DNA of 64,000 nt from Candidatus Zixiibacteriota bacterium (GTDB lineage: Bacteria > Zixibacteria > MSB-5A5 > GN15 > FEB-12). Within the stretch, counting starts at the first letter, position 1; each line of letters opens with the position of its first letter. Positions 1-64,000 of the stretch are shown piece by piece. A program made the position numbers and the translations under genes. The notes below the pieces were generated by a model. The model was not told where the DNA came from and made no database searches. It worked only from the letters and a program-made list of their open reading frames with translations. The stretch is taken from positions 43,979 to 107,978 of the forward strand of contig JACZXB010000002.1 in assembly GCA_022571845.1 (NCBI GenBank), written 5' to 3'.

Positions 1-1770
1 TTTCCTCTGTATGCGCAGGGCACGGCGGTAGTACCTGATGGATTCCGGAAGTTTTGAAGCTACACAATAGAGACTTCCCATATCTTTGGTCGTTATCGAA
101 ATTTCCAGTTCGTCTTTTTCGCGGCTGAATATTTCCATCGCTTTGTTGAGAAATTCGATGCCTGAATCAAATTCTTGTCTGGATTTCTGTATTCTTCCGA
201 GGTCGCGGTAAACCTCGGCCAATAGCTTATCCTCGGGCTTGTCCCTGTAAAGTTCTACAATATTTTGATAGGCCTGGATTGCCTCGTCTGCCAGACCGCT
301 GTTTCTCAAAAAGTCACCTTTGATCATTTGTAGTCTGATGGTGTCAAATTCGGTTTTCCTGGAGTGAGCGAAATCAACCAGGCGGTCGATAAGCTGAAGG
401 CTTCTTTCTATTTCATAAGCATCGACTGCACTCTCTGCGAATATCTGAGCATGGAAGCAGGCCTCGTCAAGTTGACCGGCTTTCAGATACAGTTTTGCTG
501 TCCGTTCCGGTTGTCCTTTAGGCTCCGAATCACTAGCCACACGTAGCGACATCCGTCTGATAAAGGCATTGCTTAACAGACTTTGAAAAAGGGCAGAGGT
601 CCCCGGAGGAATATTTTTTCCGGATTCTCTGTCATTGGCTATAGCTGCCGCTACTATCGCTTTTTTTAGCCCGAATTTTGAAGCGGAATAAAACTTGAGT
701 GCCTGCCTGCGGAGCACTGATGGCCAATAGATTCTTGAAGCGAAAGAAAATCGGCCACTTTTGTATTCGAGATTATTTCTCTTAAAGTTTGCTCTGAGTA
801 TCAGCCTGAGTCTGTCTTTATTTTGTCCAGTAAAGTTTTCGAGAAATTCGGTCTGTCTATTATCTATATCTAGAAATGATATGGCTTGCTGGTAGCTGCC
901 GGCATTTTTTACAAACAGAGAGGGAGACAAAACTTTTCTGAACGGATACTGGCATCCGACAGCCTTGAGTTTCTGACAGACAGACCAGGCAGTTTCGGGG
1001 CGGTCAGAAATTTCTTTTGACAACAACTGATTTACTAAATTCGAGAACTGGGCAGGCAGGTCACTTCTGTAATTTGAAACGGCGGGGGGAGTTTCTTCGC
1101 GCACTCGGCTTTCGATTCTGACCGGGTCTGATTCTCCCTGAATAAATGGGTGAAAGCCTGTGGCCAGTTCGTAAGCTATAACACCCAGCGAAAAAAGGTC
1201 AGATCTATGAGAGATGGTCGAGCCGGCCATAGTTTCCGGTGCGGCATAGCCGATAGTGCCGTGTCCAACCCTGGCAGATTCTGGCTCAGACTCATTTCTG
1301 CTTAAGCCGAAATCTGACAACTTTAGAAAGAATAATTTGTCGCTGCTAATTAGCGACCTGTCTGCCGGGAGAAAAATATTATTTGGTTTGAGGTCACAAT
1401 GTATTAATCCAACGATGCGCATGAATTCCAAATCAATTGAAATTGCAGAAATCAAATTAAGCAGAGCTTTGGAATTTTCTACTTTGCCGATTTTATCCAG
1501 CGTCTCTCCACTACAGAGCTCCAGCAGTAGATAGGGCGGAGTTTTTGAAAATGAATGAATTTGTACAATGCCCGGGAAATGGATTTCCCTGACAAGATCA
1601 TTCTCCCGCTGAGCAGTTTTCTGAAACTCAGCAATAGAATGTTCCTGTTCATCCAGGGGGTATTTGAGCGCAACATCCCGGTTTAGCTGCTCTGAGAAGG
1701 CTCTTGTTACCAGAGCGGTTCCGCCTTCTCCCAACTGACTTCCAATTGTCAGCCCGGGTATATTTATCAT
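1..1770 (-). CDS. Hanks-type Ser/Thr protein kinase with C-terminal TPR-like repeats (3' end lies beyond window edge)
   Basis: Absent from the ORF track because it runs off the window. My translation from the ATG at 1770..1768 gives MINIPGLTIGSQLGEGGTALV..., catalytic loop HCDLKPNNIF, LSDFGLS (DFG) and GTIGYAAPE. The frame stays open to position 1. The distal part reads TPR-like (GDFLRNSGLADEAIQAYQNIVELY). Confidence 0.85.
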   Translation of the reverse strand, partial: MINIPGLTIGSQLGEGGTALVTRAFSEQLNRDVALKYPLDEQEHSIAEFQKTAQRENDLVREIHFPGIVQIHSFSKTPPYLLLELCSGETLDKIGKVENSKALLNLISAISIDLEFMRIVGLIHCDLKPNNIFLPADRSLISSDKLFFLKLSDFGLSRNESEPESARVGHGTIGYAAPETMAGSTISHRSDLFSLGVIAYELATGFHPFIQGESDPVRIESRVREETPPAVSNYRSDLPAQFSNLVNQLLSKEISDRPETAWSVCQKLKAVGCQYPFRKVLSPSLFVKNAGSYQQAISFLDIDNRQTEFLENFTGQNKDRLRLILRANFKRNNLEYKSGRFSFASRIYWPSVLRRQALKFYSASKFGLKKAIVAAAIANDRESGKNIPPGTSALFQSLLSNAFIRRMSLRVASDSEPKGQPERTAKLYLKAGQLDEACFHAQIFAESAVDAYEIERSLQLIDRLVDFAHSRKTEFDTIRLQMIKGDFLRNSGLADEAIQAYQNIVELYRDKPEDKLLAEVYRDLGRIQKSRQEFDSGIEFLNKAMEIFSREKDELEISITTKDMGSLYCVASKLPESIRYYRRALRIQRK

Positions 1771-1788
1771 AGAGAGGTTTCCGTTAAT

Positions 1789-3534
1789 TTATTTGCGCTG
1801 CTGCCTGGGTAGGCTGATCGCAAATGTTGTACCTTCGCCTTGTATTGACTCCGGGACAATCTTACCCTGATGCTGCTCAACGATCTTTTGGCAATTTACC
1901 AGGCCCAGTCCGTGACCGTTCTTTTTGGTAGTAAAGTGCAGCGAGAAAAGCTTCTTCATCGTTTCTTCTGTCATGCCAATGCCGTTATCAGAAATTTCTA
2001 AAATTATTTTTTCGCTGGCCTTTACATAGTAAACCTTAATTGTCAGCTCCCGTTTATATTTATTGCCGGCTTTTTGCTCTACCAGGGCACGTTCTTCAGT
2101 TGCGTCGGCGCCGTTATTTAAGAGATTCATCAAGACCTGCTGAATCTGTCCTACATCCATTTCAATATTGGGAATATCTTGAGCTATATCCAGGGAGAAG
2201 TTGATACTCTTAAATCTTGGCTGTACCCGAAGAGAGAACAAGAGATCTTCAATTAAGTGCTTGATATTATAGCTGACATACTCTGTTTCGGGCATTGAGG
2301 AATCCATCAAGCTGTCCACGAACCGTTTAATCTTAAAGACATTGTCAACAATCGAACTGGCATTAAATTTTGCTTTGTCGTAGCTTTTCTTTTCAACATT
2401 CATTGACAATAGCTCGGCGTTGTTAGAGGCGATAGCCAGGTAGTTATTAAGTTCATGTGCAATCGAGGCTGCCATTTCTCCCTTGGCGACCAGCTTTTCA
2501 GACAGGATAACGTATTTTTCCATTATTACTTTTTCTGTAATATCTTCGATTGTCATGACTATTCCATCCCCCCCGCCGGGCAATGTAGTGATAGGGGATA
2601 TCTTGATCGACAGGGCCTTTTCATCGTAGCCGGTATTATGGAAATATCTGGGCTCTGAGAAATCTTCATTGCCGGACAAAGCAGTTTCAATCATGAACTG
2701 CCAGCGAGGTTTCTCTTTTTCAGGCAGTATATCAAGGAAAGCTGTCGCTTGAGAATCATCTGCGCCGATTCTTATTTGGCTCTTATTTAGTTCCAAAATT
2801 TCCAGCGCTACTGAGTTTATTTTTGATATACAGGCGTTGCTGTCTAAAACAACCAGGCCGATAGGTGATTTCTCAATTACGGATTCGTTGTAGCGCTGCA
2901 TCACCAGCAGCGATTCATAGATTTCTGCATTGTGAAGCGCGTTTGAGACCATTTGACCATAAAGTTCGAAAATGTAAAGGTCGGATTTGAGGAACATACG
3001 GGTCTCTATAGAATTATCCAGATAAATAATACCGATAACTTTTTCTTTGATAATTACGGGAACGCACATAATTGAATGTAAATGCATCTCTACGATTGAT
3101 TTTTGCTGAGCGTATTTCTTATCAGAGAGAGCATCGGAAATGTATTTTGATTTTCCTGTCCGGGCTACTTCGTATGCTATGGAGTTCGATATCTGAAAGT
3201 CATCCTGATTCATTTCTTCTTTACAAAGATTGAAAGCGCAGCGAGTCTGAAGCTCGCCTTTTTCATCAAGCAGCATTATTAATCCACGTTCTGCTTTCAT
3301 TAGCTCAATTGCTTTGTGCATTACAATCTGAAGAACATCATCCAGAACGAGAGATGAATTAGTTGCCAGAGATACTTCCAGCAGCGCCCTGAGGTCCTGC
3401 ATGTTTTTCCCAGGCTCTGTCGGTTCGTCGCTGATGCGCGGATTGGTTTCGGCGACCTGTTCCAGAGTAGCTTCTAAATCGGCAAAAATCTCTGTCGGTC
3501 CTGAGTCCAGTTCTGTTCTATCTTTGGTTTTCAT
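1789..3534 (-). CDS. Sensor histidine kinase (GAF + PAS + HisKA + HATPase_c), apparently cytoplasmic
   Basis: 581 aa ORF. H-box MAASIAHELNNYLA, N-box LMNLLNNGADA, G-boxes ISDNGIGM and GHGLGLVNCQKIV. GAF-like N-terminal half. No obvious TM segment. Confidence 0.85.
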   Translation of the reverse strand: MKTKDRTELDSGPTEIFADLEATLEQVAETNPRISDEPTEPGKNMQDLRALLEVSLATNSSLVLDDVLQIVMHKAIELMKAERGLIMLLDEKGELQTRCAFNLCKEEMNQDDFQISNSIAYEVARTGKSKYISDALSDKKYAQQKSIVEMHLHSIMCVPVIIKEKVIGIIYLDNSIETRMFLKSDLYIFELYGQMVSNALHNAEIYESLLVMQRYNESVIEKSPIGLVVLDSNACISKINSVALEILELNKSQIRIGADDSQATAFLDILPEKEKPRWQFMIETALSGNEDFSEPRYFHNTGYDEKALSIKISPITTLPGGGDGIVMTIEDITEKVIMEKYVILSEKLVAKGEMAASIAHELNNYLAIASNNAELLSMNVEKKSYDKAKFNASSIVDNVFKIKRFVDSLMDSSMPETEYVSYNIKHLIEDLLFSLRVQPRFKSINFSLDIAQDIPNIEMDVGQIQQVLMNLLNNGADATEERALVEQKAGNKYKRELTIKVYYVKASEKIILEISDNGIGMTEETMKKLFSLHFTTKKNGHGLGLVNCQKIVEQHQGKIVPESIQGEGTTFAISLPRQQRK

Positions 3535-3752
3535 CCGCCGTTTCTCTTAGATGTTAGAGGATATTTCTACCCAAAAAGGCAGGCTTCTCCCCATGAGTTT
3601 ATTCAGTTAGATTATCGGCGTCTTAGCACCCTTTCTTAGTCATATGCGGATATAGGTGATAAAGGAAAGAAACAGGGCTAATCTGTTTCGTTTTGAGACG
3701 GTGACTATGGTTCGTCGCCTAACTTATTGTGGAACAATCTGATAGAAGTGGG

Positions 3753-5504
3753 TTAAAACGAAGATGAAAATCTTACATGAATTTTGATGTCTCGCTTCTC
3801 TTGGCTGTCTAAACGCTTGCTAAAATTCACTCTCAGCCCGCTGAAATCCAAACCTAAACCAACGCTATGCTTAATCTCTGACTGGTCGTCCAATCTGCTG
3901 TCGTTAGCAATCTGTCCTACATCCCATCTGAAAATAAGATTCGAAAAATGCTGTTTGGTAAGTCCTACCCGGTACTCAGAATTGAGCATCCAGAAACGAC
4001 TGCCAATCATTTCTTTATGGTTATAACCCGGCAGGGTGCCCAGTCCTCCTATGAAATACCGCTTGTACATTGGTAGATAGCCATCGCTATTGCCATGGAC
4101 GGCCCTCAGGCGGACCGAAGAAATTCTGTTAACTTTCTGATACCGTATGACCTGAAAGGTGTATTTGCGGTAGTCAAAGTCGGATGAAAAACCATCGCCG
4201 GACCATTCCAAATTTCCCAGAAATTTCCAGCCTGACAAGATATTGTCTTCATCTTTAAGCCGGTCATCATAAGAAAACTCAACCGAAACCGCACCGTTAT
4301 GAATGGAATCTAACTCCAGCAGACCAGCGGCCCTAAAAGACGGTTCAACGCTGCTGAAGTTTTCCCTGAAAAGTTTACTTCCCCCGAACAGCGACCACAG
4401 ATTTTCTTGCGATTTAAACCAACGGGTGTCATAGCTATCGTAGCTAATTTTCAATAAAAGGTCTTTGGCCGGTGATATTTCAATCCAGCCGCCGGCGCCT
4501 TCTGATTCGTAATAGTCTTTGAAATCCTCCCTGGCTATCAGGACAAAAGCAGTATTTTCAGTATTGCCCAAAAGCCAGTTATCCTCTGAAGAAAGTTTTC
4601 TGTAAAAGCGGCCACCGATTCTCAAGAGATACTGTTTCCAGATATATTGTTCAGCTTCAAAAAAGTATCTTATCCTTTTAGATTCAAAAGCGTAGCCAAA
4701 GCCGGCATTAACAGCAGGAATCAGCGAATCTTTGTGCTCAAAGCCAAAATTGCCGCCCAATAACAAGCCGTCTACTCTGTTATAGTTAAGCATCACTCCT
4801 TGATTGAATTCATGTCCGCGATAGAATTTGAATCGGCGCGAATCAATTTCTTCGGTGCCTGAGTAAACTTCGCCATAGATAGAAGCCTGTTCTTCTATCT
4901 CGATTTCGCCGGTAACCGTGGCAATATCTCCTCTGGCAACGGCGCCTTTGGTCAGATTGATATTCCCAAAAAGGGAGATGATATCTTTGTTTACTTCGCC
5001 GTCAATTCTTATATCTCCCAGAATAGAAATCGCTGTACCGCGTACGAAAGTATCATGTCCGACTGCTAAACTCTTTGAGAATGAAAAGAGATTGCCTCTT
5101 CTTGTCCGGGAAAGTTTTGTTTTTGAGCCTGAAAATTTGTAGAACATAATTGTTACAGAATTTTCACTCTCTTTGATTTCCGTTGCGGTAATCTCATCAT
5201 ATTTATACATGACTCCCTGGTACGAAAGTCCTTGGCTCTCAAAGCTAATATCTTTGGCTAGCTCTGCCCGTTCAGCTGATATTTGGATTTCTGCTATAGG
5301 AACTTTGATACTGGTTGTTTTTTCTCCGTAGGCAGTCAAAACAAGCCAGCCGGTCTGAGTGTTAAATGAGACAGAGAAATATTCTGCTTTCGAGTTCTGC
5401 TTCAGATAATCTTTGTACTGTGCCAATGTGTTGGCCGGAAAGATTAATAGCGCCGGCAATGCCAATAATAGTATAAGAAATCTTTTCATAAGTCTTTCAA
5501 TCAT
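3753..5504 (-). CDS. Outer-membrane protein: signal peptide + bactofilin-like beta-helix repeats + Omp85/surface-antigen-like beta-barrel
   Basis: Signal peptide MKRFLILLLALPALLIFPANTLAQ. Repeats GDIRIDGEVNKDIISLFGNINLTKGAVARGDIATVTGEIEIEE. C-terminus ...IKIHVRFSSSF ends in Phe, as in an OMP beta-signal. The ORF-track start at 5774 overlaps the Nudix gene, so I prefer the ATG at 5504 (or 5489). Confidence 0.7.
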   Translation of the reverse strand: MIERLMKRFLILLLALPALLIFPANTLAQYKDYLKQNSKAEYFSVSFNTQTGWLVLTAYGEKTTSIKVPIAEIQISAERAELAKDISFESQGLSYQGVMYKYDEITATEIKESENSVTIMFYKFSGSKTKLSRTRRGNLFSFSKSLAVGHDTFVRGTAISILGDIRIDGEVNKDIISLFGNINLTKGAVARGDIATVTGEIEIEEQASIYGEVYSGTEEIDSRRFKFYRGHEFNQGVMLNYNRVDGLLLGGNFGFEHKDSLIPAVNAGFGYAFESKRIRYFFEAEQYIWKQYLLRIGGRFYRKLSSEDNWLLGNTENTAFVLIAREDFKDYYESEGAGGWIEISPAKDLLLKISYDSYDTRWFKSQENLWSLFGGSKLFRENFSSVEPSFRAAGLLELDSIHNGAVSVEFSYDDRLKDEDNILSGWKFLGNLEWSGDGFSSDFDYRKYTFQVIRYQKVNRISSVRLRAVHGNSDGYLPMYKRYFIGGLGTLPGYNHKEMIGSRFWMLNSEYRVGLTKQHFSNLIFRWDVGQIANDSRLDDQSEIKHSVGLGLDFSGLRVNFSKRLDSQEKRDIKIHVRFSSSF

Positions 5505-5595
5505 TAAAACCACCCTGCCATAAAACAGGCGACGACTCAACAAGTCAAGTTTGTGTTTTATACAAGTAGTTATAAGAGTGAACGAAATAAAAATA

Positions 5596-6162
5596 TCAGC
5601 GGCTGGAAAGATAATCAGAAATAGCCTGGTTATGAGATGCAAAGGCCAGTTCTTCCGGCATTTCGTCTGCAGCAAAGTAGTGCACTTCGCTGGCATCATC
5701 TGATGCCTGCAGATTGCCGCCGATCTCTTCCGCCAGGTACAGGACCAGAATTGCGTTAGTGCGCGGGTCGTCATCTCCGGAATAGAGGTTAAACAGAGAG
5801 TTAAGTTTGATTATCAGTCCTGTCTCCTCCTTTACTTCGCGAGTAGCAGTATCCCGTGGGTGTTCGTTCCATTCCATGAAACCTGCCGGGATGCACCAGC
5901 GGTCAAGGCGGGGAGGATGTGCTCTTTTAACCAGCAGAATTTTGCTGTCCTTTATAACAATTGCACCGGCAGCAGGTACGGGATTATGATAATGGACGAA
6001 GTCACAGTCTGCATTGCTGCAGGTAAGTCTGTCATGTCCGTCCAAATTCTCTTTTTCGAGTTCAGCTGCACAGAAAGGACAAAAGTTATATCCGCCAAAT
6101 TGCTTTTTCCTGGCGAAAAGTTTAGCTGCGTCAAATTCTTTGATTTCTTTTGAATTTTTCAT
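5596..6162 (-). CDS. Nudix hydrolase with N-terminal zinc ribbon (NudC/NADH pyrophosphatase-like)
   Basis: Zinc ribbon CPFCAAEL...CSNADCDFVHYHNP. Nudix box GFMEWNEHPRDTATREVKEETGL. The start overlaps the upstream stop (ATGA at 6159..6162). Confidence 0.8.
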   Translation of the reverse strand: MKNSKEIKEFDAAKLFARKKQFGGYNFCPFCAAELEKENLDGHDRLTCSNADCDFVHYHNPVPAAGAIVIKDSKILLVKRAHPPRLDRWCIPAGFMEWNEHPRDTATREVKEETGLIIKLNSLFNLYSGDDDPRTNAILVLYLAEEIGGNLQASDDASEVHYFAADEMPEELAFASHNQAISDYLSSR

Positions 6163-8408
6163 CGGTTCAGATGATTCATTTTCAAGGCGATTATGGTAGT
6201 GTCGTCACGGGGCGGGCTGGTAGGATCAAATGCGCGTACATCTTTTATTAAGGACTCTATCAGATTTTCGGGGTCGTGATGCAATTGTTCGCAAAGCATA
6301 TTCATTATGCGTTCTTCGCCATACTCCACATCGTTTTCGTCCTGGGCTTCAGAGAGTCCATCGGTAAATAAGAACAGCAAGTCGTTCGGCCCAAGCCTGA
6401 CTGAAGCCGATTGGTACTCCAGATCAGGGATTGCTCCTATGACAGTTCCGCCTGTTTTTAGATACTCAATTTGTTTGTCAGCTCTAACTAAGACGGGATA
6501 ATTGTGTCCGGCATTAGAATAAATAAATTCGCCCGTGTTTGGGTTAAGCTCACCATAAAATAAAGTTACAAACTTTTCCGGAGACGTGGAGGCCGACATC
6601 TGCTCGTTAATATTCTTGAGCATCTGCGCTATCGGGATATTATTATTAACTTCGCTTCTAATCATCGCTTGTATCTGTGCAATCATTAATGCCGCCGGCA
6701 TTCCCTTTCCGGAGGCGTCCGCGATGACAATGCCCAGCCTGTTGTCTTTCAATCGTATAAAATCATAGAAATCCCCTCCTATGGTCCGCGATGGCTCGGA
6801 GTGAACTGAAATCTTGAAGTTCTCAAATTTCGGCGGAGCGGAAGGGAGCAATTCCAGCTGAATCTGACGTGCCATCGAGACTTCTTCCTGAAGTTTTAAT
6901 CTTTCGATTGATTCTACGTATAGTCTGGCATTAATGAGCGCCGTTACCATTTGATTAGAAAGAACTTTCAGGAGGTTGAAATCTTCCGAGGTATATCTGT
7001 AGCCGGCGGCTTTATCGGTCAGTCCAAGAAATCCAAGCAGATGCTCGCCTTCTTTCATCGGCAGAATCAACCGGACATTTCTCTCGTCTAACTCTCGCGA
7101 AAGCTGTACGTCGTAGCCGTAATTGCCAAGAGTGTGAACATATTCGGGACCTGTTAGAGTATTTACAGCCGATAGCATATGGTCGTCACGGGCGAGGATA
7201 ACTTTTTTAGAAAATCTTTCATTTGGCAACAGCACGTACTCTTCTACACTATCATCGAACATTACAAAATAGACAGTATCAACCAGCAGGGCGGTCTGCA
7301 TAGTTTCACTGATGATTTCTCGCAGTTGTTTTGGGTCCAGTACAGAAATAATTTGCCTTGAAAATCTTTCCAATACATTTCGATAATCAGTACGACTCCT
7401 TATAAAAATTGATCGTATCAGATTATCAATCCAGTTGCCCAACGGCAAGAAAAGAAGAAGCAGGACAACAATAAGTAGGTAGCCAAAAATTTCGGCCTGC
7501 TGACCAAACAGAGGTTCGACTATCTCACGCGATTTTATGATAAGGACTACAAAAGAACCGACCAAGATTGAGTAAGTTATAGTGTAAACAAACGATTGCC
7601 TCAAGACTAATCGAACGTTTAAGAACTGATAGCGTATAATTGCATAGGCGACAGCTATAGAGCCAACCAAGGTGGACAATATTATTCCAGCCGTAAACAG
7701 GCTGTCAGCGAAATCTACCGTAAGGAACTCAAACCCGATTAGTGTCAGGGCAAGTATACCCAATGATAAAATTAATCCCCGCAATACTACGGTTGCCTGG
7801 GTTCGCAGGCTGACGCTTGTTAAACGCTCAAGGCTGGTTTTTAGATTGTAAACCGCCAATCCAACATAGAAAAGATATGCAAAGTAAAATATTTCGGCAT
7901 GATATGTTCTGACTATGCTGAATAAAATCTGAAGCCATGAGAAGAACGTTGCCAAAGGCTTCAAAATCAAACTGCTGAGGCCTTCGCTGGCGCCCGCTGT
8001 TTCAAAGTATTTAAAAAACAAAACAATGGAATCGTAATAGATTAGAACCAAGATATGAATGAACGGGGGAATGAAAGCAGCATATTTAATCCAGCGATAG
8101 CGAAAATATCTGAGCCTATCCTCCGGATATGTCCAGGCAAAAAGCAACAGGAGCGGGAAGAAAACTTCCCAAATTCTGTTAAGGTTATATATCGGGATAT
8201 CCTCGAAATCTACATAAACCGGCGTCGAGAGATTAATAACCTGCCCAAGCGCCAAAAACAGAGGGCCAAGACCGGCAAAAAACAACATACCACCCGTGAC
8301 CTGGTTTAGTCTGCTGCGTAAATTGTCGCGTATTACTGTAAGTGAAAGAAATATTAGAAATCCGCCTGAAACAAACAAAAGGATTGTATTAAAGAGGTTG
8401 AAGCTCAT
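6159..8408 (-). CDS. Membrane-bound PP2C/SpoIIE-family protein phosphatase (multi-TM sensor + GAF-like + PP2C; RsbU-like)
   Basis: 749 aa. The N-terminal ~330 aa are strongly hydrophobic with multiple TM helices. PP2C/SpoIIE motifs: GGDFYDF, VIADASGKGMPAAL, LFLFTDGLSEA, DDTTIIALK. Confidence 0.85.
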   Translation of the reverse strand: MSFNLFNTILLFVSGGFLIFLSLTVIRDNLRSRLNQVTGGMLFFAGLGPLFLALGQVINLSTPVYVDFEDIPIYNLNRIWEVFFPLLLLFAWTYPEDRLRYFRYRWIKYAAFIPPFIHILVLIYYDSIVLFFKYFETAGASEGLSSLILKPLATFFSWLQILFSIVRTYHAEIFYFAYLFYVGLAVYNLKTSLERLTSVSLRTQATVVLRGLILSLGILALTLIGFEFLTVDFADSLFTAGIILSTLVGSIAVAYAIIRYQFLNVRLVLRQSFVYTITYSILVGSFVVLIIKSREIVEPLFGQQAEIFGYLLIVVLLLLFLPLGNWIDNLIRSIFIRSRTDYRNVLERFSRQIISVLDPKQLREIISETMQTALLVDTVYFVMFDDSVEEYVLLPNERFSKKVILARDDHMLSAVNTLTGPEYVHTLGNYGYDVQLSRELDERNVRLILPMKEGEHLLGFLGLTDKAAGYRYTSEDFNLLKVLSNQMVTALINARLYVESIERLKLQEEVSMARQIQLELLPSAPPKFENFKISVHSEPSRTIGGDFYDFIRLKDNRLGIVIADASGKGMPAALMIAQIQAMIRSEVNNNIPIAQMLKNINEQMSASTSPEKFVTLFYGELNPNTGEFIYSNAGHNYPVLVRADKQIEYLKTGGTVIGAIPDLEYQSASVRLGPNDLLFLFTDGLSEAQDENDVEYGEERIMNMLCEQLHHDPENLIESLIKDVRAFDPTSPPRDDTTIIALKMNHLNR

Positions 8409-8432
8409 TCGTTAGGTCCGATAGTGTGGCCT

Positions 8433-8855
8433 TTATTTAAGAGCTCTGGTGAACGTTACTATGGTGCCTTTTTTAGAAGGTGCTATATCGACTTTATCCA
8501 TTAGTGAACGTACGATAAATATCCCGCGGCCTACTTCTTTAAGCAGATTCTCTTCGGCCAGAGGGTCATCAAGCTCGTCGGGATTAAATCCTGCTCCTTC
8601 ATCGGTTACTGTTAAAGACACTGCCTCAGAATTCTTTTCTATCGTTACTATCACTCGTTTCTCTTCATTCTTCTTGTTGCCGTGGTCAATGGCATTATTT
8701 ACAAGTTCTGATACAGAGATGGCTATGTCAGCAATGATTGATTCATTGATACCGTAACCACGAAGTATGCCCTCAATGAAAATATCAACATCCGGCAGGT
8801 ACTCCTGAGTCGATGGAATTGAAATGCGGTTACCGGTTATTATAGGTTTTTGCAT
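8433..8855 (-). CDS. Anti-sigma regulatory factor / serine kinase (RsbW/SpoIIAB-like, HATPase_c)
   Basis: 140 aa. N-box ELVNNAIDHGN, G1 DEGAGFNP, G2 GRGIFIVRSL. Size and position next to a STAS gene fit this family. Confidence 0.8.
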   Translation of the reverse strand: MQKPIITGNRISIPSTQEYLPDVDIFIEGILRGYGINESIIADIAISVSELVNNAIDHGNKKNEEKRVIVTIEKNSEAVSLTVTDEGAGFNPDELDDPLAEENLLKEVGRGIFIVRSLMDKVDIAPSKKGTIVTFTRALK

Positions 8856-8936
8856 GCAAAGAGGTCTCCCGAAAAACAGAATTTGCGGATTCTGTAGTTT
8901 ATGTAAGGATTCAGGTGAGTTGTTTCATCAATAAGG

Positions 8937-9278
8937 CTAATTCGAAAATGATGCTATGGCATCTTCAACTGAATCATAAGTGTCAAAAACCGTAATAAGT
9001 TTTGTAATAGTCAAAAGAGACTGGATCTTATCAGTCACATTGGCCAGTTTGAGGGCGCCGTTGTGATTTTTAAGAGAAGTGTAGCCGGAAATGAGAATTC
9101 CCAAGCCGGTAGAGTTCATCCATTCTACTTTTGAGAGATCAATGACTATTTGACGCTGTTCGTTTTCGAGATACTCGTGCAATTTGTCATGAAGCAAAGT
9201 TGCATCGGGGCCGCCCATTATTTTCCCCTTTGGCTCCATTATGACAATGCCATTTTCAATACGGTCGCTAAGTCTCAT
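8937..9278 (-). CDS. STAS-domain anti-sigma-factor antagonist (RsbV/SpoIIAA-like)
   Basis: 113 aa with VIDLSKVEWMNSTGLGILISG, the conserved phosphorylatable Ser/Thr context (NSTGLG). First gene of the minus-strand string. Confidence 0.8.
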   Translation of the reverse strand: MRLSDRIENGIVIMEPKGKIMGGPDATLLHDKLHEYLENEQRQIVIDLSKVEWMNSTGLGILISGYTSLKNHNGALKLANVTDKIQSLLTITKLITVFDTYDSVEDAIASFSN

Positions 9279-9409
9279 CGCTATTTGCCTCCAAAACTGT
9301 TTAGAGTTATTTACGAAATTAGTCCTAACTTGTTTCTATCCAATATTTTAATCAGCCCAAATTTACTATTTAAGTCAAGGCATTTTTCCCGCTCAGATAA
9401 GCACGCGAT

Positions 9410-9438
9410 TTGACTCTCTTTGCCGGCTTAACTATATT
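9410..9438 (+). promoter_or_regulatory. Putative sigma70-type promoter (TTGACT-17-TATATT)
   Basis: TTGACT at 9410..9415 and TATATT at 9433..9438. It lies in the divergent intergenic region just upstream of the 9447 ORF and would give a near-leaderless transcript unless the start is the second Met. Confidence 0.3.
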
Positions 9439-9446
9439 CGGTCAAA

Positions 9447-10298
9447 ATGAGTATTGTCCAAAAAGTATCCCGCAACTATTTTGCAATGTCAGAGCCGTAT
9501 CGGTTTATTTTTTTGTTAATGGTCTTACTTCTGGCAGGATGTTCCGATAAGAAGAGCAAAAGCAATACTGGCAGTTCAATGCCAGCCAGTACCGCTTCAT
9601 CTCATATCTATCAGAACCTTGCTGCTTACAAAGACTGGCAGATATTCCGTCAGAACAATGTAGTTATTATTCACCCACCCAATCATTTGCTTGAGGAAAG
9701 ATTTCCGGAAATGACCAGAGTTTTTTCGGCGCTGAGCAGGAGAGCTTGTGAATTTTTAAATACGACTCCCCCCGACAGCTTAATCTTCTATTTTTATACG
9801 GGGACAGGGCACGCTCACGATGTTACCGGACAGGCTGTCCCATTTTCCGACGGCACGGCTATTCACTTTTGGCTGCCGTCGTTTTATGGCCCGCCGCTGG
9901 TCAAGCATTTATTGTATAAATGGGAAAGCGAATTTCCAAAACATAAATTTCTCTGGCACGGTATTGTGGCCCTTCTGGATGGCTCTAAGCAGAATTATCA
10001 TCGATTTACTCTTGAACATATCGATTCCGGGATTTTTATCCCCTTGAGAGAGTTACTGGTCGATACGACAATAGATGTAAACAGCGAGCGGCTCCAGAGC
10101 GCCGAGGCGGCCTCTCTGGTAGATTACTTGGTTTATATTTATGGAATTGAAAAAGTGCGGGAGATGTATCTCTCAGACGGCGATGTCTATGCTGATTTTG
10201 AAGAAGTATTCAAACTACCCGTTGATAATATAGAAAAGCGCTGGCTTGAGTTTATTGATACGTTTGTGGCGGGAAAGGTGGAGAAAGATGACGGGTAG
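9447..10298 (+). CDS. Hypothetical lipoprotein
   Basis: 283 aa. Lipobox FLLMVLLLAGCSDKK. No motif I recognise. Confidence 0.65.
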   Translation: MSIVQKVSRNYFAMSEPYRFIFLLMVLLLAGCSDKKSKSNTGSSMPASTASSHIYQNLAAYKDWQIFRQNNVVIIHPPNHLLEERFPEMTRVFSALSRRACEFLNTTPPDSLIFYFYTGTGHAHDVTGQAVPFSDGTAIHFWLPSFYGPPLVKHLLYKWESEFPKHKFLWHGIVALLDGSKQNYHRFTLEHIDSGIFIPLRELLVDTTIDVNSERLQSAEAASLVDYLVYIYGIEKVREMYLSDGDVYADFEEVFKLPVDNIEKRWLEFIDTFVAGKVEKDDG

Positions 10299-10313
10299 TT
10301 ATCGGCTGCCCTG

Positions 10314-10458
10314 CTTCGAGTTCCTCGACAGCGCTTCGGGACTTTGTCCGCTCAGCATGAAGCAGTTTGAGCAAGCTTATCAAAACATTTGCGAATTGCG
10401 ACACGTTGAGCTTGACTGTCCTGCGTGGAGTCAAAACGTCACACTGAGCTTGTCGAAG
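10314..10458. repeat. Dispersed nested-hairpin intergenic repeat, copy 1
   Basis: Core cttcgagttcctcgacagcgcttcGGGACTTTGTCCGCTCAGcatga. Outer arms cttcga/tcgaag and inner arms gctcag/ctgagc. Related to the copies at 29538 and 40637. It sits between convergent genes. Confidence 0.6.
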
Positions 10459-10493
10459 TGAGAAGCTTTGCCAGCCAACTCAACTACTTTACT

Positions 10494-10534
10494 AAAAAAA
10501 ATGCCGGTTGCCTTTCAAAAAAGACAACCGGCAA
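10494..10534 (-). terminator. Rho-independent terminator of the 10577..11029 gene
   Basis: Stem tgccggttg / caaccggca, followed on the minus strand by a T-run (A-run 10494..10501 on plus). Confidence 0.6.
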
Positions 10535-10576
10535 TCGAATTTGATCAACCTATTTTTAAATAGCTTAATCTAAAAC

Positions 10577-11029
10577 TTAGCCAACAGGCTGATGTGGCTG
10601 CTGCTGTTCAGGCGCAGTTGAATAAGCGGGCGGAGTACCGGCGCCACCATGGCCTTTACCCCAGGCCAGCACACCAAAAGCGATAAAGTTGATGAAAGGG
10701 ATGATAGCCAAAAATCCCCAAATGCTAGCATGGCCGCATTTCTTGGCAACTTCAATCCACATCATGGTATAGATTACTATGTTGACCAGCGGTACAAAGA
10801 GCAGCACACACCACCACAACGGTTTTCTGGCCATTTGGCAAAGTAGAACGATATTGACTATCGGAATGAATGCCAAATAAGCGTTGCTTTCATTGCCACA
10901 TTTTTTGGCGCATACAAATAGGGTGTATGAAAGATAAACGTAGATAGCAACTGTAAAGACCCAGAAAAACATTCCCAGAGCTTCAATCATGCCTGCATCG
11001 ACACCCATTGGAATTTCACTTTCGTACAT
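10577..11029 (-). CDS. Small integral membrane protein (DUF5684-like, from memory) with Pro/Gln-rich tail
   Basis: 150 aa with 3-4 hydrophobic helices. Recurring FIPIVNIVLL / FVPLVNIVIY / IIPFINFIAF motif. Confidence 0.6.
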   Translation of the reverse strand: MYESEIPMGVDAGMIEALGMFFWVFTVAIYVYLSYTLFVCAKKCGNESNAYLAFIPIVNIVLLCQMARKPLWWCVLLFVPLVNIVIYTMMWIEVAKKCGHASIWGFLAIIPFINFIAFGVLAWGKGHGGAGTPPAYSTAPEQQQPHQPVG

Positions 11030-11235
11030 TTAAGTACCTCCCACAGTTAAAAAAAATGAATTTATGATCCGATTGAACAACAGCTTTATTATCGGCGGAT
11101 TAAACCACTTTCTTTACGATTTATTTGTCCCCGTAAGAGACTGCCAGACAAGAATATCGTTGGTTTCATTTGGCGCAAAAGTCAGCTTTTTCGCCGGTAT
11201 CTCTGTTGTTGAAGTTTACAGATTTCTGACTTAGT

Positions 11236-12414
11236 TTGCGCGCTATGAATTTGCAAAATTCAAAGATTAGTCAGGCTAAAGAACTGCTCAAAGAACTGGG
11301 GATTGATATCTGGGTTGTTTTTGTTCGAGAGACCTCAATGATGGCAGACCCGGTACTTTCGTTAGTGGTTGGACACGGAGTTACCTGGCAATCTTTTTTT
11401 GTCTACACAGCCGCTGGTCAAAGCATTGCTCTTGTTGGAAGTTTCGATAAAGACAATTTTGTACGTTCAGGCTGTTTCGATAAAGTCCTGACCTATACTC
11501 AAAGTGTCAAAGAACAGTTTGTCGATTTGATAACTGAGCAAGACCCGCAAAAGATAGCCCTTAATTATTCGACCAGCGACAGTGCTGCTGACGGACTAAC
11601 ACACGGCATGTTCATGCTCGTTAGCGAATATCTTGAGCGAACGCCTTATCATAACAGAATCATCTCCGCGGAAGAAATAGTTTCTAAACTCCGCAGCCGC
11701 AAACTGCCGCAGGAAATAACTCTGCTAAAGAAAGCTGCGGAGATTGCATCGGAAGTCTGGGAAGAAGCTTCTGACGAAATCAAAACAGGCCTGACTGAAA
11801 AAGAAGCAGCAGCAATTATCGACAACAAAATTAAAGACAGAGGCTGCACAAATTCATTCGATACTTTAGTGAACGCCGGTGACAAAACCGAACCGGGGCA
11901 TGGTCTGCCGACAGATGCAAAAATCGAAAAGGGTGATCTGGTTCATATAGATTTCGGCGTGATTTATCAGAAATTTTGTTCTGATATCCAAAGGCTTCTC
12001 TATTTCAATCGCCCAAATGAAAGTTCACCTCCAGCAGAATTATTGGATGCATTCACCACAGTTCGAGATATCATAACTGAGACAGCTAAAGAATGTCGTC
12101 CGGGGAAGAAGGGTTATGAAATAGACCAAATGGCCAGAAAAATATTGACTGACCATGGTTATCCCGAATACGAACATGCCCTGGGGCATCAGCTGGGTCG
12201 AAACGTTCACGATGGCGGCGCTATACTCGGTCCCAAATGGGAGCGTTATGGCATAACTCCCCAAATGCCGCTTGAAGAAAATAACGTTTTTACTCTGGAG
12301 CTTGAAATAATTCTGCCGGGAATTGGTTGTGTCGGTCTGGAAGAAAATATGTGTATAACAAATGAAGGTGCAGAGTTTTTATGCGAACGTCAGAAGGAGC
12401 TAATCGTTAGATGA
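11236..12414 (+). CDS. M24-family metallopeptidase (Xaa-Pro aminopeptidase-like)
   Basis: 392 aa. Creatinase-like N-domain, then pita-bread motifs DLVHIDFGV, EHALGHQLGRNVHDGG, TLELEI, GLEENMCIT. The ATG at 11245 is an alternative start. Confidence 0.75.
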   Translation: MRAMNLQNSKISQAKELLKELGIDIWVVFVRETSMMADPVLSLVVGHGVTWQSFFVYTAAGQSIALVGSFDKDNFVRSGCFDKVLTYTQSVKEQFVDLITEQDPQKIALNYSTSDSAADGLTHGMFMLVSEYLERTPYHNRIISAEEIVSKLRSRKLPQEITLLKKAAEIASEVWEEASDEIKTGLTEKEAAAIIDNKIKDRGCTNSFDTLVNAGDKTEPGHGLPTDAKIEKGDLVHIDFGVIYQKFCSDIQRLLYFNRPNESSPPAELLDAFTTVRDIITETAKECRPGKKGYEIDQMARKILTDHGYPEYEHALGHQLGRNVHDGGAILGPKWERYGITPQMPLEENNVFTLELEIILPGIGCVGLEENMCITNEGAEFLCERQKELIVR

Positions 12415-12730
12415 GGAAGTTAGTGTTGCCGGCTCTGTTTGCATTGCTGTTGTTTTAGTTCAACGGTGCAGTGTAAAAGGTGAGCCATCGGAAATCAGAT
12501 CCATATTTCAAGAGATTAAGCCGAACTCCGACACTAATAGGCTGTCTGTATCATCCGGCGACTGGATTAGACTCTATAGGGCCGAAGGCGCCTCGGCTTT
12601 GGTCAAAGTTTTGGGCTTTTCGGGCAGCGGAGATGACCGCAATATACGGATTTATTACGCCGATTTGCCCCTCAAAGACGAAATGCTGTTATAGGCTGCT
12701 AAAAGTTTTTGTCAGACCGGCTCTAGTGCC

Positions 12731-12758
12731 TTGACAGATTCTTAATAGATTGTATTTT
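12731..12758 (+). promoter_or_regulatory. Putative sigma70-type promoter (TTGACA-16-TATTTT)
   Basis: TTGACA at 12731..12736 and TATTTT at 12753..12758, about 95 nt upstream of the S8 protease ATG. Confidence 0.3.
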
Positions 12759-12851
12759 TTAGGTTAGAAAAGAAGATACAGTCTGAAAATTGTCGTTTTA
12801 CTTGGTTTGCCTGCCAATTTATACTTCAGTTTTACGGGCAGCAGTAGTTAT

Positions 12852-15800
12852 ATGAACAAGACTTTTAAGATACTCAAAGCCTCAGCAATTATTTGTCTGA
12901 TAATCCTGATTTGCTTCAAAGATTCATACTCAATTGATAGTTCTCAGCCAATCAAAGGCCAGTTTATTGTCAGACTAAAAGAAAACTTCAAACCTGATAT
13001 TGTTCAACAATCTCTTACGACAGGACTGAATATCAAAAAAATATCTGTAGCCGCAATGACCGGTAATCTCAATGGACAGGAGATTTGGGATAGAGTTTTC
13101 ATAATTAGCGATTCCACTGCTACGCAAAGCCTGTCTGATATCCGTCTGGCAATCGGCACTGACAATATTGAATATATTGAAGAAGTTTACCCGCTGGAGT
13201 TTTTTGACTTTCCTGCAGATTCGCTTTTTTCTCAGCAATGGTACTTGCATAACAGCGGGCAGGAATATTTCGGTATCAAAAGAATCGAAGGATTTGAAAA
13301 CGACAGCTTAATCTTAAAAAGAGGAACACCTGGTAACGACATTAATCTAAATCTATTCTACAATAACCCGCCGGCTGTTTCCACTAAAGTAGTAGTAGCC
13401 ATAGTTGATACTGGCGTCGACAGCGACCATCCGGAGCTGACCCAAAATATCTGGAACAATCCCGATGAGATCCCAGAGAATAATATCGACGATGACCACA
13501 ACGGCTTCGTAGATGACATAATCGGTTACGATGTATCGGGAGATTTTATATCATTTACCGAACCCGTCGGTGACAATGACCCCTCGGATGAAGTTGGTCA
13601 CGGTACACATGTCGCAGGAATAATCGGCTCGCAAGAAAACGGTTTTGGAATTGTTGGCATAGCGCCTGACGTAGAAATAATGGCAGTCAAGATACGTCCT
13701 AATGCCACCACTGCAGTCGGGGCGGCAGGAATAATCTATGCGGTTATTGCCGGAGCAAAAGTAATAAATATCAGCTGGGGGACACCTTTTGAATCCGGCG
13801 TATTGCGTGATGCCCTGAAATTCGCCCGCGATAATCAACTGTTTGTAAGCATTGCCGCAGGAAACACAGGTGATAATCAAAGATTTTATCCGGCCGCTTT
13901 TGACTCATCTTTTACTGTCGGCGCCGGAAACTCAAGAGGCTACCTGACCGATTTTTCTACCTACGGCGCCCATGTTGATATTGTTGCGCCGGGAGAGGAC
14001 ATTCTTTCGCTGCGAGCCAGCGGCACTGATATGTACCGCGTCACAGGCGAGCCGGGAGTAAGAATCATTGGAGCAGATTCTCTTTATTATCTCTCAGACG
14101 GAACTTCAATGGCGGCTCCTATGGTGGCCGGTGCGGCGGCTTTGATCTGGTCCATCCGCCCTGACTTGAATCTGAGCCAACTCGAACAAATAATCCGGAT
14201 GGGCGCCGATGATATGCTCGATCCGTTAAACAACGGCGATACGTTGGCCGGACCAGACAGTCTTTCGGGTTATGGTTATCTGAACATAGCAGCCTCGTAT
14301 GATCTGATTCTGAACGGAGGATTGCGGTTTACTAAACCAATTCTGAGAGACCGTCTGACCGCTCAATTTGAAATCGTAATTACCACTGTCAGCGGCTACA
14401 GCGGAGAATGGCTGCTTGAATATAAGTTTCAAGAAAGCAGTCTTGACTGGCAGTATCTTGCAGACGGCGAAATATTAAATTTTGACTCAGTTAGTAGCAT
14501 CTTCTCAAGCAACGAGCTTAGCGGAAATCTGTTACTAAAAGTTACCGACAAATTCGGCAGCAGTAGCAGCCTGTCAGTAGTCTATGTCCGTGAAAATAAA
14601 ATAGAGATTGTCAGCCCAGTCAACGGACAGGAACTTAAATATTCAACACCGATAATTGGCTCGGCCTATGGTCTCGGTTTTGATTCGATGGCAATATTTT
14701 CTCGAAATGAATCGGAGACATTAAAAAAGCTCAGTTCATCAAGCGGTGAATACTTTGACTCTTTATTGTACAATTGGGCAGTCTCTGGTATTGATACCGG
14801 GAATTTCAAAATATATCTCTATGGTTACTATAGTGATTCAATAATCGCTGACTCTGTCAGTGTTCATGTCGAATCCGCATTTGCAGCAGGCTGGCCGGCA
14901 AAATATAGGGGGATAGGGGCGATATCACCGGCAGTGGCAGATATAAACGGTGACGGCAATAAAGAATTAGTTATTGGAACGACAAATGGCTTAGCTGTCT
15001 TCACGCATGACGGCAGGTCGTTGCCCAATTTCCCGGTGCTGCTTGGTATCAATATGCGTTCTGTGCCGGCACTTTACGATATCGATCATGACGGTCTTCC
15101 TGAGATTATCTGCACTAATGCCTCAGGTATCCATGTTTTCAATCACGATGGCTCATATGCCGAGGGCTGGCCGGTTGAATGTTACACCGGAAGAATTCCG
15201 TTCGGCTATGGTTATCCCAATCCTACCATCGCCGCTCTGGGCGACGGGCAGGATTCGGTAATAATGATAATTAATAAACACGGCGATATATTGGCTTACA
15301 ATTTTGACGGGAGTTCATACTTCAGCGCACTTGATGGTCTCTTCGGTTCGTTTAACCCGCGAGTGACAGACTTTCTTTCGTTCGGAGGGCAGACTTCGCC
15401 ATTTGTCACTACCGCCGACGTTAACGGCGATGGACTTTTCGATGTTGTCGGCGGTTACTCTATCTTGACATTCCCCTATGAAGGGATCGGTTTGTTTGAG
15501 TCTACGACAGGCAGACCTTTAGGTGGAAGAGAAGATGAAGTCGTGGCGCACTTTCCTACAGTATTGGGGACAGTCCTTGCGGATCTGAACAATGACGGCA
15601 ATCCGGAAATAATAGCAACCGGCATCGACTCCAGCGGTATTCCTGCAATCTGGGCAGTCGAAAACGGTACAGAAATTGTCAGCGGCTTTCCTGTTTATAT
15701 GCCTGCACTCAAAGGCTGGATAGGTTCTTATCCGGTGGTGGCCGATTTAGATTTGGACGGCCGCCCTGAGATACTCTGCACTTTTTTTGAGTTCGATATT

Positions 15801-16556
15801 GGAGCCTTGTACATTTTTAATGCTGATGGCTCGCCGTATCTGGGCCCGGGGGACAGACCTGCCGGACAGGCTGTAATCGAGCCGGTGACATTCGGAACAG
15901 CGGTGGTGGCAAACTTGACCGGTGACAGGCATCCGGAAATTGTAATCAGAGGCGGTCATATTCTCCCCGGTACCGGCACCGAGCAGGTGTTCATCTACGA
16001 CTACGAACTTCGCCCCATCAAAGACTGGCCCAACCCAACTCCAGCCAGACCATCGACTGTCTTTTCTTCCCGGTACTCACCGCTTATCGATGATCTGGAT
16101 AATGACGGCAAGGTTGAGCTTATACTAATCAGCGACGCCAACGAAATGCTTGTCTGGGATTTTGATGCCTCTTCAAACAATGGAAATAATACAGGACGGT
16201 TTTTGGTGGATAACCGCAACAGCGGCACAGTTATATTAAACGGGATTGCCACAGATATCGATATCAAAGATGACGATCCTTCGCCGCTGCCGGTTCGGTT
16301 CACGTTAAAGCAAAATTATCCCAATCCCTTTAATCCTCAGACAACTTTTACTTTCTCGCTGCCTGTCGCTGCCCACGCTAATTTGAGTATCTACAACATA
16401 TTGGGACAGAAAGTTGTTACAGTTCTCGATGAAAAAGTTTCAGCAGGTGAGCATTCGATCAGCTTTGATGCTTCCGATTTGCCGACCGGGATATACTTTT
16501 ACCGCCTTTCTACAGAAAACGCGACAAGCACTAAAAAGATGGTGCTGATAAAATGA
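12852..16556 (+). CDS. Secreted subtilisin-like S8 serine protease + FG-GAP/VCBS beta-propeller region + T9SS C-terminal sorting domain
   Basis: Catalytic triad contexts VAIVDTGVD, HGTHVAGII, GTSMAAPMVAGAAA. At least 7 FG-GAP-like repeats (ADINGDGNKELVIG, YDIDHDGLPEIICT, ADLNNDGNPEIIATG, DDLDNDGKVELILIS). Signal peptide follows the Met at 12852. Confidence 0.9.
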   Translation: MNKTFKILKASAIICLIILICFKDSYSIDSSQPIKGQFIVRLKENFKPDIVQQSLTTGLNIKKISVAAMTGNLNGQEIWDRVFIISDSTATQSLSDIRLAIGTDNIEYIEEVYPLEFFDFPADSLFSQQWYLHNSGQEYFGIKRIEGFENDSLILKRGTPGNDINLNLFYNNPPAVSTKVVVAIVDTGVDSDHPELTQNIWNNPDEIPENNIDDDHNGFVDDIIGYDVSGDFISFTEPVGDNDPSDEVGHGTHVAGIIGSQENGFGIVGIAPDVEIMAVKIRPNATTAVGAAGIIYAVIAGAKVINISWGTPFESGVLRDALKFARDNQLFVSIAAGNTGDNQRFYPAAFDSSFTVGAGNSRGYLTDFSTYGAHVDIVAPGEDILSLRASGTDMYRVTGEPGVRIIGADSLYYLSDGTSMAAPMVAGAAALIWSIRPDLNLSQLEQIIRMGADDMLDPLNNGDTLAGPDSLSGYGYLNIAASYDLILNGGLRFTKPILRDRLTAQFEIVITTVSGYSGEWLLEYKFQESSLDWQYLADGEILNFDSVSSIFSSNELSGNLLLKVTDKFGSSSSLSVVYVRENKIEIVSPVNGQELKYSTPIIGSAYGLGFDSMAIFSRNESETLKKLSSSSGEYFDSLLYNWAVSGIDTGNFKIYLYGYYSDSIIADSVSVHVESAFAAGWPAKYRGIGAISPAVADINGDGNKELVIGTTNGLAVFTHDGRSLPNFPVLLGINMRSVPALYDIDHDGLPEIICTNASGIHVFNHDGSYAEGWPVECYTGRIPFGYGYPNPTIAALGDGQDSVIMIINKHGDILAYNFDGSSYFSALDGLFGSFNPRVTDFLSFGGQTSPFVTTADVNGDGLFDVVGGYSILTFPYEGIGLFESTTGRPLGGREDEVVAHFPTVLGTVLADLNNDGNPEIIATGIDSSGIPAIWAVENGTEIVSGFPVYMPALKGWIGSYPVVADLDLDGRPEILCTFFEFDIGALYIFNADGSPYLGPGDRPAGQAVIEPVTFGTAVVANLTGDRHPEIVIRGGHILPGTGTEQVFIYDYELRPIKDWPNPTPARPSTVFSSRYSPLIDDLDNDGKVELILISDANEMLVWDFDASSNNGNNTGRFLVDNRNSGTVILNGIATDIDIKDDDPSPLPVRFTLKQNYPNPFNPQTTFTFSLPVAAHANLSIYNILGQKVVTVLDEKVSAGEHSISFDASDLPTGIYFYRLSTENATSTKKMVLIK
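16299..16556 (+). other. T9SS (Por_Secre_tail-type) C-terminal sorting domain
   Basis: NYPNPFNPQTTFTFSLP...LSIYNILGQKV...GIYFYRL...KKMVLIK, at the extreme C-terminus. Confidence 0.85.
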
Positions 16557-18667
16557 AGTTACCTCTAATTTCATGTTGCATTGCATTTCTTTTATGCTTT
16601 TTGCAGACAGGAACTGCTGCAGAAGAGATTGCGGCAAAACATTCTATTCTCTCGAACAGTTTCCTTGAAATAAAAATTGTAGACCAATACCTGATTGGTT
16701 TGTCCCCTAATGGTCTTGCGGTTTTTGCATTTGATTTAAATTCGAATTTGTTCTATCAGGTCAATCAGTTACTTCTATCTGGAACAGTTCGCAATTCAAA
16801 GCTGTTTGAATCAACTCTGGTAGTAAGGTTAGCGGACAACCAATTGAATTTTATTGATTTAAGCAGTATGCCAGAGATTGCTGTCTTGGGTGAAGTTCGT
16901 CCGGATAATAACTACAGCGACTACGCAGTGGTCGGGAATTCACTCTACCTGTCGCATTGGTTTGAGGGTATAGGCGAATATGAAATGACAAATTTCAACG
17001 CACTGAGCCGCCTTAAAACTGACAGCAGTGGCGTACTGATGACCCAGTTGGAATACCATGACGGTTATCTATATGCCCTGGACAGGTACAACGGTGTCAT
17101 TCGATATGACTTGAATGTGGGTTTCGGCAATAATGTGAACAGACTTTTAGTCAAGCAACGACCGTTCGCTTTTACTATAATTGATTCTCTGATATTTGTA
17201 TCCTTGAACAGTCAGGGCTTGTTGATTGGGAGTTTCGAAAATGAAATCGGTAAGGTTATAGATTCTATAGCCGGTGTTGTCAGCCCTGCAAAGATTTTCG
17301 AGACAAATAGCCAGCTAATACTTTTATCCGAGCGAAATGTAAGCATCTTATCAAAAGACGACTATCATCTGATAACCGAATTTCCAATAGACTTCTATCG
17401 TTTGAGTGGAGACTTACTTTTACTAAATGACAAGGAGTTCATGCTGCTGCCCAAAGAAAGCGGGGGAGTAACCCGGTTCTCTTTGGATGGAGAACTAAAT
17501 AGACTAGAGCTCTTAAGCAGGCCCGGCCCGGTTTCTACTTTAATAGTAAATTTCAACAAGATATTTACGGGTGGTACGAACAATTTTCTTGAGTGGTATG
17601 AAATTGGAGAAGCTGGAATTGTCAACTCAGGGATTATTTCTGACAAGTATCCAGGAATAACCGACGCAATCATCCATAGCAGTTATTTGTTTGCCCTGTC
17701 GTCAAACCGTAACGTCGTAGAGATATTTGCACGTGAACAGGAAAGTTATTACCTACTAGACAGTTTTGCCGTTGAAACAGGAAGTCAAACCATTTCTCTG
17801 ATTTCTACCGAGTTGACACCAGACCTAATGGTGATAGTCTCAGGTAAACATTTTATCAGCAAGTATGAGTTATCGGCCGGCGGTTATGAACTTTCCTCAA
17901 ATTGGAATTTTGAAAGCCCCATCAGTTCATATGTTGAAGTGGCTAACCGGCTTTATGTTGCTGACAGGTCCGGTGTCCTTACCGTTTATGAAATTTCAAA
18001 TGATAACTTACTGTCGGAATGTTTTAAGAGGCAGCTAAACGGCACAGCCTGGAAAATTTTGTTTCATAAAAGAAACGCAATGGTCTTTGTTCACAACACT
18101 ATGGCGATTTATGACGGCTGTAATTCTCCGGACAGCTTGATCCAGCTGGCACTACCGGTTCTCGATGCTACAATAATAGCTGACACGTTATATACGGTAG
18201 GAGCCAAAGGGATGGCAGTCTATGATATGACGAGTGGCTATCCGGAACTGGTATATAGCAGCAGTTTACGAGGCAGTCTGATCTCTGCATTCCCTGGGTT
18301 AATCGCTACCACCGATGGTAGTGCACTGCATATATACGAATTGAGATCCGATTCAAGTTCTGTTTCAATCGAACAATCAGAAGAAAACAAGTATGCCAGG
18401 TTGCTGGACAATTACCCGAACCCGTTTAATAATTCTACAGTCATTCAGTATGAACTGACAAAAGAGTCAATCGTGCACCTGACAGTTTTCAATCTGCTGG
18501 GTCAACAGGTAGCCACTCTGGTTAGCTCTCTTAAACCGGCCGGAATGCATACGGTTATCTGGAATGGCAGGGACTTAAATGGAAAAGCAATCGCCAGCGG
18601 TGTTTATTTCTATCGCCTGGAAACAGCAGAAACTGTTCTATCTAAAAAAATGCTGCTGCTTAAATGA
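16553..18667 (+). CDS. Secreted LVIVD-like repeat beta-propeller protein with T9SS C-terminal sorting domain
   Basis: 704 aa. Start overlaps the upstream stop (ATGA). Repeats such as GYLYALDRYNGVIRYDL, NRLYVADRSGVLTVYEI, DTLYTVGAKGMAVYDM. Confidence 0.75.
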   Translation: MKLPLISCCIAFLLCFLQTGTAAEEIAAKHSILSNSFLEIKIVDQYLIGLSPNGLAVFAFDLNSNLFYQVNQLLLSGTVRNSKLFESTLVVRLADNQLNFIDLSSMPEIAVLGEVRPDNNYSDYAVVGNSLYLSHWFEGIGEYEMTNFNALSRLKTDSSGVLMTQLEYHDGYLYALDRYNGVIRYDLNVGFGNNVNRLLVKQRPFAFTIIDSLIFVSLNSQGLLIGSFENEIGKVIDSIAGVVSPAKIFETNSQLILLSERNVSILSKDDYHLITEFPIDFYRLSGDLLLLNDKEFMLLPKESGGVTRFSLDGELNRLELLSRPGPVSTLIVNFNKIFTGGTNNFLEWYEIGEAGIVNSGIISDKYPGITDAIIHSSYLFALSSNRNVVEIFAREQESYYLLDSFAVETGSQTISLISTELTPDLMVIVSGKHFISKYELSAGGYELSSNWNFESPISSYVEVANRLYVADRSGVLTVYEISNDNLLSECFKRQLNGTAWKILFHKRNAMVFVHNTMAIYDGCNSPDSLIQLALPVLDATIIADTLYTVGAKGMAVYDMTSGYPELVYSSSLRGSLISAFPGLIATTDGSALHIYELRSDSSSVSIEQSEENKYARLLDNYPNPFNNSTVIQYELTKESIVHLTVFNLLGQQVATLVSSLKPAGMHTVIWNGRDLNGKAIASGVYFYRLETAETVLSKKMLLLK
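18395..18667 (+). other. T9SS C-terminal sorting domain
   Basis: DNYPNPFNNSTVIQYEL...LTVFNLLGQQV...GVYFYRLETAE...KKMLLLK, at the extreme C-terminus. Confidence 0.85.
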
Positions 18668-18669
18668 AT

Positions 18670-19851
18670 CTATTTATTCTTAGAACTGTCTGAACCAGAG
18701 TCGTTCAGTTCTCTTTGCAAAGATTGCAGATCTCGCAAGTCGACTTCAAAGTAAGTTCCGTTCTCTGTTATATCAGTGCGATTATTAATTCGCACCGGTT
18801 GACCTTCGACAGCTAACGGCAAAGTTGACATAAGAGATTTTACTCCGCTATAGGCAGTAGGGTAGTAGACGGCAGTCAGAATATGGTCCCAGCTTTTTGC
18901 TTCAGCCGGAGGAGAAAAAGAAGCCCGTCCTTCCATTCTGAATGTATAGCTGCCGGCCGGCTTAAAAAATATGCGGGTAACGTAAACCGGAAAATAGGAA
19001 GTTGATGTATTGGCGTAGCCGCCAAGTCCGGAAATTGTATAGTAGGGAAACTCCGATGGCCCCGCTTCGTCTTCATCAATCTGAATCAGCGCGTTATTTG
19101 GTCCGGTCGTGCCACTCAGTAGCAGATAGCACTTACCATGCAGCAGAATAAAGCCGTCGGCCGGGGTAGTGATGTCGACTGTTACCAGATCAGTCATGGC
19201 ATCGGTAAAAAGAGCTACCTGATCTATGTTTATGGCTGCAGTCAAGCCCGGCTCATCAAGTATCTCATGATAATCGATGGCCGACTCAGGCAGACGCACA
19301 GATTCATTGGCGCTGTCAATTCCGGATAATCTGATAGTTTCGTTCCCCAGTGAATCATAAAACGAAAGGCTGTGTTCTTCGGAGTTAGTCGCTATGGCCA
19401 GACTGTCTCTATTATCTATAGTCTTGAGATTGTAAGCAGAAAAAGCAAAAGGAGAAGCTACTAATTCAGTTCGCGGCAGGGCAGGCTCACTTGATATTAC
19501 TAACTGCAGATAAAGTTTGTCATAGTTTTGAAAATAGTCGTCACTGATAGCGTTTATTGAACCCAGCAAATGAACAAAAACTCCCCTTGCTGTTACAACC
19601 TGGGAGGTTTCTAACCACAACCTCTGTCCGGCCGTAGAGTCAGTATATAATTCGAATGACAGCTCATAGATTGAATCAGCAACAGGGTTGCCCAGGGAGT
19701 CTTCAAGAAAACCCTGATAACTTATCAGCTGTGAGGCATCTGATTCAGAAGCTACAGCAACCAGAGACATAAGCAATGCCCAAACAAAGATAATTTTGCG
19801 TTTGATAGACCGGCTGATTACCGCTAATGCTATAGTCTTGAGCGTTAACAT
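18670..19851 (-). CDS. Hypothetical secreted protein
   Basis: 393 aa. N-terminal hydrophobic signal-like segment IIFVWALLMSLVAVASE. N-terminal module ISYQGFLEDSLGNPVADSIYELSFELYTD...RLWLE resembles a recurrent module of uncharacterised surface or fibre-like proteins (from memory). Confidence 0.6.
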   Translation of the reverse strand: MLTLKTIALAVISRSIKRKIIFVWALLMSLVAVASESDASQLISYQGFLEDSLGNPVADSIYELSFELYTDSTAGQRLWLETSQVVTARGVFVHLLGSINAISDDYFQNYDKLYLQLVISSEPALPRTELVASPFAFSAYNLKTIDNRDSLAIATNSEEHSLSFYDSLGNETIRLSGIDSANESVRLPESAIDYHEILDEPGLTAAINIDQVALFTDAMTDLVTVDITTPADGFILLHGKCYLLLSGTTGPNNALIQIDEDEAGPSEFPYYTISGLGGYANTSTSYFPVYVTRIFFKPAGSYTFRMEGRASFSPPAEAKSWDHILTAVYYPTAYSGVKSLMSTLPLAVEGQPVRINNRTDITENGTYFEVDLRDLQSLQRELNDSGSDSSKNK

Positions 19852-19910
19852 ACTGCTCTTTCTTATCGGTTGTTTCTGACAATATTATTGCAGCGAGTAT
19901 ACGAGAACCA

Positions 19911-20879
19911 TCAGGCTGTTATATTCTTGTGACGCTCAAGTTCGGGGTGAATATTTTCATTGACCCCGATTGGTTTCGAGTCGCGAATACTGTGCACCAA
20001 TTCTATTGACGGCCGGGCAACTTCCAGCCCAAATCCGCTGCCCTCAAGTATGTTCTGATAAACTACCGTATGCAAGTCGGTAAATCCGGTTGAAAACTCA
20101 ATCTCGGTGCCATCAATAGAGACTGAACGAAAAGTTTTCTGTCCATCTTTGACTGAGTCCGGCGGCAGATCATTCTTGTCGATAGACAGATACCACTTTA
20201 CTGTAGCGTTCTGAAGTTCCATGAATCCTGATGATCTGGTTGGCTGGTGAAGATGAACTTCGCTGTGTTGAACTTCGCCGAATAACCACAGCAGCAGGTC
20301 AAAGAAGTGTACCCCGATATTAGTAGACAATCCGCCTGATCTTTCAGCCTGTCCCTTCCAGGACATCAGATACCAGGGGCCGCGCGAAGTTATGTAGGTC
20401 AGGTTAACTTCTTTTTTCTTTCCGGATTTTTCTTTGCCGAGCTGTTTTTTCAGTTCTATTAAAGCCGGGTGAACTCGTAACTGCAAAATAGTATATATTT
20501 TCTTGCCGCTTTCCTGTTCAAGTTCCTGAAGAGCATCAATATTCCAGGGGTTCAAAACGACAGGTTTTTCACAGATTGCGTCGGCTCCGATTCTGAGAGC
20601 CAGACGGCAATGGGCGTCGTGTAGGTAATTAGGAGAGCAGATGGAAATAAAGTCTATAGCTTTTCCCTCGCCTTCTCTTCTCAATTTGTCCAGATGTCTG
20701 TCAAACCGCTCAAATTCTGTGAAAAAACGGACATCTTCAAAGTATTTATCCAGGATACCTGCAGAATCATTGGGGTCTACGGCTGCTAACAGATTATTGC
20801 CGGTATCTTTAATCGCTTTCAAATGACGAGGGGCCACATAGCCCGAAGAGCCTGTCAATGCAAAATTCTTAGGCATCAA
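19911..20879 (-). CDS. wbpB: Gfo/Idh/MocA-family oxidoreductase, WbpB-like (UDP-GlcNAcA 3-dehydrogenase type)
   Basis: N-terminus KNFALTGSSGYVAPRHLKAIKDTGNNLLAAVDPNDS...ISICSPNYLHDAHCRLALRIGADAICEKP closely parallels the P. aeruginosa WbpB N-terminus as I remember it. Confidence 0.7.
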   Translation of the reverse strand: MMPKNFALTGSSGYVAPRHLKAIKDTGNNLLAAVDPNDSAGILDKYFEDVRFFTEFERFDRHLDKLRREGEGKAIDFISICSPNYLHDAHCRLALRIGADAICEKPVVLNPWNIDALQELEQESGKKIYTILQLRVHPALIELKKQLGKEKSGKKKEVNLTYITSRGPWYLMSWKGQAERSGGLSTNIGVHFFDLLLWLFGEVQHSEVHLHQPTRSSGFMELQNATVKWYLSIDKNDLPPDSVKDGQKTFRSVSIDGTEIEFSTGFTDLHTVVYQNILEGSGFGLEVARPSIELVHSIRDSKPIGVNENIHPELERHKNITA

Positions 20880-20998
20880 ATATCTCTCTATAATTCCCTG
20901 GAATCATTTTGTAATACAACATTTTGGCTAATAAAGCACAAAATCCTACAACATCAACAGAGAATCTTATGAAATTTCGGGAAATAGTAAGTTACTTA

Positions 20999-21223
20999 CT
21001 AAGGACAGGGGCCGGGCTGAGGGCCGCCTCTGAAAATTAAGTCGACTAGGAATGTCAAATCTAAGATATTTCCAGATATTCCGTCTCCATTTACATCCCC
21101 CTCTTCCGGACAGGCAATATCGGAGCCACCCCTGAATATCAGGTCGACAATGTAGGTCAGGTCAAGAATATCGGCTGATAGGCTATTGTCACCATTCATG
21201 TCTCCTCTTAGACCGTTACAGCA
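20999..21223 (-). other. C-terminal tandem dockerin-like module (copy A)
   Basis: CCNGLRGDMNGDNSLSADILDLTYIVDLIFRGGSDIACPEEGDVNGDGISGNILDLTFLVDLIFRGGPQPGPCP, then stop. Confidence 0.75.
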
Positions 21224-23170
21224 GCCTTCAGGAGGAGGTATCAGCGGAGATTCAAAAACAAATAACCCACTTTGCATATCTGAAACTAGTATCCTGGCCG
21301 AAGGTAAATAGGGGTATACATTCCACGCACCACTGAAGCCGAAAGTAGCAGGAGAAGTGTCAAAATGGCCTTCTTCAAACGGTGCGGTCGGATTGGAAAT
21401 ATTCCAGATTCTAAGCCCCGCCGCATAATTGGCGATTAGTAGCTTGTCACCCCTAACATAGGAGTTATGAGTCACGTTCGCCCCAGTAACTATTATATCA
21501 GCAACTTTAAAGATGCTGCTGTAATTTGAAATATCAAACACACGGGTATGATTCCCAGCAAAACCGTATTCGTCTCCGATGAATATGTAATTGCCGTCTT
21601 CGCTGAATGCTGCATTATGGGCGCCTGAGCCAGTATAATTAAAATGCCCAACCAGCTGGATTGAAGCCTTGTTGCTGACATCCAGCAAATCTATGCCGTC
21701 TCCCCAGATGCCGCAGGCAGCCAGAATGTTATTTCGAATTGCAAAATCGTGGTAGTAGAAAGTCTGATACTGACCAGCGAACTGTGGGGCGCTTGGATTA
21801 GAGATATCATAGATGACAACACCATCAGCTGACCCGCCGCCAAAATAGACATAGTCGCCGTCTACCAGACAATTATGCCTGCCTCCTGGAATTATTGATA
21901 CCTGCTGAGGGTTGCTGGGATCGCTTAAATCCACAATCATTGTAGAAGCATTTTCAGATACAACAATAGCATAATTCTGGTAAATCTTTACATCCTTTAA
22001 ATCAGCGGTGCCCGGTACAAAACCGACTTCAACCAGCGGAAAAGTATCTATATCGATAATACTCAGACCATTATCGGGGGCGCAGATAAGGGCATATTCT
22101 CTGCCAGTTGCCTGATCAACATACCCCCAGCAATCGGCGTAGTTAGAATATTTGTTCCAGTAGCCGACAAGGTTTACCTGGGTGCTCAACTCTTGTGTAA
22201 AGACAGCCGCTTCGATACTTAAGTTAATTTCAATGTCTAAGTCATCATAAGCCCTGACTTGGTAAAAGTAGGACATAAACCTGGTCAGGCCTGAATGCCA
22301 ATAATTGTTTATGGCTCCGTCCAGCACGGCTAAAGTATCAGTCGGAGGCGAAGAATTTCCCCAATAGAGCACAAAGTGATCAGCGGGGGAGCCGCTTAAA
22401 AACCAATCCAGAATGGCATCATTCTCAAAAGCAATCGCGTTCAAGCTCATCAAAGTTAATATCTCTATAGCTGCCGGCTCGGTTTCAAAATAAGTGTGTC
22501 CGGTCGCCAGCCGCGGCCACCAGGCGTAAAGAACATCCGGGTCATTAAGCAGTATATTTATGCCGGCATAGGTTGTGCCGGTAGAATCATAGGAGGAATT
22601 CATTACAAACAGGTATTCATAGTTCCCTTGTGGGCTGCTATCCGGGTCCCAATGAAAATTGACGGGAGGAGTAGAGGCATCCTCAAATTCTACAATGCAA
22701 AGATTCAGCCTGCGGGGATTAGCTGCATCTGATATGTCCCAGGCAGAACCCGGGAAAGTCCCTACTCCTGCTGAGTTGTAAGCAAAATCCCGGCGAAAGA
22801 CCTGAACGTTTGTCCAATTAGCTGTGTCACTGTCAAATTTGATTTCGACCGGTATATACTGTTCAGGGAGTATACTGCTGCCAAAGAAATCCACTCCCTT
22901 GGCCATACTTCCGCCAAAGGTCTCAAAGCCGAAATTTACACCACTCATCCATTGTGTTTCCCCAATCCAGGTAGCAAAAATTGCAGGACCATGTTCTTCA
23001 CGAAGTACTACAGATGTTTCCTGCTGCTCCTGCCAGTTTGTTGCTTTTAGAAAGAGTTTTTCATATTCGGTTAATTCGAAACCGGAATTAAGAACCGGCG
23101 GGTCTGCCTGTGCCAATGAATATAGGCAAAGAAAAGCCGCAGCTAATAGAGTTAGGAATCGTTTCGACAT
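20999..23170 (-). CDS. Secreted paralog A: novel N-terminal domain + FN3-like + LVIVD/choice-of-anchor-B beta-propeller + C-terminal tandem dockerin-like module
   Basis: Signal peptide MSKRFLTLLAAAFLCLYSLAQA (ATG at 23170, GAGGA RBS upstream). LVIVD-type repeats (GLSIIDIDTFP, MIVDLSDPSNP, GVVIYDISNPSAP, GLRIWNISNPTAP). Confidence 0.85.
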   Translation of the reverse strand: MSKRFLTLLAAAFLCLYSLAQADPPVLNSGFELTEYEKLFLKATNWQEQQETSVVLREEHGPAIFATWIGETQWMSGVNFGFETFGGSMAKGVDFFGSSILPEQYIPVEIKFDSDTANWTNVQVFRRDFAYNSAGVGTFPGSAWDISDAANPRRLNLCIVEFEDASTPPVNFHWDPDSSPQGNYEYLFVMNSSYDSTGTTYAGINILLNDPDVLYAWWPRLATGHTYFETEPAAIEILTLMSLNAIAFENDAILDWFLSGSPADHFVLYWGNSSPPTDTLAVLDGAINNYWHSGLTRFMSYFYQVRAYDDLDIEINLSIEAAVFTQELSTQVNLVGYWNKYSNYADCWGYVDQATGREYALICAPDNGLSIIDIDTFPLVEVGFVPGTADLKDVKIYQNYAIVVSENASTMIVDLSDPSNPQQVSIIPGGRHNCLVDGDYVYFGGGSADGVVIYDISNPSAPQFAGQYQTFYYHDFAIRNNILAACGIWGDGIDLLDVSNKASIQLVGHFNYTGSGAHNAAFSEDGNYIFIGDEYGFAGNHTRVFDISNYSSIFKVADIIVTGANVTHNSYVRGDKLLIANYAAGLRIWNISNPTAPFEEGHFDTSPATFGFSGAWNVYPYLPSARILVSDMQSGLFVFESPLIPPPEGCCNGLRGDMNGDNSLSADILDLTYIVDLIFRGGSDIACPEEGDVNGDGISGNILDLTFLVDLIFRGGPQPGPCP

Positions 23171-23352
23171 TGCTGTTTTCCTCAAAACTAAAGAGGTTTG
23201 ATTAGGGTCATAATTCAATGGCGGTATCTACCAGTCTAAAATAGATGATTTCCTGTCAAACGCAACCACAAATTTCTATACGGCTATATTTATGAATTGT
23301 TCGGCAGAAAAAATCTCAAAAAACGCATATCAGGAGGATTTTCAATGTTTTA

Positions 23353-23577
23353 TTAGGGGCAATCAGCTGGCGGGTCGCCGCCTCTGAAAATTAAGTCCAC
23401 TAGGTATGTCAGGTCCAGTATATCAGACTGAATGCCATCGTCATTTATGTCACTTTCAAGCGGGCACTTGCCGTTATCGCCGCTGCCCCTGAAAATAAAA
23501 TCGACTAAGAAAGTAAGGTCGAGAATATTTGCATTTGTCCCATCGGAATTAAAATCGCCTCTTTGTCCTTGACAACA
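23353..23577 (-). other. C-terminal tandem dockerin-like module (copy B)
   Basis: CCQGQRGDFNSDGTNANILDLTFLVDFIFRGSGDNGKCPLESDINDDGIQSDILDLTYLVDLIFRGGDPPADCP, then stop. Confidence 0.75.
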
Positions 23578-25839
23578 GCTGCTTGTAAACAGGAATACCA
23601 GGTCGTCAATTTCATCAATACCCGTAAAATCCAGGACACCGTCATTGTTGCGGTCGTGCAAAATACAGCAGGAAGCTGTAGAACTGGCCGGATAGTCCGC
23701 CGGATTTATAAAATTGCCGCTGCCGTCATTTTCGAATATCCTGAAGATGTTGCCGGTAAAGGAGCTTGTTACCATATCCAGGTCGCCATCTCCGTCCAGA
23801 TCACCCAGATCAATAGCTATTGCAAATGGAGGCACACTATATATTACTGCAGGAGACAGACCGCCCAGCCCGTTTCCAAAAATTACTACCGCATTATCGC
23901 CGAGGGCATTTGCAGAGACGACATCAACATTTCCGTCACCGTTAACGTCCCCGACAGCTAACATCCAGGGGCTGCCCATGGCGTCCACTTTAGATGCAAA
24001 CTCTAATCCGCCCTGGCCGTCGCCAAGCAGCAGTACTATCTCTTGGCTGCCATATGCCCCAACAAACAGATCCGGTATGCCGTCATTGTTGGCGTCGGCT
24101 GCAGCGCAGGCAAATTCACCCGATGAGCCGCTTTCAACTGGGATTACTGTAGAAAAAACTCCGTTTCCGTCATTCAAAAAAATAGTGATATTGTCGCTGC
24201 TAATATTTGAAGTACAAATATCGTCATCACCATCGCCGTCAATATCCATTACAGTTACACCCCGCATCCCAAACCCGCCGGTATATTCGACTACAGAGGT
24301 AAATCCGCCTGAACCGTCCCCAAGCAAAATCCTCAGTTTATCAGTAAAAGTTGCTCCTACGGCCAGGTCTATGATGCCATCGCCGTTAAAGTCTCCACCT
24401 TCGTTGGGACTGGCAACCCCGTTTCCGGAAAACGGATAAGTTATAAATCCAGAAAAATATCCGGTGCCGTCATTTAATGCTACCCGGACATCGTCAGCTA
24501 TCTCATTTATAATAGTAAGGTCACTGAAACCATCATCGTTTAAGTCTCCTGCATAAGCGCCATAACACTGAATATGCCCTTCGCCGCTGTCTCTTACTGT
24601 GAAAACAGTATCGAGCGTTTGGACAATAGACGAAAAATCGGATTTTGCCCAGAAACTCCAGCTATATCCGGTTGCCATCGGAGTGGCAGCAAAGGTAGTA
24701 ATTCCTTTAGACAAAGAAACAGTTATCCATTCGCCGGCAAAAAACGGTTCATCAGGAGTAAAGCGTACTTGTCTGTTCCCATTTTCGAATTGAAACAGAC
24801 CCGTAGCAGGGCCTGACCATCTTCCGAAGACTCTGAATGTCGAGCTGTTGATAGTTGACGGGTCCATTGTCGAGTCAAACTTTACTACGATGTCAGTTTG
24901 TCGCTCGGCCGCAATTTCCTGCGAGGCCGGGAATACAGAATCAACAGGCGCCAGCTGGCGAATTGTTACACTTGTTTCGAGACTAATCAAAATTTCGTTG
25001 TCCAGAGAGTCGAAAGACTTAATTCGATAAAAATTATCTGTATCCGGAGTAAGCCCGGAATGTAAGTAGGTAGTGTCAACGCCTGAGAGCTCTGCAATTA
25101 TTGAATCAGCTGCCGAGTCACCCCAGAAAAGTTTGTAATTATCGGGTTCAGTACCGGGAGAAAGCCACTGCAGATGTACTGCCAATTTTACTTGAATGGC
25201 CATAAGATTTATTCTTGGATAAATAAACAACGATGCCGGCAGACTTTCTAAAAAAGTGTGGCCATCGGCTACTCTCGGCCACCAGGCATAGAGCACATCC
25301 GGGTCGCCTGTCAAAATATTGATTTCCTCATAAGTGGTCCCAGAGGAGTCATAGGCAGAATTCATCACGAACAGATATTCGAATTTCCCGGAAGGACTAT
25401 CATCGGGATCCCATTTAAAGTTTGGGTCGGGAAGACCGCCAAAGCCGTCATCGTATTCTACTATGCAAAGATTCAGCCAGCGAGGATTAACCGGGTCGCT
25501 GATATCCCAGGCTCTGCCCGGAAAAGTGCCGACTCCGGCAGAACTGTACGGCCCCCTTCGGAAAGTTTGTACCAAAGTCCACAGAGTAGTATCAGTTTCA
25601 AACTCTATTTCGACCGGTACATAGTCATCTGTAACAACGTTGCTTCCAAAAAAATCAACACCTTTGGCAATACTTCCGCCAAAAGTTTCATAGCCAAAGT
25701 CTCTCCCGCTCATCCACTGCGGTGTTCCGGACCAAACAGCTTCAATAGGGAAGTTCTCGGCAGACAAAGCAGGGGGAGAAGTTGCCAACAAGAAAAAGAT
25801 AACGCCAAACATGTTTCTGTAATTAGAATATTGTTTCAT
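23353..25839 (-). CDS. Secreted paralog B: same novel N-terminal domain + FN3-like + SbsA/Big_5-like Ig + FG-GAP/VCBS repeats + C-terminal tandem dockerin-like module
   Basis: Signal peptide after MKQYSNYRNMFGVIFFLLATS (ATG at 25839). FG-GAP-type repeats GDLNDDGFSDL, GDFNGDGIIDLAVG, DIDGDGDDDICT, ADANNDGIPDLFVG, GDVNGDGNVDVVS, GDLDGDGDLDMVT. Confidence 0.85.
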   Translation of the reverse strand: MKQYSNYRNMFGVIFFLLATSPPALSAENFPIEAVWSGTPQWMSGRDFGYETFGGSIAKGVDFFGSNVVTDDYVPVEIEFETDTTLWTLVQTFRRGPYSSAGVGTFPGRAWDISDPVNPRWLNLCIVEYDDGFGGLPDPNFKWDPDDSPSGKFEYLFVMNSAYDSSGTTYEEINILTGDPDVLYAWWPRVADGHTFLESLPASLFIYPRINLMAIQVKLAVHLQWLSPGTEPDNYKLFWGDSAADSIIAELSGVDTTYLHSGLTPDTDNFYRIKSFDSLDNEILISLETSVTIRQLAPVDSVFPASQEIAAERQTDIVVKFDSTMDPSTINSSTFRVFGRWSGPATGLFQFENGNRQVRFTPDEPFFAGEWITVSLSKGITTFAATPMATGYSWSFWAKSDFSSIVQTLDTVFTVRDSGEGHIQCYGAYAGDLNDDGFSDLTIINEIADDVRVALNDGTGYFSGFITYPFSGNGVASPNEGGDFNGDGIIDLAVGATFTDKLRILLGDGSGGFTSVVEYTGGFGMRGVTVMDIDGDGDDDICTSNISSDNITIFLNDGNGVFSTVIPVESGSSGEFACAAADANNDGIPDLFVGAYGSQEIVLLLGDGQGGLEFASKVDAMGSPWMLAVGDVNGDGNVDVVSANALGDNAVVIFGNGLGGLSPAVIYSVPPFAIAIDLGDLDGDGDLDMVTSSFTGNIFRIFENDGSGNFINPADYPASSTASCCILHDRNNDGVLDFTGIDEIDDLVFLFTSSCCQGQRGDFNSDGTNANILDLTFLVDFIFRGSGDNGKCPLESDINDDGIQSDILDLTYLVDLIFRGGDPPADCP

Positions 25840-25897
25840 AACTTTTTCCTGTCGGCGACGTGATAACTCGCCCAAGAGCGAGTCAAAGTTTTAGCTA

Positions 25898-26119
25898 TTA
25901 TGGACAGGAGCCGGGCGCCGGGCCGCCTCTGCATATCCTGTCAATGATAAATAGCAAGTCGTCGATGTCCACTATGTTGTCGTTATTAACATCGCCTTCA
26001 TCCTCGCAGGCCGGCGCCGGTCCGCCCCTGAAAATGAAGTCAATAAGATAAACTACGTCTGTTACAGTTACGGCAGGATTTCCATCGTTGTTCATGTCGC
26101 CTCGGTTGCCTACACAACA
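25898..26119 (-). other. C-terminal tandem dockerin-like module (copy C)
   Basis: CCVGNRGDMNNDGNPAVTVTDVVYLIDFIFRGGPAPACEDEGDVNNDNIVDIDDLLFIIDRICRGGPAPGSCP, then stop. Confidence 0.75.
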
Positions 26120-28063
26120 GCTTTCTCCCGGTACGAAAGTATTGAATACATAAAGCCCGGTCTGCATATCTGAGACAATTACTTTTCCCGATTCAAAATA
26201 CGGGTAGACACCCCAGGCGCCTTCATACGAACTCATCGGAGTTTGCAAGTGAGTATCGTAAAAGGCAACTTCATAAGGGTCAGTAGGGTCTTTTACATTC
26301 CAGACGCGTAAACCGTCTACATAGTGTGCAATAAAGAGATGTTCACCCTTCACATAACTGTTGTGAGTGACAGTATTTGGGTCGACTATAATATCTGCCA
26401 CTTTGTAAATGCTGCCTAAGTTAGAAATGTCAAAGACTCTGGTATAATTACCGCTGCCAATTTCATCTCCGATAAATAGAAAGTCACCATCTTCGCTAAA
26501 GGCCGCATTATGTGCTCCCGAACCGGGGTAATTAAACTGGCCAATCAATTGTATATTGCTCTTGTCTGTTAAATCCAGAATATCTACTCCAATACCATTA
26601 ATAGCACAGGCTGCCATAGTATCATTTCTGATGGCTACATCATGGTAGCTGTAGGGACTATAGGTGTTAACATATTCAGGGTTTGCCGGATCCAATATTG
26701 AATATATTACAAGCCCTGAGGGACTTCCCCCAATTTGATAGACGTAATGTCCATCAACCAGTCCATTGTGACAGCCACTGGACATTGTTGAAACAACCTG
26801 AGGATTGGTAACATCGGATATGTCGGCTATGATGGTTGGACCACCTTCTTGAAAAATTATTGTATAGTGACTGTAAGTTTTAACATCCTTTGTGTCATTT
26901 CCACCAGCAATGAAACCTACTTCGACAAACGGTGTGTCGTTTATGTCAATAATGTACAGCCCCGAAAACCTGCCACATATTAAGGCATATTCTTTTCCAT
27001 TGGTGCTGTCAGTATAGCCCCAAATATCGCCGTAGCTGGAACTCCCGTTCCATTGGCCGAAGAGGGATAGGTTTAGAGTATTATATCTGGTTCTGGTACT
27101 TTTAACGCGACTTGAAAGCAGTTCGTTATCGAGAGAATCATACGACCTGATTTGATAGTAATAATCTATTTCTGTCATCAAGTTGGTATGAGCAAAGTCC
27201 CGAATATCCCCAGGCTGTTCTGTCAGCAATTGGTCAGGTATTGAATCTGTATCCCAGAAGATTTTGAAATTGTCAGGATTTTGACCCGGGTAGACCCAGT
27301 TGAGATAAACTGAGTCCTCAAAAGCCGTGGCCAGCAGGCCAATATAGGTATTAATAACTAATTTGGCTGTATCAGTTTCAAAAAAGGTATGGCCGTCGGC
27401 AAGCCTTGGCCACCAGGCGTAGAGATTGTCCATGTCATCCAGAAGGACATTACTATCGGCATAAGTCAGGCCGGTGCTGTCGTAGTCACTTTTCATAATT
27501 AACAGGTACTCAAACTTTCCCTGAGCGCTGTTGTCGGGGTCCCATTTAAAATTCGGGTCGGGCAGGGGGCCGCTACCATCATCATATTCAACAATACAAA
27601 CATTAAGTCGGCGCGGATTAGCAGGCTCACTTATATCCCAGACTGAGCCGGGGAAAGTACCTACACCTGCAGACCTGAAAAGGTTTTCCCTTCTAAAAAA
27701 CTGTGCATTTGACCAATTGCTACTATCTATATCAAATCTGATTTCAACAGGAATGTAGTCTGTGGAACCTAAATTACTTCCAAAAAAGTCCGCACCCTTG
27801 GCAATACTTCCGCCAAACGCTTCATAATTAAAATCAACGCCACTCATCCATTGCGGTGTGCCTATCCATTCGGCATATATCTCAATCAGGCTGTCGCCGC
27901 CGGGAAGGCTCGAACTACTTCTGTTTTCAGAATCAATGGCGCTGTTCTTTTCAGAAAAAGGCGCAAGCGGCGGGTCAGATAGTGCTGAAAAAGCAAAAAA
28001 TAAAATAGTGCAGAGTATCAGCGAAACAAGACTTATAGATTTCTTCATAAGAGGCCTTATCAT
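25898..28063 (-). CDS. Secreted paralog C: same novel N-terminal domain + FN3-like + LVIVD/choice-of-anchor-B beta-propeller + C-terminal tandem dockerin-like module
   Basis: 721 aa. Signal peptide KKSISLVSLILCTILFFAFSALS. Collinear with paralog A (GLYIIDINDTP, IIADISDVTNP, GLVIYSILDPANP, GLRVWNVKDPTDP). Confidence 0.85.
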   Translation of the reverse strand: MIRPLMKKSISLVSLILCTILFFAFSALSDPPLAPFSEKNSAIDSENRSSSSLPGGDSLIEIYAEWIGTPQWMSGVDFNYEAFGGSIAKGADFFGSNLGSTDYIPVEIRFDIDSSNWSNAQFFRRENLFRSAGVGTFPGSVWDISEPANPRRLNVCIVEYDDGSGPLPDPNFKWDPDNSAQGKFEYLLIMKSDYDSTGLTYADSNVLLDDMDNLYAWWPRLADGHTFFETDTAKLVINTYIGLLATAFEDSVYLNWVYPGQNPDNFKIFWDTDSIPDQLLTEQPGDIRDFAHTNLMTEIDYYYQIRSYDSLDNELLSSRVKSTRTRYNTLNLSLFGQWNGSSSYGDIWGYTDSTNGKEYALICGRFSGLYIIDINDTPFVEVGFIAGGNDTKDVKTYSHYTIIFQEGGPTIIADISDVTNPQVVSTMSSGCHNGLVDGHYVYQIGGSPSGLVIYSILDPANPEYVNTYSPYSYHDVAIRNDTMAACAINGIGVDILDLTDKSNIQLIGQFNYPGSGAHNAAFSEDGDFLFIGDEIGSGNYTRVFDISNLGSIYKVADIIVDPNTVTHNSYVKGEHLFIAHYVDGLRVWNVKDPTDPYEVAFYDTHLQTPMSSYEGAWGVYPYFESGKVIVSDMQTGLYVFNTFVPGESCCVGNRGDMNNDGNPAVTVTDVVYLIDFIFRGGPAPACEDEGDVNNDNIVDIDDLLFIIDRICRGGPAPGSCP

Positions 28064-28275
28064 CAGTCAAGTTGAAAGCAATTCTTGCCTACTCCAAAAT
28101 ACTAATAAAGCATATAATCGCAAACAATATTATAACGTAAGAAAGACAAGAATGTTTAGCGCAGAATTTGCTCTAGGAATTGAATTCACCAGACTTTTCG
28201 GATTATTTCGTAGACTATTTACTGAGTTCCATCGAAATTGAGATAGCTGAGACTTCAAAAAGACGAGGTTAAACT

Positions 28276-28563
28276 ATGCCCAAACACTATTTAATAATGT
28301 ATCACCCGCCCAGAGATGGATTTGCAGAAAATGCAACTCCAGATGAGTCCACAGAAGTTATGAAGCATTTTGAATATCTAAAGCAACTCCATGCAGAAAA
28401 GGTTGTGCTAATTGCAGGTAGAACTGAAGACGCCCGCTTTGGAATCGCTCTGATTGAAACAGAGAGAGAAGAAAAAGCCCGCGAGATTTTGGATAACGAT
28501 CCGGCTGTTAAAGCCAAAGTTTTTATAGCCGAGTTGCTGCCATTTAGTTTGGCGTTAAGGTAG
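28276..28563 (+). CDS. YciI-like small protein
   Basis: 95 aa. Size and the pattern HYLIMYHP...HFEYLKQLHAEKVVLIAGR...FGIALIE...AREILDNDPAV fit the YciI family as I remember it. Confidence 0.5.
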   Translation: MPKHYLIMYHPPRDGFAENATPDESTEVMKHFEYLKQLHAEKVVLIAGRTEDARFGIALIETEREEKAREILDNDPAVKAKVFIAELLPFSLALR

Positions 28564-28805
28564 CCAATAGGCATCAATTGCGCGAAACAGACTATTTATG
28601 GCCAACTGTGTTAGGGTGAGCCTCACCATCTAAAGCCGGGGGATACATTGCTGCTGCCACCAAACGTGCCACACTCGTCAAGGGCTATAACAGATTGTCA
28701 TGTATTGGATGTGTTTTATCCAATCAGGTGGGAATTGACTGATTCTGAATTCTCAGGATATGAGTCAGATTGAAAAAAACGCCAATTAGCACAGATACTT
28801 TAATA

Positions 28806-28833
28806 TTGACAGATTTCTAACTTTGATTATACT
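28806..28833 (+). promoter_or_regulatory. Putative sigma70-type promoter (TTGACA-16-TATACT)
   Basis: TTGACA at 28806..28811 and TATACT at 28828..28833, about 40 nt upstream of the 28872 start. Confidence 0.4.
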
Positions 28834-28871
28834 ACTGGTCGAGAAATAACTCAAAACCAAGAGGTGTATTC

Positions 28872-29477
28872 TTGAAAAAACTGCTTTTATTTCCTCTGAT
28901 GGCTCTGCTGGTAGTTGCCGGTTGCGGTCAGAAGGGGGAAGATGTACTCACCAACAATAACGGTACTTCGATCACAGACCCCTCAGATGGTACTCTTGAC
29001 CCCGATAACTTCGTACTCTACGCAACTACTGCCAGCTATGGCGAGGGCGCTTATTCTTCACCCGAAGGCATTGAACCGGAAAATATCAATCTGACGGTTG
29101 TCTCCGTTCAATTAAGAAAAGCTGATGATTCACTCGGCTGGATTACTGTCGCAGAGCCGAACGCAACCTATGATTTTCTGCAATTAGTAGACGGCGTTAC
29201 CGCCGAACTGGCCTCGGTAGCCATAGAGCCCGGCCGTTACACCATGTTGCGCATAATTGTGGCTGAGACCAACGAAATAGTTTTTGACGGCACCAGCGAA
29301 TCCCTGACAGTTCCCAGCGGGACAGAAACAGGTGTTAAGCTGAGTTTCAATGTGGTAATCGAGGGTGGTGAAACTTTGACAGCAACAATTGAATTCGATG
29401 CGGCCACTTCCATTATCAGCACCGAACAAGATTATTTGCTGCGCCCGGCCTTCAGACTCCTGATCGACAGCGAATAA
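28872..29477 (+). CDS. DUF4382-like lipoprotein
   Basis: TTG start. Lipobox LLVVAGCGQ. YDFLQLVDG...LASVAIEPGRYTMLRIIV...GTETGVKLSF...IEFDA matches my memory of DUF4382. Confidence 0.6.
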   Translation: MKKLLLFPLMALLVVAGCGQKGEDVLTNNNGTSITDPSDGTLDPDNFVLYATTASYGEGAYSSPEGIEPENINLTVVSVQLRKADDSLGWITVAEPNATYDFLQLVDGVTAELASVAIEPGRYTMLRIIVAETNEIVFDGTSESLTVPSGTETGVKLSFNVVIEGGETLTATIEFDAATSIISTEQDYLLRPAFRLLIDSE

Positions 29478-29502
29478 TAAAAATTAGTATTACAGCACAA
29501 AA

Positions 29503-29533
29503 AAAAGGCCACCAATATGGTGACCTTTTTATT
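29503..29533 (+). terminator. Rho-independent terminator (possibly bidirectional)
   Basis: Stem ggccacc / ggtgacc (one mismatch), flanked by an A-run upstream and ttttt downstream. Confidence 0.55.
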
Positions 29534-29537
29534 TCAT

Positions 29538-29637
29538 CCTTCGACCCCCTCAATTACAAGGGACTTTGTCCGCTCAGGATGACAAATCGTTTTGTGGGCG
29601 GCAGATGTCCTCACACTGTCCTGAGCGCAGCCGAAGG
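29538..29637. repeat. Dispersed nested-hairpin intergenic repeat, copy 2
   Basis: ccttcgaccccctcaattacaaGGGACTTTGTCCGCTCAGgatga... Outer arms ccttcg/cgaagg, inner arms cgctcagga/tcctgagcg. It sits between convergent genes. Confidence 0.65.
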
Positions 29638-29664
29638 GTCTGCCCCTTCATGAACTATTCGTTC

Positions 29665-30348
29665 TTACTTGCTCCCTTTACCCTTACCTTTTTTCTTGTC
29701 TTTGCCTTTAGACTTATTTTTCGCGGGTGCAGCTTTGCCCGGCTTTTTTGAGTTCGCCTGAAGTTTGGCCTTTCTCTGCTTTTCGTGTTTATGCTGCTTC
29801 ACTTTAGCGTTCAGGTTTACAAACCCCTGCTTTTTGCCACGCATTTTTACAATCTCATCAGGAGAGTAGCCATAGCGCTCACTCATAAACTTAATATTCA
29901 CAAAATTGACAACATCGCCATCGCTTAAGTGAATCTTCTTCCAGTCTTTGCGTTTCTTGTTTTTGTAATGCCCCCAGGCCTTACCATAGGGGGGGCCCGG
30001 GTCACTTTCAAAAGAAACGTAGTAGACTTCGGGGGAGAGACCAAAATGAGCTGAGATTTCAAACCATGACTTGCCTTCGGAGCGAAGTTTTACCACCAGT
30101 CCGGCGTCAACATCGCCATGACGGGAGATAAAAAAGACCACCGGCATTTCGTCATCGGGAATATTATGTTTACGGACAACCATTATCTCTGTTGCAGGAG
30201 CTTTGTAATGCTCACCGATTGACAGATAAAAACTTTTTAGTCCGTCCTGGTCGGCAGACAGGCCAAAACTTACGTCAGCGGCCCTGCTAATTACAGCAGT
30301 TATCATAAATGTCAGCAATAGAGCTGAAAAGACTTTCAAGAGTTTCAT
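29665..30348 (-). CDS. Hypothetical secreted protein with extremely Lys-rich C-terminal tail
   Basis: 227 aa. Signal peptide MKLLKVFSALLLTFMITAVISRA. Tail ...KQHKHEKQRKAKLQANSKKPGKAAPAKNKSKGKDKKKGKGKGSK. Confidence 0.6.
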   Translation of the reverse strand: MKLLKVFSALLLTFMITAVISRAADVSFGLSADQDGLKSFYLSIGEHYKAPATEIMVVRKHNIPDDEMPVVFFISRHGDVDAGLVVKLRSEGKSWFEISAHFGLSPEVYYVSFESDPGPPYGKAWGHYKNKKRKDWKKIHLSDGDVVNFVNIKFMSERYGYSPDEIVKMRGKKQGFVNLNAKVKQHKHEKQRKAKLQANSKKPGKAAPAKNKSKGKDKKKGKGKGSK

Positions 30349-30492
30349 ATGTTCCTCCGGGCTTTATCTTCCTTCTGCGATTTCAAGAAAGTACACTTGA
30401 TTATTATCGGAATTCAAACATAAAATAATACTCTTATGTTTGTCGAGTAGATTCAACTTATGTCATTCTAAAGTTCTGCCGACAATTCTAGT

Positions 30493-30783
30493 ATGAACAT
30501 CTTGCTTACAATTCTTGGCTTAGCGCTGCTGGCGTTCGGTTCATTCATAATTGTCTGCAGTTATATAGGGCAGGTGCAAAACTACAAAAACCGAGACAAC
30601 CCAAATGGTCCTCACATCTCACCCATTCCGTTTTTTGGGCCCATTTTAGTGATAGTTGGTTTAGCTTTGCTATCGGTCGAATTGTCACCATGGATGCTGC
30701 TGTTTTTCCTGTTCCACCCGGATACGGTAATAGTGGTTATTGGCCTGATTTGGCTCCTATTCAATCGCCAGAAGCAGAGCTGA
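30493..30783 (+). CDS. Small membrane protein (hypothetical)
   Basis: 96 aa with three hydrophobic helices. Confidence 0.5.
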   Translation: MNILLTILGLALLAFGSFIIVCSYIGQVQNYKNRDNPNGPHISPIPFFGPILVIVGLALLSVELSPWMLLFFLFHPDTVIVVIGLIWLLFNRQKQS

Positions 30784-30801
30784 CTCAAATTTTATCCTGG
30801 G

Positions 30802-30960
30802 TCAGCTGTACATCTGGTTAATTTTTCGGCCTGCATAGAGACCTAACCCGGTGCCAATCATACTCAAAAAGAGTGCTGTGAATATTCCCAGATGATATCC
30901 CAGCCACCAGCCAACCCAGCCACAAATAGAAGAAGAGATTATAACAATGATAACTTTCAT
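30802..30960 (-). CDS. Possible 52-aa membrane peptide (below ORF-track cutoff)
   Basis: My translation is MKVIIVIISSSICGWVGWWLGYHLGIFTALFLSMIGTGLGLYAGRKINQMYS. It has two hydrophobic Gly-zipper-like helices. No further support. Confidence 0.3.
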   Translation of the reverse strand: MKVIIVIISSSICGWVGWWLGYHLGIFTALFLSMIGTGLGLYAGRKINQMYS

Positions 30961-31181
30961 AGTAAGAACTCTATCGGAATCTTTTCAGCAATGATTGAAG
31001 TCAAAACTTCTCTTCAAAGTGAAAAAAGCTTGGGCAATTAAAAGAGCAATACTCTCGACAGGACGATCTTAGAACTTTACTGTCCGCTGTTAAGTACTTA
31101 TTAAGAGAACTGACAAGCAGATTCTTAGTTAATTATCTGTCATTGGTCAGTATGGTCTCGGAGGTCCGTGATTATTAGTTT

Positions 31182-31215
31182 AAAAAAAACTTGCCGACCC
31201 CGAAAGGTCGGCAAG
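31182..31215 (-). terminator. Rho-independent terminator of the 1352-aa gene
   Basis: Perfect stem cttgccgacc / ggtcggcaag (31190..31215), followed on the minus strand by T8 (A-run 31182..31189 on plus). Confidence 0.8.
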
Positions 31216-31244
31216 TATAACAGATTTGAAACTACTTCATGTTT

Positions 31245-31457
31245 CTATGGATGAATTAACTCCGAACCACCACGGAAAATGAAGTCTACAAACATAGTAA
31301 GATCTACGATGCCAACTGAACCGTCGGCATTCACATCGCCTGTCTCCAGGACTAAAGGCGCATCACCACCCCTGAATATGAAGTCGACCATGAAAATAAG
31401 GTCAAGAATAGTGAAATTGCCATCCAGGTTAACATCGCCTGAAATATGTCCGATTAT
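31245..31457 (-). other. C-terminal tandem dockerin-like module (copy D, Cys-less variant)
   Basis: GHISGDVNLDGNFTILDLIFMVDFIFRGGDAPLVLETGDVNADGSVGIVDLTMFVDFIFRGGSELIHP, then stop. Confidence 0.75.
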
Positions 31458-34400
31458 GTTGCAGGTTCCGGACAATCCTCCCGACGGTCCACCGGTGTAA
31501 TCGTAGGTGACGTCGAAGGATGATACAATCTCATCCCAGATAAGAGTTCCGTCCTGTACACATAAAATATAATCAGTGACCGGGTAAGAGATATCAAGGA
31601 CCTGTCCCAAACCAGGCAGAGACTCATGAGACGCCAGTAGTTCAGTACCGCTTATCGGTACAGAACAACCGCTGGTGGGAATAACCATGGCAACTGAACC
31701 AAGATCCACATCAGAAAGTGAATAACCTAAACCCGAGGCATAGGCTTCACTGATGTATAAATGACCGGTTATCGGCTCAAGGGCATATTTCATAACTACG
31801 CGCTTAGGACAGGGGTCCATCGCCCAGGTTGGGTCGCCCTCACCAGCCACATTGATTGTATAGTCCTCAACATCACCGAAGGAAGTGGGTCCACACGGGG
31901 GCGGAGGAGCGTTATAATTCATTCTAACGCGCATTCTGGTGGGTCCCGGAAGTGCGTCACCAGGTACTACCACATTACCGGTATATGGACCTGAACCCGT
32001 AGACACGTCCAAAGTAACCGCTTCAGTCACTTCATCAAAGACGTAATCCTGATTCCAGTCGACCCAGACAGCACCTTGGTCTGTTTCGAAGTAGGGGTTA
32101 CCGAGTGTTATGATAATTGGATAGCTTCCGCCTACTTCCATAGTGGTCGAGAGCGCTGTGTAGTCACCGTACATGTCGCAACCGGTAGTGTTGTTGATAT
32201 CACCGACAGTTACGTTCGAAATATATTCATCGCAAATGTTACTTGTTGCTGAACAGTATGAAAGAACTCCCTCCTCAGCAAGGACAGTGATGGAGTATGG
32301 ACCTTCGGCGCTACTAGACGGGTCAAGCAAAACAGGGTAATAGTAGGTTCCGGCAGGCATACCCTCCCAGTATATCGTGACATTGCCGTCACCACAGTCA
32401 TCAAAGTTAAATGTGCCTGCGGTGGTGAAGTCCGTACACGGGCATCCCAGTGCCAGATTCAGCCAGGCATTACCGAAAGCGGGTGAAGTACCACAATAGC
32501 TAAGGGTAATATTCGCGGTTGCGGGGGTAGTAAATGCCTCCCATGCATGGCCACCGGCGAAGAATTCGCACTCGTGAGTGGCACAAGTGTTATCACCGGT
32601 AAAGGTGACGGGTGTGCCCAGCGTCAGTGCAGTTGGTGTGACCGATGCACAGTTATCATTTGCGGGAGGGTCACAGACGGTACACTCTATGGAAATTACT
32701 CCGTTACCGGTGTTGCTTGCGTAACCCCCGACTTCAATCAAATAGGTATTTCCTGTGACAGCGTCAAATGTGATTTGCGACTGCAGGCCACAGTAGTCAT
32801 CGTTACAGCCAATCAGAGGTGCTGTATTAGGGTCGACTCCGTCATAAATACCTAGATAGGAATCATAAGATGAGCCGCATAAACTTACTGTCGCCGGGCC
32901 TGTGCAGGTAGCCGTATAACAGTACCAGATATTAGCTGAGGTCATACATCCTCCCGGGCCATCGAAACTCGTGCCTATGGTAGTGTATGCCTGATCTACT
33001 ACGTTACCGATTTCTTCGCATTGCTCCCAATCATCGTTTTCAGGACCAGGAGCGGCTTCGGATATCGAGAGATCAAAATTAGGTATGCAAGCCGGTGACG
33101 GCCAGGTGTCTATCATGATATAATAGATGCCCGGATCCAAAGTTATTCCATAGAATCCCTTAGGGCTGCTGCTGGAGCTGGTAACTGTCGCGATACATGT
33201 CGAATTGGCGTCAGGGCATTCGTCATCAATAGACATCCCGGACCATGTCGTACCATTGGGGTCAAGGACAATATCAAGAGATACCGTTGCGCTAACTTCG
33301 ATCGAGTATATAATGTCCTCGCCGCCGTCGTACGATCCCAGACAGGTAGAGCTGTAGTTGTTACCACGACCACATGTCGTCTGACCGGCATCAAGATAGG
33401 GCAGGTCTTCCGGGATCTTAACGATTATCGGGTCAGTACAGTCATCACCGGCCGTTGGACCGGCGGACTGTGCGAAAGTCAAGTCAAAGTCAGGTATACA
33501 GTCCGGAGCTGGCCAGGTATCTACCATCACATAGTAGGTGCCCGGCTCCAAATGTACTCCAAACATCGTATGTGGCGATCCGCTGGAGCTGGTCGAGGTG
33601 CCGATACAGGTTGATGGGTCGGGAGGACAGCTGCCGTCGATCACGAAGCCGGTATAAGTGGTACCCTTGGCGTCGAGTGTTATATCGACATCGATAGCCG
33701 TTGCAACATTGACTTCATAAATAATGTCCTCGCCACCATCGTAAACGCCGAGGCAGGTGGCATCATAATAATCCAGCCTGCCGCAGGTATATTGATTGAG
33801 CAGAGTCACCGGGAGGGCTTCCGAGCCGGCGATATCGACAATTATAGGAATATCACAGTTGTCGCCATCGGCCGGAGGAGGACACTCTTCCACGTTTATT
33901 GTAAACTGGAAATCCGCCTCAATACCGTTACAGCTACCGTCACCTATGAAGACCGGGAAGTAATAGGTTGCCGGTCCGCTCAGGAAATCCCACCAGATGC
34001 GCGGGTTGGTAGAGCCGTCACCGCAATCGTCAAATGAGAAGCCTGTTCTGAGTATATAGGCGTTGCAATCGGTGCACTGGTCATATAGGACAACACCGAT
34101 ACACTCGATATCCGTGCTGGTGCCACAGAAATCTATTTCAACATTGTTACATGCATAAGGTAATTCAAATTTGTACCAAACAGCGTTCCAGTCCAGAACA
34201 CCGGGACAGTCAATTTGAGCGCCGAAGGTGTTTCCGGTGACGACGGTCGGGAACGGTCCGCTGACCAGTTCGGCTGTCGTGCACTCGTCATTTGCTCCAG
34301 AAACTGGACAGGGATCATCGGTGCAGTTGAGTCCTGAGGACCAGTTACCGCCGAGAGATCCGCAGTCGGCTTCGGTAATTTCGTCTTCACATGACGGAGC

Positions 34401-35303
34401 AGTCGGGTCGCCATAGCAGCAACGGCCGACCGGAATGGCGGCATCGTTGATAGATATGGCATCCACTGAAAACTGAGCGCCGTCAAAACCATAGTACCTA
34501 AACGCTATTTTTACATCGGTGTAGCCAAGATAGGCAGTCAGTGGCAGGGTGGTATTGTACCAGGTCCAGCTAGTAAATTCGCCCACTTCATTTTCCGACC
34601 AAATTGGACTGCCCCAGGTAGCGCCGCCATCCGTAGACACGTAAATTTCCAGATCGCAGTTGTTATTAGGATCTACCGACCAGAAATAACTTCCCATCCA
34701 ATAGAATTCTAATACCCAGTCGGTGCCGGAAGTGGTCAGGTCGACCGAGGGACTAATAAGCCACTCGTTCTGTGTGCCAGAGAAGGTGTTGTCGTAAAAA
34801 CATGAGACGTTGTAGCTGCCTTCAAACGGGTCAAAGCTGTCTATCTCCCATGTAAAGGGGTTGGCGACAGTTGTCGACCAGCCGGTTGGTGGGACTGCGC
34901 CGCCTTCGAAGCCTTCAGCAAGCAAGTCCACACGATTGGTCGAGGGGACATAATTTGATGACCCGGCCCATGGGTTTGTTCTGAGGTCCTCCGCTTGCAG
35001 ACGTTGTGCAAACGGGCGATTCGCTTGCTCCAGGGCCAAACGTTGAGCAATCTCTTCATCTGAGGGCTGCTGGCCGTCCGACCAAACCGGAGGACGCCCC
35101 TCATCCTCAAGTGGCACAGTTAATAAGTCGTGCTCAGGTTCGTTCTGAGCTTTCAGTTCCCAGTTCGGTCCCTGGAGACTCAATATAGGTTCGACAGAAT
35201 TTGGGCTTCGAGGCGGTCTTTCAGCACTGACCACGTTGTAGCCGATAGTGATCGCGACCGCGATCAACGCTACAGAACAAGCCGTTAGCAAGATTCGTTT
35301 CAT
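31245..35303 (-). CDS. Giant secreted modular protein: choice-of-anchor-J-like domain + five Cys-rich PPC-like modules + GEVED-like domain + C-terminal tandem dockerin-like module
   Basis: 1352 aa, GGAGG RBS, N-terminal TM/signal segment. FEGGAVPPTGWS...NEWLISPSVDL...LEIYVSTDGGATW is choice-of-anchor-J-like. PPC-like modules start with (A/G)ND.C and contain D.W.A.WYKF-type motifs. FGDVEDYTINV is the GEVED signature. Confidence 0.85.
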   Translation of the reverse strand: MKRILLTACSVALIAVAITIGYNVVSAERPPRSPNSVEPILSLQGPNWELKAQNEPEHDLLTVPLEDEGRPPVWSDGQQPSDEEIAQRLALEQANRPFAQRLQAEDLRTNPWAGSSNYVPSTNRVDLLAEGFEGGAVPPTGWSTTVANPFTWEIDSFDPFEGSYNVSCFYDNTFSGTQNEWLISPSVDLTTSGTDWVLEFYWMGSYFWSVDPNNNCDLEIYVSTDGGATWGSPIWSENEVGEFTSWTWYNTTLPLTAYLGYTDVKIAFRYYGFDGAQFSVDAISINDAAIPVGRCCYGDPTAPSCEDEITEADCGSLGGNWSSGLNCTDDPCPVSGANDECTTAELVSGPFPTVVTGNTFGAQIDCPGVLDWNAVWYKFELPYACNNVEIDFCGTSTDIECIGVVLYDQCTDCNAYILRTGFSFDDCGDGSTNPRIWWDFLSGPATYYFPVFIGDGSCNGIEADFQFTINVEECPPPADGDNCDIPIIVDIAGSEALPVTLLNQYTCGRLDYYDATCLGVYDGGEDIIYEVNVATAIDVDITLDAKGTTYTGFVIDGSCPPDPSTCIGTSTSSSGSPHTMFGVHLEPGTYYVMVDTWPAPDCIPDFDLTFAQSAGPTAGDDCTDPIIVKIPEDLPYLDAGQTTCGRGNNYSSTCLGSYDGGEDIIYSIEVSATVSLDIVLDPNGTTWSGMSIDDECPDANSTCIATVTSSSSSPKGFYGITLDPGIYYIMIDTWPSPACIPNFDLSISEAAPGPENDDWEQCEEIGNVVDQAYTTIGTSFDGPGGCMTSANIWYCYTATCTGPATVSLCGSSYDSYLGIYDGVDPNTAPLIGCNDDYCGLQSQITFDAVTGNTYLIEVGGYASNTGNGVISIECTVCDPPANDNCASVTPTALTLGTPVTFTGDNTCATHECEFFAGGHAWEAFTTPATANITLSYCGTSPAFGNAWLNLALGCPCTDFTTAGTFNFDDCGDGNVTIYWEGMPAGTYYYPVLLDPSSSAEGPYSITVLAEEGVLSYCSATSNICDEYISNVTVGDINNTTGCDMYGDYTALSTTMEVGGSYPIIITLGNPYFETDQGAVWVDWNQDYVFDEVTEAVTLDVSTGSGPYTGNVVVPGDALPGPTRMRVRMNYNAPPPPCGPTSFGDVEDYTINVAGEGDPTWAMDPCPKRVVMKYALEPITGHLYISEAYASGLGYSLSDVDLGSVAMVIPTSGCSVPISGTELLASHESLPGLGQVLDISYPVTDYILCVQDGTLIWDEIVSSFDVTYDYTGGPSGGLSGTCNIIGHISGDVNLDGNFTILDLIFMVDFIFRGGDAPLVLETGDVNADGSVGIVDLTMFVDFIFRGGSELIHP
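33045..33869 (-). repeat. Tandem duplication of a ~135-aa Cys-rich PPC-like module inside the giant gene (aa ~479-616 and ~618-753)
   Basis: GDNCDIPIIV...TCGR...TCLGVYDGGEDIIYEVNV...GTYYVMVDTWPAPDCIPDFDL is mirrored by GDDCTDPIIV...TCGR...TCLGSYDGGEDIIYSIEV...GIYYIMIDTWPSPACIPNFDL. Confidence 0.85.
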
Positions 35304-35852
35304 AACTTCCTCCGAGTTAGTTAAGGGATTACCCCAATTGCAATTGTAGAAAAATTGTTCTTACCTATTATCATTTAATAAAACCATTATCATCCACAGA
35401 ACCTCCCGGCGCCGTCAAAGCACCACAGAAAAGTTGTTCTACCCTTTGCAGGTAAAATTATGAATGGGTGAGCACTGAAAATAGATTGGCGAAAAACAGA
35501 AACTAAGAGCGACAGAAAGGTGTAAATTTGTCAACCTTCAAAGTTCACTCTCTTTCTGTGCAGAACTCAAACTCTACTCCCGTCCATGAAAGAGCATGAA
35601 TCGGTGCCAAATATGAGGCACACCCAATAAATTACCTATTTTGAAAACTCTTATTATTAAATTAGACTGTAAAAAAGGTGCTTGTCAAGGACTTTTTGCT
35701 CTTTTAAATGATTTAATTGTATCGCAAAATCCAGGCTTTGATTCCAAATCAATACCACCCGGCAGCACGATCCTAGATCTCTTCTGCCGTTTATGGAGTA
35801 TTATCTACCAGCACTCTGGTCATGCAGCCATACAAAAAATGGCTTAGTTCAA

Positions 35853-36074
35853 TTAGCACGGCCCGGGAGATGGTCCGCCGCGAAAGATTCTGTCCACCAG
35901 GAAAGTCAAATCAAGAATATCTGCAGGATTGTTGTCACCATTAACATCGCTTTCATTTGGGCATCCACCCGAATCGCCGCTACCTCTGAATATAAAATCC
36001 ACTGTGAAGGTCAAGTCTAAGATATCAGCATCGTCTCCATCACCATTCAGATCACCCCTGTTGCCGACACAACA
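35853..36074 (-). other. C-terminal tandem dockerin-like module (copy E)
   Basis: CCVGNRGDLNGDGDDADILDLTFTVDFIFRGSGDSGGCPNESDVNGDNNPADILDLTFLVDRIFRGGPSPGPC, then stop. Confidence 0.75.
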
Positions 36075-36578
36075 GCAAGCGTCGCCTATACCATCGCCAT
36101 CAGTATCTGCTTGACCCGGATTCGGGGTGTTCGGGCAGTTGTCCTCCGTATCCACGACACCGTCACCATCTGAATCAATTCCTATAATCGTTAAATTCCC
36201 ATTGCTAATATCCTGGTAATCAGTTCCACTATTGTCCATCCTCACACGGACTCGAACTTGATTGGATTGGTTATCTGGAACTGTCCAGTCATACGTATGA
36301 ATACTTCCAACGCCTGGATCGCCCGCAGGTAAATCCATGGCAATTACCAGCCAAGGGCCTCCAGCACCAGTAGTCGAGTACCATAAATCCCAGTTTTGCA
36401 AATTGTGCGAAATCGCAATAGACCATCGGATAGTATAAATGGAACCAACTTCGAGGGTTTCACCACCGTTGGGATCCGACAGCGTCACGTGTCCATTGGC
36501 ATTGCTGGCCAGTTGGAGCATGCTTACAATGGCTACCATAAGATAGAGAGAGCGCTTGAGATTGTGTGATTTGTTCAT
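35853..36578 (-). CDS. Small secreted protein: Ig-like N-domain + thrombospondin type-3-like Ca-binding repeats + C-terminal tandem dockerin-like module
   Basis: 241 aa with a signal peptide. DSDGDGVVDTEDNCPNTPNPGQADTDGDGIGDAC is a TSP3-type repeat. Confidence 0.8.
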   Translation of the reverse strand: MNKSHNLKRSLYLMVAIVSMLQLASNANGHVTLSDPNGGETLEVGSIYTIRWSIAISHNLQNWDLWYSTTGAGGPWLVIAMDLPAGDPGVGSIHTYDWTVPDNQSNQVRVRVRMDNSGTDYQDISNGNLTIIGIDSDGDGVVDTEDNCPNTPNPGQADTDGDGIGDACCCVGNRGDLNGDGDDADILDLTFTVDFIFRGSGDSGGCPNESDVNGDNNPADILDLTFLVDRIFRGGPSPGPC

Positions 36579-36738
36579 GGTCTTCTTTCCCAGAAATTTT
36601 CGATTTTTCTAAAAGGACTCCAATAATCTACTATCTGGATCAAAAATTGTCAACTGCCGACTGCAGTATTTATCTGAAGCTATTTAAGCAACTACGAGTG
36701 AGGCGAGAGCGGTCTTTAAGAATTTTGCTATCGTAATA

Positions 36739-37065
36739 CTATTGTCCGATTTCTGAACTCTTCACTTCTGAATCTCCAAAATATATCTCGACTCCCCCTG
36801 TGTAGTGTGAAATGATTTTGTACGCCCAGGCGATGAAAGCACCGCCTAGAAAGCCAAAAACGCTGCCCAAAATGGGCAAAAAGATAAATGCTCCGGCGCC
36901 AATGACACCCAAAGAAAAGGGGGGTTGTGGAGAACCCGCATCCGATAAATCTACAGATAATAAAGTGACAGCAGAAATTAATATACCGCAAACCAAACCC
37001 ATAACAGCGAACAATATGCCCGACAATTTTGCGATAGAAAATACCCCAAATCTTTTGATTATCAT
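36739..37065 (-). CDS. Small membrane protein (hypothetical; DUF3566-like from memory)
   Basis: MIIKRFGVFSIAKLSGILFAVMGLVCGILISAV... with two TM helices. The ORF-track start at 37104 would abut tRNA-Arg, so I prefer the ATG at 37065. Confidence 0.5.
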   Translation of the reverse strand: MIIKRFGVFSIAKLSGILFAVMGLVCGILISAVTLLSVDLSDAGSPQPPFSLGVIGAGAFIFLPILGSVFGFLGGAFIAWAYKIISHYTGGVEIYFGDSEVKSSEIGQ

Positions 37066-37106
37066 AATGCTCTCTCTTGATTTTATAAAAAAACGGCTTT
37101 TCAAAT

Positions 37107-37180
37107 TACCCCCGACAGGATTCGAACCTGTTACCCTCTGCTTAGAAGGCAGATGCTCTATCCAAATGAGCTACGGGGGC
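37107..37180 (-). tRNA. tRNA-Arg (anticodon TCT)
   Basis: Reverse complement GCCCCCGTAGCTCATTTGGATAGAGCATCTGCCTTCTAAGCAGAGGGTAACAGGTTCGAATCCTGTCGGGGGTA folds as a cloverleaf: 7-bp acceptor, anticodon loop CTTCTAA, T-loop TTCGAAT. Confidence 0.9.
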
Positions 37181-37421
37181 ACAAACGTAGTTTTTTTCTT
37201 TCCCTGGCAAAATACCGAACCATAGCCCTATAGGCAATTAAAACTTAAAGTCCCTAGCCGGTTTCCGAGACCTCAAGTTAACAGATTAAGAGAATCTGCA
37301 TTAAAGCCGATAAAGAGGTACACTCAAAGGCTGTCAGCAAACGAAGCCTTTAATAAACATTTTGGAGAGAGCAGACTGCGGTGAAATTGTCAACAGACTC
37401 CAAACCGCGCTGCTGTAGAAA

Positions 37422-38711
37422 ATGGAAAACCAAGTAAACACCAATGAGCCGGCTTCAGTAACAGACTTTGAACTGAAAGTCTCCGAAGATAAGCTGGAAG
37501 TTGTCCTTTTAATCGATGCCTTAACAGCTTCAGCTGATGACACCGCCGATAAAATCCTCGAAAAACTGACCGAGATGGGTATCGACAATCTACCTGAACT
37601 AGAATTAATTCAATCCAGACTTGAAGAAACAAAATACGACGAAGATCAAATGCAGGAAATTGTAATAGTCAGAGGCAAGTTGTCTGTGATGTCTGTCGAT
37701 GGCCGCTTGGTATGGTCAAAAGACTATTTTGCCGAAGGCTACAAGATTGACATAACGACAAATATAATAGATTTTCGACAAAAGGTTGCCAGCCCGGTTG
37801 TGCTGGAAGATGACCTGATTATAAAAATCATACCCCCAACTCCCGGACAGGATGGGCTTGATGTATTTGGCCAGCTGATCAAAGTGAATCCGCCGGTTAA
37901 AGCAGAGATAAAAGTTGGTTCCAATCTCCGCTGGGATGAAGAAGTAAGCGGCTACCTCGCCGCCGTATCCGGCCGTCTGAGGATGAAAGGGGCTAGCCTT
38001 GACATTCAGGAAATTTTCGTTATTGACGGGGATGTTGGCTGCAAGACCGGCAATATCAACCACGAAGGTGATATTATTATCCGCGGTGATATAGATTCGG
38101 AGTATAGCGTCGAGGCCACCAAGACTATACTTGTAACCGGAGTAATCGGGGCTTGCAATGTCACCAGCGGAGGTGATTTAATAGTCAACGGCGGAATTAG
38201 CGGCCGTGAAGACAAAATGATAAGTGCCAAAGGCGGAATCAAGGCCAAATACATTATGAACGCTGTTCTTGAAGCTGGCGGTGATGTAGCCTCTGAAGTT
38301 GAAATTGTAAAGTCCAAGATTCAGGCAGGCGGCGAAGTCTATTGTAGAGGCAGAATCGTCGGCGGTGAAATAATCGCAGGTACAAAAATCACCACTGATA
38401 TCGCCGGAAATGACAAAAATGTTACCACTCTACTGGAGATAAGAAAATCAGAGATATCAGATAACTCAGAGACAGAAGAGTCAGCAGATTTATCGACGCA
38501 AAAGATTCAGGTAGAGCCCGAGCAGACTGACAGAATACGTATCGAAGAACAGGTTTTTGTTGGCATCAAATTCACGGTATTAGGACAGTGCCACGAGGTG
38601 AAAACGCGGATGAAAGGTCCTATTGTGGTTTTGATTGATGACAAGGCCAAACAGTTAGTTCTTTCCCACTATGACGATCAAGAAGAACCGGACAGCCAAG
38701 ACTCCGACTAA
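37422..38711 (+). CDS. FapA-family (DUF342) protein
   Basis: 429 aa. N-terminal LKVSEDKLEVVLLID-type domain. Central beta-helix repeats (GDIIIRGDIDSEYSVEATKTILVTGVIGACNVTSGGDLIVNGGISG...). Acidic C-terminus. The family assignment is from memory. Confidence 0.6.
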   Translation: MENQVNTNEPASVTDFELKVSEDKLEVVLLIDALTASADDTADKILEKLTEMGIDNLPELELIQSRLEETKYDEDQMQEIVIVRGKLSVMSVDGRLVWSKDYFAEGYKIDITTNIIDFRQKVASPVVLEDDLIIKIIPPTPGQDGLDVFGQLIKVNPPVKAEIKVGSNLRWDEEVSGYLAAVSGRLRMKGASLDIQEIFVIDGDVGCKTGNINHEGDIIIRGDIDSEYSVEATKTILVTGVIGACNVTSGGDLIVNGGISGREDKMISAKGGIKAKYIMNAVLEAGGDVASEVEIVKSKIQAGGEVYCRGRIVGGEIIAGTKITTDIAGNDKNVTTLLEIRKSEISDNSETEESADLSTQKIQVEPEQTDRIRIEEQVFVGIKFTVLGQCHEVKTRMKGPIVVLIDDKAKQLVLSHYDDQEEPDSQDSD

Positions 38712-38751
38712 TTCAATTCTTTAATTAGATAATTCCAGCAAATAAAACAGA

Positions 38752-38778
38752 TCGGGGTGAGAGGATTCGAACTTCCGA
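38752..38778 (-). repeat. 27-nt duplicate of the tRNA-Pro 3' end (att-like direct repeat)
   Basis: tcggggtgagaggattcgaacTtccga here versus tcggggtgagaggattcgaacCtccga at 40445..40471, a 26/27 match in the same orientation. Flanking sequence does not fold as a tRNA. Confidence 0.8.
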
Positions 38779-38813
38779 AATTGAGAAAGAAAGTCCAGTT
38801 TCACTAAATCCAC

Positions 38814-40337
38814 CTATGGAATATCGGATCGCCTGACATAAAAGACAGCTCCATTTTCGAGCCCGGAAACGTCCGCTACTCTCGGAGTATATCGTTCGTG
38901 GAATTCCTGCAATTCCCAGAGTTCGTGATCACTTCGAAAAGACGGATACAAACTTCCGACACTCGAAAAGAACTGGATTAGATCTGGCTTACGCGAGAGG
39001 ACATATTTTCCGTCGCCTTTCTCGTGGCCCGGCGCGCCTGAGCCCATGTCGGTAATTTTTTTGTGGGCAATGTGTAGGTCATTGAGTCCCAGCATATCGA
39101 TGGTCGGCAATCCGGAATAGTAGGGCACAGCGCCGGCAGCATTGGTCGCGAGCAGCGTACCTGGCGAGACATTCTCTTTCAGCCATAGTCCCACTTTTTT
39201 GCCATCAGAAGCGACATGATCAATTTGAATGTGATATGTTATTGAAGAATGATCCAATGTTTGATAAATGTTATATGCGCCAGTTAAGGTTAAGAGGAGA
39301 AACAAATAAATCTTTCTGCGAGCGAGCGTGGGGACACAAGTTGCCGCTATCAAAGCCAGAATTGGAATGATCGGAACAAAAAATCTGAAGGCGGGCATGA
39401 TGTCTCCACCTACCAGGATAACAAATATTGCATGGACAAGCGCGAATATAGGTAGAATATATTTGCCCTTAAGCTTGAGCGCTGGCCAGACGCGAATAAG
39501 AGCATAGACACTTAGTATCAAGAGTATCAATATTGGTAATATTACACTCTGCGAATAATTGAGTCCTCGGATAATCTGCTCACCGGTAAATCCGACTTTG
39601 GCATAAAATGTATTTGGAAAAAAGTAACCGTAGTAAAAATAGCGCCATAAGAAATAAGGCAGATACAAAGCCGCCGCAGGCAGAGCCATAAAGAGAATAC
39701 TCTTTTTCCGTTCTTTCCAGCTGCGAATTCCACAGTCAATCATCAGGAGAATTACTAACAACGCTCCCTCGGGTCGAGTCATTACCGTGAGTGCCAGAAA
39801 TACGCCGACAATCATGAAAAGTGAGGGTCGTTCGTCGCCATTGATAGCATTTACGTACAAAACCAGCGTCGCCAGAGTCAGCAGGGTGCTCAATGTCACT
39901 TCCATGCCGCTTCCGAGCCAGGGCATGAAGACACCGCAGGTTCCCAGAAACAGCGCCGCAACTGCGCCTGACTCCCGGTTAAAAGCTGGAAAATAGCGAT
40001 GAACGTTCATCAGAACACCGATAGTCGCTACTCCGAATAACGCGCCCAGGATTTTGGATATAAGCACGGTTTCAAGTCCGGCCATCCGCCCCAGGCCGAG
40101 CAGCAACACCCACAAGAAAGAGGTGTATCCCTCCACTCTCTCTCCGATATTATAGACGAATCCATGCCCGGCGGCGAAGTTATCAACATAGCGAAAGGCG
40201 ATAAAGGCGTCGTCGAGCATCCATGGATAAATGTGATAATTATACCAGGCGGTCGCGCCCAAAGCCGCTATACCGCAACTCCAGATTAGTGCCGAACGCC
40301 CCCTGTTTTCTGACAAAAGCATAACAATTAGCCACAC
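38814..40337 (-). CDS. GT-C-fold-like polytopic membrane glycosyltransferase (ArnT/PMT-like family; assignment tentative)
   Basis: 507 aa with more than 10 hydrophobic helices. N-terminal loop [35 protein letters not shown] contains the acidic DD motif typical of GT-C enzymes. Soluble C-terminal ~130 aa domain. Confidence 0.55.
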
Positions 40338-40444
40338 CCTGGAGCGACAGTCCTCTCGCGCAACGGAGAAAAAAAAGAGCCGGAAAGTTGAAAGCTCGGG
40401 TTATTTCAATTCTCCAATTAGAATTTCCAATAAATAAGATTAAG

Positions 40445-40518
40445 TCGGGGTGAGAGGATTCGAACCTCCGACATCTTGCTCCCAAAGCAAGCGCGCTACC
40501 GGACTGCGCCACACCCCG
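40445..40518 (-). tRNA. tRNA-Pro (anticodon TGG)
   Basis: Reverse complement CGGGGTGTGGCGCAGTCCGGTAGCGCGCTTGCTTTGGGAGCAAGATGTCGGAGGTTCGAATCCTCTCACCCCGA. It folds as a cloverleaf with anticodon loop TTTGGGA. Confidence 0.9.
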
Positions 40519-40636
40519 AATTCAGGCAGACATAATATCTCTTTCGGTCTAAACAGTCAATAAAGTAGTTTGCAATTGCGGAACTGTCGGACAGGAATGT
40601 CCGATAGCACAGCATAAAGTAGTTTTTGTGTGCTAT

Positions 40637-40684
40637 CCTTCGACTCCCTCGACTAATCGGGACTTTGTCTGCTTAGGGCGATGA
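40637..40684. repeat. Dispersed intergenic repeat, copy 3 (half element, core only)
   Basis: ccttcgactccctcgactaatcGGGACTTTGTCtGCTtAGggcgatga. No matching distal arm was found. Confidence 0.5.
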
Positions 40685-40746
40685 TTTTGGATGACACTTG
40701 CTATTCTTGCTTGCCAAATCCACGATAATTGATAAATTCAAGGGCG

Positions 40747-41832
40747 ATGTCAAAGCTTAATCTAATAGGCCTTCCCAAATCAGAGCTCGAAACCCGGCTG
40801 CAAGATTTAGGGGAGAAGCGGTTTCATGGCCGGCAGCTGTTCAAATGGCTCTACAGCGTCAGACAGTACGATTTCGAGCTGATGACAGACCTTTCCAAAG
40901 AGCTAAGAGATAAACTCTCAGATAGTTTTGAAATAAGCGGCCTCAAGGCTGAGGATCACAAAATATCTGTAGACGGCACCGAAAAGTTTCTTTTCAGACT
41001 CGATGATGACAAGCCTATCGAAACTGTAGTTATCCCCAGCGAGGAAGAAGACCGGCGCCCTTCGGCAGGCTCAGGACGAAATACCGCCTGTATATCGTCT
41101 CAGTCAGGCTGCGCAGTCGGTTGTTTCTTTTGTGCTACCGGGACTATGGGGCTCTTGCGCGATTTGACAGCCGGAGAAATTGTCGGACAGCTTATGTTTC
41201 TGCGCGACAAGTATGGCCCCTCGGCTTTTTCCAATGTCGTCATGATGGGCATGGGCGAGCCGCTTCTGAATTTTGAGAACGTAATTAATGCTATCAGAAT
41301 TATGACAGACGAGATCGGCTTAAACATCAGCCCCAAAAAAATTGTACTTTCTACATCCGGCATAACTCCAAAAATAAAAAAACTGGCCGAAGAAAAAGTC
41401 GGCGTTCGTCTGGCTCTTTCTTTGCATGCCGCAACTCAAGAGAAACGCCAGGTCATAATGCCTATCGCCAAAACGTTCAAGCTTGATAATCTTATGAAAG
41501 CCGTCCGGCAGTACGCAGACAGCTCGAAACTTCCGGTTACATTCGAGTACATTTTGTTCGATGGTTTCAATGACACTAGGCAGGATATCGAAGATTTGAG
41601 TCGTCTGGTTAGAGGGCTGCGGTGTAAAATAAACGTGATAGCCTACAACCGGGTGCCGGGTCTTGATTTCAAGCGTCCGTCTGATGACAAAATCAACTGG
41701 TTCGGCAGAGAATTAAATCAAAAAGTCAAGGCAGTAACTGTCCGCCAGAGCAGAGGCAGGGATATCGAAGCTGCCTGCGGTCAGTTAGCTGCCAGGAAAT
41801 TTGAAAAGGACAGAGTAAGTGCGCAGATTTAG
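40747..41832 (+). CDS. rlmN: 23S rRNA/tRNA (adenine-C2)-methyltransferase RlmN (radical SAM)
   Basis: Radical-SAM cluster motif SGCAVGCFFCATG, NVVMMGMGEPLLN, and C-terminal DIEAACGQL with the conserved Cys. The ATG at 40747 is preferred over the TTG at 40729. Confidence 0.9.
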   Translation: MSKLNLIGLPKSELETRLQDLGEKRFHGRQLFKWLYSVRQYDFELMTDLSKELRDKLSDSFEISGLKAEDHKISVDGTEKFLFRLDDDKPIETVVIPSEEEDRRPSAGSGRNTACISSQSGCAVGCFFCATGTMGLLRDLTAGEIVGQLMFLRDKYGPSAFSNVVMMGMGEPLLNFENVINAIRIMTDEIGLNISPKKIVLSTSGITPKIKKLAEEKVGVRLALSLHAATQEKRQVIMPIAKTFKLDNLMKAVRQYADSSKLPVTFEYILFDGFNDTRQDIEDLSRLVRGLRCKINVIAYNRVPGLDFKRPSDDKINWFGRELNQKVKAVTVRQSRGRDIEAACGQLAARKFEKDRVSAQI

Positions 41833-43234
41833 ATTAATTATACTGTTACTGTTGCTCGTTTTCGCAGATGCAAGCTCCGGATTTGCTCAAGAGTCGGAAG
41901 TCCTAAAATATGATGTCTCTGAATATGACCTGGAGAGTCTTGGCTGGGGCAGGCATTACGTCCCGCTGGAAATAATAAATACTGAAGAATACATTCAGTT
42001 TGTAACAGTTGTTACCAATGTTTCTTGCAAAGGCAAAAGGTATTCACCGGAAAGAAAACTGGTTGGTAATTATCCGCTATACGGACATGATACTGTTTCA
42101 ATGCAGGCGCTTTTCTGGGTACCCGGCAATTATGGTGAATTTAATTATAAGCTTTTGCTCTATCATGTAATAGATACTCTGGATGAACTTCTTGACTATC
42201 AGATTTTCTTTCGTGACTCCGGCTTTTACTCTATTAAGCCTCCAGCTGGTATAAAGCCGTATCTACAGAAAAACGTTACATTGCCGCCCATGGTCGGCAG
42301 GCATATGGACCTAGACTATGATTTTGCCAGAGTAATGCCATTTTTGGTTTCAGAAAACAAAAGCGCCGGAGAAATTGCTGAGATGGCCGGTTGTGACAGC
42401 TCTTTTGTAATTGATCATCTTGAGTATATGTCTACCAGAGGCTATTATCAGAAAGAGGGTACTAGATTCAGTTCTGCGATCCCGACAATTGGCGAATCTG
42501 AAGCGGCAGAAAGCAAAAAGCTGGCGATGGAAATCGCTGACAAGATCACCGGTAAATTATCTATTAACATAGACTCTTATTGGAAAGTGCTGGATACACT
42601 GGTAGCGGCGGGGAAAATCGTTAATGACAGCAACGCCTTTATGGATGGAGGTTCGGTCTTGTATCGTCCTTATCCGGTGGTAACCGCCTTATCTCTCTGG
42701 TTTGATATGGGCAGAAGCTTCATTACCGGAACTGCTCCCTTTAATCTTTTTAGCGGCACAGACTTCTGCAATGCCCAAATTCCATACTATATGTATTTGA
42801 TAGAAGGAAACGAAATAGTCGGCGGTAATTGTTTCTACGCCATGATCACCAGCGGCAACAGTTATCAAATTATCTATGGCGACACTATACCTCAAATAAC
42901 TTGTCCCCTTGGTTTTATGTTCGCACCTATGGCAGGAGTAGAAGTGCAATGGGAATATGAGAAAGAGTATTTTCCTGAGTCATTTATGGTAGATTCTGCA
43001 ACGGTCCGCCCCATGCTTGTCCATTTGAGAACAGGTATTGACCCAATTATGGCAGAGGCCTTTAACAAATTGACAAAGATAAGCCAATCTTACAATAAAG
43101 CTTTCTTGCTGTTTGGCCATCGCTGGTGGTTTTGGAATCTGGTAGCGACCAGGGTAATAGAAAACCTAACTGAAAGCGGCAAGCTGACGCGCCGGGGCAA
43201 CGGACAGTATAGATTTGATGGATTTGATTTTTAG
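41819..43234 (+). CDS. Hypothetical secreted protein
   Basis: 471 aa. GTG start overlaps the rlmN end by 14 nt. Signal peptide LIILLLLLVFADASSGFAQE. Confidence 0.6.
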   Translation: MRRFRLIILLLLLVFADASSGFAQESEVLKYDVSEYDLESLGWGRHYVPLEIINTEEYIQFVTVVTNVSCKGKRYSPERKLVGNYPLYGHDTVSMQALFWVPGNYGEFNYKLLLYHVIDTLDELLDYQIFFRDSGFYSIKPPAGIKPYLQKNVTLPPMVGRHMDLDYDFARVMPFLVSENKSAGEIAEMAGCDSSFVIDHLEYMSTRGYYQKEGTRFSSAIPTIGESEAAESKKLAMEIADKITGKLSINIDSYWKVLDTLVAAGKIVNDSNAFMDGGSVLYRPYPVVTALSLWFDMGRSFITGTAPFNLFSGTDFCNAQIPYYMYLIEGNEIVGGNCFYAMITSGNSYQIIYGDTIPQITCPLGFMFAPMAGVEVQWEYEKEYFPESFMVDSATVRPMLVHLRTGIDPIMAEAFNKLTKISQSYNKAFLLFGHRWWFWNLVATRVIENLTESGKLTRRGNGQYRFDGFDF

Positions 43235-43675
43235 ATGAGAAAAACCTGCGCTAAATACCAAATATTCGTGACTGCGGTAATGTTAGCATGTTTACTTGGC
43301 TGCGCCGAACAAAGCACACCATCAAGAGATCACATACCGCTTATCAAAGAAAAACTGTCTTATTTGCAAAATGGCGTGCTGACTAGGAACCAAGCTGTAA
43401 TAGATTCGGTCTTGTCTGTGAAAATTCTTGATATTGGACAGAGTTCAGATTCCCTTTTGAAATTTATTTATGGTGCGGACAACAGTTTTGAATTCGAATT
43501 ATTTGGTGAACCGGTGATAATTTATACTGACAAATTTGCCATGATTGAGTGTTATCTGATGGACAGCACTAGAGTTAAAAATCGTCCCCTGACTCTTCTG
43601 TTTTCATACGACAATGAAATCTGGCTACTAAGCAGATTTGAAAAGCGGGGCGCCGGAGAATCAAGGGCAGATTAA
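43235..43675 (+). CDS. Hypothetical lipoprotein
   Basis: 146 aa. The ATG directly follows the upstream TAG. Lipobox MLACLLGCAEQ. Confidence 0.6.
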   Translation: MRKTCAKYQIFVTAVMLACLLGCAEQSTPSRDHIPLIKEKLSYLQNGVLTRNQAVIDSVLSVKILDIGQSSDSLLKFIYGADNSFEFELFGEPVIIYTDKFAMIECYLMDSTRVKNRPLTLLFSYDNEIWLLSRFEKRGAGESRAD

Positions 43676-43790
43676 CGCCTGACAATTTCTTTAATAGGAG
43701 ACCGCCGGTTTTTGCACCATATCTTGATCAGCCAAGAGATCAATATCATATTGGTCTCGGAATCAATATGTATCAAAAAGAGAGGTAACC

Positions 43791-44507
43791 ATGAAGAATA
43801 GCCTATTCTATTCTTTTCTCTTTATTGTATCTTTGTCATTCATTTTGCTTAGTGGCTGTCGGACCAAGATTCTTGAAATCGAGAACGATGCATATCAAGT
43901 TCAAGGATATTTGAGTTTAGGACCGATAACAACATCTGATGCTGTTAGCCTTAACCTAAAAAGTAAGTCAAGTCGGAGTCCGTGTAGTGGGCAAATCTTT
44001 TTTTCGGATGAAAATGATAGCTTGTACGGATATTTTTTAAATGAAGACATTTTCATACTAGAAAATGGCTTTCATTGGTTTCAAAAAATACCTAAAGACT
44101 ATCATATCTTTAACTTTCTAAAGTCAGATTGTAAGAACATCGAGTATAGTGATAGATACATTATTCTTGATCCTGACACTATAGCCTACCATGAGTTTCG
44201 AGCTTCTCCTTTGGAAATGACTCCCAAACTTGCAAGTGGAAAGGATTCATTAAGAGTTACTTTCTGTAAAACTTCTATCCGTGAAGACATGTTTCTAATT
44301 CGTACACAATCGGAAGTTAATTCTAGTTTCTTGCATAGGAGAGTGTTTGTCCCGTATGCTCAAAGTGTTTACGGTAGACTTATAGATGGCAACATCATTC
44401 AACTTGACATAGTTTGGACAGATGGTGAAGTGGCGGAGCCTATTCTAATAACTTTACCAAAAACCAAATTGGGAGGATTGAAATTTAACTTAGTACAGAG
44501 AGAATAG
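43791..44507 (+). CDS. Hypothetical lipoprotein
   Basis: 238 aa. Lipobox FILLSGCRTK. GAGG RBS upstream. Confidence 0.6.
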   Translation: MKNSLFYSFLFIVSLSFILLSGCRTKILEIENDAYQVQGYLSLGPITTSDAVSLNLKSKSSRSPCSGQIFFSDENDSLYGYFLNEDIFILENGFHWFQKIPKDYHIFNFLKSDCKNIEYSDRYIILDPDTIAYHEFRASPLEMTPKLASGKDSLRVTFCKTSIREDMFLIRTQSEVNSSFLHRRVFVPYAQSVYGRLIDGNIIQLDIVWTDGEVAEPILITLPKTKLGGLKFNLVQRE

Positions 44508-44629
44508 CTGGACCGCTAAATGATAGGAAATGCATTAAAACTGTATCAAGACAGACTTGAATTGACATTTGTATAAAAAGCGAGTGGTCATTTGAAATAG
44601 GGCGTTTTTCTTAACTATATTCAATTCTT

Positions 44630-46432
44630 TTACAGTTCAGCTTTCTTTTTTCCTTCTGTCAATAGTCTGCTATACTCTTTGGGGTTTTGCAAAAGCTCGA
44701 CCGCTTTAAGCACGCCGGCGTCTGTCTTGAGAACTATTTCTTCATAGACACCGCGCTCGCTGGCAATTGATGAAACTATTTCACGTTTGATGGCCTTCAT
44801 GATATATTTCCGGGACTTATCAAAGTCTTTTCCCTTTTCAAATTCAATAAGAGATGCCAGAGAATCAATTGCCGGCTGCAGAAAATCCCGCTGGCTGTCG
44901 TCAGCGATTGATTCTTCAAGGTCCTCCAATGATAATTGAAGTTTTGTTTTATAGCTGAACTCTTTGTTTTCTACAAAGCTTTTGAACTCTTGAACCATGG
45001 CGTCTGTAACTTCAAAATTGGGTTTTACGTCAGGATGTTCAGAGACGTAATTGATAGCATAGTCAAAAAACATAGACTGCCTGACCATATTGATTTCTAT
45101 CGGCTTGTAGGTGTCACGATCGACTGTAACGTCAGGAATTATGCCGCCGCCGCCATAAACAACCCGGCCGCCATTGGTATAAAAAATCTCTTTGTTAGAG
45201 ACTTTCATGGAATCGCTGTCTTCATCTTCGTCATCATTTGACTTGTGACCTTTTTTATTTTGTCGATCCGGTCTTTGGATAGATCGTCCGGAGGGCACAT
45301 AATACTTGGCGGTTGTAAGTTTTAGCCTCATATCCCGGTCGTTTGAAACTGGAAAAATCTGCTGAACCAGCCCTTTGCCGTAAGTGTCGCTACCAATTAT
45401 AAGACCGCGGTCCCAGTCCTGAATGGCGCCAGCAACAATTTCCGAGGCCGAAGCTGTACCTTCGTCTACCAGAACTATTATTGGTTTATCAGGGAAAATA
45501 GGTTCGCGCTTGGAATAGAAATGGCGCTCGGTATCGGCATATTTGCCCTTGGTATAGACAACTTCGCGACCTTTTTCAAGAAACAGTTCGGCAGTCTCGA
45601 TGGCCTGGTCAAGTAATCCGCCGCCGTTTGAACGAAGGTCGAATATAAGTGCTGATACATTTTGGTCGTTGAGTTCGCTGATTGCTTCCCGTAGTTCATG
45701 GCTTGTCTCTTCGGCGAATTTGGACAGTCTGACATAGCCGATATCAGTACCAGGCACGACACCTGAATAATTGACAGACTTAAGTTCAATGACCGCCCGC
45801 TCGACTTCAAACTCCATCAACTCATCTATACCTGTTCTCTTGATCGTTAAGTGAATGGACGTTCCGGCTGTGCCTCTCATCAGTTTGGAAGCCTCCGAGG
45901 TACGCATCCCCTCGGTTTCAGTATCTTCAATCTTCCAGATAATATCGCCAGCCCGGAGTCCGCGTCTGTCTGCAGGAGAGCCCTCAATAGGAGAAATGAT
46001 TACAATCCTGTCATCACGGGAGTCAATTACCATTCCCAGACCTTCGTACTTGCCCTGAGTAGATTCCATCAGTGCATCATACGAGCGCGACTCCATCAAT
46101 ACTGAAAACCTGTCTAAGTCAGAAAGCATACCCCTGATACCGGCTTTGATTATTTCTTCGGTATCAACTTCTTCCATATAGTGGTTGCGGATATTAAAAG
46201 CTACCTGGCTGAGTTTTTTGATATCTCTGAAAAATGAGTCTCTTCTGGATTTAGGCGACTTGATTTCATCGGATTCATTCTGCTCTCCGGTCAGGTCTAT
46301 CTGAATTGTATCAGCCCAAAAAACAGGGTCAGATGATGCATTAGATTGCACAGCTTCGCCCGAACCAACAACCCAAATCATTGCTATGGCAAATACCGTA
46401 ATGCCAAATAATTGTATAGAAAAGCGGACCAT
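44630..46432 (-). CDS. S41-family C-terminal processing (tail-specific) protease with PDZ domain
   Basis: PDZ GLGMVIDSRDDRIVIISPIEGSPADRRGLRAGDII. Catalytic-region motifs DLRSNGGGLL, VLVDEGTASASEIVAGA, GKGLVQ. Confidence 0.85.
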   Translation of the reverse strand: MVRFSIQLFGITVFAIAMIWVVGSGEAVQSNASSDPVFWADTIQIDLTGEQNESDEIKSPKSRRDSFFRDIKKLSQVAFNIRNHYMEEVDTEEIIKAGIRGMLSDLDRFSVLMESRSYDALMESTQGKYEGLGMVIDSRDDRIVIISPIEGSPADRRGLRAGDIIWKIEDTETEGMRTSEASKLMRGTAGTSIHLTIKRTGIDELMEFEVERAVIELKSVNYSGVVPGTDIGYVRLSKFAEETSHELREAISELNDQNVSALIFDLRSNGGGLLDQAIETAELFLEKGREVVYTKGKYADTERHFYSKREPIFPDKPIIVLVDEGTASASEIVAGAIQDWDRGLIIGSDTYGKGLVQQIFPVSNDRDMRLKLTTAKYYVPSGRSIQRPDRQNKKGHKSNDDEDEDSDSMKVSNKEIFYTNGGRVVYGGGGIIPDVTVDRDTYKPIEINMVRQSMFFDYAINYVSEHPDVKPNFEVTDAMVQEFKSFVENKEFSYKTKLQLSLEDLEESIADDSQRDFLQPAIDSLASLIEFEKGKDFDKSRKYIMKAIKREIVSSIASERGVYEEIVLKTDAGVLKAVELLQNPKEYSRLLTEGKKKAEL

Positions 46433-46759
46433 TAACGCCTCCGATGTTATTTAATGCCTCTTAGGCAGCTATTTACTTTCTTTAAGCCAACTAAACCAAG
46501 TAACTGGGCTAATCTAAACCTAACCCGAATAACTGTTTTACGCTCAATCAAGCTGTTTTGTTCCTTTTTAAGCCTCAAACGAGCATCTCCTGGCTTAACC
46601 CGATGGCTGTAACCCAAATCTTTCAAAACTAACCAAATGCAATATCTATACCACTATTAGATTGTACTCATTTATTTGATCAGTCAAGCAGATCTTTTAG
46701 GGCATAACTGTTGTAGAGTCGTATCATTAGCTGAAGATTTTTGGTGACTAAGGAGAATT

Positions 46760-47566
46760 ATGAAATTTGCCGGCTCTTTATGGTATGGATTACTGTTGAA
46801 TGTTCTGTTGCCGGGTCTGGGACATATCTATTTTCGCGATTATCTGTTTGGAATCTTTGTGCTGCTGGTCTGGATTATTGCCTCGGTTCTTTTTTATGTT
46901 TCATACTTGATAGAGCTTCCGTTTCTGGTAAAGACAGTTCTGCTTGGGCTGCCATTTGTTTTTTACCTTTTCACTTTTTTTGATCTATCGAATTTTTTTG
47001 CTAAAAATGTGAAAGTAAAACCAAAATTAAAACCCAGAGTGAAGCCAAATAGTGGAACTTACGCTGGTATAGTTTTGGCAGTTGCACTCGTTTATCAGCT
47101 GTTTTCACCAACGGCTCCAACCAATTTTTGGATTCACAACGGCCCGCGCATTTTTGAACTCGCAGACAACCGGCTCAGCCCATTGTATCAACAAGGAACT
47201 CTCATGAAATTAAGTTCACTTGAATACAGCATAAATATTGTTGGTTTCGAAATGCCACGTTTTCATCGTTTACCGGAGAGATATGATATCGTTCGCTGCC
47301 AGCTGCCGTCAGGTCGCATAACCAACGCAGTTGTTCTGGGGCTGCCGGGGGAGGGGATAGAAGTTATCGAAGGCAGAGTTATAATCGATGGCAGCCCTGA
47401 GTTCGCAGGCTGGATTGGGGGATTGACCTTTACCGGAGAAGTTTCTCCTGTGTTGGTTGGCCAGTTTTCAATCTTAGTGGCTGAGCTCAGTCTTGGAGCT
47501 ATTGACAAGGTTTACGAAATTTCTTTATCTGATGTGAAGGGTAAAGTAGAGAAACTATTTAACTGA
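46760..47566 (+). CDS. Membrane protein with degenerate signal-peptidase-I (S26)-like C-terminal domain (tentative)
   Basis: AAGGAG RBS. N-terminal LLNVLLPGLGHIYFRDYLFGIFVLLVW TM pair. C-terminal YDIVRCQ...VVLGLPGEGIEVIEGRVIIDG echoes the S26 box (GD.V...KRV.GLPGD.V...G...NG), but I cannot see the catalytic Ser/Lys. Confidence 0.5.
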   Translation: MKFAGSLWYGLLLNVLLPGLGHIYFRDYLFGIFVLLVWIIASVLFYVSYLIELPFLVKTVLLGLPFVFYLFTFFDLSNFFAKNVKVKPKLKPRVKPNSGTYAGIVLAVALVYQLFSPTAPTNFWIHNGPRIFELADNRLSPLYQQGTLMKLSSLEYSINIVGFEMPRFHRLPERYDIVRCQLPSGRITNAVVLGLPGEGIEVIEGRVIIDGSPEFAGWIGGLTFTGEVSPVLVGQFSILVAELSLGAIDKVYEISLSDVKGKVEKLFN

Positions 47567-48228
47567 TGCCAAAGACTATAATTTTTGATTTAGACGGCAC
47601 CCTGATAGACTCAGCCGATGGAATTGTTGAGGCATTCAATTATGCCATGACCCAAAACGGTCTGCAGAGACAACCTGCGGCAGAAATCAAAAAACATATT
47701 GGTTACTCTCTAGAGCATATGTTCGGTCAGTATACTAACTCGAATTCGGAATTACTGAAATCTTACTTTCGTGCCAGGGCCGTTCAAACAGTTGTGAAAT
47801 CCACTAACCCGCTCGAAGGTGCAAGTGAAACCGTTGCCTCACTTTTTGAAAGCGGCTATAAATTAGGTATTGCCACCACAAAAATCCGAAGTCACATTGA
47901 TGGCATATTAAATAAGCTTGGCTGGGGAAAATATTTTTGCCAGGTAATAGGAGGAGACAAAGTCACTAATATTAAACCGGACCCGGAGCAATTTTCCTCA
48001 CTAATGGCTCTGATGAAAGCCGACCCCGAAAATACAGTAATTGTCGGAGATACTATAAACGATATTTTGCCTGCCAGGAAACTGTCTGTCAGGAACGTGG
48101 CGGTAAAATCCCCCTATGGTGATTCAAAAGAAGTGATAAATTTAAACCCTGATTTTTTCATAGAAGAGATATCCCACTTACCGCGGATAATAAACAAGAT
48201 GTTTGAAAATGAAAACTCAATTCAATAA
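47566..48228 (+). CDS. HAD-superfamily hydrolase (phosphoglycolate phosphatase-like, subfamily IA)
   Basis: Motif I IIFDLDGTLIDS, motif II GIATTK, motif IV VGDTINDI. Confidence 0.75.
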   Translation: MPKTIIFDLDGTLIDSADGIVEAFNYAMTQNGLQRQPAAEIKKHIGYSLEHMFGQYTNSNSELLKSYFRARAVQTVVKSTNPLEGASETVASLFESGYKLGIATTKIRSHIDGILNKLGWGKYFCQVIGGDKVTNIKPDPEQFSSLMALMKADPENTVIVGDTINDILPARKLSVRNVAVKSPYGDSKEVINLNPDFFIEEISHLPRIINKMFENENSIQ

Positions 48229-48727
48229 AAAACTTTTTGTCCATAATTTTAAGACAAAGTTGGGGGAGTTCCGAACCGCTGCTACCGAGAGCAAGCTGGT
48301 CTTAATTTCTATGCCGGGTGAATCTATCTCATACTTTGATGACAAGATTGTAGAAAAGCTTGGCGGGTTAGTTGTCGAACAGGGAGGCAAGCTGAACATG
48401 CAAACCGAAAGAGAGATAAAAGCTTATCTTGCAGGAAAGCTCAAAAAATTTACAATTGATTTTGAAATCGACGCTTCGCTGTTCCAGAAAAAGGTATTGA
48501 AATTCGTCTCAACAATTCCCTATGGCAAGACATTTTCTTACGGAGAGATTGCCTTGAAACTCGGCAATCCCCGTGCCTCAAGGGCTGTCGGCACTGCCAA
48601 TGCCCGAAACAATTTACCTTTGATAATACCCTGTCACAGAGTTGTATCTGCTAACGGACTGGGTGGTTATGGGGGAGGCTTACCGCTAAAGATAAAGCTC
48701 TTACGGCATGAAGGAGTCCAGATCTAA
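48203..48727 (+). CDS. ogt: Methylated-DNA--protein-cysteine methyltransferase
   Basis: Active-site IPCHRVVSANG and TIPYGKTFSYGEIA helix-turn-helix region. Confidence 0.85.
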   Translation: MKMKTQFNKKLFVHNFKTKLGEFRTAATESKLVLISMPGESISYFDDKIVEKLGGLVVEQGGKLNMQTEREIKAYLAGKLKKFTIDFEIDASLFQKKVLKFVSTIPYGKTFSYGEIALKLGNPRASRAVGTANARNNLPLIIPCHRVVSANGLGGYGGGLPLKIKLLRHEGVQI

Positions 48728-48730
48728 CCC

Positions 48731-48928
48731 CTAGGGTGTAGGCGGAGCGGGGCCGCCTCTGTATATGAAATCAACCAGATATGTAATATCTTTGGTATCA
48801 ATTTTATAATCAAAGTTCATATCCAAAGACTGCACGGTTACTGAGCCGGGACCTCCCCGCCAAATAAAATCTATTAAAAAAACCAGATCCAAAACAGATA
48901 TTTTGTTATCGTAGTTGGCATCCCCTCT
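48731..48928 (-). other. C-terminal tandem dockerin-like module (copy F, divergent, Cys-less)
   Basis: IIRGDANYDNKISVLDLVFLIDFIWRGGPGSVTVQSLDMNFDYKIDTKDITYLVDFIYRGGPAPPTP, then stop. Confidence 0.7.
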
Positions 48929-51103
48929 GATAATCTCTTTAGAACTTATTGAACCGACAAATACTATCGGAGTGTAGCTTGTCGAAGCTGTTGTTAGCTG
49001 CAGTTTGTTACTCAAGAACGAGGTCGTATCGATAGTTGCACCGATTCCTCCGAGAGCCAAACTGTCTATGGTCAGGTGAATTCTGAGAATGTCACCTTTT
49101 CCCGGAGCCAGAGGCGGCGAGCCTCCGCCATAATCAGCTATCAATATGAATCCATAACGGTTATTGTTAACATCGATTCCGGCTAAACTAACTTTTTCAA
49201 AGTAGCTAGTACGGCTGCCAAGGCTGACTGAATCAAATCTGAAATCAGAAGAACTGCCATACTTAAATGGTATTAAGAGCGAAGTAAGCAACTGAGTGTT
49301 GATTAGTTCAACATTGATTACCAACTTTTCTCCGGCGAAAGCCGAATCGGTCCCAATCGTCAAGGTATCACCATATAGCGTAATCAGACCTAATTGTTGA
49401 TTATCAATGTATCCGTAGCTAGTCAGAGTAGTCAAGGTGACGTCATAAGTTCCCGGGTTTATGTATTCATAGCTTGGGTTTTCCAATTGAGAGCTGCCGC
49501 CGTCACCAAAATCCCAGTTGTACTGAAATACCGGCAATGAAGAGTTTGACGTAAACTGAACTGTCAGAGGAACATTTCCTACTGACGGCTCAACTGAAAA
49601 TTCTGCTCCCCAGGTTAAAGCTTCAAGGAGATCAATTACTCCCCAGCCGTAGGTGTTGTTAGCTGAATCAGCATTATTCGCAGTTTCAAGCAGAGCTTGC
49701 CTGATAATTTCTGGCGGCATATTCGGTCTGGCCTGAACCAAAAGACATGCAGCCCCTGCTATGAGAGGAGTGGAAAGGGACGTTCCGCTGACACTCGTGT
49801 AGCTGCTGTCAGAATTTGCCGAGCCTGACCAGACATTCCTGCCTCTGGCGCAAACTTCGGGCTTGATTCGTCCGTCAAAAGTTGGTCCCCGCGAGGAAAA
49901 ACTTTCAATTAGACCGGCGCTGTTCACTGCTCCTACTGATAGAATGTTGTGAGCGTCAGCCGGCGCTATTAGTGTTCCTTCACCAGGTCCCATATTCCCC
50001 ATTGCGTTGCAGACTACAATACCCATAAAGGTAGCAATATTTGCAGCTATTGTGATGAGCGCTGTCTCACCATCCAAATCTGAATAAAAGTACCAGTCAA
50101 TATATCCAACAGATGAAGTCAAAACATCGGCCCCGAGTGAATCAGCCCATTCGGCTGCGGCTACCCAGTTATCTTCTTCGACCTGATTCTCAAACCTGAT
50201 ATCTTCAGTCTTGGCCAGGAGAAAATTTGCCCTGAAGGCCGGTCCGTAGAGAGTACCATCGACCTGTCCGCCGGCAGCAGACCAGATGTAAGTACCGTGG
50301 TTCCATTGGTCTGGATCGTCTATTGCCTCGTTGGCTGTATTAGTATCTCCAAAGACAAAATCGTACTCTGCCAACAAACGGCCATCGGCATAATGAGCCG
50401 CAAACGCATCGTGGGATTTTCTAAAACCTGTATCAAGTATTGCAAGTGTCACACCTTCGCCGCGGTAGCCTCTTTGATGTACAGCAATTACATTTATCTG
50501 CTTCAATTGAAAGGCAGAGTTGCCATAGTTAATTGCATCCGCGCTTTGGGCTTGAAAGAAATATTTCTGGGGCTTTATTTTCTCGACTTTTACAGGTGAT
50601 CTTTTATAAATTGCAATCGGCTCAATTGAAGAAATAAAAGGCAGCTGCATGACTTGAGCGAGTGTCTCGATGGAAACCTCAAAACTGGCGGCGTTTAGCC
50701 ATTTGGAACTTCGTCTATGCCTTGCCCCAAGTCTCTTGACTTGTTCTATATAATTTTGATAAACCGGCAAATCGGCAAAAACAATTCTCTCAAGCCCTGT
50801 TTTCTTACGCCTCGTTAACTGTTTCTCGCTCAAAAATGTTGAGCTGGCAGCTCTCTCAAATTCTTTGGAACTGAATAGCCCTTTGTCTGTGAAAAATAGC
50901 CAGATTCTCAGTTTCTCGCCGTCTCTTTCCAAGAGAAAATCTCTGGCTAACTCGGTAATCAGAGGATTCTTTACGCCGATTTGCACAGAAGTTGATTTTA
51001 AGTATTCGGTTCGAAAAACCGAGGCGGATTTTTCTACTGGTTTGGCGATGGAGAAAAGAAGTAAAGTGAGAGAAAGGATCTTTAAAAAAGTTCTGAAATA
51101 CAT
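48731..51103 (-). CDS. Secreted S8 subtilisin-like protease + PKD domain + cohesin-like module + C-terminal tandem dockerin-like module
   Basis: Triad contexts LAILDTGF, WNHGTYIWSAAGG, SGTSLSTPLIAGAA. PKD PLTVQFTSN...WDFGDGGSS...NPSYEYINPGTYDVTLT. Signal peptide present. Confidence 0.85.
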   Translation of the reverse strand: MYFRTFLKILSLTLLLFSIAKPVEKSASVFRTEYLKSTSVQIGVKNPLITELARDFLLERDGEKLRIWLFFTDKGLFSSKEFERAASSTFLSEKQLTRRKKTGLERIVFADLPVYQNYIEQVKRLGARHRRSSKWLNAASFEVSIETLAQVMQLPFISSIEPIAIYKRSPVKVEKIKPQKYFFQAQSADAINYGNSAFQLKQINVIAVHQRGYRGEGVTLAILDTGFRKSHDAFAAHYADGRLLAEYDFVFGDTNTANEAIDDPDQWNHGTYIWSAAGGQVDGTLYGPAFRANFLLAKTEDIRFENQVEEDNWVAAAEWADSLGADVLTSSVGYIDWYFYSDLDGETALITIAANIATFMGIVVCNAMGNMGPGEGTLIAPADAHNILSVGAVNSAGLIESFSSRGPTFDGRIKPEVCARGRNVWSGSANSDSSYTSVSGTSLSTPLIAGAACLLVQARPNMPPEIIRQALLETANNADSANNTYGWGVIDLLEALTWGAEFSVEPSVGNVPLTVQFTSNSSLPVFQYNWDFGDGGSSQLENPSYEYINPGTYDVTLTTLTSYGYIDNQQLGLITLYGDTLTIGTDSAFAGEKLVINVELINTQLLTSLLIPFKYGSSSDFRFDSVSLGSRTSYFEKVSLAGIDVNNNRYGFILIADYGGGSPPLAPGKGDILRIHLTIDSLALGGIGATIDTTSFLSNKLQLTTASTSYTPIVFVGSISSKEIIRGDANYDNKISVLDLVFLIDFIWRGGPGSVTVQSLDMNFDYKIDTKDITYLVDFIYRGGPAPPTP
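48944..49375 (-). other. Cohesin-like beta-sandwich module (aa ~577-720)
   Basis: GDTLTIGTDSAFAGEKLVINVELINTQLLTSLLIPFKYGSSSDFRFDSVSLGSRTSYFEKVSLAGIDVNNNRYGFILIADYGGGSPPLAPGKGDILRIHLTIDSLALGG follows the cohesin consensus pattern as I remember it. No HMM was run. Confidence 0.45.
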
Positions 51104-51403
51104 TTATGATCCTTTATTTTACAACCCGAAATAACAACTTAGCAAGCTGAATAGAGCCACAAAAACCAAAGTTACTGCTGATTTTTCATTTGTCAACAGA
51201 AGTAGTTCTCTTCCCATCAGTATTGGACATTTCCTATAGTCTGCAACCAGCTTGGCGCAGTATTTGTTTCAGCGGAACCTACTTTCTGGCATTCAGTTAT
51301 ATGGTTTTTGACGGGTTCGGCAGCTTATTTGATTCTACTTGAAACGTAAGAGCTATTCTCGGTCAAAAGATACAGGCCGAATAATAAGAACGGACGGATT
51401 AAG

Positions 51404-51910
51404 ATGATGTTATCCAAAAGAATTAAGTCAAGAAGTGGTATGACCATAATGGAACTAATGATAACAGTTGCTATAGTCGGTATTGTTGCAGCCATGGCGG
51501 TTCCCCGATTCCAGATAGGTTATGAAAGAATCAAGTTTCGAGCGGCCACTAGGGAGATAACTTCCCAGATAAGACTGGCACGGTCATATGCTGTGAGCAC
51601 CAAGAACCAGCACGGGGTGTACTTCGACCCGGCTACATTATCTTATACCCTCTTTAAGGATTTGGTAAATACCGGGGCCATGCAATATGATGTCGGAGAT
51701 TCTATAATTAGCCTGAAAACACTGCCTGGAGTATTTAACTTTTTAGCAACCGACGACATAAATAATTCGATAGTATTCAGATCAAACGGTTCAACTTCAG
51801 GTACTGTAAATGTGATTACTATGGCTTCTACACCGGACATCATAGGAATTCATCAGCATACTATTCTGGCAGCTACCGGAAGAATAGAAACTATTTCGTC
51901 GTATTACTAA
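51404..51910 (+). CDS. Type IV pilin-like protein, GspH/FimT family (minor pilin)
   Basis: Prepilin motif RSG/MTIMELMITVAIVGIVAAMAVPRF with Glu at +5. GspH-like REITSQIRLARSYAVS. Confidence 0.8.
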   Translation: MMLSKRIKSRSGMTIMELMITVAIVGIVAAMAVPRFQIGYERIKFRAATREITSQIRLARSYAVSTKNQHGVYFDPATLSYTLFKDLVNTGAMQYDVGDSIISLKTLPGVFNFLATDDINNSIVFRSNGSTSGTVNVITMASTPDIIGIHQHTILAATGRIETISSYY

Positions 51911-51956
51911 GTGTGCAGGATTTGAACAAAAGTTTCAAATAGAAACAGATTTACTT

Positions 51957-51982
51957 ACCCCCGGCTGAAACCGGGGGTTTTT
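51957..51982 (+). terminator. Rho-independent terminator
   Basis: Stem cccccgg / ccggggg with loop ctgaaa, followed by ttttt. Confidence 0.7.
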
Positions 51983-52217
51983 AATAATAATTAATAAAAA
52001 CTTTCGATTTATGATAAATAGAGTAAAGACGCATTCAGGCAAATCCGATAATTAGTTTATCCGTAGGAATATTTTGCTGCAGAAATATACAAGTTAGATG
52101 GAGCAATTATTGGTGAGCTTGGCAAAAAAGTTAACTAACAAGGCATTTTGTCGATAAGATAAAAGTCTGTATACCGGATACCGGGAAAAAACAAATAAGG
52201 GAAGCGAAGAGCACTAT

Positions 52218-53267
52218 ATGTTTTCAAGTGGAAGTAAATCAACTGTAGGTCTGGATATCGGGGCTAATTCAGTTAAGCTGGTCAAACTTGACCATACCAA
52301 AGACGGCTATGCTGTCGCCGCTATTGGAATCAGAGAGTTTCCTCCCGAGGCGATAGTTGCCGATGAAATAAGAGACCGGGAAGCTGTTATATTCAATATT
52401 CAGTCACTTATTGATCAGACTGACCCCAAAATAAAAAATGTAGTAGTTTCACTCTCAGGTCACGGTGTAATAACTGACCGCTTCACTATTGATAAGAAAA
52501 CCGGCGCAGAAGCCGAGCAGGCGATTTTGTTCGAAACAGAACAACGGGCGCCATTTGATATAGATGATGTCTCTTTGGATTACCACATCATCAGCACAAA
52601 CGACGAAGAAAATAAGATGGATGTCTTATTGGTAGCGGCCAGACGCGAGTATCTGGCCATGTTCCTGGAACTGATTCAGGATTGCGGGCTCAATCCTGTT
52701 ATTGTCGATGATGACTCCCTGGCTATCTATAATTCATATATCAACAATTACGATGTAGACCCGACCAGAACTACAGCTCTGGTCAATATTGGCCATGACG
52801 TTACCAACATTACTTATATTGTAGATGGACAATACCAGTCAACCCGCGACGTTTCCTCGGGAACCCGTGATGTCTATGACGCCATTCAAAAGGAATTCCG
52901 GCTCAATCCGGAGCTTACCAATAAAGCTATTAAGGGTGAAATGCAGGATTCTGTTGATCAGGACATGCTCAAAGCCACTATTATAGCAGCGACCGATGAA
53001 TTGATTTCAGGAATCGAGCTGGCCTTTTCATACTTTAAGTCTCAAGCCAAAATTGATAATGTGGAATGGCTGGTTTTGTCCGGTGGTGGAGCGCTGATAC
53101 CTTATCTGCCTGAATTTTTACAGTCCAAATTGGGCGTCCCGTTAGAGATTGCTAATCCTCTGAGAAATGTAGACTACGACCCCGAACTGTTCCAGTATCT
53201 GCAGCCGGAAAAAATTGCGCCGCTTCTTTCAGTTCCAGTAGGTCTGGCCATGAGGAAGACTAAGTAG
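52218..53267 (+). CDS. pilM: Type IV pilus assembly protein PilM (actin-like ATPase fold)
   Basis: 349 aa. N-terminal VGLDIGANSVKLVKL, DVLLVAARRE, IVDDDSLA, LSGGGALIP. First gene of the pilMNOPQ order. Confidence 0.85.
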   Translation: MFSSGSKSTVGLDIGANSVKLVKLDHTKDGYAVAAIGIREFPPEAIVADEIRDREAVIFNIQSLIDQTDPKIKNVVVSLSGHGVITDRFTIDKKTGAEAEQAILFETEQRAPFDIDDVSLDYHIISTNDEENKMDVLLVAARREYLAMFLELIQDCGLNPVIVDDDSLAIYNSYINNYDVDPTRTTALVNIGHDVTNITYIVDGQYQSTRDVSSGTRDVYDAIQKEFRLNPELTNKAIKGEMQDSVDQDMLKATIIAATDELISGIELAFSYFKSQAKIDNVEWLVLSGGGALIPYLPEFLQSKLGVPLEIANPLRNVDYDPELFQYLQPEKIAPLLSVPVGLAMRKTK

Positions 53268-53274
53268 GCATACC

Positions 53275-54006
53275 ATGATGATAGAAATAAATTTACTACC
53301 AAAAGAATATCAAAAGAAAAGGTTTAACCTTTCTTTCGGAAAAGCCGGAGCATACGCAGCTTTTGGTGTCATTGGAATCCTGGTGATGCTGGCCGGGGTG
53401 ACATTCTATCAGATGCAGCAAGTAGCAAGCCTTGATGCCAGAATCAAAATCGCCAACAAGCGCGCTGCCATGCTCAAAAAAGATATCAAAATTGTCGATG
53501 CTCTGATTGATGTTAAGAACAAAGTAAAACAGCGCATGGCGGCAGTAGAAAAATTAGACAGCCATCGCTCAACTTGGGTTAGAATCTTAAACGATTTTGC
53601 AAAGATCGTACCGGATTTTGTCTGGCTCGGGCAAATTGAAGAAGTAACACAGAAAAAAGATGACAAGAAAAAGGGAGCGAGGGCCACTCAAAATAAGGCG
53701 ACAGCGGAACCTGCAATAGCTAAGGGTGGCCTGCCAACTGTAAGACCTGTCAAAATTGAAGGATACGCTTTTACATTGAATGCTCTGGCTTCGTTTATGA
53801 TTAAGATGATGCGCTCTGATTACTTTGATGAAGTGGAATTGACTTCTACTTCCGAAGTGACCTTTGAAAATCACAAAGCTCACAACTTCGTGATTAATGC
53901 AAATTTACATTATCTCTCAGACGATGAGATGCGTCAGTTGATAGCCAGTGCTTTAGGAACAGACAAGGGAAGTTCACGAAAAACCAGCCATAAAAAGCTG
54001 AATTAA
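53275..54006 (+). CDS. pilN: Type IV pilus assembly protein PilN
   Basis: INLLPKEYQKKR start motif, a single TM helix, then a coiled-coil. Position follows pilM. Confidence 0.75.
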   Translation: MMIEINLLPKEYQKKRFNLSFGKAGAYAAFGVIGILVMLAGVTFYQMQQVASLDARIKIANKRAAMLKKDIKIVDALIDVKNKVKQRMAAVEKLDSHRSTWVRILNDFAKIVPDFVWLGQIEEVTQKKDDKKKGARATQNKATAEPAIAKGGLPTVRPVKIEGYAFTLNALASFMIKMMRSDYFDEVELTSTSEVTFENHKAHNFVINANLHYLSDDEMRQLIASALGTDKGSSRKTSHKKLN

Positions 54007-54020
54007 GAAGAGACTATGTA

Positions 54021-54638
54021 ATGGACTTCAAAGACCCAAAAAATCAAAAGTTAATTCTCGGGGCGGTTGCGTTCTTGGTAGTCGTTTATTTCTGGTATAT
54101 CAAGGTTTATGAAAATTATGACGCCCAAATAAGCAACAAGACTCAGCAATTCGAAACAGTTACTACAAATCTGCGCAATGTTGAAATGAAAGCAAAATCT
54201 CTGGATGCTTTGCAGATTGAGTATGAAGATTTAGTAAAGCGCTACGACCAGATCGAGTCTCTTCTGCCGGAGGTGAAGCAGATTCCTTCATTGCTGGTGC
54301 AGCTGCATACCGCTTCATCTATAACCGGCACTACAATCAAAAAGATTAAGCCTATTCCGATTGAGCCGGAAGAATTTTACAACGTCACTGCCTTTGAGAT
54401 CGAGATGGTCGGCGGGTTTCATGATTTTGCAGTTTTCATGAGCTATGTGGCCAACTTTCCCTTTATTGCCAACGTTTCAGGTGTCAAGATTACTGCCAAA
54501 AACGTGGCAATATCCAGTAAGGCGCAAAAAGACGGACTACAAAATCTTTCAAAGAAAAAAGAAACCATAACTGCAGTCTTTACACTGTCAACATATTTTG
54601 TACAGGAATCGGAACGACTCCACGAATTGGAAATATAG
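54021..54638 (+). CDS. pilO: Type IV pilus assembly protein PilO
   Basis: 205 aa. N-terminal TM helix, coiled-coil, ferredoxin-like C-domain (LPEVKQIPSLLVQL...). Position fits the gene order. Confidence 0.7.
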   Translation: MDFKDPKNQKLILGAVAFLVVVYFWYIKVYENYDAQISNKTQQFETVTTNLRNVEMKAKSLDALQIEYEDLVKRYDQIESLLPEVKQIPSLLVQLHTASSITGTTIKKIKPIPIEPEEFYNVTAFEIEMVGGFHDFAVFMSYVANFPFIANVSGVKITAKNVAISSKAQKDGLQNLSKKKETITAVFTLSTYFVQESERLHELEI

Positions 54639-54651
54639 TTTGAGGGAACTA

Positions 54652-56139
54652 ATGAGGAGCTTTTTTACAATATTTTTCGCTGCCACTTTGCTGGCAGCCG
54701 GTTCAGCATATTCGTCAAAAGTGATAAATATCAAGCTGGATCATATCGAGGGCTTTACTGTTACCAATATAAGTGTCGATGGTCCGGTGCGCTTCACTCA
54801 TCAAACAGAAATTGCAAAAGATGGCAGACCGTTCAGAATAATTGTAGATATTCTTTCTGCCACGCATAATCTGAGCGCTAAGACATTTGAAAATCTGCCA
54901 GATTGTCGCGTTACCGGAATCCGCAGCAGCCAGTTCTCGGTTAAGCCTGAAAAAATTGTTCGTATTGTATTAGACATGAAAGGCGAATCGACCTATAGAA
55001 TAGAGTCTCGCAATAATTCTGTATTTTTGTTTGTTCACGATAAAGACAGTAAACCGTTTGCAACCTGGTCATCAGATTCATACAAGAAGTCTGCTCCGGC
55101 CAAGAAGCCGGCTGTTGCAGCAAAGCCTTCGTCTGCTAAAGAAAAGCCAGACAAGAGTTCATTTGAAAAAATTGCATCTATTAATAAAGCTCTTGATGAC
55201 GACCGCAAATCAAGCCTCGAATCAGCGGAATCAAAACCGTTTATTTATCCCAGGAGAGAGCCGAGCTCTGCTAAAATACCTAGCTCCGAAATTTCTGTCC
55301 CCAAAGTAAAGCAGCCCTCGACAACAAAGAAAATGTATTCTCCTGTAATTGATGATGCGCCGCAGGCAAAGACGTCTACCCAAAATTTGGCTGCCGCTAA
55401 CAAGAAGCCTGTGACAAAAAAATTAGCAGCTAAGCCATCATCGCTAACAAAGCCCACTGGTAACTCAGTTCCTTCTACAAAAAAGGAAACGATAAAAACA
55501 GCTAAAGTTACGAGAAAACCATCTACGGCAGTTTCAAAGCCAGCTCAGTCAAAACCGACTCAGGCAAAGCAGTTTAAGTCCAAAACCGGATCAAAACTGA
55601 AAAAAACCGGTCTGCCGCTAAGCCCCAATAAGGCAAAAGCTGGCAAGCTGGCAAAAAATACGAATGTCAAGAAATCATCTGCTAATAAAAAGAAAAGCAA
55701 CAAGCCAGCTACAGTTGCCAAGACTGACAAGAAAGCAACGAAGAGCTCCACTGCCAGATTCCGTCGCAGCCCGGCACAGTCAAGGAAAATCAAAGGGACG
55801 ATGGTTGCAGAATTTCCAAAGCGTCTGGTAATAAAATACAAAGGAAAGCGCTATCGTGACCCGTTTGAGACTCTTATCAATGAGACCAGGATCAGCAACA
55901 GTCTGGTCGAAAAGCGGGTACCGAATGTCGAAGGTCTGAAACTGGTTGGCGTGCTCGAAACAGCCGGTGAAAGTAACAGAGCCTTGTTTGAAGATAAAGA
56001 TGGCTTCGGATATATTCTTAGCGCCGGTGACAAAGTACAAAAAGGCTATGTCCTGAGGGTTGATATGGAGAAAGTATATTTCCAGATATTTGAGTATGGT
56101 TGGAGCCGTACCGTAGCACTGAATATGGATTCTTATTAG
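54652..56139 (+). CDS. AMIN domain + long basic low-complexity linker + PilP-like C-terminal domain (PilP-position protein)
   Basis: Signal peptide MRSFFTIFFAATLLAAGSAYS. AMIN-like aa 42-146 (FRIIVDILSA...VTGIRSSQFS...IVRIVLDMKG). Lys/Pro/Ala/Ser/Thr-rich region aa ~160-400. C-terminal LKLVGVLETAGESNRALFEDKDGFGYILSAGDKV is PilP-like. Confidence 0.7.
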   Translation: MRSFFTIFFAATLLAAGSAYSSKVINIKLDHIEGFTVTNISVDGPVRFTHQTEIAKDGRPFRIIVDILSATHNLSAKTFENLPDCRVTGIRSSQFSVKPEKIVRIVLDMKGESTYRIESRNNSVFLFVHDKDSKPFATWSSDSYKKSAPAKKPAVAAKPSSAKEKPDKSSFEKIASINKALDDDRKSSLESAESKPFIYPRREPSSAKIPSSEISVPKVKQPSTTKKMYSPVIDDAPQAKTSTQNLAAANKKPVTKKLAAKPSSLTKPTGNSVPSTKKETIKTAKVTRKPSTAVSKPAQSKPTQAKQFKSKTGSKLKKTGLPLSPNKAKAGKLAKNTNVKKSSANKKKSNKPATVAKTDKKATKSSTARFRRSPAQSRKIKGTMVAEFPKRLVIKYKGKRYRDPFETLINETRISNSLVEKRVPNVEGLKLVGVLETAGESNRALFEDKDGFGYILSAGDKVQKGYVLRVDMEKVYFQIFEYGWSRTVALNMDSY

Positions 56140-56158
56140 GTAAGGAAGGGATAGACTA

Positions 56159-57466
56159 ATGTTTAGCAAAAAATATAATAAACTGATTCTAATTTCAGTA
56201 TTGCTGGCTTTTTCGATGGGACTGCTGGTAGCTGTCACAGCTCAGGAAGAGGCTCCGGAAAAAGCTCTGGTAACAGCCCAGAAGGAGCCAATCAAAAACT
56301 TGCAGTTTCAGTCTGCCGATATCCGCTCGGTACTCAGTTTTCTGGCCGATTATGGAGATGTTAACGTAGTCGTTGCTCCCGATGTTCAGGGTGCCGTAAC
56401 AATCAAGCTGACCAATGTCCTTTGGCGTAATGCCTTAGACATCATTGGACGCACTTATGGCCTGGCTGTAGTTGATGAACCCAGCGGCTATATAAGAGTG
56501 TTAACGAAAGTAAACTATCGCAAAGAGAAATCAGAGCAGGAAAAGCATAAGAAAGAACAGCGCGAACTGGTAGAACTGGAAACCAAAATTATTAAAATTG
56601 CTAACTCTACCTCTGATGATATTGCCAAGACCGCCAAATCTCTTTTAACTGAGAGAGGCGAAGTGATTAGCGACTCTCGCTCAAATTCAATAATTCTGCG
56701 CGAAGTTCCTGCAAATATGGAAAAAGTTACGAAGCTCATTGCAGAACTGGACAGACCTGCCAGGCAGATTAAAATATCAACTCAGTTACTAGAAGTATTC
56801 ACCAATGATCTGCGAGAGCTTGGCATCGCCTGGACCGTAGCGGGTACTTATACAACCCAGTCCGGTCGCTCGTATCCTCAAAAAGGAGAAGTGCTTACTG
56901 CACGCGGCACCGATGTAGCCGGCCGTTATTCGGTTAGCGCTATCCAACGTGGCTGGTCAGTGGATGCTATCGTAGAGGCGCTGGTAAGCTCCGGTAAAGG
57001 AAGAATTATTGCTCATCCGGAAATAACCACCTTAGAAAACAAAACTGCCAGGATTCAGGTGGGTCAAAAAATACCGGTTAAGCAGTTTGATCAATCAGGA
57101 AACGTAGTTATAAAATTTGAAGAAGTAGGCACTATTTTAGAAGTTACACCACACATAACTGCCAAAAATCGAATTCTCATGCATCTCAAACCCGAGAGAT
57201 CAACTTACCAGTTTGATCCCAACGGAGTTATTATTAATACCAGCAACGCCGAAACAAATGTAATTGTTAATAACGGTCAGACAGCTGTTATAGCCGGTTT
57301 GACAACTCAGGACGAAGTAGAGTCCGAGGTTGGTATTCCGATCCTAAAAGATATTCCTATTATAGGTGTGCTTTTCAGATTCCGTCAGACTAAAACAGAA
57401 AGCCGTGACCTGGTGATTTTTGTAACTCCTACCATAGTCGAAGAAGAGCTGGCCTTAGGCGACTAA
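56159..57466 (+). CDS. pilQ: Type IV pilus secretin PilQ (short form, no AMIN domain)
   Basis: 435 aa. N0/STN-like LQFQSADIRSVLSFLADYGDVNVVV. Secretin C-domain GRIIAHPEITTLENKTARIQVGQKIP...VIAGL...IPILKDIPIIGVLFR...LVIFVTPTIV. Confidence 0.85.
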   Translation: MFSKKYNKLILISVLLAFSMGLLVAVTAQEEAPEKALVTAQKEPIKNLQFQSADIRSVLSFLADYGDVNVVVAPDVQGAVTIKLTNVLWRNALDIIGRTYGLAVVDEPSGYIRVLTKVNYRKEKSEQEKHKKEQRELVELETKIIKIANSTSDDIAKTAKSLLTERGEVISDSRSNSIILREVPANMEKVTKLIAELDRPARQIKISTQLLEVFTNDLRELGIAWTVAGTYTTQSGRSYPQKGEVLTARGTDVAGRYSVSAIQRGWSVDAIVEALVSSGKGRIIAHPEITTLENKTARIQVGQKIPVKQFDQSGNVVIKFEEVGTILEVTPHITAKNRILMHLKPERSTYQFDPNGVIINTSNAETNVIVNNGQTAVIAGLTTQDEVESEVGIPILKDIPIIGVLFRFRQTKTESRDLVIFVTPTIVEEELALGD

Positions 57467-57487
57467 ATTTTAGCCGAAATTATCTCT

Positions 57488-57525
57488 AAAAAGCCCGTTT
57501 CTTAGTAGGAAACGGGCTTTTTCTG
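57488..57525 (+). terminator. Rho-independent terminator after pilQ
   Basis: Stem aaaagcccgtttc / gaaacgggctttt with loop ttagtag, followed by a T-rich tract. Confidence 0.8.
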
Positions 57526-57602
57526 TCTAAACCGATTGATAAATCTACCGATAAATATCTATAAGCAATTCTTATGATTTAAAAAGTTGAATAATTCAAA
57601 TA

Positions 57603-59708
57603 ATGGGAGAGAACATGTTTAAGTTCTATCAAGAAAAATCGATGGTCAAATCAGTTTTGACTTTGTCTCTGGCCGTAATGTTAATTGCCGGATGCAGCTC
57701 AAAAAATATTGTGGATGACACGCCTGCCGGAAGTACGCTATCTCTAATAGTGAGTCCAGCTACTATTGAAACCAATACTACCGCGATTGTTACAGCAACA
57801 GTTACTTCGTCAGGTACGCCTCTTGCGAATCGCGTTGTTAATTTTACTGTGTCTCCCTCGACTTCTGGCTACTTTACTCCCACAGCCGACACAACCGATG
57901 CCAGTGGCGTAGCTGCGGTTGTATTTAACGCCACCACATCCGGCTCTATTAACATTAGTGCTACGGTAGAAAATACTTCTATCAGCAACGTGAGTGCTGC
58001 TACTATAACAGACGCTCCGCAACAGGGCAGCGGCAATGTGACTATTTCTGTTACCCCGAGTCTGCTCTTGGCCAATGGAGCTGATACTTCGATTGTCACG
58101 ATTACGGTCCGCGATGCACTGGGACAGCCAGTTGCGGACGGAATAAACATTTGGATTACCGCTGGCGAAAAATTCGAAGACAAAGACAGCAACGGCTACT
58201 GGACCTCAAACGTAGATTCCCTGATTTTTGATGCCAACGCTAACGGCCAGTGGGACGCTCTCGGTTTGATTCCGGCTACCGCCGTAACAGCCGGTGGAGC
58301 AGGTTCTGCTACGGTTAACTATGTTTCAGGCAACGTCGCCTTGACAGTTTATCTAGTTGCTACTGTTAATGATGCAGGAATTAAGGGCAACGCCGAAGTA
58401 CAGCTGCAGGTAACGCCAGACGCAACAGTTGCTTCAATTTATTTAGTCTCAGATTCCATGCAATTGTCGGTTAAGACAACCGGAGGAATTGAATCGGGAA
58501 TCCTTCGTGCTACTTGTTACGATATTAACGGTAATCGCGTCCCGGAAGGTATTCCAGTAAGCTTCATAATTGTGAATGGCCCCGGTGGTGGTGAACATCT
58601 TGGCAATGTCGGCTACGGACCCTTAAATGCAGTAACCAACTCTCAAGGAGAAGCTCAGGCAAGTATCCATTCAGGCACCGTTTCAGGTACAATCAATATT
58701 CGGGCAAGCTCTGATACGATTCTTTCAAACGCAACTCAGGTACTTATTTCCGCAGGACCACCCGCTTATATAGTAATAGGAGCTGAAGTTTGCAACGTGC
58801 CCTTCTGGACTAAAGTAGGAGACGAAAACAAAATATTAGCTATTGTATCAGATATTTATCTGAATCCGGTAAATGATTCCACAGTAGTGTATTTCAGCAC
58901 CGACGAAGGAACTATGAAATCGCATGAGAAAAGAACCCGGGATCATGAAGGTATTGCCACCACCCTCTGGTTTGCCGGCAATAACGTACCTACAGCCGAT
59001 GGTATCGTTGAAATATATGCTGAGACCGCCGGCGGCACAGTAGCCGACACAAGTTTCTTTATAAATAGCCACGTACCGGTAAATATTTTTTCGCTCAACA
59101 TGCCTGCATCTATGCCGGCTGATAATATCTCCAAGGTTTATGTTAACGTTATCGGACTGGACTTAAACGGCAACTTCGTTATTGCCGGAACTAAGTTAAA
59201 TGGCAGAGCCGGGATCCTCGGTGTAGGCAGCGGCCTGCTTGAAAATGGATGCACTTCTTCAGAAGTAGAAATACTGATTGTTTCGACTACACTTAGCAAA
59301 GACTATTCTTTGACAGGCGGCAACGATGATGGCATTGGCGCCATTGACGTGGTCACTTTCTCGTCACCAGGCGGGGGTTCTGTTTCATATAATGTAACAA
59401 TTACAACCGATGTTGCCTATCTTCAAAACTGTGAATTAACTGCACAGGCGACAGCTTTCCCTGGCGAAATTGTAAATATTTCTGTCCTGATTAAGGACCG
59501 TTTTAATAATCCTCTTGGTGACCACACTCTGATAATGACCGCAACTGCGGGAACCGTAGCAAATGGTACCCAGGAAACTAATGCCTACGGTGAAGCCAGT
59601 GGATTCCTCTGGACTGCACCTGGCGCACCCGAAAAGGTGACAATCACCATTCAGGATATAGATCCCCGTGGTGGGTTTACGTTTACTCAAGGTGTAGATG
59701 TACAGTAA
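57603..59708 (+). CDS. Lipoprotein with multiple Big_1 (invasin/intimin-type Ig-like) domains
   Basis: Lipobox VMLIAGCSS. Repeated units such as TAIVTATVTSSGTPLANRVVNFTV...DASGVAAVVFNATTSG and SIVTITVRDALGQPVADGINIWIT. Confidence 0.75.
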   Translation: MGENMFKFYQEKSMVKSVLTLSLAVMLIAGCSSKNIVDDTPAGSTLSLIVSPATIETNTTAIVTATVTSSGTPLANRVVNFTVSPSTSGYFTPTADTTDASGVAAVVFNATTSGSINISATVENTSISNVSAATITDAPQQGSGNVTISVTPSLLLANGADTSIVTITVRDALGQPVADGINIWITAGEKFEDKDSNGYWTSNVDSLIFDANANGQWDALGLIPATAVTAGGAGSATVNYVSGNVALTVYLVATVNDAGIKGNAEVQLQVTPDATVASIYLVSDSMQLSVKTTGGIESGILRATCYDINGNRVPEGIPVSFIIVNGPGGGEHLGNVGYGPLNAVTNSQGEAQASIHSGTVSGTINIRASSDTILSNATQVLISAGPPAYIVIGAEVCNVPFWTKVGDENKILAIVSDIYLNPVNDSTVVYFSTDEGTMKSHEKRTRDHEGIATTLWFAGNNVPTADGIVEIYAETAGGTVADTSFFINSHVPVNIFSLNMPASMPADNISKVYVNVIGLDLNGNFVIAGTKLNGRAGILGVGSGLLENGCTSSEVEILIVSTTLSKDYSLTGGNDDGIGAIDVVTFSSPGGGSVSYNVTITTDVAYLQNCELTAQATAFPGEIVNISVLIKDRFNNPLGDHTLIMTATAGTVANGTQETNAYGEASGFLWTAPGAPEKVTITIQDIDPRGGFTFTQGVDVQ

Positions 59709-59730
59709 TTCAATCTGATATATTGATCAT

Positions 59731-59762
59731 AAAGGCCGCCGATTTTTCGGTGGCCTTTTTTA
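59731..59762 (+). terminator. Rho-independent terminator
   Basis: Stem aaaggccgccg / cggtggccttt followed by a T-run. Confidence 0.75.
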
Positions 59763-59820
59763 ATCGTGCTTTTCTTGAGTACCATATTTTACTAAATTAC
59801 CTCAAATTTGCGAGGAGTAT

Positions 59821-60237
59821 ATGGTCAAAACTGCCGAAATAAAGTTGAAAACAAAAGGGGCTGGAGATTTGATAGATATTACCGACTCAATCAATAAAGC
59901 TGTCAAAGAGTCGGGCATTAGCACAGGCATAGTTACTGTATTCGTACCCGGTTCAACAGCCGGACTGACTACTATAGAATTTGAACCAGGCCTTTTGAAA
60001 GATTTCCCACAGCTAATGGAAAAACTGATACCCTCAAATAAGACATATCACCACGACGAAACCTGGCACGACGGCAACGGCTTTTCTCATCTCCGCTCCG
60101 CTATAATCGGAACAGATATTACCGTCCCATTTGTAAACGGCCAGCTGACTCTGGGCAGCTGGCAGCAGGTCACTTTTTGTGAATTTGATAACAGAGCACG
60201 TTCGAGAACCATAGTCTGTCAGATAATGGGTGATTGA
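59821..60237 (+). CDS. yjbQ: YjbQ/UPF0047-family protein (secondary thiamine-phosphate synthase enzyme)
   Basis: 138 aa. GIVTVFVPGSTAGLTTIE, YHHDETWHDGNGFSHLRSAIIG, LTLGSWQQV. Confidence 0.8.
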   Translation: MVKTAEIKLKTKGAGDLIDITDSINKAVKESGISTGIVTVFVPGSTAGLTTIEFEPGLLKDFPQLMEKLIPSNKTYHHDETWHDGNGFSHLRSAIIGTDITVPFVNGQLTLGSWQQVTFCEFDNRARSRTIVCQIMGD

Positions 60238-60328
60238 GAAACTTATGAAAGTCAAAGCAATTGTAAGGTAAAACAGCTCTATAAAAATCATAGATCAGAC
60301 CAAACTTCCTGCTGAGCTCAACTACCTG

Positions 60329-61246
60329 GTGCTCGATGATTACCAGCAGGTAGTCGAAGCAATTAAAACCCTGAAAGTCAGAGGAGCTCCTGCCATAGGC
60401 ATCGTAGCAGCCTATGGAATGGCTATGGCTGTCTGTAAATTCGAGAAATATGACAAGAGATTCATCGATGTAGTTGCTGAAAAATTTTACTCCTCGCGTC
60501 CTACAGCAGTAAATCTTTTCCTCGCTGTAGACAGAATGAAAACCAAGCTGTTTTCTGAAACTCCTCAAAACATAGAATCAGCCGCTAAGCTGATGTGGCA
60601 CGAGGCCTCGTCGATTCATAACGAAGACCAGCAGATGTGTGAGTCGATAGGTAAAAACGGCGCAGAGCTGATAAGTGTCGGTGACACTATCCTGACCCAT
60701 TGTAACACTGGGGCGCTTGCCACCGGAGGGATAGGCACGGCTCTGGGAGTTATCTATACCTGTCGTGACCAAGGCAAGAAAAACAGAATCTTTGCGGGTG
60801 AAACACGTCCGGTTTTACAGGGCGCCAGGCTAACTGCCTGGGAACTGAAACAGGAAGGAATCCCGGTTACATTGATTTGTGACAATATGGCCGGTATGAT
60901 AATGAAACAGGGCAGAATAAATCATGTCATAGTAGGTGCCGACAGAATCGCAGCAAATGGTGATACTGCCAATAAAATCGGCACCTATCCTCTGGCAGTG
61001 CTTGCTATACATCACAACATTCCATTTTACGTTGCCGCACCGTCAACTTCGTTCGATAATTCAATCAAAACCGGTGCTGAGATCAAAATAGAGGAACGAC
61101 CGGCTTCAGAAATCACTAACGGTTTTGGAAATGTAATAGCGCCTGAAGATATCGAGGTTTACTCTCCTGCCTTTGATATTACTCCCCGTGAACTGATATC
61201 TTTCTTCATTACTGAAAACGGCATACTGCCCGGCGGACGCAGTTAA
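60329..61246 (+). CDS. mtnA: S-methyl-5-thioribose-1-phosphate isomerase MtnA (eIF-2B alpha/beta/delta family); N-terminus interrupted, see finding
   Basis: VRGAPAIG, SRPTAVNL, THCNTGALAT, ETRP.LQGARLTAWEL, VGADRIAANGDTANKIGTY. The conserved N-terminal strand IKIIDQTKLP lies upstream in the same frame, but behind a TAA at 60269..60271. Confidence 0.8.
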   Translation: MLDDYQQVVEAIKTLKVRGAPAIGIVAAYGMAMAVCKFEKYDKRFIDVVAEKFYSSRPTAVNLFLAVDRMKTKLFSETPQNIESAAKLMWHEASSIHNEDQQMCESIGKNGAELISVGDTILTHCNTGALATGGIGTALGVIYTCRDQGKKNRIFAGETRPVLQGARLTAWELKQEGIPVTLICDNMAGMIMKQGRINHVIVGADRIAANGDTANKIGTYPLAVLAIHHNIPFYVAAPSTSFDNSIKTGAEIKIEERPASEITNGFGNVIAPEDIEVYSPAFDITPRELISFFITENGILPGGRS

Positions 61247-61309
61247 TTGCTTTGCTCTTTGTTTGTAGTTGACTAACCTGCTGGTTATCTGCTTTTAAAC
61301 CAGCTACAA

Positions 61310-61903
61310 ATGTTAATCTCAAGAAAACAGCAGTCAGCAATCAAGGCCATAAACTACGACCTTTTTGAAAATATTCAAATTGCGATATCTGAACAAGAGA
61401 TCCTCCAAAAAGAGCAGCCCGGCACACTGCCTTCAGCGGAAACACTTCGCCATCTCTTTAATCGCTTCAACTTTCTATATTTTAATGGAAAACTTACCCG
61501 TCCTGTTATAGAATATTCCAACAGAATGACCTGTGCCGGCAGCTATACACCGGTCAAAAACCTAATTAAGATTAGCCAAAAATATCATGCCATATTCCCC
61601 GATGAAATTGAGGACACTCTCAAACATGAAATGATTCATATGATTCACTTTAACCATAACGCCGCTTTTAAGGTCGAAGCCAAAAGAATAGGAGCCTCGC
61701 TAAAAGCCAAAACGCACCCATCACTTCAAAAGCAGCCTAAATACCTTTATGTCTGCCCCGGTTGCGGTCTTGAGTATCCCAGACAGAAAAAAGTAAGAAT
61801 GTTGTCATGTGGCAGCTGCTCCAGAAGAGGCAGGTTTGACCCGGAATTCAAGCTGAAACTTTCTAAATCATTCACAGCCGGCAGAGAGATTAGTTACGCT
61901 TGA
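61310..61903 (+). CDS. SprT-like zinc metalloprotease with C-terminal zinc ribbon
   Basis: LFNRFNFLYFNGKL (SprT N-motif), HEMIHM (HExxH), CPGCG...CGSC. Confidence 0.7.
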   Translation: MLISRKQQSAIKAINYDLFENIQIAISEQEILQKEQPGTLPSAETLRHLFNRFNFLYFNGKLTRPVIEYSNRMTCAGSYTPVKNLIKISQKYHAIFPDEIEDTLKHEMIHMIHFNHNAAFKVEAKRIGASLKAKTHPSLQKQPKYLYVCPGCGLEYPRQKKVRMLSCGSCSRRGRFDPEFKLKLSKSFTAGREISYA

Positions 61904-61994
61904 CTTAGGAATAATGTTCTGATAACCTTTTCGGAGATATTTTAATATAAATCGAGAAATAAGAACTTGGCAAAGCAGAAATTGGGAGGAGCCG

Positions 61995-62672
61995 ATGAAT
62001 TTTAAGCCATTAATTGCAGAATTTGTAGCAACATTTACTTTGGTATTTATTGGGGTAGGGGCTATAGCAATGGACTATATAACCAATGGTTCGGTTGGCT
62101 TAACAGGTATTGCTATTGCGCATGGTTTGGCAATTACAGTAATGGTCGGCGCTATTGGAGCTATTAGTGGCGGACACATCAATCCTGCCGTAACAATCGG
62201 CTTCTTGACAATAGGCAAAATTGATCTCAAAACCGCTGTCGGCTACCTTGTTTCTCAATGCTTAGGAGCTATTTTTGCGGCCTTTTTGATCAAGCAATGT
62301 ATTCCGGCTGAAGCACTTACGGCAGTTAAGATGGGAACGCCGGCGGTTAGTAACATTGCCAGCGTTACCGTTTCTATGGCTTTAGTCACAGAAATAATCC
62401 TCACATTTCTATTAATGTTTGTGATTTACGGAGTCGCAGTAGACAAGAGGGCGCCCAAGTTTGGGGCCCTTTTAATCGGAATGACTGTTACTCTCGATAT
62501 TTTTATGGGAGGGCCGATTTCAGGGGCCGCCATGAACCCGGCTAGGCATTTAGGACCGGCGCTGATGGGCGGAGGGCTTGAAAACACCTGGATTTACTGG
62601 GTTGGGCCAATAATTGGCTCAGTTTTGGCAGCAATGCTGTGTCATCACATTTTGGCTGAGAAAGATGCCTGA
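61995..62672 (+). CDS. Aquaporin / MIP-family channel (AqpZ-like)
   Basis: Two NPA boxes (GGHINPAVT and GAAMNPARH) and six hydrophobic helices. Confidence 0.9.
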   Translation: MNFKPLIAEFVATFTLVFIGVGAIAMDYITNGSVGLTGIAIAHGLAITVMVGAIGAISGGHINPAVTIGFLTIGKIDLKTAVGYLVSQCLGAIFAAFLIKQCIPAEALTAVKMGTPAVSNIASVTVSMALVTEIILTFLLMFVIYGVAVDKRAPKFGALLIGMTVTLDIFMGGPISGAAMNPARHLGPALMGGGLENTWIYWVGPIIGSVLAAMLCHHILAEKDA

Positions 62673-62794
62673 AACGACTCGCAAATTAACCCTGTGGCAA
62701 AAATCAAATGCGAGATTTTTTAAAGCCAGTATTGACTTTTTCCGACAACTTATTATACTGGGTGGCTCTGTAACTATAATTGAGCTAAAGGAAT

Positions 62795-63229
62795 ATGAAG
62801 ACATACCTACCAAAAATTGATTCGAGCAACCGCAAATGGCATCTGGTTGACCTTGACGGGGTAGTGCTCGGACGTACTGCTGTCAAAGTCGCCAATATTT
62901 TGCGGGGTAAAGATAAGCCAATTTTCACTCCGCATATTGATACCGGAGACCATATAATTGCAGTTAACGCCGGTGGACTGAAAGTTTCCGGTAAGAAACA
63001 AGAACAGAATATGTATTACAGATACTCAGGTTATCCGGGCGGATTAAAAGAAACTTCTTTCCGAAAAAAAATGCAGTCAACGCCCGAATTTGTGTTCATA
63101 CATGCTGTAAAAGGAATGTTGCCAAAAAACAAGCTTGGCCGGAAGATGCTGAAGAAATTGCACGTATATGCCGGAGCCGAACATCAGCATGCTGCCCAGA
63201 AACCAGAGTTGCTGGAAATTAACAAATAG
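62795..63229 (+). CDS. rplM: 50S ribosomal protein L13
   Basis: KWHLVDLDGVVLGRTAVKVANILRGKDKPIFTPHIDTGDHIIAVNA is canonical L13. Confidence 0.95.
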   Translation: MKTYLPKIDSSNRKWHLVDLDGVVLGRTAVKVANILRGKDKPIFTPHIDTGDHIIAVNAGGLKVSGKKQEQNMYYRYSGYPGGLKETSFRKKMQSTPEFVFIHAVKGMLPKNKLGRKMLKKLHVYAGAEHQHAAQKPELLEINK

Positions 63230-63237
63230 GGATATAG

Positions 63238-63630
63238 ATGACCGATAATAAATTTGCAGCGACCGGAAGACGGAAAGAATCAACTGCCAGAGTGATTATA
63301 ACCCAGGGTAAAGGCTCTTTTATAATCAATAAGAAGACTGCCAAAAACTATCTGCTCAGAGATACTGTTTTGCAGTATGCCAGCGAGCCCTTGGAAGCTA
63401 CCGAGATGGCCGCTCAGCTTGACATAGTTTGCATCGCCTCTGGTGGCGGCCTTTCCGGTCAGGCTGGAGCAATCAGATTGGGCATAGCCAGAGCCCTTAT
63501 TCTGCTGAACCCGGATTTGCGGCCAGCGTTGAAGAAAGAAGGCTTTTTAACTCGTGACCCCAGAGCTGTTGAACGTAAAAAATACGGACAGCCGAAAGCC
63601 CGTAAAAAATTCCAGTATTCGAAACGTTAA
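63238..63630 (+). CDS. rpsI: 30S ribosomal protein S9
   Basis: ATGRRKESTARV...GGGLSGQAGAIRLGIARAL...TRDPRAVERKKYGQPKARKKFQYSKR is canonical S9. Confidence 0.95.
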   Translation: MTDNKFAATGRRKESTARVIITQGKGSFIINKKTAKNYLLRDTVLQYASEPLEATEMAAQLDIVCIASGGGLSGQAGAIRLGIARALILLNPDLRPALKKEGFLTRDPRAVERKKYGQPKARKKFQYSKR

Positions 63631-63666
63631 GTTTGTATTGTTTAGATAAGTAAGTTAAATAAGCAA

Positions 63667-63727
63667 CCGCAGCTGACCTGTCTTAGGGTCCCTTAAAACA
63701 GGGTTTTTGACAGGGTGGAAGCAGCGG
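63667..63727 (+). promoter_or_regulatory. Imperfect extended hairpin in the rpsB 5' leader (possible autoregulatory or terminator structure)
   Basis: ccgcagc...cctgtc...ccct-taaaac-aggg-ttttt...gacagg...gcagcgg forms nested complementary arms 30 nt upstream of the rpsB ATG. Confidence 0.25.
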
Positions 63728-63756
63728 TCAAGATTAACCCAAATCTCAGGAGATGT

Positions 63757-64000
63757 ATGCTTTCACCAAAAATTAAAGATTTTTTAGAAGCCGGGGTGCA
63801 TTTCGGCCATCAGACTCGCCGCTGGAACCCCAAAATGAAACCGTTTATTTTTGCCGCTCGCAACGGCATTTATATTATTGACCTCAAAAAGACTCTCAGC
63901 TCACTCGAAGTTGCCAAAACCAAAGTTCGTGAAGTAGTGAGCCGCGGGCGTTCTATTCTGTTTGTAGGCACCAAAAAACAGGCCAAAGCCGTAATAGTCG
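63757..64000 (+). CDS. rpsB: 30S ribosomal protein S2 (5' part; continues beyond window)
   Basis: My translation is [46 protein letters not shown]...[11 protein letters not shown], which is canonical S2. Confidence 0.95.

Follow-up and report, generated by a model that had tools for sequence, protein, structure and literature searches.

Six genes in a 64-kb window of DNA from a diderm Zixibacterium (the whole stretch that was analysed, 64,000 nucleotides) encode proteins that share a C-terminal tandem module of about 70 aa. The locus raises the question of whether this module sorts its carriers or docks them to a partner.

Six open reading frames with a common C-terminal module

Six-frame motif scans and an ORF listing of the window agree on exactly six ORFs that end in the tandem module with the stop codon directly after it, as an earlier note on this DNA had claimed; all six are on the minus strand. 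In the six-frame scan of the window the helix signature [LIVMF][LIV]D.I[FWYC]RGG was matched 11 times as a regex, always inside these ORFs; the twelfth half-repeat, in ORF E, lies outside these 11 matches and is visible in the sequence and in the alignment. In all six ORFs the second helix is separated from the stop codon by 7-10 residues. The ORFs are the following, with the terminal module listed under its predicted identity:

20999-23218, minus strand: ORF A, 739 aa, likely start ATG at 23170; signal peptide, shared N-terminal domain, LVIVD/choice-of-anchor-B propeller, Cys-framed dockerin (21002-21223, minus strand, aa 666-739, frame CC...C...C)
23353-25875, minus strand: ORF B, 840 aa, likely start ATG at 25839; signal peptide, shared N-terminal domain, Big_5, FG-GAP repeats, Cys-framed dockerin (23356-23577, minus strand, aa 767-840, frame CC...C...C)
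25898-28063, minus strand: ORF C, 721 aa; signal peptide, shared N-terminal domain, choice-of-anchor-B propeller (also LVIVD), Cys-framed dockerin with divergent helices (25901-26119, minus strand, aa 649-721)
31245-35303, minus strand: ORF D, 1352 aa; signal peptide, choice-of-anchor-J, PPC-like repeats (weak PPC match), GEVED, dockerin with one Cys and canonical 12-residue loops (31248-31466, minus strand, aa 1280-1352)
35853-36578, minus strand: ORF E, 241 aa; signal peptide, small N-terminal domain, TSP3 repeats, Cys-framed dockerin (35856-36077, minus strand, aa 168-241, frame CCC...C...C)
48731-51103, minus strand: ORF F, 790 aa; signal peptide, S8 subtilase, PKD, Cys-less dockerin with canonical 12-residue loops (48734-48937, minus strand, aa 723-790)

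The passenger annotations given earlier were borne out, with LVIVD/choice_anch_B in A and C, Big_5 and FG-GAP in B, choice_anch_J and GEVED in D, TSP3 in E, and S8 and PKD in F. To call these passengers unrelated was nevertheless an overstatement: their domains are diverse, but A and B have an N-terminal region of about 300 aa in common (51% identity, E 1e-92), and the translation of C contains the same conserved motifs. Residues 122-232 of ORF E were matched by the C-terminal ~115 positions of NCBIfam NF045500.

Sequence and predicted fold of the module

In an alignment of the six tails, B to F are 42-68% identical to A and 19 columns are invariant. Both halves of every window copy keep the D-x-N-x-D residues and the -Z Asp without exception, and the Ca-ligand columns (D/N/D/D) are likewise invariant across 112 unique copies from metagenome-assembled genomes (MAGs). 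The helix signature ILDLT..VD.IFRGG of those 112 copies is near-invariant too, in the first repeat as in the second. The tails end in ...IFRGGPxPGPCP. The Cys frame CC...C...C is found in A, B, C and E, in line with the earlier count of four copies in six, and the giant protein D (one Cys) and the protease F at 48731 (none) are the divergent ones. All four Cys are present in 97 of 113 copies (86%), and 6 of the 113 have none. Ca loops in Cys-framed copies are 1-2 residues longer than canonical. In the AF2 model a beta-bridge links residues 10 and 77, which adjoin C7 and C78, and we infer that the four-Cys frame forms disulfides, one of which would clasp the two termini of the module together. 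The literal pattern proposed before fits A, B and E only loosely (A, for instance, reads D.N.DN), and C has VTDVV/IDDLL in place of ILDLT.

Profile, predicted fold and invariant ligand positions bear out the description of the module as dockerin-like, with a duplicated Ca loop and helix, and identify it as a divergent type-I dockerin: two putative Ca2+-binding loop-helix segments in a three-helix bundle. Against PDB sequences, the A1 profile matched only dockerin-bearing chains, the best being 4fl4_A (E 9e-6). The AF2 model of module A has a pLDDT of 92.8, with helices at 24-35, 44-47 and 58-70, and its best 30 Foldseek matches in the PDB are all dockerins (TM 0.6-0.78, rmsd ~2 Å). Matching the tails alone to Pfam Dockerin_1 (PF00404), as had been suggested, gave a divided outcome. 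F (30.3 bits) and D (26.6 bits) lie above the gathering threshold of 22.9 bits, C is just under it (22.6 bits), A is below it (13.4 bits), and no match of the Pfam model was obtained for B and E. The same model detects just 6 of 52 module proteins of one MAG at E<=1e-4. The Cys-framed subtype escapes PF00404, so that counts of dockerins in environmental genomes come out too low; an HMM built for the subtype would mend this.

A canonical pair of EF-hands, helix-loop-helix units led in by an E-helix, was rejected, as EF-hand_5 matched tail A only (E=1.1), and parvalbumin and calsenilin appeared among the fold matches at TM ~0.2. The probability that the resemblance arose by chance or from low complexity, or that the ORF calling produced it artefactually, is negligible. 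This reading is refuted by the local hmmsearch E-values of the window copies (1e-30 to 1e-37 for each), by the 5,415 representative proteins that match at E<=1e-10 and by the confidence of the AF2 model. Nothing was found in its favour.

Sorting signal or docking module

The window is syntenic with contigs of Zixibacteria MAGs, at 84-91% nucleotide identity. A genome scan confirmed 134 copies of the module, every locus returned coming from one of four Zixibacteria MAGs. In all there are 122 module-bearing ORFs, the six of the window and 116 others in the four MAGs, and at least 52 distinct module proteins are encoded in one MAG. By a crude heuristic, signal-peptide-like N-termini are present in 84 of 101 5′-complete ORFs. 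The C-terminal position had been called obligate. This holds for the six window copies and for about 97% of the family (118 of the 122 ORFs have the module ending <=14 aa from the stop), but one MAG copy is N-terminal, where it directly follows the signal peptide of an M23 peptidase, and internal tandem arrays of 3-12 modules occur in related proteins, in some cases ahead of a T9SS tail.

Two plus-strand genes of the window carry the Por_Secre_tail domain of T9SS cargo:

12807-16556, plus strand: T9SS cargo gene, S8 and FG-GAP, Por_Secre_tail detected
16553-18667, plus strand: T9SS cargo gene, Por_Secre_tail detected, the rest without assignment

These genes (12807-18667) show that the host uses T9SS C-terminal domains (CTDs) on similar passengers. 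The module could be a sorting or secretion signal itself, recognised by an outer-membrane pathway for export or attachment, either parallel to T9SS or as a new class of T9SS CTD, and perhaps cleaved off later. Its extreme C-terminal position in ~97% of the 122 ORFs and in 42 of 42 single-module representatives would suit such a role. So would the NCBIfam 'choice-of-anchor' B and J domains among the passengers, and the swap observed in one MAG between two paralogues (62% identity over 722 aa), L020 with DUF7948, SBBP and a T9SS CTD, and L024 with the same passenger and the dockerin module; no protein of the MAG loci carries both module and T9SS CTD. We nonetheless consider this reading very unlikely, and the earlier hypothesis of an export or attachment tag parallel to T9SS is disfavoured. 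The predicted fold is that of a helical Ca-binding dockerin, against the beta-sandwich of T9SS CTDs; Por_Secre_tail and the NCBIfam sorting-domain models, a check proposed earlier, gave zero matches on A-F; the N-terminal copy on the M23 peptidase and the internal arrays are at odds with a C-terminal signal; and in several related proteins dockerins, in P0308 a CC-framed one, precede a genuine T9SS CTD on the same chain. A conserved processing enzyme was not seen adjoining module genes.

Known C-terminal signals were rejected individually. A T9SS CTD, taken as a C-terminal beta-sandwich domain of ~75-100 aa matching the family HMM (PF18962/TIGR04183), was not matched on A-F, for which the predicted fold is helical. 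The tails have neither the hydrophobic stretch nor the basic cluster of PEP-CTERM, MYXO-CTERM, GlyGly-CTERM or LPXTG signals, and NCBIfam models of the exosortase, rhombosortase and sortase type did not match any of the six. The MtsC and LAETG matches of NCBIfam fall on TSP3 or protease regions, far below cut-off.

In the search for cohesins proposed earlier, none was found in the 64-kb window, and cohesin-fold modules are encoded in the syntenic MAGs of related species. In the protein encoded at L023:3278-7834 (minus strand) and its relatives L074, L007 and L011, a cohesin-like domain is combined with a second dockerin and a Por_Secre_tail. The profile of the cohesin-like domain matched cohesins in five of five PDB matches; Pfam Cohesin (threshold 24.1 bits) scored 21.2 bits on L023 and 29.2 bits on the family member P0158, which ends in a FLIDYIF.GG dockerin. 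For the homologue P0122 (AF2 pLDDT 84.6), all the Foldseek matches listed (50) are cohesins, with E-values down to 2e-8, the Archaeoglobus fulgidus cohesin (PDB 2xdh) among them. Both P0158 and P0137 are natural fusions of a cohesin with a dockerin of the module's type. Cohesin genes were found only via the flanks of dockerin genes, so that the closeness of the two carries an ascertainment bias and has no statistical meaning.

On balance we prefer, at somewhat better than even chances, a non-cellulosomal cohesin-dockerin assembly at the surface, held there by T9SS-anchored proteins, to a new sorting signal. This preference is based on the MAG cohesin-fold modules on T9SS-CTD proteins, on the L020/L024 swap, on the N-terminal M23 copy and on the internal arrays, and it lends support to the earlier proposal of a non-cellulosomal cohesin-dockerin network. 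The six window proteins would be exported by their Sec signal peptides and would then attach non-covalently, via the module, to cohesin-fold modules, the most likely candidate partner. In the related syntenic MAGs these cohesins are on proteins ending in T9SS CTDs, and for that reason are presumed to be anchored at the outer-membrane surface. Propellers, adhesin-like repeats and proteases would in this way be gathered into a 'cellulosome-like' assembly at the surface, protein-based and non-carbohydrate. The near-invariant helix residues of both repeats fit one common partner and a dual binding mode.

Several observations count against this docking model: the window contains no cohesin, modules A, B and E stay below the Pfam dockerin threshold, and Sec-exported dockerin proteins would have to cross the outer membrane of a diderm. 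Next to the cohesin of each such protein found lies a dockerin of another subtype, which may be the true ligand of that cohesin, and in the part of the best MAG that was covered 2 cohesin paralogues were seen against at least 52 dockerins. The last two points speak at the same time for a dockerin-fold domain without a cohesin partner, Ca2+-dependent and disulfide-stabilised, that binds another target (surface glycan or LPS, mineral or particle surfaces, or other dockerins could serve) or merely stabilises secreted proteins. P0173, a poly-dockerin protein with no other domain, agrees with it too, and many non-cellulosomal dockerins reportedly have no known partner. We regard this alternative as unlikely, though less so than a sorting signal: near-invariant surface helix positions, in both repeats and on unrelated passengers, point to one specific proteinaceous partner, the same MAGs encode cohesin-fold modules, and P0158 and P0137 join the two in one chain.

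The docking model can be extended, tentatively and with less confidence than the model itself, to a large, non-carbohydrate 'dockerome' in Zixibacteria. Dozens of Sec-exported proteins (propellers, adhesin-like repeat proteins and peptidases) with disulfide-clasped dockerins would plug specifically into T9SS-delivered, covalently anchored cohesins, possibly also into a 165-aa A6 domain, and paralogues would switch between attaching to the surface directly, by a T9SS CTD, and indirectly, by a dockerin. Should docking be correct, cohesin-dockerin assembly would extend from cellulose-degrading Gram-positives into a candidate phylum of diderms, would be tied to T9SS anchoring and would serve proteases and adhesion-type proteins instead of carbohydrate enzymes. 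A dockerin with such a disulfide clasp could find use as an oxidation-stable affinity tag.

Comparison with known dockerins and surface systems

The module resembles clostridial type-I dockerins (PF00404; 4fl4_A, 2mte, 2ccl_B, 1ohz_B) in its duplicated loop-helix segments of ~22-33 residues with D-x-N-x-D...D ligands, in its predicted three-helix fold (TM up to 0.78), in its mostly C-terminal position on secreted proteins and in the equal conservation of both repeats, a prerequisite for a dual binding mode. It differs from them in its four-Cys frame (86% of copies) with loops 1-2 residues longer in the copies that have it, and the alignment sets its helix ILDLT..VD.IFRGG against the clostridial S-T...K-R recognition pairs. 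Its host, unlike theirs, is a diderm, and no glycoside hydrolase was found among the six window passengers or, as a catalytic domain, among the 25 of 40 passenger families listed for the 52 proteins of one MAG. A cellulosome sensu stricto was rejected, as the earlier note had done, because the passengers listed include no such enzyme and because the cohesin proteins seen have a single cohesin and no CBM match.

Cohesins and dockerins reportedly occur outside cellulose degraders, often in one polypeptide, with passengers that include peptidases and repeat proteins. The Zixibacteria module is like these non-cellulosomal modules (Peer et al. 2009) in lying outside cellulose degraders, in sharing a polypeptide with a cohesin in some proteins, and in its peptidase and repeat passengers.

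With the T9SS type-A CTD (PF18962/TIGR04183) it shares its position on paralogous passengers, the two being mutually exclusive in the MAG loci, and surface localisation is a plausible end for both. In contrast to this beta-sandwich, the module is predicted to be a helical Ca-binding bundle with zero sequence similarity to it, and the CTD is a cleaved secretion signal while a dockerin is a retained binding module.

There are also parallels with the Cloacimonadota 'Ca. Stygibacter', for which a cellulosome-like system was inferred from sequence only: dockerin-tagged S8 and C25 peptidases, GH18 and GH57 passengers, and a 3,755-aa cohesin scaffoldin with tandem cohesins, CBMs and a T9SS CTD (Williams et al. 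2021, PMC8542988). Both are uncultured diderms with signal-peptide enzymes, an S8 peptidase among them, that end in a dockerin, and both have a cohesin-bearing protein with a T9SS C-terminal domain for surface attachment. Unlike those of 'Ca. Stygibacter', the Zixibacteria cohesin proteins seen each combine a single cohesin with a dockerin of their own. Propellers, FG-GAP, TSP3 and peptidases make up the Zixibacteria passengers, and the dockerins, which are Cys-framed, occur in much larger numbers (at least 52 in one genome). The dockerin expansion, the Cys frame and the T9SS CTD link in Zixibacteria are without description in the literature searched, where no paper was found to mention 'Zixibacteria' together with 'dockerin'. 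The docking principle is already known, and the Zixibacteria module would be a variant of it, not a system of a new kind.

Identity of the C-terminal module

The ORF listing and six-frame motif scans confirmed that six ORFs of the window (A to F), all on the minus strand, end in a common tandem module of about 70 aa, each half of which consists of a Ca loop and a helix.

Module-bearing ORFs of the window, with the N-terminal region common to A and B
20999-23218, minus strand: ORF A, 739 aa; module 21002-21223
22180-23062, minus strand: N-terminal region of A (aa 53-345), common to B
23353-25875, minus strand: ORF B, 840 aa; module 23356-23577
24949-25848, minus strand: N-terminal region of B (aa 10-309), common to A
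25898-28063, minus strand: ORF C, 721 aa; module 25901-26119
31245-35303, minus strand: ORF D, 1352 aa; module 31248-31466
35853-36578, minus strand: ORF E, 241 aa; module 35856-36077
48731-51103, minus strand: ORF F, 790 aa; module 48734-48937

When the six frames of the whole window were scanned for the helix ([LIVMF][LIVMFA][DN].[LIVMF][FWYC][RK][GS]), 11 matches were found within A–F and none outside them; a half-repeat of ORF E, the twelfth, falls outside this expression and is seen in the sequence and in the alignment. The second helix lies 7-10 residues from the stop codon, the alignment of the six tails has 19 invariant columns, and local HMM E-values of the window copies range from 1e-30 to 1e-37. 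Signal-peptide-like hydrophobic N-termini are present in all six ORFs.

The earlier note had described the module as a dockerin-like duplication of a Ca loop and a helix, and this description is upheld. Neither half varies at its Ca-ligand positions (D1, N3, D5 and the -Z Asp), and a profile of the six tails run against all PDB sequences retrieved dockerin-bearing chains only (best 4fl4_A, E 9e-6). The AlphaFold2 model of tail A, built on a 94-sequence alignment, has three helices (pLDDT 92.8), and in a Foldseek search of the PDB with it dockerins, mostly of type I, fill the first 30 places (TM 0.6-0.78 on target length, rmsd about 2 Å), with EF-hand proteins reaching a TM of about 0.2 only. 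Taken together, ligands, profile and fold place the module, with near certainty, among the type-I dockerins, as a divergent member. The Pfam check that had been suggested (PF00404, Dockerin_1, threshold 22.9), run on the tails alone, was positive for F (30.3) and D (26.6), with C just below (22.6), A at 13.4, and no match for B and E, showing that the Cys-less copies are recognisable dockerins while the Cys-framed ones lie below the model. Sorting-domain models (T9SS, PEP-CTERM-type and other NCBIfam) gave no match on the tails. Aa 122-232 of E, which comprise TSP3 and dockerin, are matched by the final ~115 positions of NCBIfam NF045500 ('Omp28-related selenoprotein'). The match (E 1.5e-12) falls well short of the family's cut-off; it suggests that this curated selenoprotein family has a similar Cys-rich module at its end.

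The CC...C...C cysteine frame is, as reported, present in four copies (A, B, C and E), whereas F lacks Cys altogether and D has a single one. Among 113 full-length copies, four Cys are found in 97, none in 6, and all except the last in 6, the rest being a variant of C..C pattern, still with four Cys (2), and other patterns (2). Loops have the canonical 12 residues in Cys-less copies and are 1-2 residues longer in Cys-framed ones. In the model of tail A a beta-bridge between residues 10 and 77 places C7 beside C78, and distant relatives (the database protein P0173 and a copy in locus L060) keep one Cys that immediately precedes the first loop and another at the extreme end. We infer a disulfide clasp that would join the two module ends, and probably a second disulfide in which the linker Cys takes part. 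The frame may instead bind metal.

The passengers named for A–F in the earlier note (LVIVD propellers, an FG-GAP/Big_5 protein, a PPC/GEVED giant, a TSP3 protein and an S8 protease) were correctly annotated; their being unrelated holds only in part. A and B have in common an N-terminal region of ~300 aa (51% identity, E 1e-92), and the translation of the N-terminal part of C (25898-28063) contains the same conserved motifs, so that the passengers are not all unrelated. In A and B the region is without a match in Pfam or NCBIfam; it is an uncharacterised secreted domain, and the central propeller or repeat parts that follow it differ.

Spread of the module and the sorting-tag alternative

Named database matches are all from Zixibacteria. 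When one genome per species was scanned, 134 copies were confirmed, and all loci returned belong to four Zixibacteria MAGs, a spread that is a lower bound given the narrow search pattern; three of these four MAGs have contigs syntenic with the window, at 84-91% nucleotide identity. Among all stop-to-stop ORFs of 74 loci and the window, 122 bear the module, and in 118 of them it ends at most 14 residues from the stop. MAG B21T1B10 alone encodes at least 52 distinct module proteins, 6 of which are detected by Pfam Dockerin_1 at E<=1e-4. Passengers of these 52 proteins include FG-GAP, TSP3, LVIVD, SBBP propellers, Big_5, M6 and S8 peptidases, MopE, CHRD, beta-lactamase, GSDH, C-type lectin and cadherin-like domains, and no glycoside hydrolase catalytic domain is present among the 25 passenger families listed of 40. 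By a crude heuristic, the start is signal-peptide-like in 84 of 101 5'-complete ORFs, and several of the others show a visible signal peptide behind a non-ATG start.

An exhaustive search of representative proteins yielded 30,868 at E<=1e-3, of which 5,415 reach E<=1e-10, with poly-dockerin proteins of 4-12 internal modules at the top ranks. Six representative proteins (P0173, P0178, P0188, P0196, P0203 and P0246) consist almost wholly of 4-12 tandem Cys-framed dockerins, several with a T9SS C-terminal domain (CTD, Por_Secre_tail) at the end. This tail would make them 'poly-plug' proteins anchored to the cell surface, a scaffoldin in reverse.

Two readings had been put forward, a cohesin-dockerin surface network and an export or attachment tag parallel to T9SS, and the following genes bear on the choice between them.

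Genes bearing on tail position and exchange
12807-16556, plus strand: T9SS cargo gene 1, S8 subtilase+FG-GAP+Por_Secre_tail
L020:1088-3613, plus strand, and L024:10350-12776, plus strand: paralogue pair, MAG B21T1B10, 62% identity over 722 aa
L028:11605-12579, minus strand: MAG B77T1B8, signal peptide, N-terminal Cys-framed module, then M23 peptidase

That the module is a sorting or secretion signal rather than a binding module would fit its nearly always C-terminal position and the presence among passengers of 'choice-of-anchor' B and J domains (NCBIfam), which we take to be domains found alongside alternative C-terminal anchors. It would also fit the exchange of tails: the paralogue pair has a common DUF7948+SBBP passenger, with a T9SS CTD in one and a dockerin in the other, and the window holds S8+FG-GAP+CTD (12807-16556) beside S8+PKD+dockerin (F). 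However, the position is not strictly C-terminal as had been claimed. The L028 protein carries the module at its N-terminus, directly behind the signal peptide (the only clearly non-C-terminal copy among those of the MAGs), some proteins have two tandem dockerins (L044, P0222), and the top-ranking relatives carry theirs internally. Moreover, several poly-dockerin proteins end in a genuine T9SS CTD, and in P0308 a CC-framed dockerin lies upstream of one. A module found N-terminally, internally and beside a true secretion signal behaves as a binding module, and we therefore consider the sorting-tag reading improbable. The tag swap is best read as a choice between direct surface attachment (T9SS) and indirect attachment by docking onto a T9SS-anchored protein.

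Candidate partners and neighbouring genes

No cohesin was found within the 64-kb window. In related MAGs cohesin folds occur on T9SS proteins, in the flanks of dockerin genes, and from these the network reading gains support.

Genes of related MAGs with a cohesin-like domain or an A6 domain (~165 aa)
L023:3278-7834, minus strand: 1519 aa; Cys-rich Ig-like repeats, cohesin-like domain, second dockerin (different subtype), Por_Secre_tail
L041:1207-6060, plus strand: 1618 aa, weak Pfam Cohesin match; A6 at the C-terminus, after an internal dockerin
L059:12969-13877 and 13876-14835, plus strand: A6 in two tandem small genes, T9SS CTD
L066:9314-10231, plus strand: A6 with TSP3 and Cys-framed dockerin

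The L023 domain scores 21.2 bits with Pfam Cohesin (threshold 24.1), and a profile of this domain retrieved only cohesins from the PDB (5 of 5, E 0.011-0.36). L074 and L007 appear orthologous to L023, of which L011 is a remoter paralogue within the same MAG; jackhmmer searches of the dockerin loci from two cohesin seeds returned only these four cohesin ORFs. Database relatives of the family number 52; those with names are mostly from Zixibacteria or GN15, and about half carry PF18962. One member, P0122, was modelled by AlphaFold2 (pLDDT 84.6), and all of the 50 Foldseek matches listed are cohesin modules (E 2e-8 to 4e-4), including 2xdh, a non-cellulosomal A. fulgidus cohesin. P0158 passed Pfam Cohesin (29.2 bits) and has a C-terminal dockerin of FLIDYIF.GG type, and P0137 combines FG-GAP, cohesin and a C-terminal dockerin. 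These profile and fold matches indicate that cohesin-fold sockets exist in the lineage; some of them are part of T9SS cargo and others are themselves dockerin-tagged, like adaptor scaffoldins. Proximity of cohesin and dockerin genes counts for little, since the former were found because they flank the latter and a single genome holds at least 52 dockerin genes. Likewise, on L077 and L078, contigs with cohesin homologues, the genes are fragmented, and there are dockerin genes nearby, which is not significant at such density.

The A6 domain, possibly a second partner domain, matches nothing in the PDB or Pfam. Its likeness to cohesin was by eye only and was rejected (hhalign probability against the cohesin profile 3.9%).

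Other features of the window
16553-18667, plus strand: T9SS cargo gene 2, unannotated protein+Por_Secre_tail
18670-19851, minus strand: secreted protein without Pfam family, 393 aa; paralogues in several dockerin loci
29665-30348, minus strand: secreted protein without Pfam family, 227 aa; Lys-rich C-terminal tail
37106-37181, minus strand: tRNA-Arg(tct)
38814-40337, minus strand: DUF6427-like protein, 507 aa, weak match; taken as a membrane protein
40444-40518, minus strand: tRNA-Pro(tgg)
51404-57466, plus strand: pseudopilin cluster adjoining F; GspH-like pseudopilin, PilM, PilN, PilO, 513-aa unannotated protein, secretin

All-vs-all clustering of the 732 ORFs of the dockerin loci, in which a conserved neighbour or processing enzyme was sought, turned up nothing beyond unannotated proteins and families of housekeeping or regulatory function. 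A DUF4382 lipoprotein between C and D was discarded as a general partner, as it recurs only in the orthologous locus. The DUF6427-like protein, for which no informative annotation was found, has paralogues in four other dockerin loci (L023, L056, L060, L062), no further than about 5-8 kb from dockerin genes, a proximity of limited weight where these are so dense. The two T9SS cargo genes adjoin each other just upstream of the dockerin cluster, with similar passengers and an alternative tail, and the two secreted proteins without Pfam family flank or interrupt this cluster.

Proposed assembly and comparison with known systems

Cohesin-docking surface assembly is the best-supported mechanism; it is unproven, and we lean only slightly towards it. 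In this mechanism, module proteins would be exported by Sec, as their sequence-level signal peptides suggest, the dockerin would fold in a Ca2+-dependent manner, as its invariant ligands and fold imply, and the disulfide clasp would form under the oxidising conditions of the envelope or the cell exterior. Through its near-invariant ILDLT..VD.IFRGG helix, either repeat would then bind the candidate partner, a cohesin on a T9SS-anchored protein. In the PDB profile alignment, I-L and V-D sit where C. thermocellum has the S-T and K-R recognition pairs. The pseudopilin cluster (51404-57466) encodes a machine of the type IV pilus or T2SS-like sort; as an outer-membrane route for dockerin proteins it is a lead at the level of coincidence.

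Peer et al. reportedly described non-cellulosomal cohesins and dockerins in 2009. Our literature search returned no paper naming both Zixibacteria and dockerin. In Cloacimonadota a cellulosome-like system has been inferred, in which S8 and C25 peptidases bear C-terminal dockerins and the scaffoldin, which has the cohesins, carries a T9SS CTD (PMC8542988). What is new here is a Cys-framed subtype of dockerin invisible to Pfam; the multiplication of this subtype, with non-carbohydrate passengers, to at least 52 genes in one genome; the T9SS proteins with a single cohesin and a dockerin of their own; and the swap of CTD and dockerin between paralogues.

Follow-up and report, generated by a model that had tools for sequence, protein, structure and literature searches.

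An all-beta secreted domain without match in curated databases, shared by three tandem surface-protein genes of a Zixibacteria genome

Within a stretch of 64,000 nucleotides from a Candidatus Zixiibacteriota bacterium (hereafter the window), three consecutive genes, here called A, B and C, encode proteins that open with the same domain and close with the same kind of tail. This arrangement raises the question of which family the N-terminal domain (N-domain) belongs to, and of what it may contribute to proteins whose central parts differ.

Results

Organization of the three-gene array

The three minus-strand open reading frames are present at the coordinates given in an earlier note on this DNA (Table 1), and the ATG starts of A and C are backed by metagenomic homologues with the same first residues (P0003 and P0004 for A; P0001 for C). 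Pfam and NCBIfam matches confirm the LVIVD propeller that the note had read in A and C and the Big_5 and FG-GAP regions it had read in B. The choice-of-anchor B model TIGR04312 matches A and C above its cut-off of 100 bits and has no match to B in the NCBIfam search, and the Pfam LVIVD model scores A at 80.7 bits, against a cut-off of 20.2, and C at 17.0, below it. Directly after the N-domain, all three proteins carry an FN3 domain of ~90 aa (34-36% identity), the profile of which (A5) matches FN3 domains of titin, fibronectin and receptor tyrosine phosphatase at E = 5e-19 to 1e-9; a Rhodothermales homologue shows a weak Pfam fn3 match. An array with both ends kept and the middle exchanged is thus an accurate but incomplete description, since the conserved N-terminal end comprises the N-domain and FN3, and the swap begins past FN3. 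Likewise, the ~175-aa shared block that had been proposed contains a real domain (~180 aa), but the block itself is longer and includes FN3.

Table 1. Features of the three-gene array and other dockerin-tailed genes of the window
Feature	Position	Strand	Description	Basis
Gene A	20999..23170	-	723 aa; signal peptide, N-domain, FN3, LVIVD/choice-of-anchor B propeller, dockerin	ORF, domain matches, orthologues
A, predicted Sec signal peptide	23105..23170	-	aa 1-22, MSKRFLTLLAAAFLCLYSLAQA	inferred by reading the sequence
A, N-domain	22451..22984	-	aa 63-240	tblastn, profile envelope
A, FN3	22181..22450	-	aa ~241-330	paralogue similarity; profile A5 vs solved FN3 domains
A, choice-of-anchor B/LVIVD beta-propeller	21254..22147	-	aa 342-639	TIGR04312 171.6 bits; LVIVD E = 4.7e-23
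A, dockerin-type tail	21002..21223	-	aa 650-723; two DxNxDG loops, helix after each	alignment A4; profile vs solved type I dockerins
Gene B	23353..25839	-	828 aa; signal peptide, N-domain, FN3, Big_5, FG-GAP propeller, dockerin	ORF, Pfam, orthologues
B, N-domain	25213..25749	-	aa 31-209	tblastn, profile envelope
B, FN3	24946..25212	-	aa ~210-298	paralogue similarity; profile vs solved FN3 domains
B, Big_5 Ig-like domain	24652..24945	-	aa 299-396	Pfam PF13205, E = 6.1e-10
B, FG-GAP repeat region	23584..24582	-	aa ~420-752, boundaries approximate	FG-GAP_3 E = 1.9e-43, 6 stretches
B, dockerin-type tail	23356..23577	-	aa 755-828	paralogue similarity, tail alignment, dockerin profile match
Gene C	25898..28063	-	721 aa; signal peptide, N-domain, FN3, LVIVD/choice-of-anchor B propeller, dockerin	ORF, Pfam/NCBIfam, orthologues
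C, N-domain	27344..27883	-	aa 61-240; first sequence of alignments A2 and A3	tblastn, profile envelope; sequence used for structure model
C, FN3	27074..27343	-	aa ~241-330	paralogue similarity; profile vs solved FN3 domains
C, choice-of-anchor B/LVIVD beta-propeller	26144..27043	-	aa 341-640	TIGR04312 163.2 bits
C, dockerin-type tail	25901..26119	-	aa 649-721	Pfam Dockerin_1 20.3 bits; profile vs solved dockerins
Dockerin-tailed unrelated gene	31245-35303		GEVED
Dockerin-tailed unrelated gene	35853-36578		TSP_3
Dockerin-tailed unrelated gene	48731-51103		S8 peptidase with PKD

A tblastn search of the window with the N-domain of A returns exactly three copies, at 22451-22984, 25222-25746 and 27347-27880 (E = 1e-122, 6e-76 and 6e-77; identity 64-66%), and nothing else below E = 3. 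Together with the profile envelopes, this establishes the collinear N-terminal domain as real; pairwise identity among A, B and C is 63-66%, and the four motif blocks quoted beforehand are all seen in the three-way alignment. The C-B-A array recurs with one-to-one orthologues in at least three Zixibacteria MAGs, which indicates that the duplication is old and that every copy has been retained. Orthologue identity in these MAGs is 81-87% for A outside the N-domain, 83-94% for B and 81-89% for C.

Search for a known family or fold

The absence of any assignable family, as first claimed, was borne out by searches of curated HMMs, the PDB and Foldseek, which gave no credible match. The N-domains of A, B and C have no match in Pfam or NCBIfam at E <= 1; NCBIfam reports nothing over aa 1-340 of A or C (the sole match being TIGR04312, at aa 341/342-639/640) and nothing for a stand-alone member of the family (P0162). 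When 49 diverse members were compared with Pfam at E <= 1, the matches were noise, with a best value of 0.023 and one member each for four unrelated families, and the same holds for the family consensus at E <= 10 (Phage_TAC_13, 15 bits versus 28.8). Sequence and profile searches of the PDB with the N-domain yielded nothing credible.

In the confident AlphaFold model of the N-domain of C (pLDDT 95.6, pTM 0.92), 12 strands and a single short helix make up a nearly all-beta structure, and a Foldseek comparison of this model with the PDB and BFVD gave nothing at E <= 1e-3. The near-matches, all non-significant (best E = 0.15, TM <= 0.3), are jelly-roll lectins and glycan-active enzymes, namely PL7 lyases, galectins, the fungal lectin CGL3 and GH131/GH43 accessory domains. 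The N-domain is thus a new family of all-beta secreted modules, absent from curated databases, and the modelled fold itself is possibly new.

Among 154 non-identical domains, E100, W115 and Y135 are conserved at 100%, N95, Y142, E126 (97%), D153, D84 and R92 at 95% or more, and W13 at 94%, whereas no His, Cys, Ser or Lys is invariant. The invariant and near-invariant residues are acidic, polar or aromatic, as is typical where beta-sandwich lectins and carbohydrate-binding modules (CBMs) bind sugar or Ca2+.

Distribution and settings of the N-domain family

An exhaustive profile search retrieved at least 326 cluster representatives (50% identity clusters) from Zixibacteria, Marinimicrobia, Calditrichia, Ignavibacteriales, Rhodothermales, Bacteroidia and Eisenbacteria. 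The family is hence widespread across the Fibrobacteres-Chlorobi-Bacteroidetes (FCB) superphylum, where it is found in three settings: at the N-terminus, with FN3, an LVIVD propeller and a sorting tag after it; in second-to-last position, ahead of a type IX secretion (T9SS) sorting domain, in proteins of ~1000 aa encoded beside TonB-dependent receptors; and alone, in secreted proteins of ~212 aa made up of signal peptide, domain and tag. The combination of N-domain, FN3 and LVIVD is the commonest N-terminal architecture and occurs in five phyla. Near-full-length matches start within the first ~130 residues in 52 of 121 cases and further in for the remaining 69, most of which leave 105-150 aa up to the C-terminus, the stretch occupied by the T9SS sorting domain in those that were scanned.

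The N-domain is mostly accompanied by non-catalytic modules for interaction or scaffolding (LVIVD, FG-GAP, LRR, FN3, Big_5), but also by the right-handed beta-helix modules NosD and DUF1565, which are typical of polysaccharide-active proteins. All members inspected are secreted or surface proteins: the intact N-termini that were read begin with hydrophobic, signal-peptide-like leaders, and full-length proteins end in a sorting tag, be it a dockerin, a T9SS sorting domain or a short TTWGxIKxLYR tail. In one lineage, the domain has also moved between paralogues. In MAG B77T1B8, the N-domain of paralogue 1 is 84% identical to that of paralogue 3, whereas the remainder of the protein shares 89% identity with window gene C, a mismatch which implies that the N-domain has been exchanged and that conversion occurs. 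The suggestion that the N-domain functions as a module of its own is supported by this exchange, by its N-terminal, internal and stand-alone settings and by its many partners.

At five independent loci (L034, L036, L038, L039 and L040), the gene of the ~1000-aa class adjoins one for a TonB-dependent receptor, and at three of these a PorV-like outer-membrane protein comes next. This neighbourhood fits substrate capture at the outer membrane; it is the context of the ~1000-aa architecture class, not that of the window genes.

The dockerin-type tail

The tail common to A, B and C is a genuine dockerin-type module by profile match. A profile of six window tails matches solved type I dockerins at E = 8e-6 (4fl4_A, the best) to 3e-3, and both DxNxDG loops are invariant in the six (alignment A4). 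Single-sequence Pfam dockerin scores of the window tails, between 20.3 and 25.2 bits, lie on either side of the cut-off of 22.9: the tail of C falls just below it, that of the S8 peptidase gene passes (25.2 bits), and those of A and B have no match. The window tails share with type I dockerins (Pfam PF00404) a duplicated segment of ~22 aa, in which a DxNxDGxxxxxD loop is followed by a helix, and their profile matches solved dockerins of clostridial and ruminococcal origin. On the other hand, they bear flanking Cys pairs (CCxG...CP) and an FRGG motif, and they occur in a Gram-negative-type FCB organism without cellulosome context.

The further proposal that the function of the N-domain is coupled to this tag was not supported. 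The same tail is found on three unrelated genes of the window, and the tail of A is nearer to that of the TSP_3 protein (68-69% identity) than to those of B and C (55-63%). In Rhodothermales, Calditrichia and Marinimicrobia, the protein composed of N-domain, FN3 and LVIVD carries a T9SS sorting domain in place of the dockerin, and stand-alone N-domain proteins use the third, short C-terminal tag. Hence, the tag tracks the export and anchoring system of each lineage, and not the N-domain.

Discussion

Our analysis suggests that the N-domain is a putative ligand-binding head, probably for carbohydrate and possibly Ca2+-assisted, a tentative reading to which we give somewhat less than an even chance. 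In the arrangement envisaged, a Sec signal peptide would export the A, B and C proteins and the C-terminal dockerin would tether them to a presumed cohesin-bearing partner at the cell surface. FN3 (with Big_5 in B) would serve as a spacer and the LVIVD or FG-GAP propeller as a second interaction platform, leaving the N-domain farthest from the cell, where it would bind its target. We infer binding rather than catalysis, as we do the nature of the ligand, any Ca2+ dependence and the cohesin partner.

The main competing possibility is that the N-domain is a small catalytic domain, for instance a new Glu/Asp glycoside hydrolase or lyase built on a beta-sandwich, to which FN3, propeller and tag would be accessory. 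The invariant E100 and the near-invariant E126 lie on neighbouring predicted strands and suit a small glycoside hydrolase as well as they do a binding head, and D84, D153, R92, N95, Y135 and Y142 are likewise conserved. PL7 alginate lyases and GH131 are among the top near-matches of Foldseek, none of them significant, and both the 212-aa secreted stand-alone forms and the class encoded beside TonB-dependent receptors, as are enzymes in polysaccharide utilisation loci, would be in keeping with catalysis. We nonetheless consider it unlikely: there is no significant sequence or structure match to a CAZyme or other enzyme family in Pfam, NCBIfam, the PDB or Foldseek, the partners are mostly non-catalytic binders, which are the usual surroundings of a binding module and not of a protein's sole enzyme, and 180 aa would be rather small for an enzyme of this kind.

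It could also be argued that the N-domain is a diverged derivative of the LVIVD propeller, or a structural partner of it that serves as a cap or in assembly, and that it binds no ligand itself. An hhalign comparison of the two gives P = 8.8e-5 and 59.7% probability, against P ~ 0.55 in reversed-sequence controls and P = 0.63 for the FG-GAP region. The match is centred on a hairpin, xWD[IV]S[DN]PxxPRRLN, that resembles the LVIVD blade signature, and hmmsearch repeatedly places N-domain positions 36-95 on propeller blades; the prevalence of the LVIVD architecture points in the same direction. However, the single secondary hmmsearch matches are non-significant (i-E > 1), the N-domain has no internal repeat, its model is compact, and the Foldseek near-matches listed are jelly-roll or beta-sandwich folds, with no propeller among them. 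Furthermore, the domain occurs without an LVIVD region in gene B and in the ~1000-aa class, beta-helix, LRR and stand-alone proteins, and the N-terminal region of the ~1000-aa class compares with LVIVD at P = 0.31. We regard a derivation from the propeller, or a purely structural partnership with it, as improbable. Least credible of all is the view that the similarity among A, B and C stems from recent duplication or gene conversion and is uninformative on function. Conversion between paralogue copies does take place in MAG B77T1B8, but A, B and C each have a distinguishable orthologue in three MAGs, the paralogues are ~35% different within the N-domain, and the same invariant residues recur in 154 sequences from several phyla. 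Such recurrence implies purifying selection on a functional N-domain and largely refutes this view.

The putative binding head can be set against several known systems. By their propeller region, A and C belong to the choice-of-anchor B/LVIVD surface proteins (TIGR04312, PF08309), whose original description is of cell-surface repeats in archaea and bacteria (PMC2447325). In keeping with the name of the family, one protein body bears an anchor that varies by lineage, dockerin in Zixibacteria and T9SS elsewhere; the models, however, span only aa ~340-640, and the N-domain lies outside them and is found also in LVIVD-less proteins. With beta-sandwich lectins and CBMs (concanavalin-like jelly rolls, galectins, PL7 lyases), the N-domain shares its length of ~180 aa, its all-beta, secreted and modular nature, its conserved aromatic and acidic residues and its presence in dockerin- or T9SS-tagged multidomain proteins. 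These are the only folds among its weak Foldseek matches, but no structural (E >= 0.15, TM <= 0.3) or sequence match to them is significant. Finally, the ~1000-aa class resembles the SusE/F-like surface glycan-binding proteins of Bacteroidota in lying, at its five loci, beside a TonB-dependent receptor composed of CarboxypepD_reg, Plug and barrel. It differs from them in being T9SS cargo and not lipoproteins, in the absence of a SusD-like gene and in having no sequence similarity to Sus proteins, and the window genes lack an adjacent TonB-dependent receptor.

A bolder and doubtful extension is that the N-domain represents a new fold and an FCB-specific family for glycan recognition or cleavage. 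Its site would be formed by E100, E126, D84 and D153 together with W115, Y135 and Y142, and it would act in substrate capture at the cell surface, on dockerin-anchored propeller proteins or beside TonB-dependent transporters.

The window also indicates that dockerin tags are widely employed by Zixibacteria on non-cellulosomal proteins, next to T9SS tags. This wide use implies an undescribed, putative cohesin-dockerin surface display in a Gram-negative-type lineage.

Sediments and oceans abound in Zixibacteria, Marinimicrobia, Calditrichia and related bacteria, most of them uncultured, whose interactions with particles and polymers are deduced almost wholly from annotation. The N-domain sits on many surface proteins of these phyla and is currently missed by annotation pipelines, so that its formal definition as a family would improve the annotation of hundreds of "hypothetical" surface proteins. 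If the N-domain does bind or cleave glycan, it would constitute a new CBM or CAZy-type family of largely uncultured phyla, and provide a handle on how they capture their substrates.

A secreted domain shared by three tandem paralogues

The three consecutive minus-strand paralogues described in the earlier note are confirmed as open reading frames, with 58 nt separating C from B and 182 nt separating B from A. In all three proteins a hydrophobic leader peptide is followed by a collinear block, the N-domain, and the motifs that had been read from it are present in the three-way alignment. A tblastn search with the block of A recovers exactly three copies in the whole window (E = 1e-122, 6e-77 and 6e-76; 64-66% identity) and no further copy with E < 3, and the paralogy of the three genes is well past chance level. 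The shared N-terminal block, put at about 175 aa in the earlier note, is real, but the region in common is longer: the approximately 90 aa after the N-domain are also homologous (34-36% identity), and their profile matches solved fibronectin type III (FN3) domains (E = 5e-19 to 1e-9). Divergence begins after FN3, along the lines given in the earlier note. TIGR04312 (choice-of-anchor B; cut-off 100 bits) is matched by A at 171.6 bits and by C at 163.2 bits, and the Pfam LVIVD model is matched above its cut-off of 20.2 bits by A (80.7 bits) and below it by C (17.0 bits). B matches Big_5 and FG-GAP repeats. All three proteins end in a tail of about 74 aa with two DxNxDG loop-helix units. Between 19800 and 29000, promoter-like sites do not exceed their frequency in shuffled sequence, terminator-like sites fall below it, and the C/B and B/A gaps contain none of the latter.

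Coordinates of the features discussed (window positions unless a locus or protein is named)
Feature	Position	Strand	Description
Gene A	20999-23170	minus	ORF, 723 aa
Gene B	23353-25839	minus	ORF, 828 aa
Gene C	25898-28063	minus	ORF, 721 aa
N-domain of A	aa 63-240		profile envelope
N-domain of B	aa 31-209		profile envelope
N-domain of C	aa 61-240		profile envelope
Most conserved N-domain hairpin	27584-27646		C aa 140-160, GSVWDISEPANPRRLNVCIVE
GEVED protein	31245-35303	minus	dockerin-type tail
TSP_3 protein	35853-36578	minus	dockerin-type tail
S8 peptidase with PKD	48731-51103	minus	dockerin-type tail
Second S8 peptidase	12807-16556	plus	T9SS-tagged
Other neighbouring gene	16553-18667	plus	T9SS-tagged
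393-aa protein	18670-19851	minus	no Pfam match
B21T1B10 insertion	L003 899-5097		versus window 28064-28871
659-aa surface protein	L003 3118-5097		within B21T1B10
Fourth paralogue	L003 8018-10534		FG-GAP-type
B77_1	L005 268-2433		in B77T1B8
Three-gene unit	L034 965-8031; L036 1023-8036; L040 2170-9252		receptor-linked also L038, L039
Split gene	L040 5166-8134		GCA_964414825.1
N-domain gene and LVIVD fragment	L001 8001-9526		GCA_016708025.1
Entries listed with stand-alone members	L002 8001-8648; L002 9381-10097

Family assignment and predicted fold

The earlier note could not assign the N-domain to any known family, and this holds in Pfam, NCBIfam, the PDB and Foldseek. Full-length A, B and C give no Pfam or NCBIfam match on the domain at E <= 1; 49 diverse members scanned singly against Pfam yield noise (best E = 0.023, four unrelated families with one member each), as does the family consensus at E <= 10. 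Searches of PDB sequences with a single N-domain and then with a 49-sequence profile remain at chance level (ZNF593, E = 1.5; CagT, E = 0.037), and the profile match to CagT was discarded for its low score, its restriction to one protein and its unrelated biology. AlphaFold2 returned a poor model from a 6-sequence alignment (pLDDT 43.7) and a confident one from 49 diverse homologues (pLDDT 95.6, pTM 0.92, none of the five models below 94.8), in which the predicted domain is nearly all beta (12 strands and a single short helix). With this model, Foldseek finds nothing at E <= 1e-3 among 350,542 PDB chains or in BFVD. The top near-matches (E = 0.15 to 1, TM <= 0.3) are mostly jelly-roll or lectin-type folds, and include PL7 alginate lyases, galectins, the fungal lectin CGL3, GH131, GH43 accessory domains and viral capsid proteins; they convey the flavour of a fold and no assignment. 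Literature searches on LVIVD, on choice-of-anchor proteins and on Zixibacteria with dockerin likewise turned up no account of the N-domain. It constitutes a new, uncatalogued family and possibly a new fold.

Distribution and architectures

Word-indexed searches returned 8 and 32 matches, mostly fragments, and strongly underestimate the size of the family; those of the 8 relatives that carry names are Zixibacteria. An exhaustive HMMER profile search covering 1.84 billion cluster representatives yields 326 matches at E <= 1e-3, of which 184 reach E <= 1e-10 and 59 reach E <= 1e-30, and together with a genome scan it places the N-domain well beyond the Zixibacteria. A set of 121 near-full-length matches was drawn from the best 150 of the 326 representatives and the 8 word-indexed matches; in 52 of them the domain starts within the first ~130 residues, and in the other 69 it lies further in.

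Three main architectures are observed. The first, the layout of A and C, consists of a signal peptide, the N-domain, FN3, an LVIVD propeller and a C-terminal sorting or anchoring tag (~720-820 aa). It was found in Zixibacteria, Neomarinimicrobiota, Calditrichia, Ignavibacteriales and Rhodothermales by scanning one genome per GTDB species with a 6-sequence alignment (A2), which skews the recovered loci towards close relatives. As their tag, the proteins of Rhodothermales, Calditrichia and Marinimicrobia carry a T9SS sorting domain (Por_Secre_tail or FlgD_ig) and those of Zixibacteria a dockerin, a lineage dependence that the name choice-of-anchor anticipates.

In the second architecture (~1000-1100 aa), the N-domain occupies residues ~700-870 and is directly followed by a T9SS sorting domain. 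The first ~700 residues form a conserved family in their own right, with no Pfam, NCBIfam or PDB match; profile comparison shows no likeness to LVIVD (P = 0.31). This class is genetically linked to TonB-dependent receptors, its gene adjoining a receptor gene in five independent loci. In three MAGs, two of them (L034 and L036) labelled Bacteroidia, the order is a receptor of ~970 aa (CarboxypepD_reg, Plug and barrel), the N-domain protein and a ~345-aa PorV-like protein.

The third architecture (~212 aa) comprises a signal peptide, the N-domain and a short tag, C[DE]PS..EP[TS]TWG.IK.L[FY]R, conserved in the stand-alone members P0160-P0170, which may be a C-terminal sorting signal. An unrelated neighbour protein in locus L002 ends in EQTTWGQVKILFR. 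A tandem array of stand-alone copies in that locus was considered and rejected, the neighbours being small proteins of unrelated kinds that bear a dockerin or a tag.

Less often, the N-domain is paired with leucine-rich repeats (P0028) or with the right-handed beta-helix modules NosD and DUF1565 (P0127, P0137), in one case with a dockerin also present. One member comes from Candidatus Eisenbacteria, and one MAG labelled Acidobacteriota encodes an N-terminal N-domain in a protein devoid of Pfam matches. A tblastn search of PLSDB plasmids with the family consensus gave no match. Two loci carry apparently split genes: in L040 the ~1000-aa class is divided between two overlapping genes, one of 713 aa and one of 295 aa, and in L001 a 299-aa N-domain gene precedes an LVIVD fragment of 146 aa encoded on its own. 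Frameshifts, pseudogenes or assembly errors are the probable explanation.

Evolution of the tandem array

Three Zixibacteria MAGs are the genomes nearest to the window. In B21T1B10 synteny extends downstream of the array: the GFO/IDH/MocA oxidoreductase after the A orthologue is 96% identical to that of the window. Outside the N-domain, orthologues pair one-to-one at 81-94% identity (numbering paralogues within each MAG, C with B21_1 and B77_1, B with B21_3 and B77_2, A with B21_4 and B77_3). Hence, the duplications are older than these species and all copies have been kept; B21T1B10 carries a fourth paralogue. The body of B77_1 is 89% identical to C, and its N-domain is 84% identical to that of A and 73% to that of C. 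A C-like body with an A-like N-domain indicates that the domain was swapped as a unit between tandem paralogues, by domain-level gene conversion or recombination. Rhodothermales and other Zixibacteria likewise contain tandem pairs (L026, L011).

B21T1B10 also bears an insertion that separates the DUF4382 gene from the C orthologue, containing ABC-transporter-like genes (an ATPase and an FtsX-like permease) and a 659-aa surface protein. The latter and the 393-aa protein of the window have in common an N-terminal motif, L[IT][ST]YQG.L, with a short beta-rich segment after it, and may represent another uncharacterised secreted family.

The dockerin tail and the N-domain

The label dockerin-like is right for the tails of A, B and C, since a profile of the six such tails in the window matches solved type I dockerins (4fl4_A, E = 8e-6, then 1daq, 2mte and others). 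The remaining three belong to the GEVED, TSP_3 and PKD-bearing S8 peptidase genes, and the tail of A is nearer to that of the TSP_3 protein than to those of B or C. With T9SS-tagged genes also in the window, two surface-display tags lie side by side in one genome. The earlier note had coupled the function of the N-domain to the C-terminal tag. Given that the tail occurs on unrelated genes and that the tag switches between phyla, this coupling is rejected: the tag reflects the display system of the lineage, not the N-domain. The proposal that the domain works as a module of its own is borne out by its varied positions and partners, its stand-alone forms and its exchange as a unit in B77_1.

Conserved residues and putative function

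Over 154 non-identical N-domains (numbered on the C domain, residue 1 being aa 61 of protein C), E100, W115 and Y135 are conserved at 100%, N95, Y142, E126, D153, D84 and R92 at 95-98%, and W13 at 94%. Several glycines are also conserved, and no His, Cys, Ser or Lys is invariant. The set is common to the three architecture classes, and this retention of the same residues argues for one conserved functional site. The N-domain is an autonomous extracellular module whose polar and aromatic residue set is under strong purifying selection, and it occurs together with interaction scaffolds and with surface anchors that vary by lineage.

Our favoured, still tentative, reading is that the N-domain is a putative ligand-binding head at the far end of surface-tethered proteins, the ligand probably being a glycan and Ca2+ possibly assisting. 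A small Glu/Asp-based glycan-active enzyme is less likely, but draws some support from E100 and E126, which lie on neighbouring predicted strands, and from the PL7 and GH folds among the non-significant Foldseek near-matches. A structural cap derived from LVIVD is more improbable still. The hairpin xWD[IV]S[DN]PxxPRRLN resembles the LVIVD blade signature, positions 36-95 are repeatedly placed on propeller blades by hmmsearch at non-significant values (i-E > 1), and hhalign of the N-domain profile against 26 propeller regions gives P = 8.8e-5 (probability 59.7%), with controls at P ~ 0.55 for reversed sequences and P = 0.63 for the FG-GAP region. We read this likeness as a shared motif or, at most, a very remote common ancestry; closer kinship is doubtful because no internal repeat was found in the domain, its model is not a propeller and it also occurs without LVIVD. 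The remaining probability falls to roles outside these three readings. The N-domain family is of an ordinary kind, an accessory module that moves among secreted surface proteins in poorly studied phyla.

Follow-up and report, generated by a model that had tools for sequence, protein, structure and literature searches.

A secreted S8 protease from an uncultured Zixibacteria genome ends in a genuine cohesin of a divergent clade followed almost immediately by a tandem dockerin, and the PKD-cohesin-dockerin arrangement is a conserved C-terminal cassette shared with other proteins, some cohesins of the same clade being free of dockerin or arranged in tandem. We believe that the cassette most likely acts as a connector with two ends, within a protease-rich surface complex of non-cellulosomal type in this Zixibacteria lineage, a reading in which our confidence is about even.

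Domain organization of the protease

The protein is encoded in a stretch of 64,000 nucleotides, the whole of which was analysed and is referred to as the window, and its features are the following.

48731-51103, reverse strand: ORF of the secreted S8 protease, 790 aa
51026..51103, reverse strand: signal peptide, aa 1 to ~26, MYFRTFLKILSLTLLLFSIAKPVEKS, read by eye from the sequence
50462..51025, reverse strand: presumed propeptide, aa ~27-214
49640..50461, reverse strand: Peptidase S8 domain, aa 215-488 (Pfam PF00082, E=1.5e-42)
49397..49606, reverse strand: PKD domain, aa 500-569 (Pfam PKD_4 2.1e-13, PKD 2.9e-08)
48932..49393, reverse strand: divergent cohesin, aa 571-724, with β-strands at aa 580-721 (profile, AlphaFold2 and Foldseek)
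48734..48931, reverse strand: tandem dockerin, aa 725-790 (Pfam Dockerin_1, PF00404)
48887-48922, reverse strand: Ca2+ loop 1 of the dockerin, DANYDNKISVLD, aa 728-739, followed by a helix
48788-48823, reverse strand: Ca2+ loop 2 of the dockerin, DMNFDYKIDTKD, aa 761-772, followed by a helix

From the N-terminus the order is signal peptide, pro-region, S8 subtilase, PKD domain, a β module of ~150 aa and the tandem dockerin, and the presence of a subtilisin and then a PKD domain ahead of the module, which a preliminary description had read from the sequence, is borne out by the Pfam matches. The signal peptide passes from a basic N-terminus through a hydrophobic core to a stretch of small residues, and the region following it, for which a Pfam scan gave no credible family, is taken to be a propeptide from its position N-terminal to the catalytic domain. 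The PF00082 match is full-length (profile positions 1-288 of 288) and the triad is intact and in the order Asp-His-Ser (D224, H269 and S442, in the motifs ILDTG, NHGTY and SGTSLSTP); since a signal peptide is present as well, the enzyme looks functional and is predicted to be catalytically intact.

The module preceding the tail is a divergent cohesin

The module had been placed at aa ~577-720 (nt 48944-49375), limits that agree with both the strands predicted by AlphaFold2 and the span of the Pfam alignment (aa ~580-696). In isolation it aligns to the Pfam Cohesin profile (PF00963) over nearly the full length of the latter (profile positions 2-117 of 139), but with 17.5-17.9 bits (E about 0.004) it stays below the gathering threshold of 24.1, so that a search with this HMM, which the preliminary description had proposed as a check, supports the assignment in extent and not in score; Cohesin is likewise absent from the output of the whole-protein Pfam scan.

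The assignment follows instead from the family profile, from relatives that pass the Pfam threshold and from the predicted fold. A search of 1.84 billion representatives returned 205 homologues of the module at E<=1e-3, and a profile of 58 homologues matched nine PDB chains, every one of them a cohesin (best E=0.0024), while eight of the 58 family members themselves match Pfam Cohesin at E<=0.01 (best 3e-09). The homologue P0086, which the query matches at E=1e-7 over P0086 residues 475-613, reaches 77 bits against Pfam Cohesin at residues 478-594 and thus within an overlapping region, and P0127 (44 bits) and P0141 (36 bits) also exceed the cut-off in the corresponding region. Furthermore, the AlphaFold2 model of aa 571-724 is all-β with a pLDDT of 95.4 and a pTM of 0.88, and its top 50 Foldseek matches in the PDB are without exception cohesins, of types I, II and III (probability 1.00, TM 0.65-0.77, best E=4.8e-10), so that structure prediction, the second check proposed, yields a cohesin fold, the nine-stranded β-sandwich (jelly-roll) of some 140-150 residues that defines the family.

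It could be argued that a generic β-sandwich, such as another Ig or PKD-like domain, merely resembles a cohesin by chance, as single-sequence phmmer of the module against the PDB gave noise alone (TGFBI, E about 0.7) and the whole-protein Pfam scan does not list the family. Such a coincidence is however extremely improbable and indeed effectively refuted by the profile and structural matches, among which no competing fold occurs, and by the transitive homology through relatives that lie above the Pfam threshold over the corresponding residues. We can therefore conclude that the module is a genuine cohesin of a divergent clade, barely detected by the Pfam model. The closest database relatives carry just the label "PKD domain-containing protein", and Cohesin does not figure among the Pfam matches precomputed for them, which shows that standard annotation misses this clade.

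The claim that no second cohesin exists in the window also holds, since none was found by the family HMM in a six-frame translation (every segment of 60 aa or more) or by Pfam in 21 of the larger proteins of the window, and a scaffoldin sought there by the same two means is not encoded. Scaffoldins are non-catalytic and have multiple cohesins; the protease, with a single cohesin and an intact S8 domain, is adaptor-like at most and no scaffoldin.

The cassette and its free relatives

The cassette is carried by S8, C25 and LVIVD proteins, mainly of Zixibacteria, and in the relatives too a PKD domain is found N-terminal to the cohesin. A word-indexed homologue search returned two proteins with the module plus tail and 30 with the cassette alignment, a depth insufficient for the analysis of coevolution, and the query of the genome scan was an alignment of six sequences; the contig index contains no exact record of the protease itself. 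Of the 195 cohesin domains of the clade 132 are directly fused to a dockerin, the linker measuring 8-16 residues (median 10, 131 cassettes), and 58 have no adjacent dockerin; in 24 of these the next domain is a further cohesin, and in 20 it is a T9SS sorting domain. Proteins of the related clade with 2-4 tandem cohesins ahead of a T9SS sorting domain have a scaffoldin-like layout, and in P0086 four cohesins precede a Por_Secre_tail. Only P0194 among the proteins with cohesin and T9SS domains is labelled Zixibacteria. These tandem-cohesin proteins, all outside the window, are better anchor candidates than the protease. P0077, a seeming six-module relative, turned out to be a pentapeptide-repeat false positive.

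The signature residues D579, N602, R631, G668, G670, P712 and G717 do not differ in conservation between fused and free cohesins. In PKD-Coh-PKD-Coh-Doc proteins, where sockets outnumber plugs by one, the cohesin that does not adjoin the dockerin retains all signature residues of the subclade. Four other residues, P612, T632, F635 and Y710, are enriched in dockerin-fused cohesins, but as a mark of a cis interface they were ruled out by a control with the two-cohesin proteins P0010 and P0015, in which they are also kept in same-subclade cohesins not adjoining a dockerin; there is consequently no sequence signature of such an interface. A function in trans is thus supported by the existence of same-clade cohesins without dockerin, in tandem and ahead of a T9SS domain, by the spare socket with its signature residues intact, by the equal conservation of these residues in fused and free cohesins, and by the abundance of dockerin-tagged partners, of which there are six in the window.

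We consider it quite unlikely that the domain has the cohesin fold without binding dockerin, being instead a spacer or a binder of some other partner, for instance a glycan, a component of the cell envelope or a protein substrate, with the dockerin alone providing attachment. Such a function would be consistent with the Pfam score below cut-off, with a sequence identity to solved cohesins of just 11-19%, and with the fact that the clade has invariant residues of its own (R631, G668 and G670, invariance being measured within the clade), and cohesin-like folds have been reported without dockerin context, as for TMEM132 (PMC6030884). It is however hard to reconcile with the near-obligate co-occurrence with dockerins seen in the fused majority, with the classical scaffoldin layout of the non-fused domains, or with the fact that the same genome is rich in dockerin-tagged proteins needing a receptor.

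The dockerin of the protease and the other tails in the window

The tail of the protease, described at first as dockerin-like, is a genuine tandem dockerin. Dockerin_1 matches aa 727-776, scoring 25.2 bits when the whole protein is scanned and 30.6 bits for the tail by itself, against a cut-off of 22.9; the Asp at loop position 12 (D739 and D772) is invariant in 59 cassettes, and AlphaFold2 predicts two helices, which span residues 167-179 and 200-212 of the cassette. The tail thus has the type I dockerin layout of tandem segments of ~22 residues, in each of which a 12-residue EF-hand-like loop, with D/N at positions 1, 3 and 5 and D at 12, precedes a helix. With S8 and Dockerin_1 found by Pfam and the cohesin by profile, relatives and fold, the notion of an S8 protease bearing both modules is well founded. 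Dual binding by dockerins depends on internal symmetry of the recognition residues, at loop positions 10 and 11, a trait not required for membership of the family; here these positions are V-L in the first repeat and T-K in the second, and this lack of internal symmetry suggests one binding orientation, if any.

All six dockerin-like tails previously noted in the window exist, and that of the protease alone passes the Pfam Dockerin_1 cut-off. The other five are the following.

21002..21223, reverse strand: tail of a 739-aa LVIVD-repeat protein, long-loop four-Cys (CC..C..C) subtype
23356..23577, reverse strand: tail of an 840-aa FG-GAP/Big_5 protein, long-loop four-Cys subtype
25901..26122, reverse strand: tail of a 721-aa protein, Cys-clasped subtype, Dockerin_1 20.3 bits
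31248..31463, reverse strand: tail of a 1352-aa GEVED/PPC protein (31245-35303), Dockerin_1 22.4 bits
35856..36077, reverse strand: tail of a 241-aa TSP3-repeat protein, long-loop Cys-clasped subtype

The two tails with bit scores lie just below the cut-off, and for the remaining three Dockerin_1 reported nothing at E<=0.1. The tail of the 31245-35303 protein is of the same subtype as that of the protease and is the only one of the five with canonical 12-residue loops and no four-Cys clasp, having one Cys, whereas the other four constitute a separate subtype in which the loops are 13-14 residues long and the cysteines follow a fixed CC...C...C pattern. As four of the five are Cys-clasped, it is doubtful that they share a single receptor, and the recruitment of all five tagged proteins by the cohesin of the protease, as once envisaged, appears doubtful as well.

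Predicted packing of the cohesin against its own dockerin

For the single-chain cassette of 220 residues AlphaFold2 gives a pLDDT of 95.4 and a pTM of 0.87, nearly that of the cohesin alone, and such values across both modules imply a low inter-domain error; the cohesin and its own dockerin are thus predicted to be rigidly packed in a fixed mutual orientation. Taken together with the uniformly short linker, the packed model makes intramolecular pairing a live alternative, in which the cohesin would bind the dockerin of the same chain to form a closed, rigid, Ca2+-stabilised C-terminal knob acting not in recruitment but as a stability or solubility module, an auto-inhibited state, or a composite recognition or sorting unit. 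The inheritance of the cassette as a whole on unrelated cargo (S8, C25 and LVIVD) would fit this as well, and a weak further indication is that cassette residues 121-130, comprising the end of strand 8 and the next loop, rise in pLDDT from 91 to 97 once the dockerin is included. However, the residues enriched in fused cohesins persist in the non-adjacent cohesins of P0010 and P0015, leaving no cis signature, and monomer AlphaFold2 models often show the closed form for proteins that really swap domains between chains. We therefore regard a self-bound pair as possible but somewhat unlikely. A mean-field DCA of the 131 cassettes (Neff about 122) is underpowered and dominated by gappy loop columns, and its top inter-domain pairs, for example 87/88 with 203, are unreliable. 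A Foldseek search of the PDB with the whole cassette for a single chain with both modules returned cohesin chains only, at a TMq of about 0.5.

Genomic neighbourhood

The protease gene is divergently transcribed from a cluster identified by Pfam.

51404..57466, forward strand: pseudopilin (GspH-like), PilM, PilN/O-like, a 513-aa unknown protein and secretin (GspD N0)

Orthologs of the protease occupy a syntenic position in 11 genomes, with the GspH-like and PilM genes adjoining in all 11 loci (L003-L013), and this strict synteny with a pilus or secretion cluster hints that the protease may have a dedicated housekeeping role rather than one in a general enzyme complex. The Omp85, secretin and T9SS-tail proteins of the window furthermore point to an outer membrane in the lineage.

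A putative connector and its relation to known systems

If the cassette is indeed a two-ended connector, its dockerin would plug into a cohesin elsewhere, either on a T9SS-anchored multi-cohesin scaffoldin in the genome or on another cassette protein, and the protease's own cohesin would receive the dockerin of yet another tagged protein, resulting in head-to-tail chains or small branched assemblies; export would take place through the neighbouring secretin system. Dockerin binding by the cohesin, its choice of partner, its action in trans and this route of export are what we infer. It speaks against the connector that four of the five other tails are of a different subtype, that the window encodes no scaffoldin and that among the putative T9SS-anchored partners P0194 alone is labelled Zixibacteria, and the predicted packing and short linker agree with a rigid or self-bound pair no less than with a free connector. 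Polymerisation, or a function as adaptor for the other tagged proteins, both of which had been suggested for a protein with the two modules, is plausible by analogy. A more elaborate proposal, which we think unlikely, is that the PKD-cohesin-dockerin unit is a self-complementary polymerisation module forming Ca2+-dependent chains seeded on T9SS-anchored multi-cohesin proteins, the S8 member being exported by, or tied to, the adjacent pseudopilin/PilM/secretin machine.

Cellulosomes are organised by the pairing of cohesin and dockerin, which is also in wide use as a protein-engineering tool, and to our knowledge nearly all of the examples tested are from Gram-positive Firmicutes. Single modules also occur in non-cellulosomal proteins unrelated to cellulose degradation, and in this respect the protease resembles them; the non-cellulosomal cohesin of Archaeoglobus fulgidus (2xdh) ranks sixth among the Foldseek matches of the module (TM 0.70-0.78) and is also a profile match, with an identity of about 14%. 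The 2009 survey by Peer et al. is said to mention proteins with both modules, as well as peptidase cargo. Adaptor scaffoldins such as ScaB of Acetivibrio cellulolyticus and ScaA/ScaB of R. flavefaciens likewise have cohesin(s) and a dockerin in one chain and can bridge the anchor and dockerin-bearing components, but they are non-catalytic with several cohesins and long linkers, whereas the protease is catalytic and has a single cohesin and hardly any linker.

The head-to-tail assemblies proposed here would be like those of Amy4, an amylosome enzyme of Ruminococcus bromii, the cohesin of which has been found experimentally to bind the Amy4 dockerin as well as dockerins from other enzymes, implying multimers (PMC4611034). 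Like the protease, Amy4 is a secreted hydrolase with one cohesin and a C-terminal dockerin per chain, and its genome has many dockerin-tagged proteins including peptidases; it is however a GH13 amylase of a Gram-positive Firmicute with a sortase-linked scaffoldin anchor, while the S8 protease of Zixibacteria has its cohesin and dockerin fused by 8-16 residues behind a PKD domain and probably relies on anchors with T9SS domains. In the Cloacimonadota 'Ca. Stygibacter' dockerin-tagged S8/S53 and C25 peptidases have been inferred to dock on a tandem-cohesin scaffoldin, for which a conserved C-terminal domain was inferred to mediate cell-surface attachment (PMC8542988). This uncultured lineage shares with ours the S8 and C25 cargo and an equivalent anchor logic, but belongs to another phylum, its enzymes being dockerin-only and its cohesins residing on one giant non-catalytic scaffoldin, whereas here the enzyme itself bears the cohesin within a conserved PKD-Coh-Doc cassette. 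In the literature searched no paper was found that treats Zixibacteria together with dockerin.

In an uncultured phylum a divergent cohesin and its dockerin thus form a portable cassette that is borne by proteases as well as by further secreted proteins. If the pair is intramolecular, this would constitute a distinct use of the two modules. If binding is confirmed, on the other hand, the clade would provide new orthogonal cohesin-dockerin pairs, account for the many dockerin-tailed proteins in these genomes, and extend cellulosome-like assembly to surface protein degradation in an uncultured phylum that probably bears an outer membrane. Should the polymerisation reading furthermore be true, Zixibacteria would have surface networks of proteases and other cargo, and thereby a cellulosome-like principle built on proteolysis rather than polysaccharide breakdown in an apparently outer-membrane lineage.

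A divergent cohesin in a secreted-type subtilase

The S8 protease of the preliminary description is present in the window as a reading frame with the following parts:

48731-51103, minus strand: S8 protease, 790 aa
aa 215-488: Peptidase_S8 (Pfam, E=1.5e-42)
aa 500-569: PKD domain (Pfam)
aa 571-724: the module in question, assigned below as a divergent cohesin
aa 727-776: Dockerin_1 (Pfam, 25.2 bits, above the cut-off of 22.9), in agreement with the dockerin-like tail ascribed to the enzyme

Since the N-terminus reads as signal-peptide-like and the catalytic triad is complete (D224 in ILDTG, H269 in NHGTY, S442 in SGTSLSTP), secretion and activity are to be expected. No domain was assigned to aa ~570-725 in a Pfam scan of the whole protein, and a single-sequence search of PDB sequences with the module gave no relevant match. 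When scanned alone, the segment matched a single Pfam family, Cohesin (PF00963, E=0.0048), over nearly the full profile (positions 2-117 of 139), but its 17.5 bits fall below the gathering score of 24.1 bits. An exhaustive phmmer search of 1.84 billion representative proteins returned 205 relatives with E-values of 1e-3 or below, 37 of them at or below 1e-10, and a profile of 58 near-full-length modules excised from relatives (alignment A1) matched nine PDB sequences, every one a cohesin (best 4uyp_A, E=0.0024; then 5m2s_A, 4ums, 5m2o, 5nrk/5nrm, 1aoh, 3ul4 and the non-cellulosomal A. fulgidus cohesin 2xdh). Eight of these 58 match Pfam Cohesin individually (best 3e-09) with no competing family, and the distant relatives P0086, P0127 and P0141, retrieved with the window module as query, exceed the Pfam cut-off over the same residues (77, 43.9 and 36.3 bits). 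An 808-aa protein first taken as a relative with six cohesin-like stretches (P0077) was rejected as a pentapeptide-repeat protein, a low-complexity phmmer false positive. AlphaFold2 with A1 furthermore gave an all-beta model of the module (pLDDT 95.4, pTM 0.88), for which the top 50 Foldseek matches in the PDB are all cohesins, with types I, II and III represented (TM 0.65-0.77, probability 1.00, lowest E 4.8e-10). From the PDB matches of the profile, the Pfam-passing relatives and the predicted fold we can conclude with near certainty that the module is a genuine yet divergent cohesin; the preliminary structural reading was thus correct, and its boundaries (aa 577-720) agree with the predicted strands (aa 580-721).

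The notion that this is the only cohesin of the window also holds as far as the searches reach, since outside the protease frame none was found by the family HMM with all filters off in a six-frame translation (segments of 60 aa or more), phmmer over all window ORFs gave no paralogue, and Cohesin is absent from Pfam scans of 21 larger window proteins. No multi-cohesin anchor protein is encoded within the window.

Genomic context

Orthologues of the protease keep the same gene neighbourhood, with genes for a GspH-like pseudopilin and PilM lying divergently alongside in each of 11 loci (L003-L013); across these, protease identity falls to 47% and that of PilM stays at 75-99%. The following genes of the window bear on this context:

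51404-57466, plus strand: GspH-like pseudopilin, PilM, PilN/O-like genes, a 513-aa protein and a secretin with GspD N0 domain
44630-46432, minus strand: S41 (CtpB-like) PDZ protease, 2.3 kb from the S8 protease and often syntenic in orthologous loci
3753-5774, minus strand: Omp85-family protein, evidence for an outer membrane

The cluster also includes a Big_1/invasin-like protein. This synteny suggests that the protease may be functionally linked to, and for instance exported by, a machine of the type II secretion or type IV pilus kind. In Dichelobacter nodosus, secretion of subtilisin-like proteases requires type IV fimbrial biogenesis.

The PKD-cohesin-dockerin cassette

In nearly all relatives a PKD domain precedes the cohesin and a tandem dockerin follows directly at the C-terminus, and this cassette is carried by S8 proteases (P0004 and orthologues), a C25 gingipain-like peptidase (P0033) and LVIVD-repeat proteins. 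The latter adjoin each other in Zixibacteria GCA_016199865.1 (6735-8912 and 8978-11047 of the locus) as (PKD-cohesin)x2-dockerin and PKD-cohesin-dockerin, with dockerins of an unusual Cys/His-rich type (CDCHCHADPVCDG...). The LVIVD protein of the window (20999-23218) has a dockerin only. Named relatives are Zixibacteria, and a scan of species-representative genomes gave 13 loci, mostly in Zixibacteria MAGs, the other labels being some Ignavibacteriales MAGs, one Acidoferrum and one Acidimicrobiaceae. Loci L005, L006, L008 and L010, labelled 'uncultured Ignavibacteriales', and L009, labelled 'Candidatus Acidoferrum', carry the same protease/pseudopilin/PilM block with PilM ~78-85% identical to that of the window, and seem to fit relatives of Zixibacteria, or bins that are wrongly labelled or contaminated, better than genuine Ignavibacteriales or Acidobacteria.

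Two kinds of dockerin-like tail

Tandem dockerin-like repeats terminate six window proteins and fall into two subtypes. Canonical 12-residue loops without a four-Cys clasp characterise the protease tail, which has no cysteine, and that of a 1352-aa GEVED/PPC protein (31245-35303), which has one. The other four, on the proteins whose coordinates begin at 20999, 23353, 25898 and 35853, have 13-14-residue Ca2+ loops in most repeats and fixed cysteines (CC ~-74/-73, C ~-37 and C ~-2 from the C-terminus), which suggests a disulfide-clasped dockerin subtype unlike that of the protease:

21002-21223, minus strand: four-Cys tail
23356-23577, minus strand: four-Cys tail
25901-26122, minus strand: four-Cys tail
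35856-36077, minus strand: four-Cys tail

The last of these ends a small 241-aa secreted protein (35853-36578, minus strand) that consists of thrombospondin type 3 (Ca2+-binding) repeats and the tail alone and has no catalytic domain. Only the protease tail passes the Dockerin_1 threshold; two of the other five score 22.4 and 20.3 bits, three are unreported, and the model misses three of the four Cys-clasped tails. The preliminary suggestion that the protease could recruit the other five tagged proteins is narrowed by the difference in subtype, as one polymer or adaptor role spanning all five is unlikely. In the protease dockerin, loop positions 10/11 are V-L in one repeat and T-K in the other, a difference that makes a symmetric dual binding mode less likely.

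Pairing in cis or in trans

The main alternative to partners in trans is that cohesin and dockerin of one chain form an intramolecular or rigid pair. This agrees with the short linker, since 8-16 residues (median 10, n=131 cassettes) separate G717, the conserved glycine of the last strand, from the first Ca2+-loop aspartate, and typical cellulosomal linkers are far longer. It also agrees with confident packing of the natural cassette (aa 571-790) by AlphaFold2 with 59 naturally paired cassettes (pLDDT 95.4, pTM 0.87); as a poorly determined position of the 66-residue dockerin should lower pTM to ~0.7, we infer that the model predicts a fixed mutual orientation. Comparison of fused and free cohesins clearly spoke against a cis-specific interface. 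The family signature (D579, N602, R631, G668, G670, P712, G717) is equally conserved in both, and P612, T632, F635 and Y710, which are enriched in dockerin-fused cohesins, had to be rejected as a cis-interface signature because the first, not dockerin-adjacent cohesin of two PKD-Coh-PKD-Coh-Doc proteins (P0010, P0015) retains them; they mark a subclade rather than dockerin adjacency.

Among 195 collected cohesin domains of the clade, a dockerin comes next in 132 and not in 58, which are followed by another cohesin (24), a T9SS sorting domain (20) or something else (14). Four tandem cohesins lead directly into Por_Secre_tail in P0086 (1233-3392 of a locus in metagenome 3300005236, between flagellar genes for a FlgG-like rod protein and FliJ), two to four occur in a family of T9SS-tailed proteins (P0179-P0193), and P0194, labelled Zixibacteria by NCBI, combines BACON, Cohesin and T9SS domains. 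Such dockerin-free tandem arrays, and the proteins with more cohesins than dockerins, argue that clade cohesins act in trans. An intramolecular pair, as the main rival, is less likely than a trans connector; a non-dockerin function of the module is less probable still. A polymer or adaptor function is plausible, and we would give about an even chance to the protease acting as a trans connector or polymer through its own cohesin and dockerin.

Relation to known systems

Non-cellulosomal cohesins and dockerins were reportedly surveyed by Peer et al. in 2009. Among experimentally studied proteins R. bromii Amy4 comes closest: this enzyme carries a single cohesin and a single dockerin, and the cohesin binds both the dockerin of Amy4 itself and dockerins of other enzymes, which implies multimers (PMC4611034). 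At the system level the closest analogue is the inferred cellulosome-like complex of Cloacimonadota, in which S8 and C25 peptidases carry dockerins and a tandem-cohesin scaffoldin bears a CTD (PMC8542988). No paper treating Zixibacteria and dockerins together was found in the literature searched. New are a cohesin clade missed by standard annotation, its direct cohesin-dockerin fusion as a portable cassette, the conserved linkage of the protease gene to a pilus/secretion cluster, and multi-cohesin relatives with putative T9SS anchoring. The window itself encodes two adjoining proteins with T9SS Por_Secre_tail domains:

12807-16556, plus strand: second S8 protease, with FG-GAP repeats and T9SS tail
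16553-18667, plus strand: T9SS-tailed protein

These indicate that the organism uses the T9SS pathway and, one being an S8 protease, that its genome marks similar cargo, two subtilases included, with two different C-terminal tags, the T9SS CTD and the dockerin. The T9SS multi-cohesin proteins are natural anchor candidates for the dockerin-tagged proteins.
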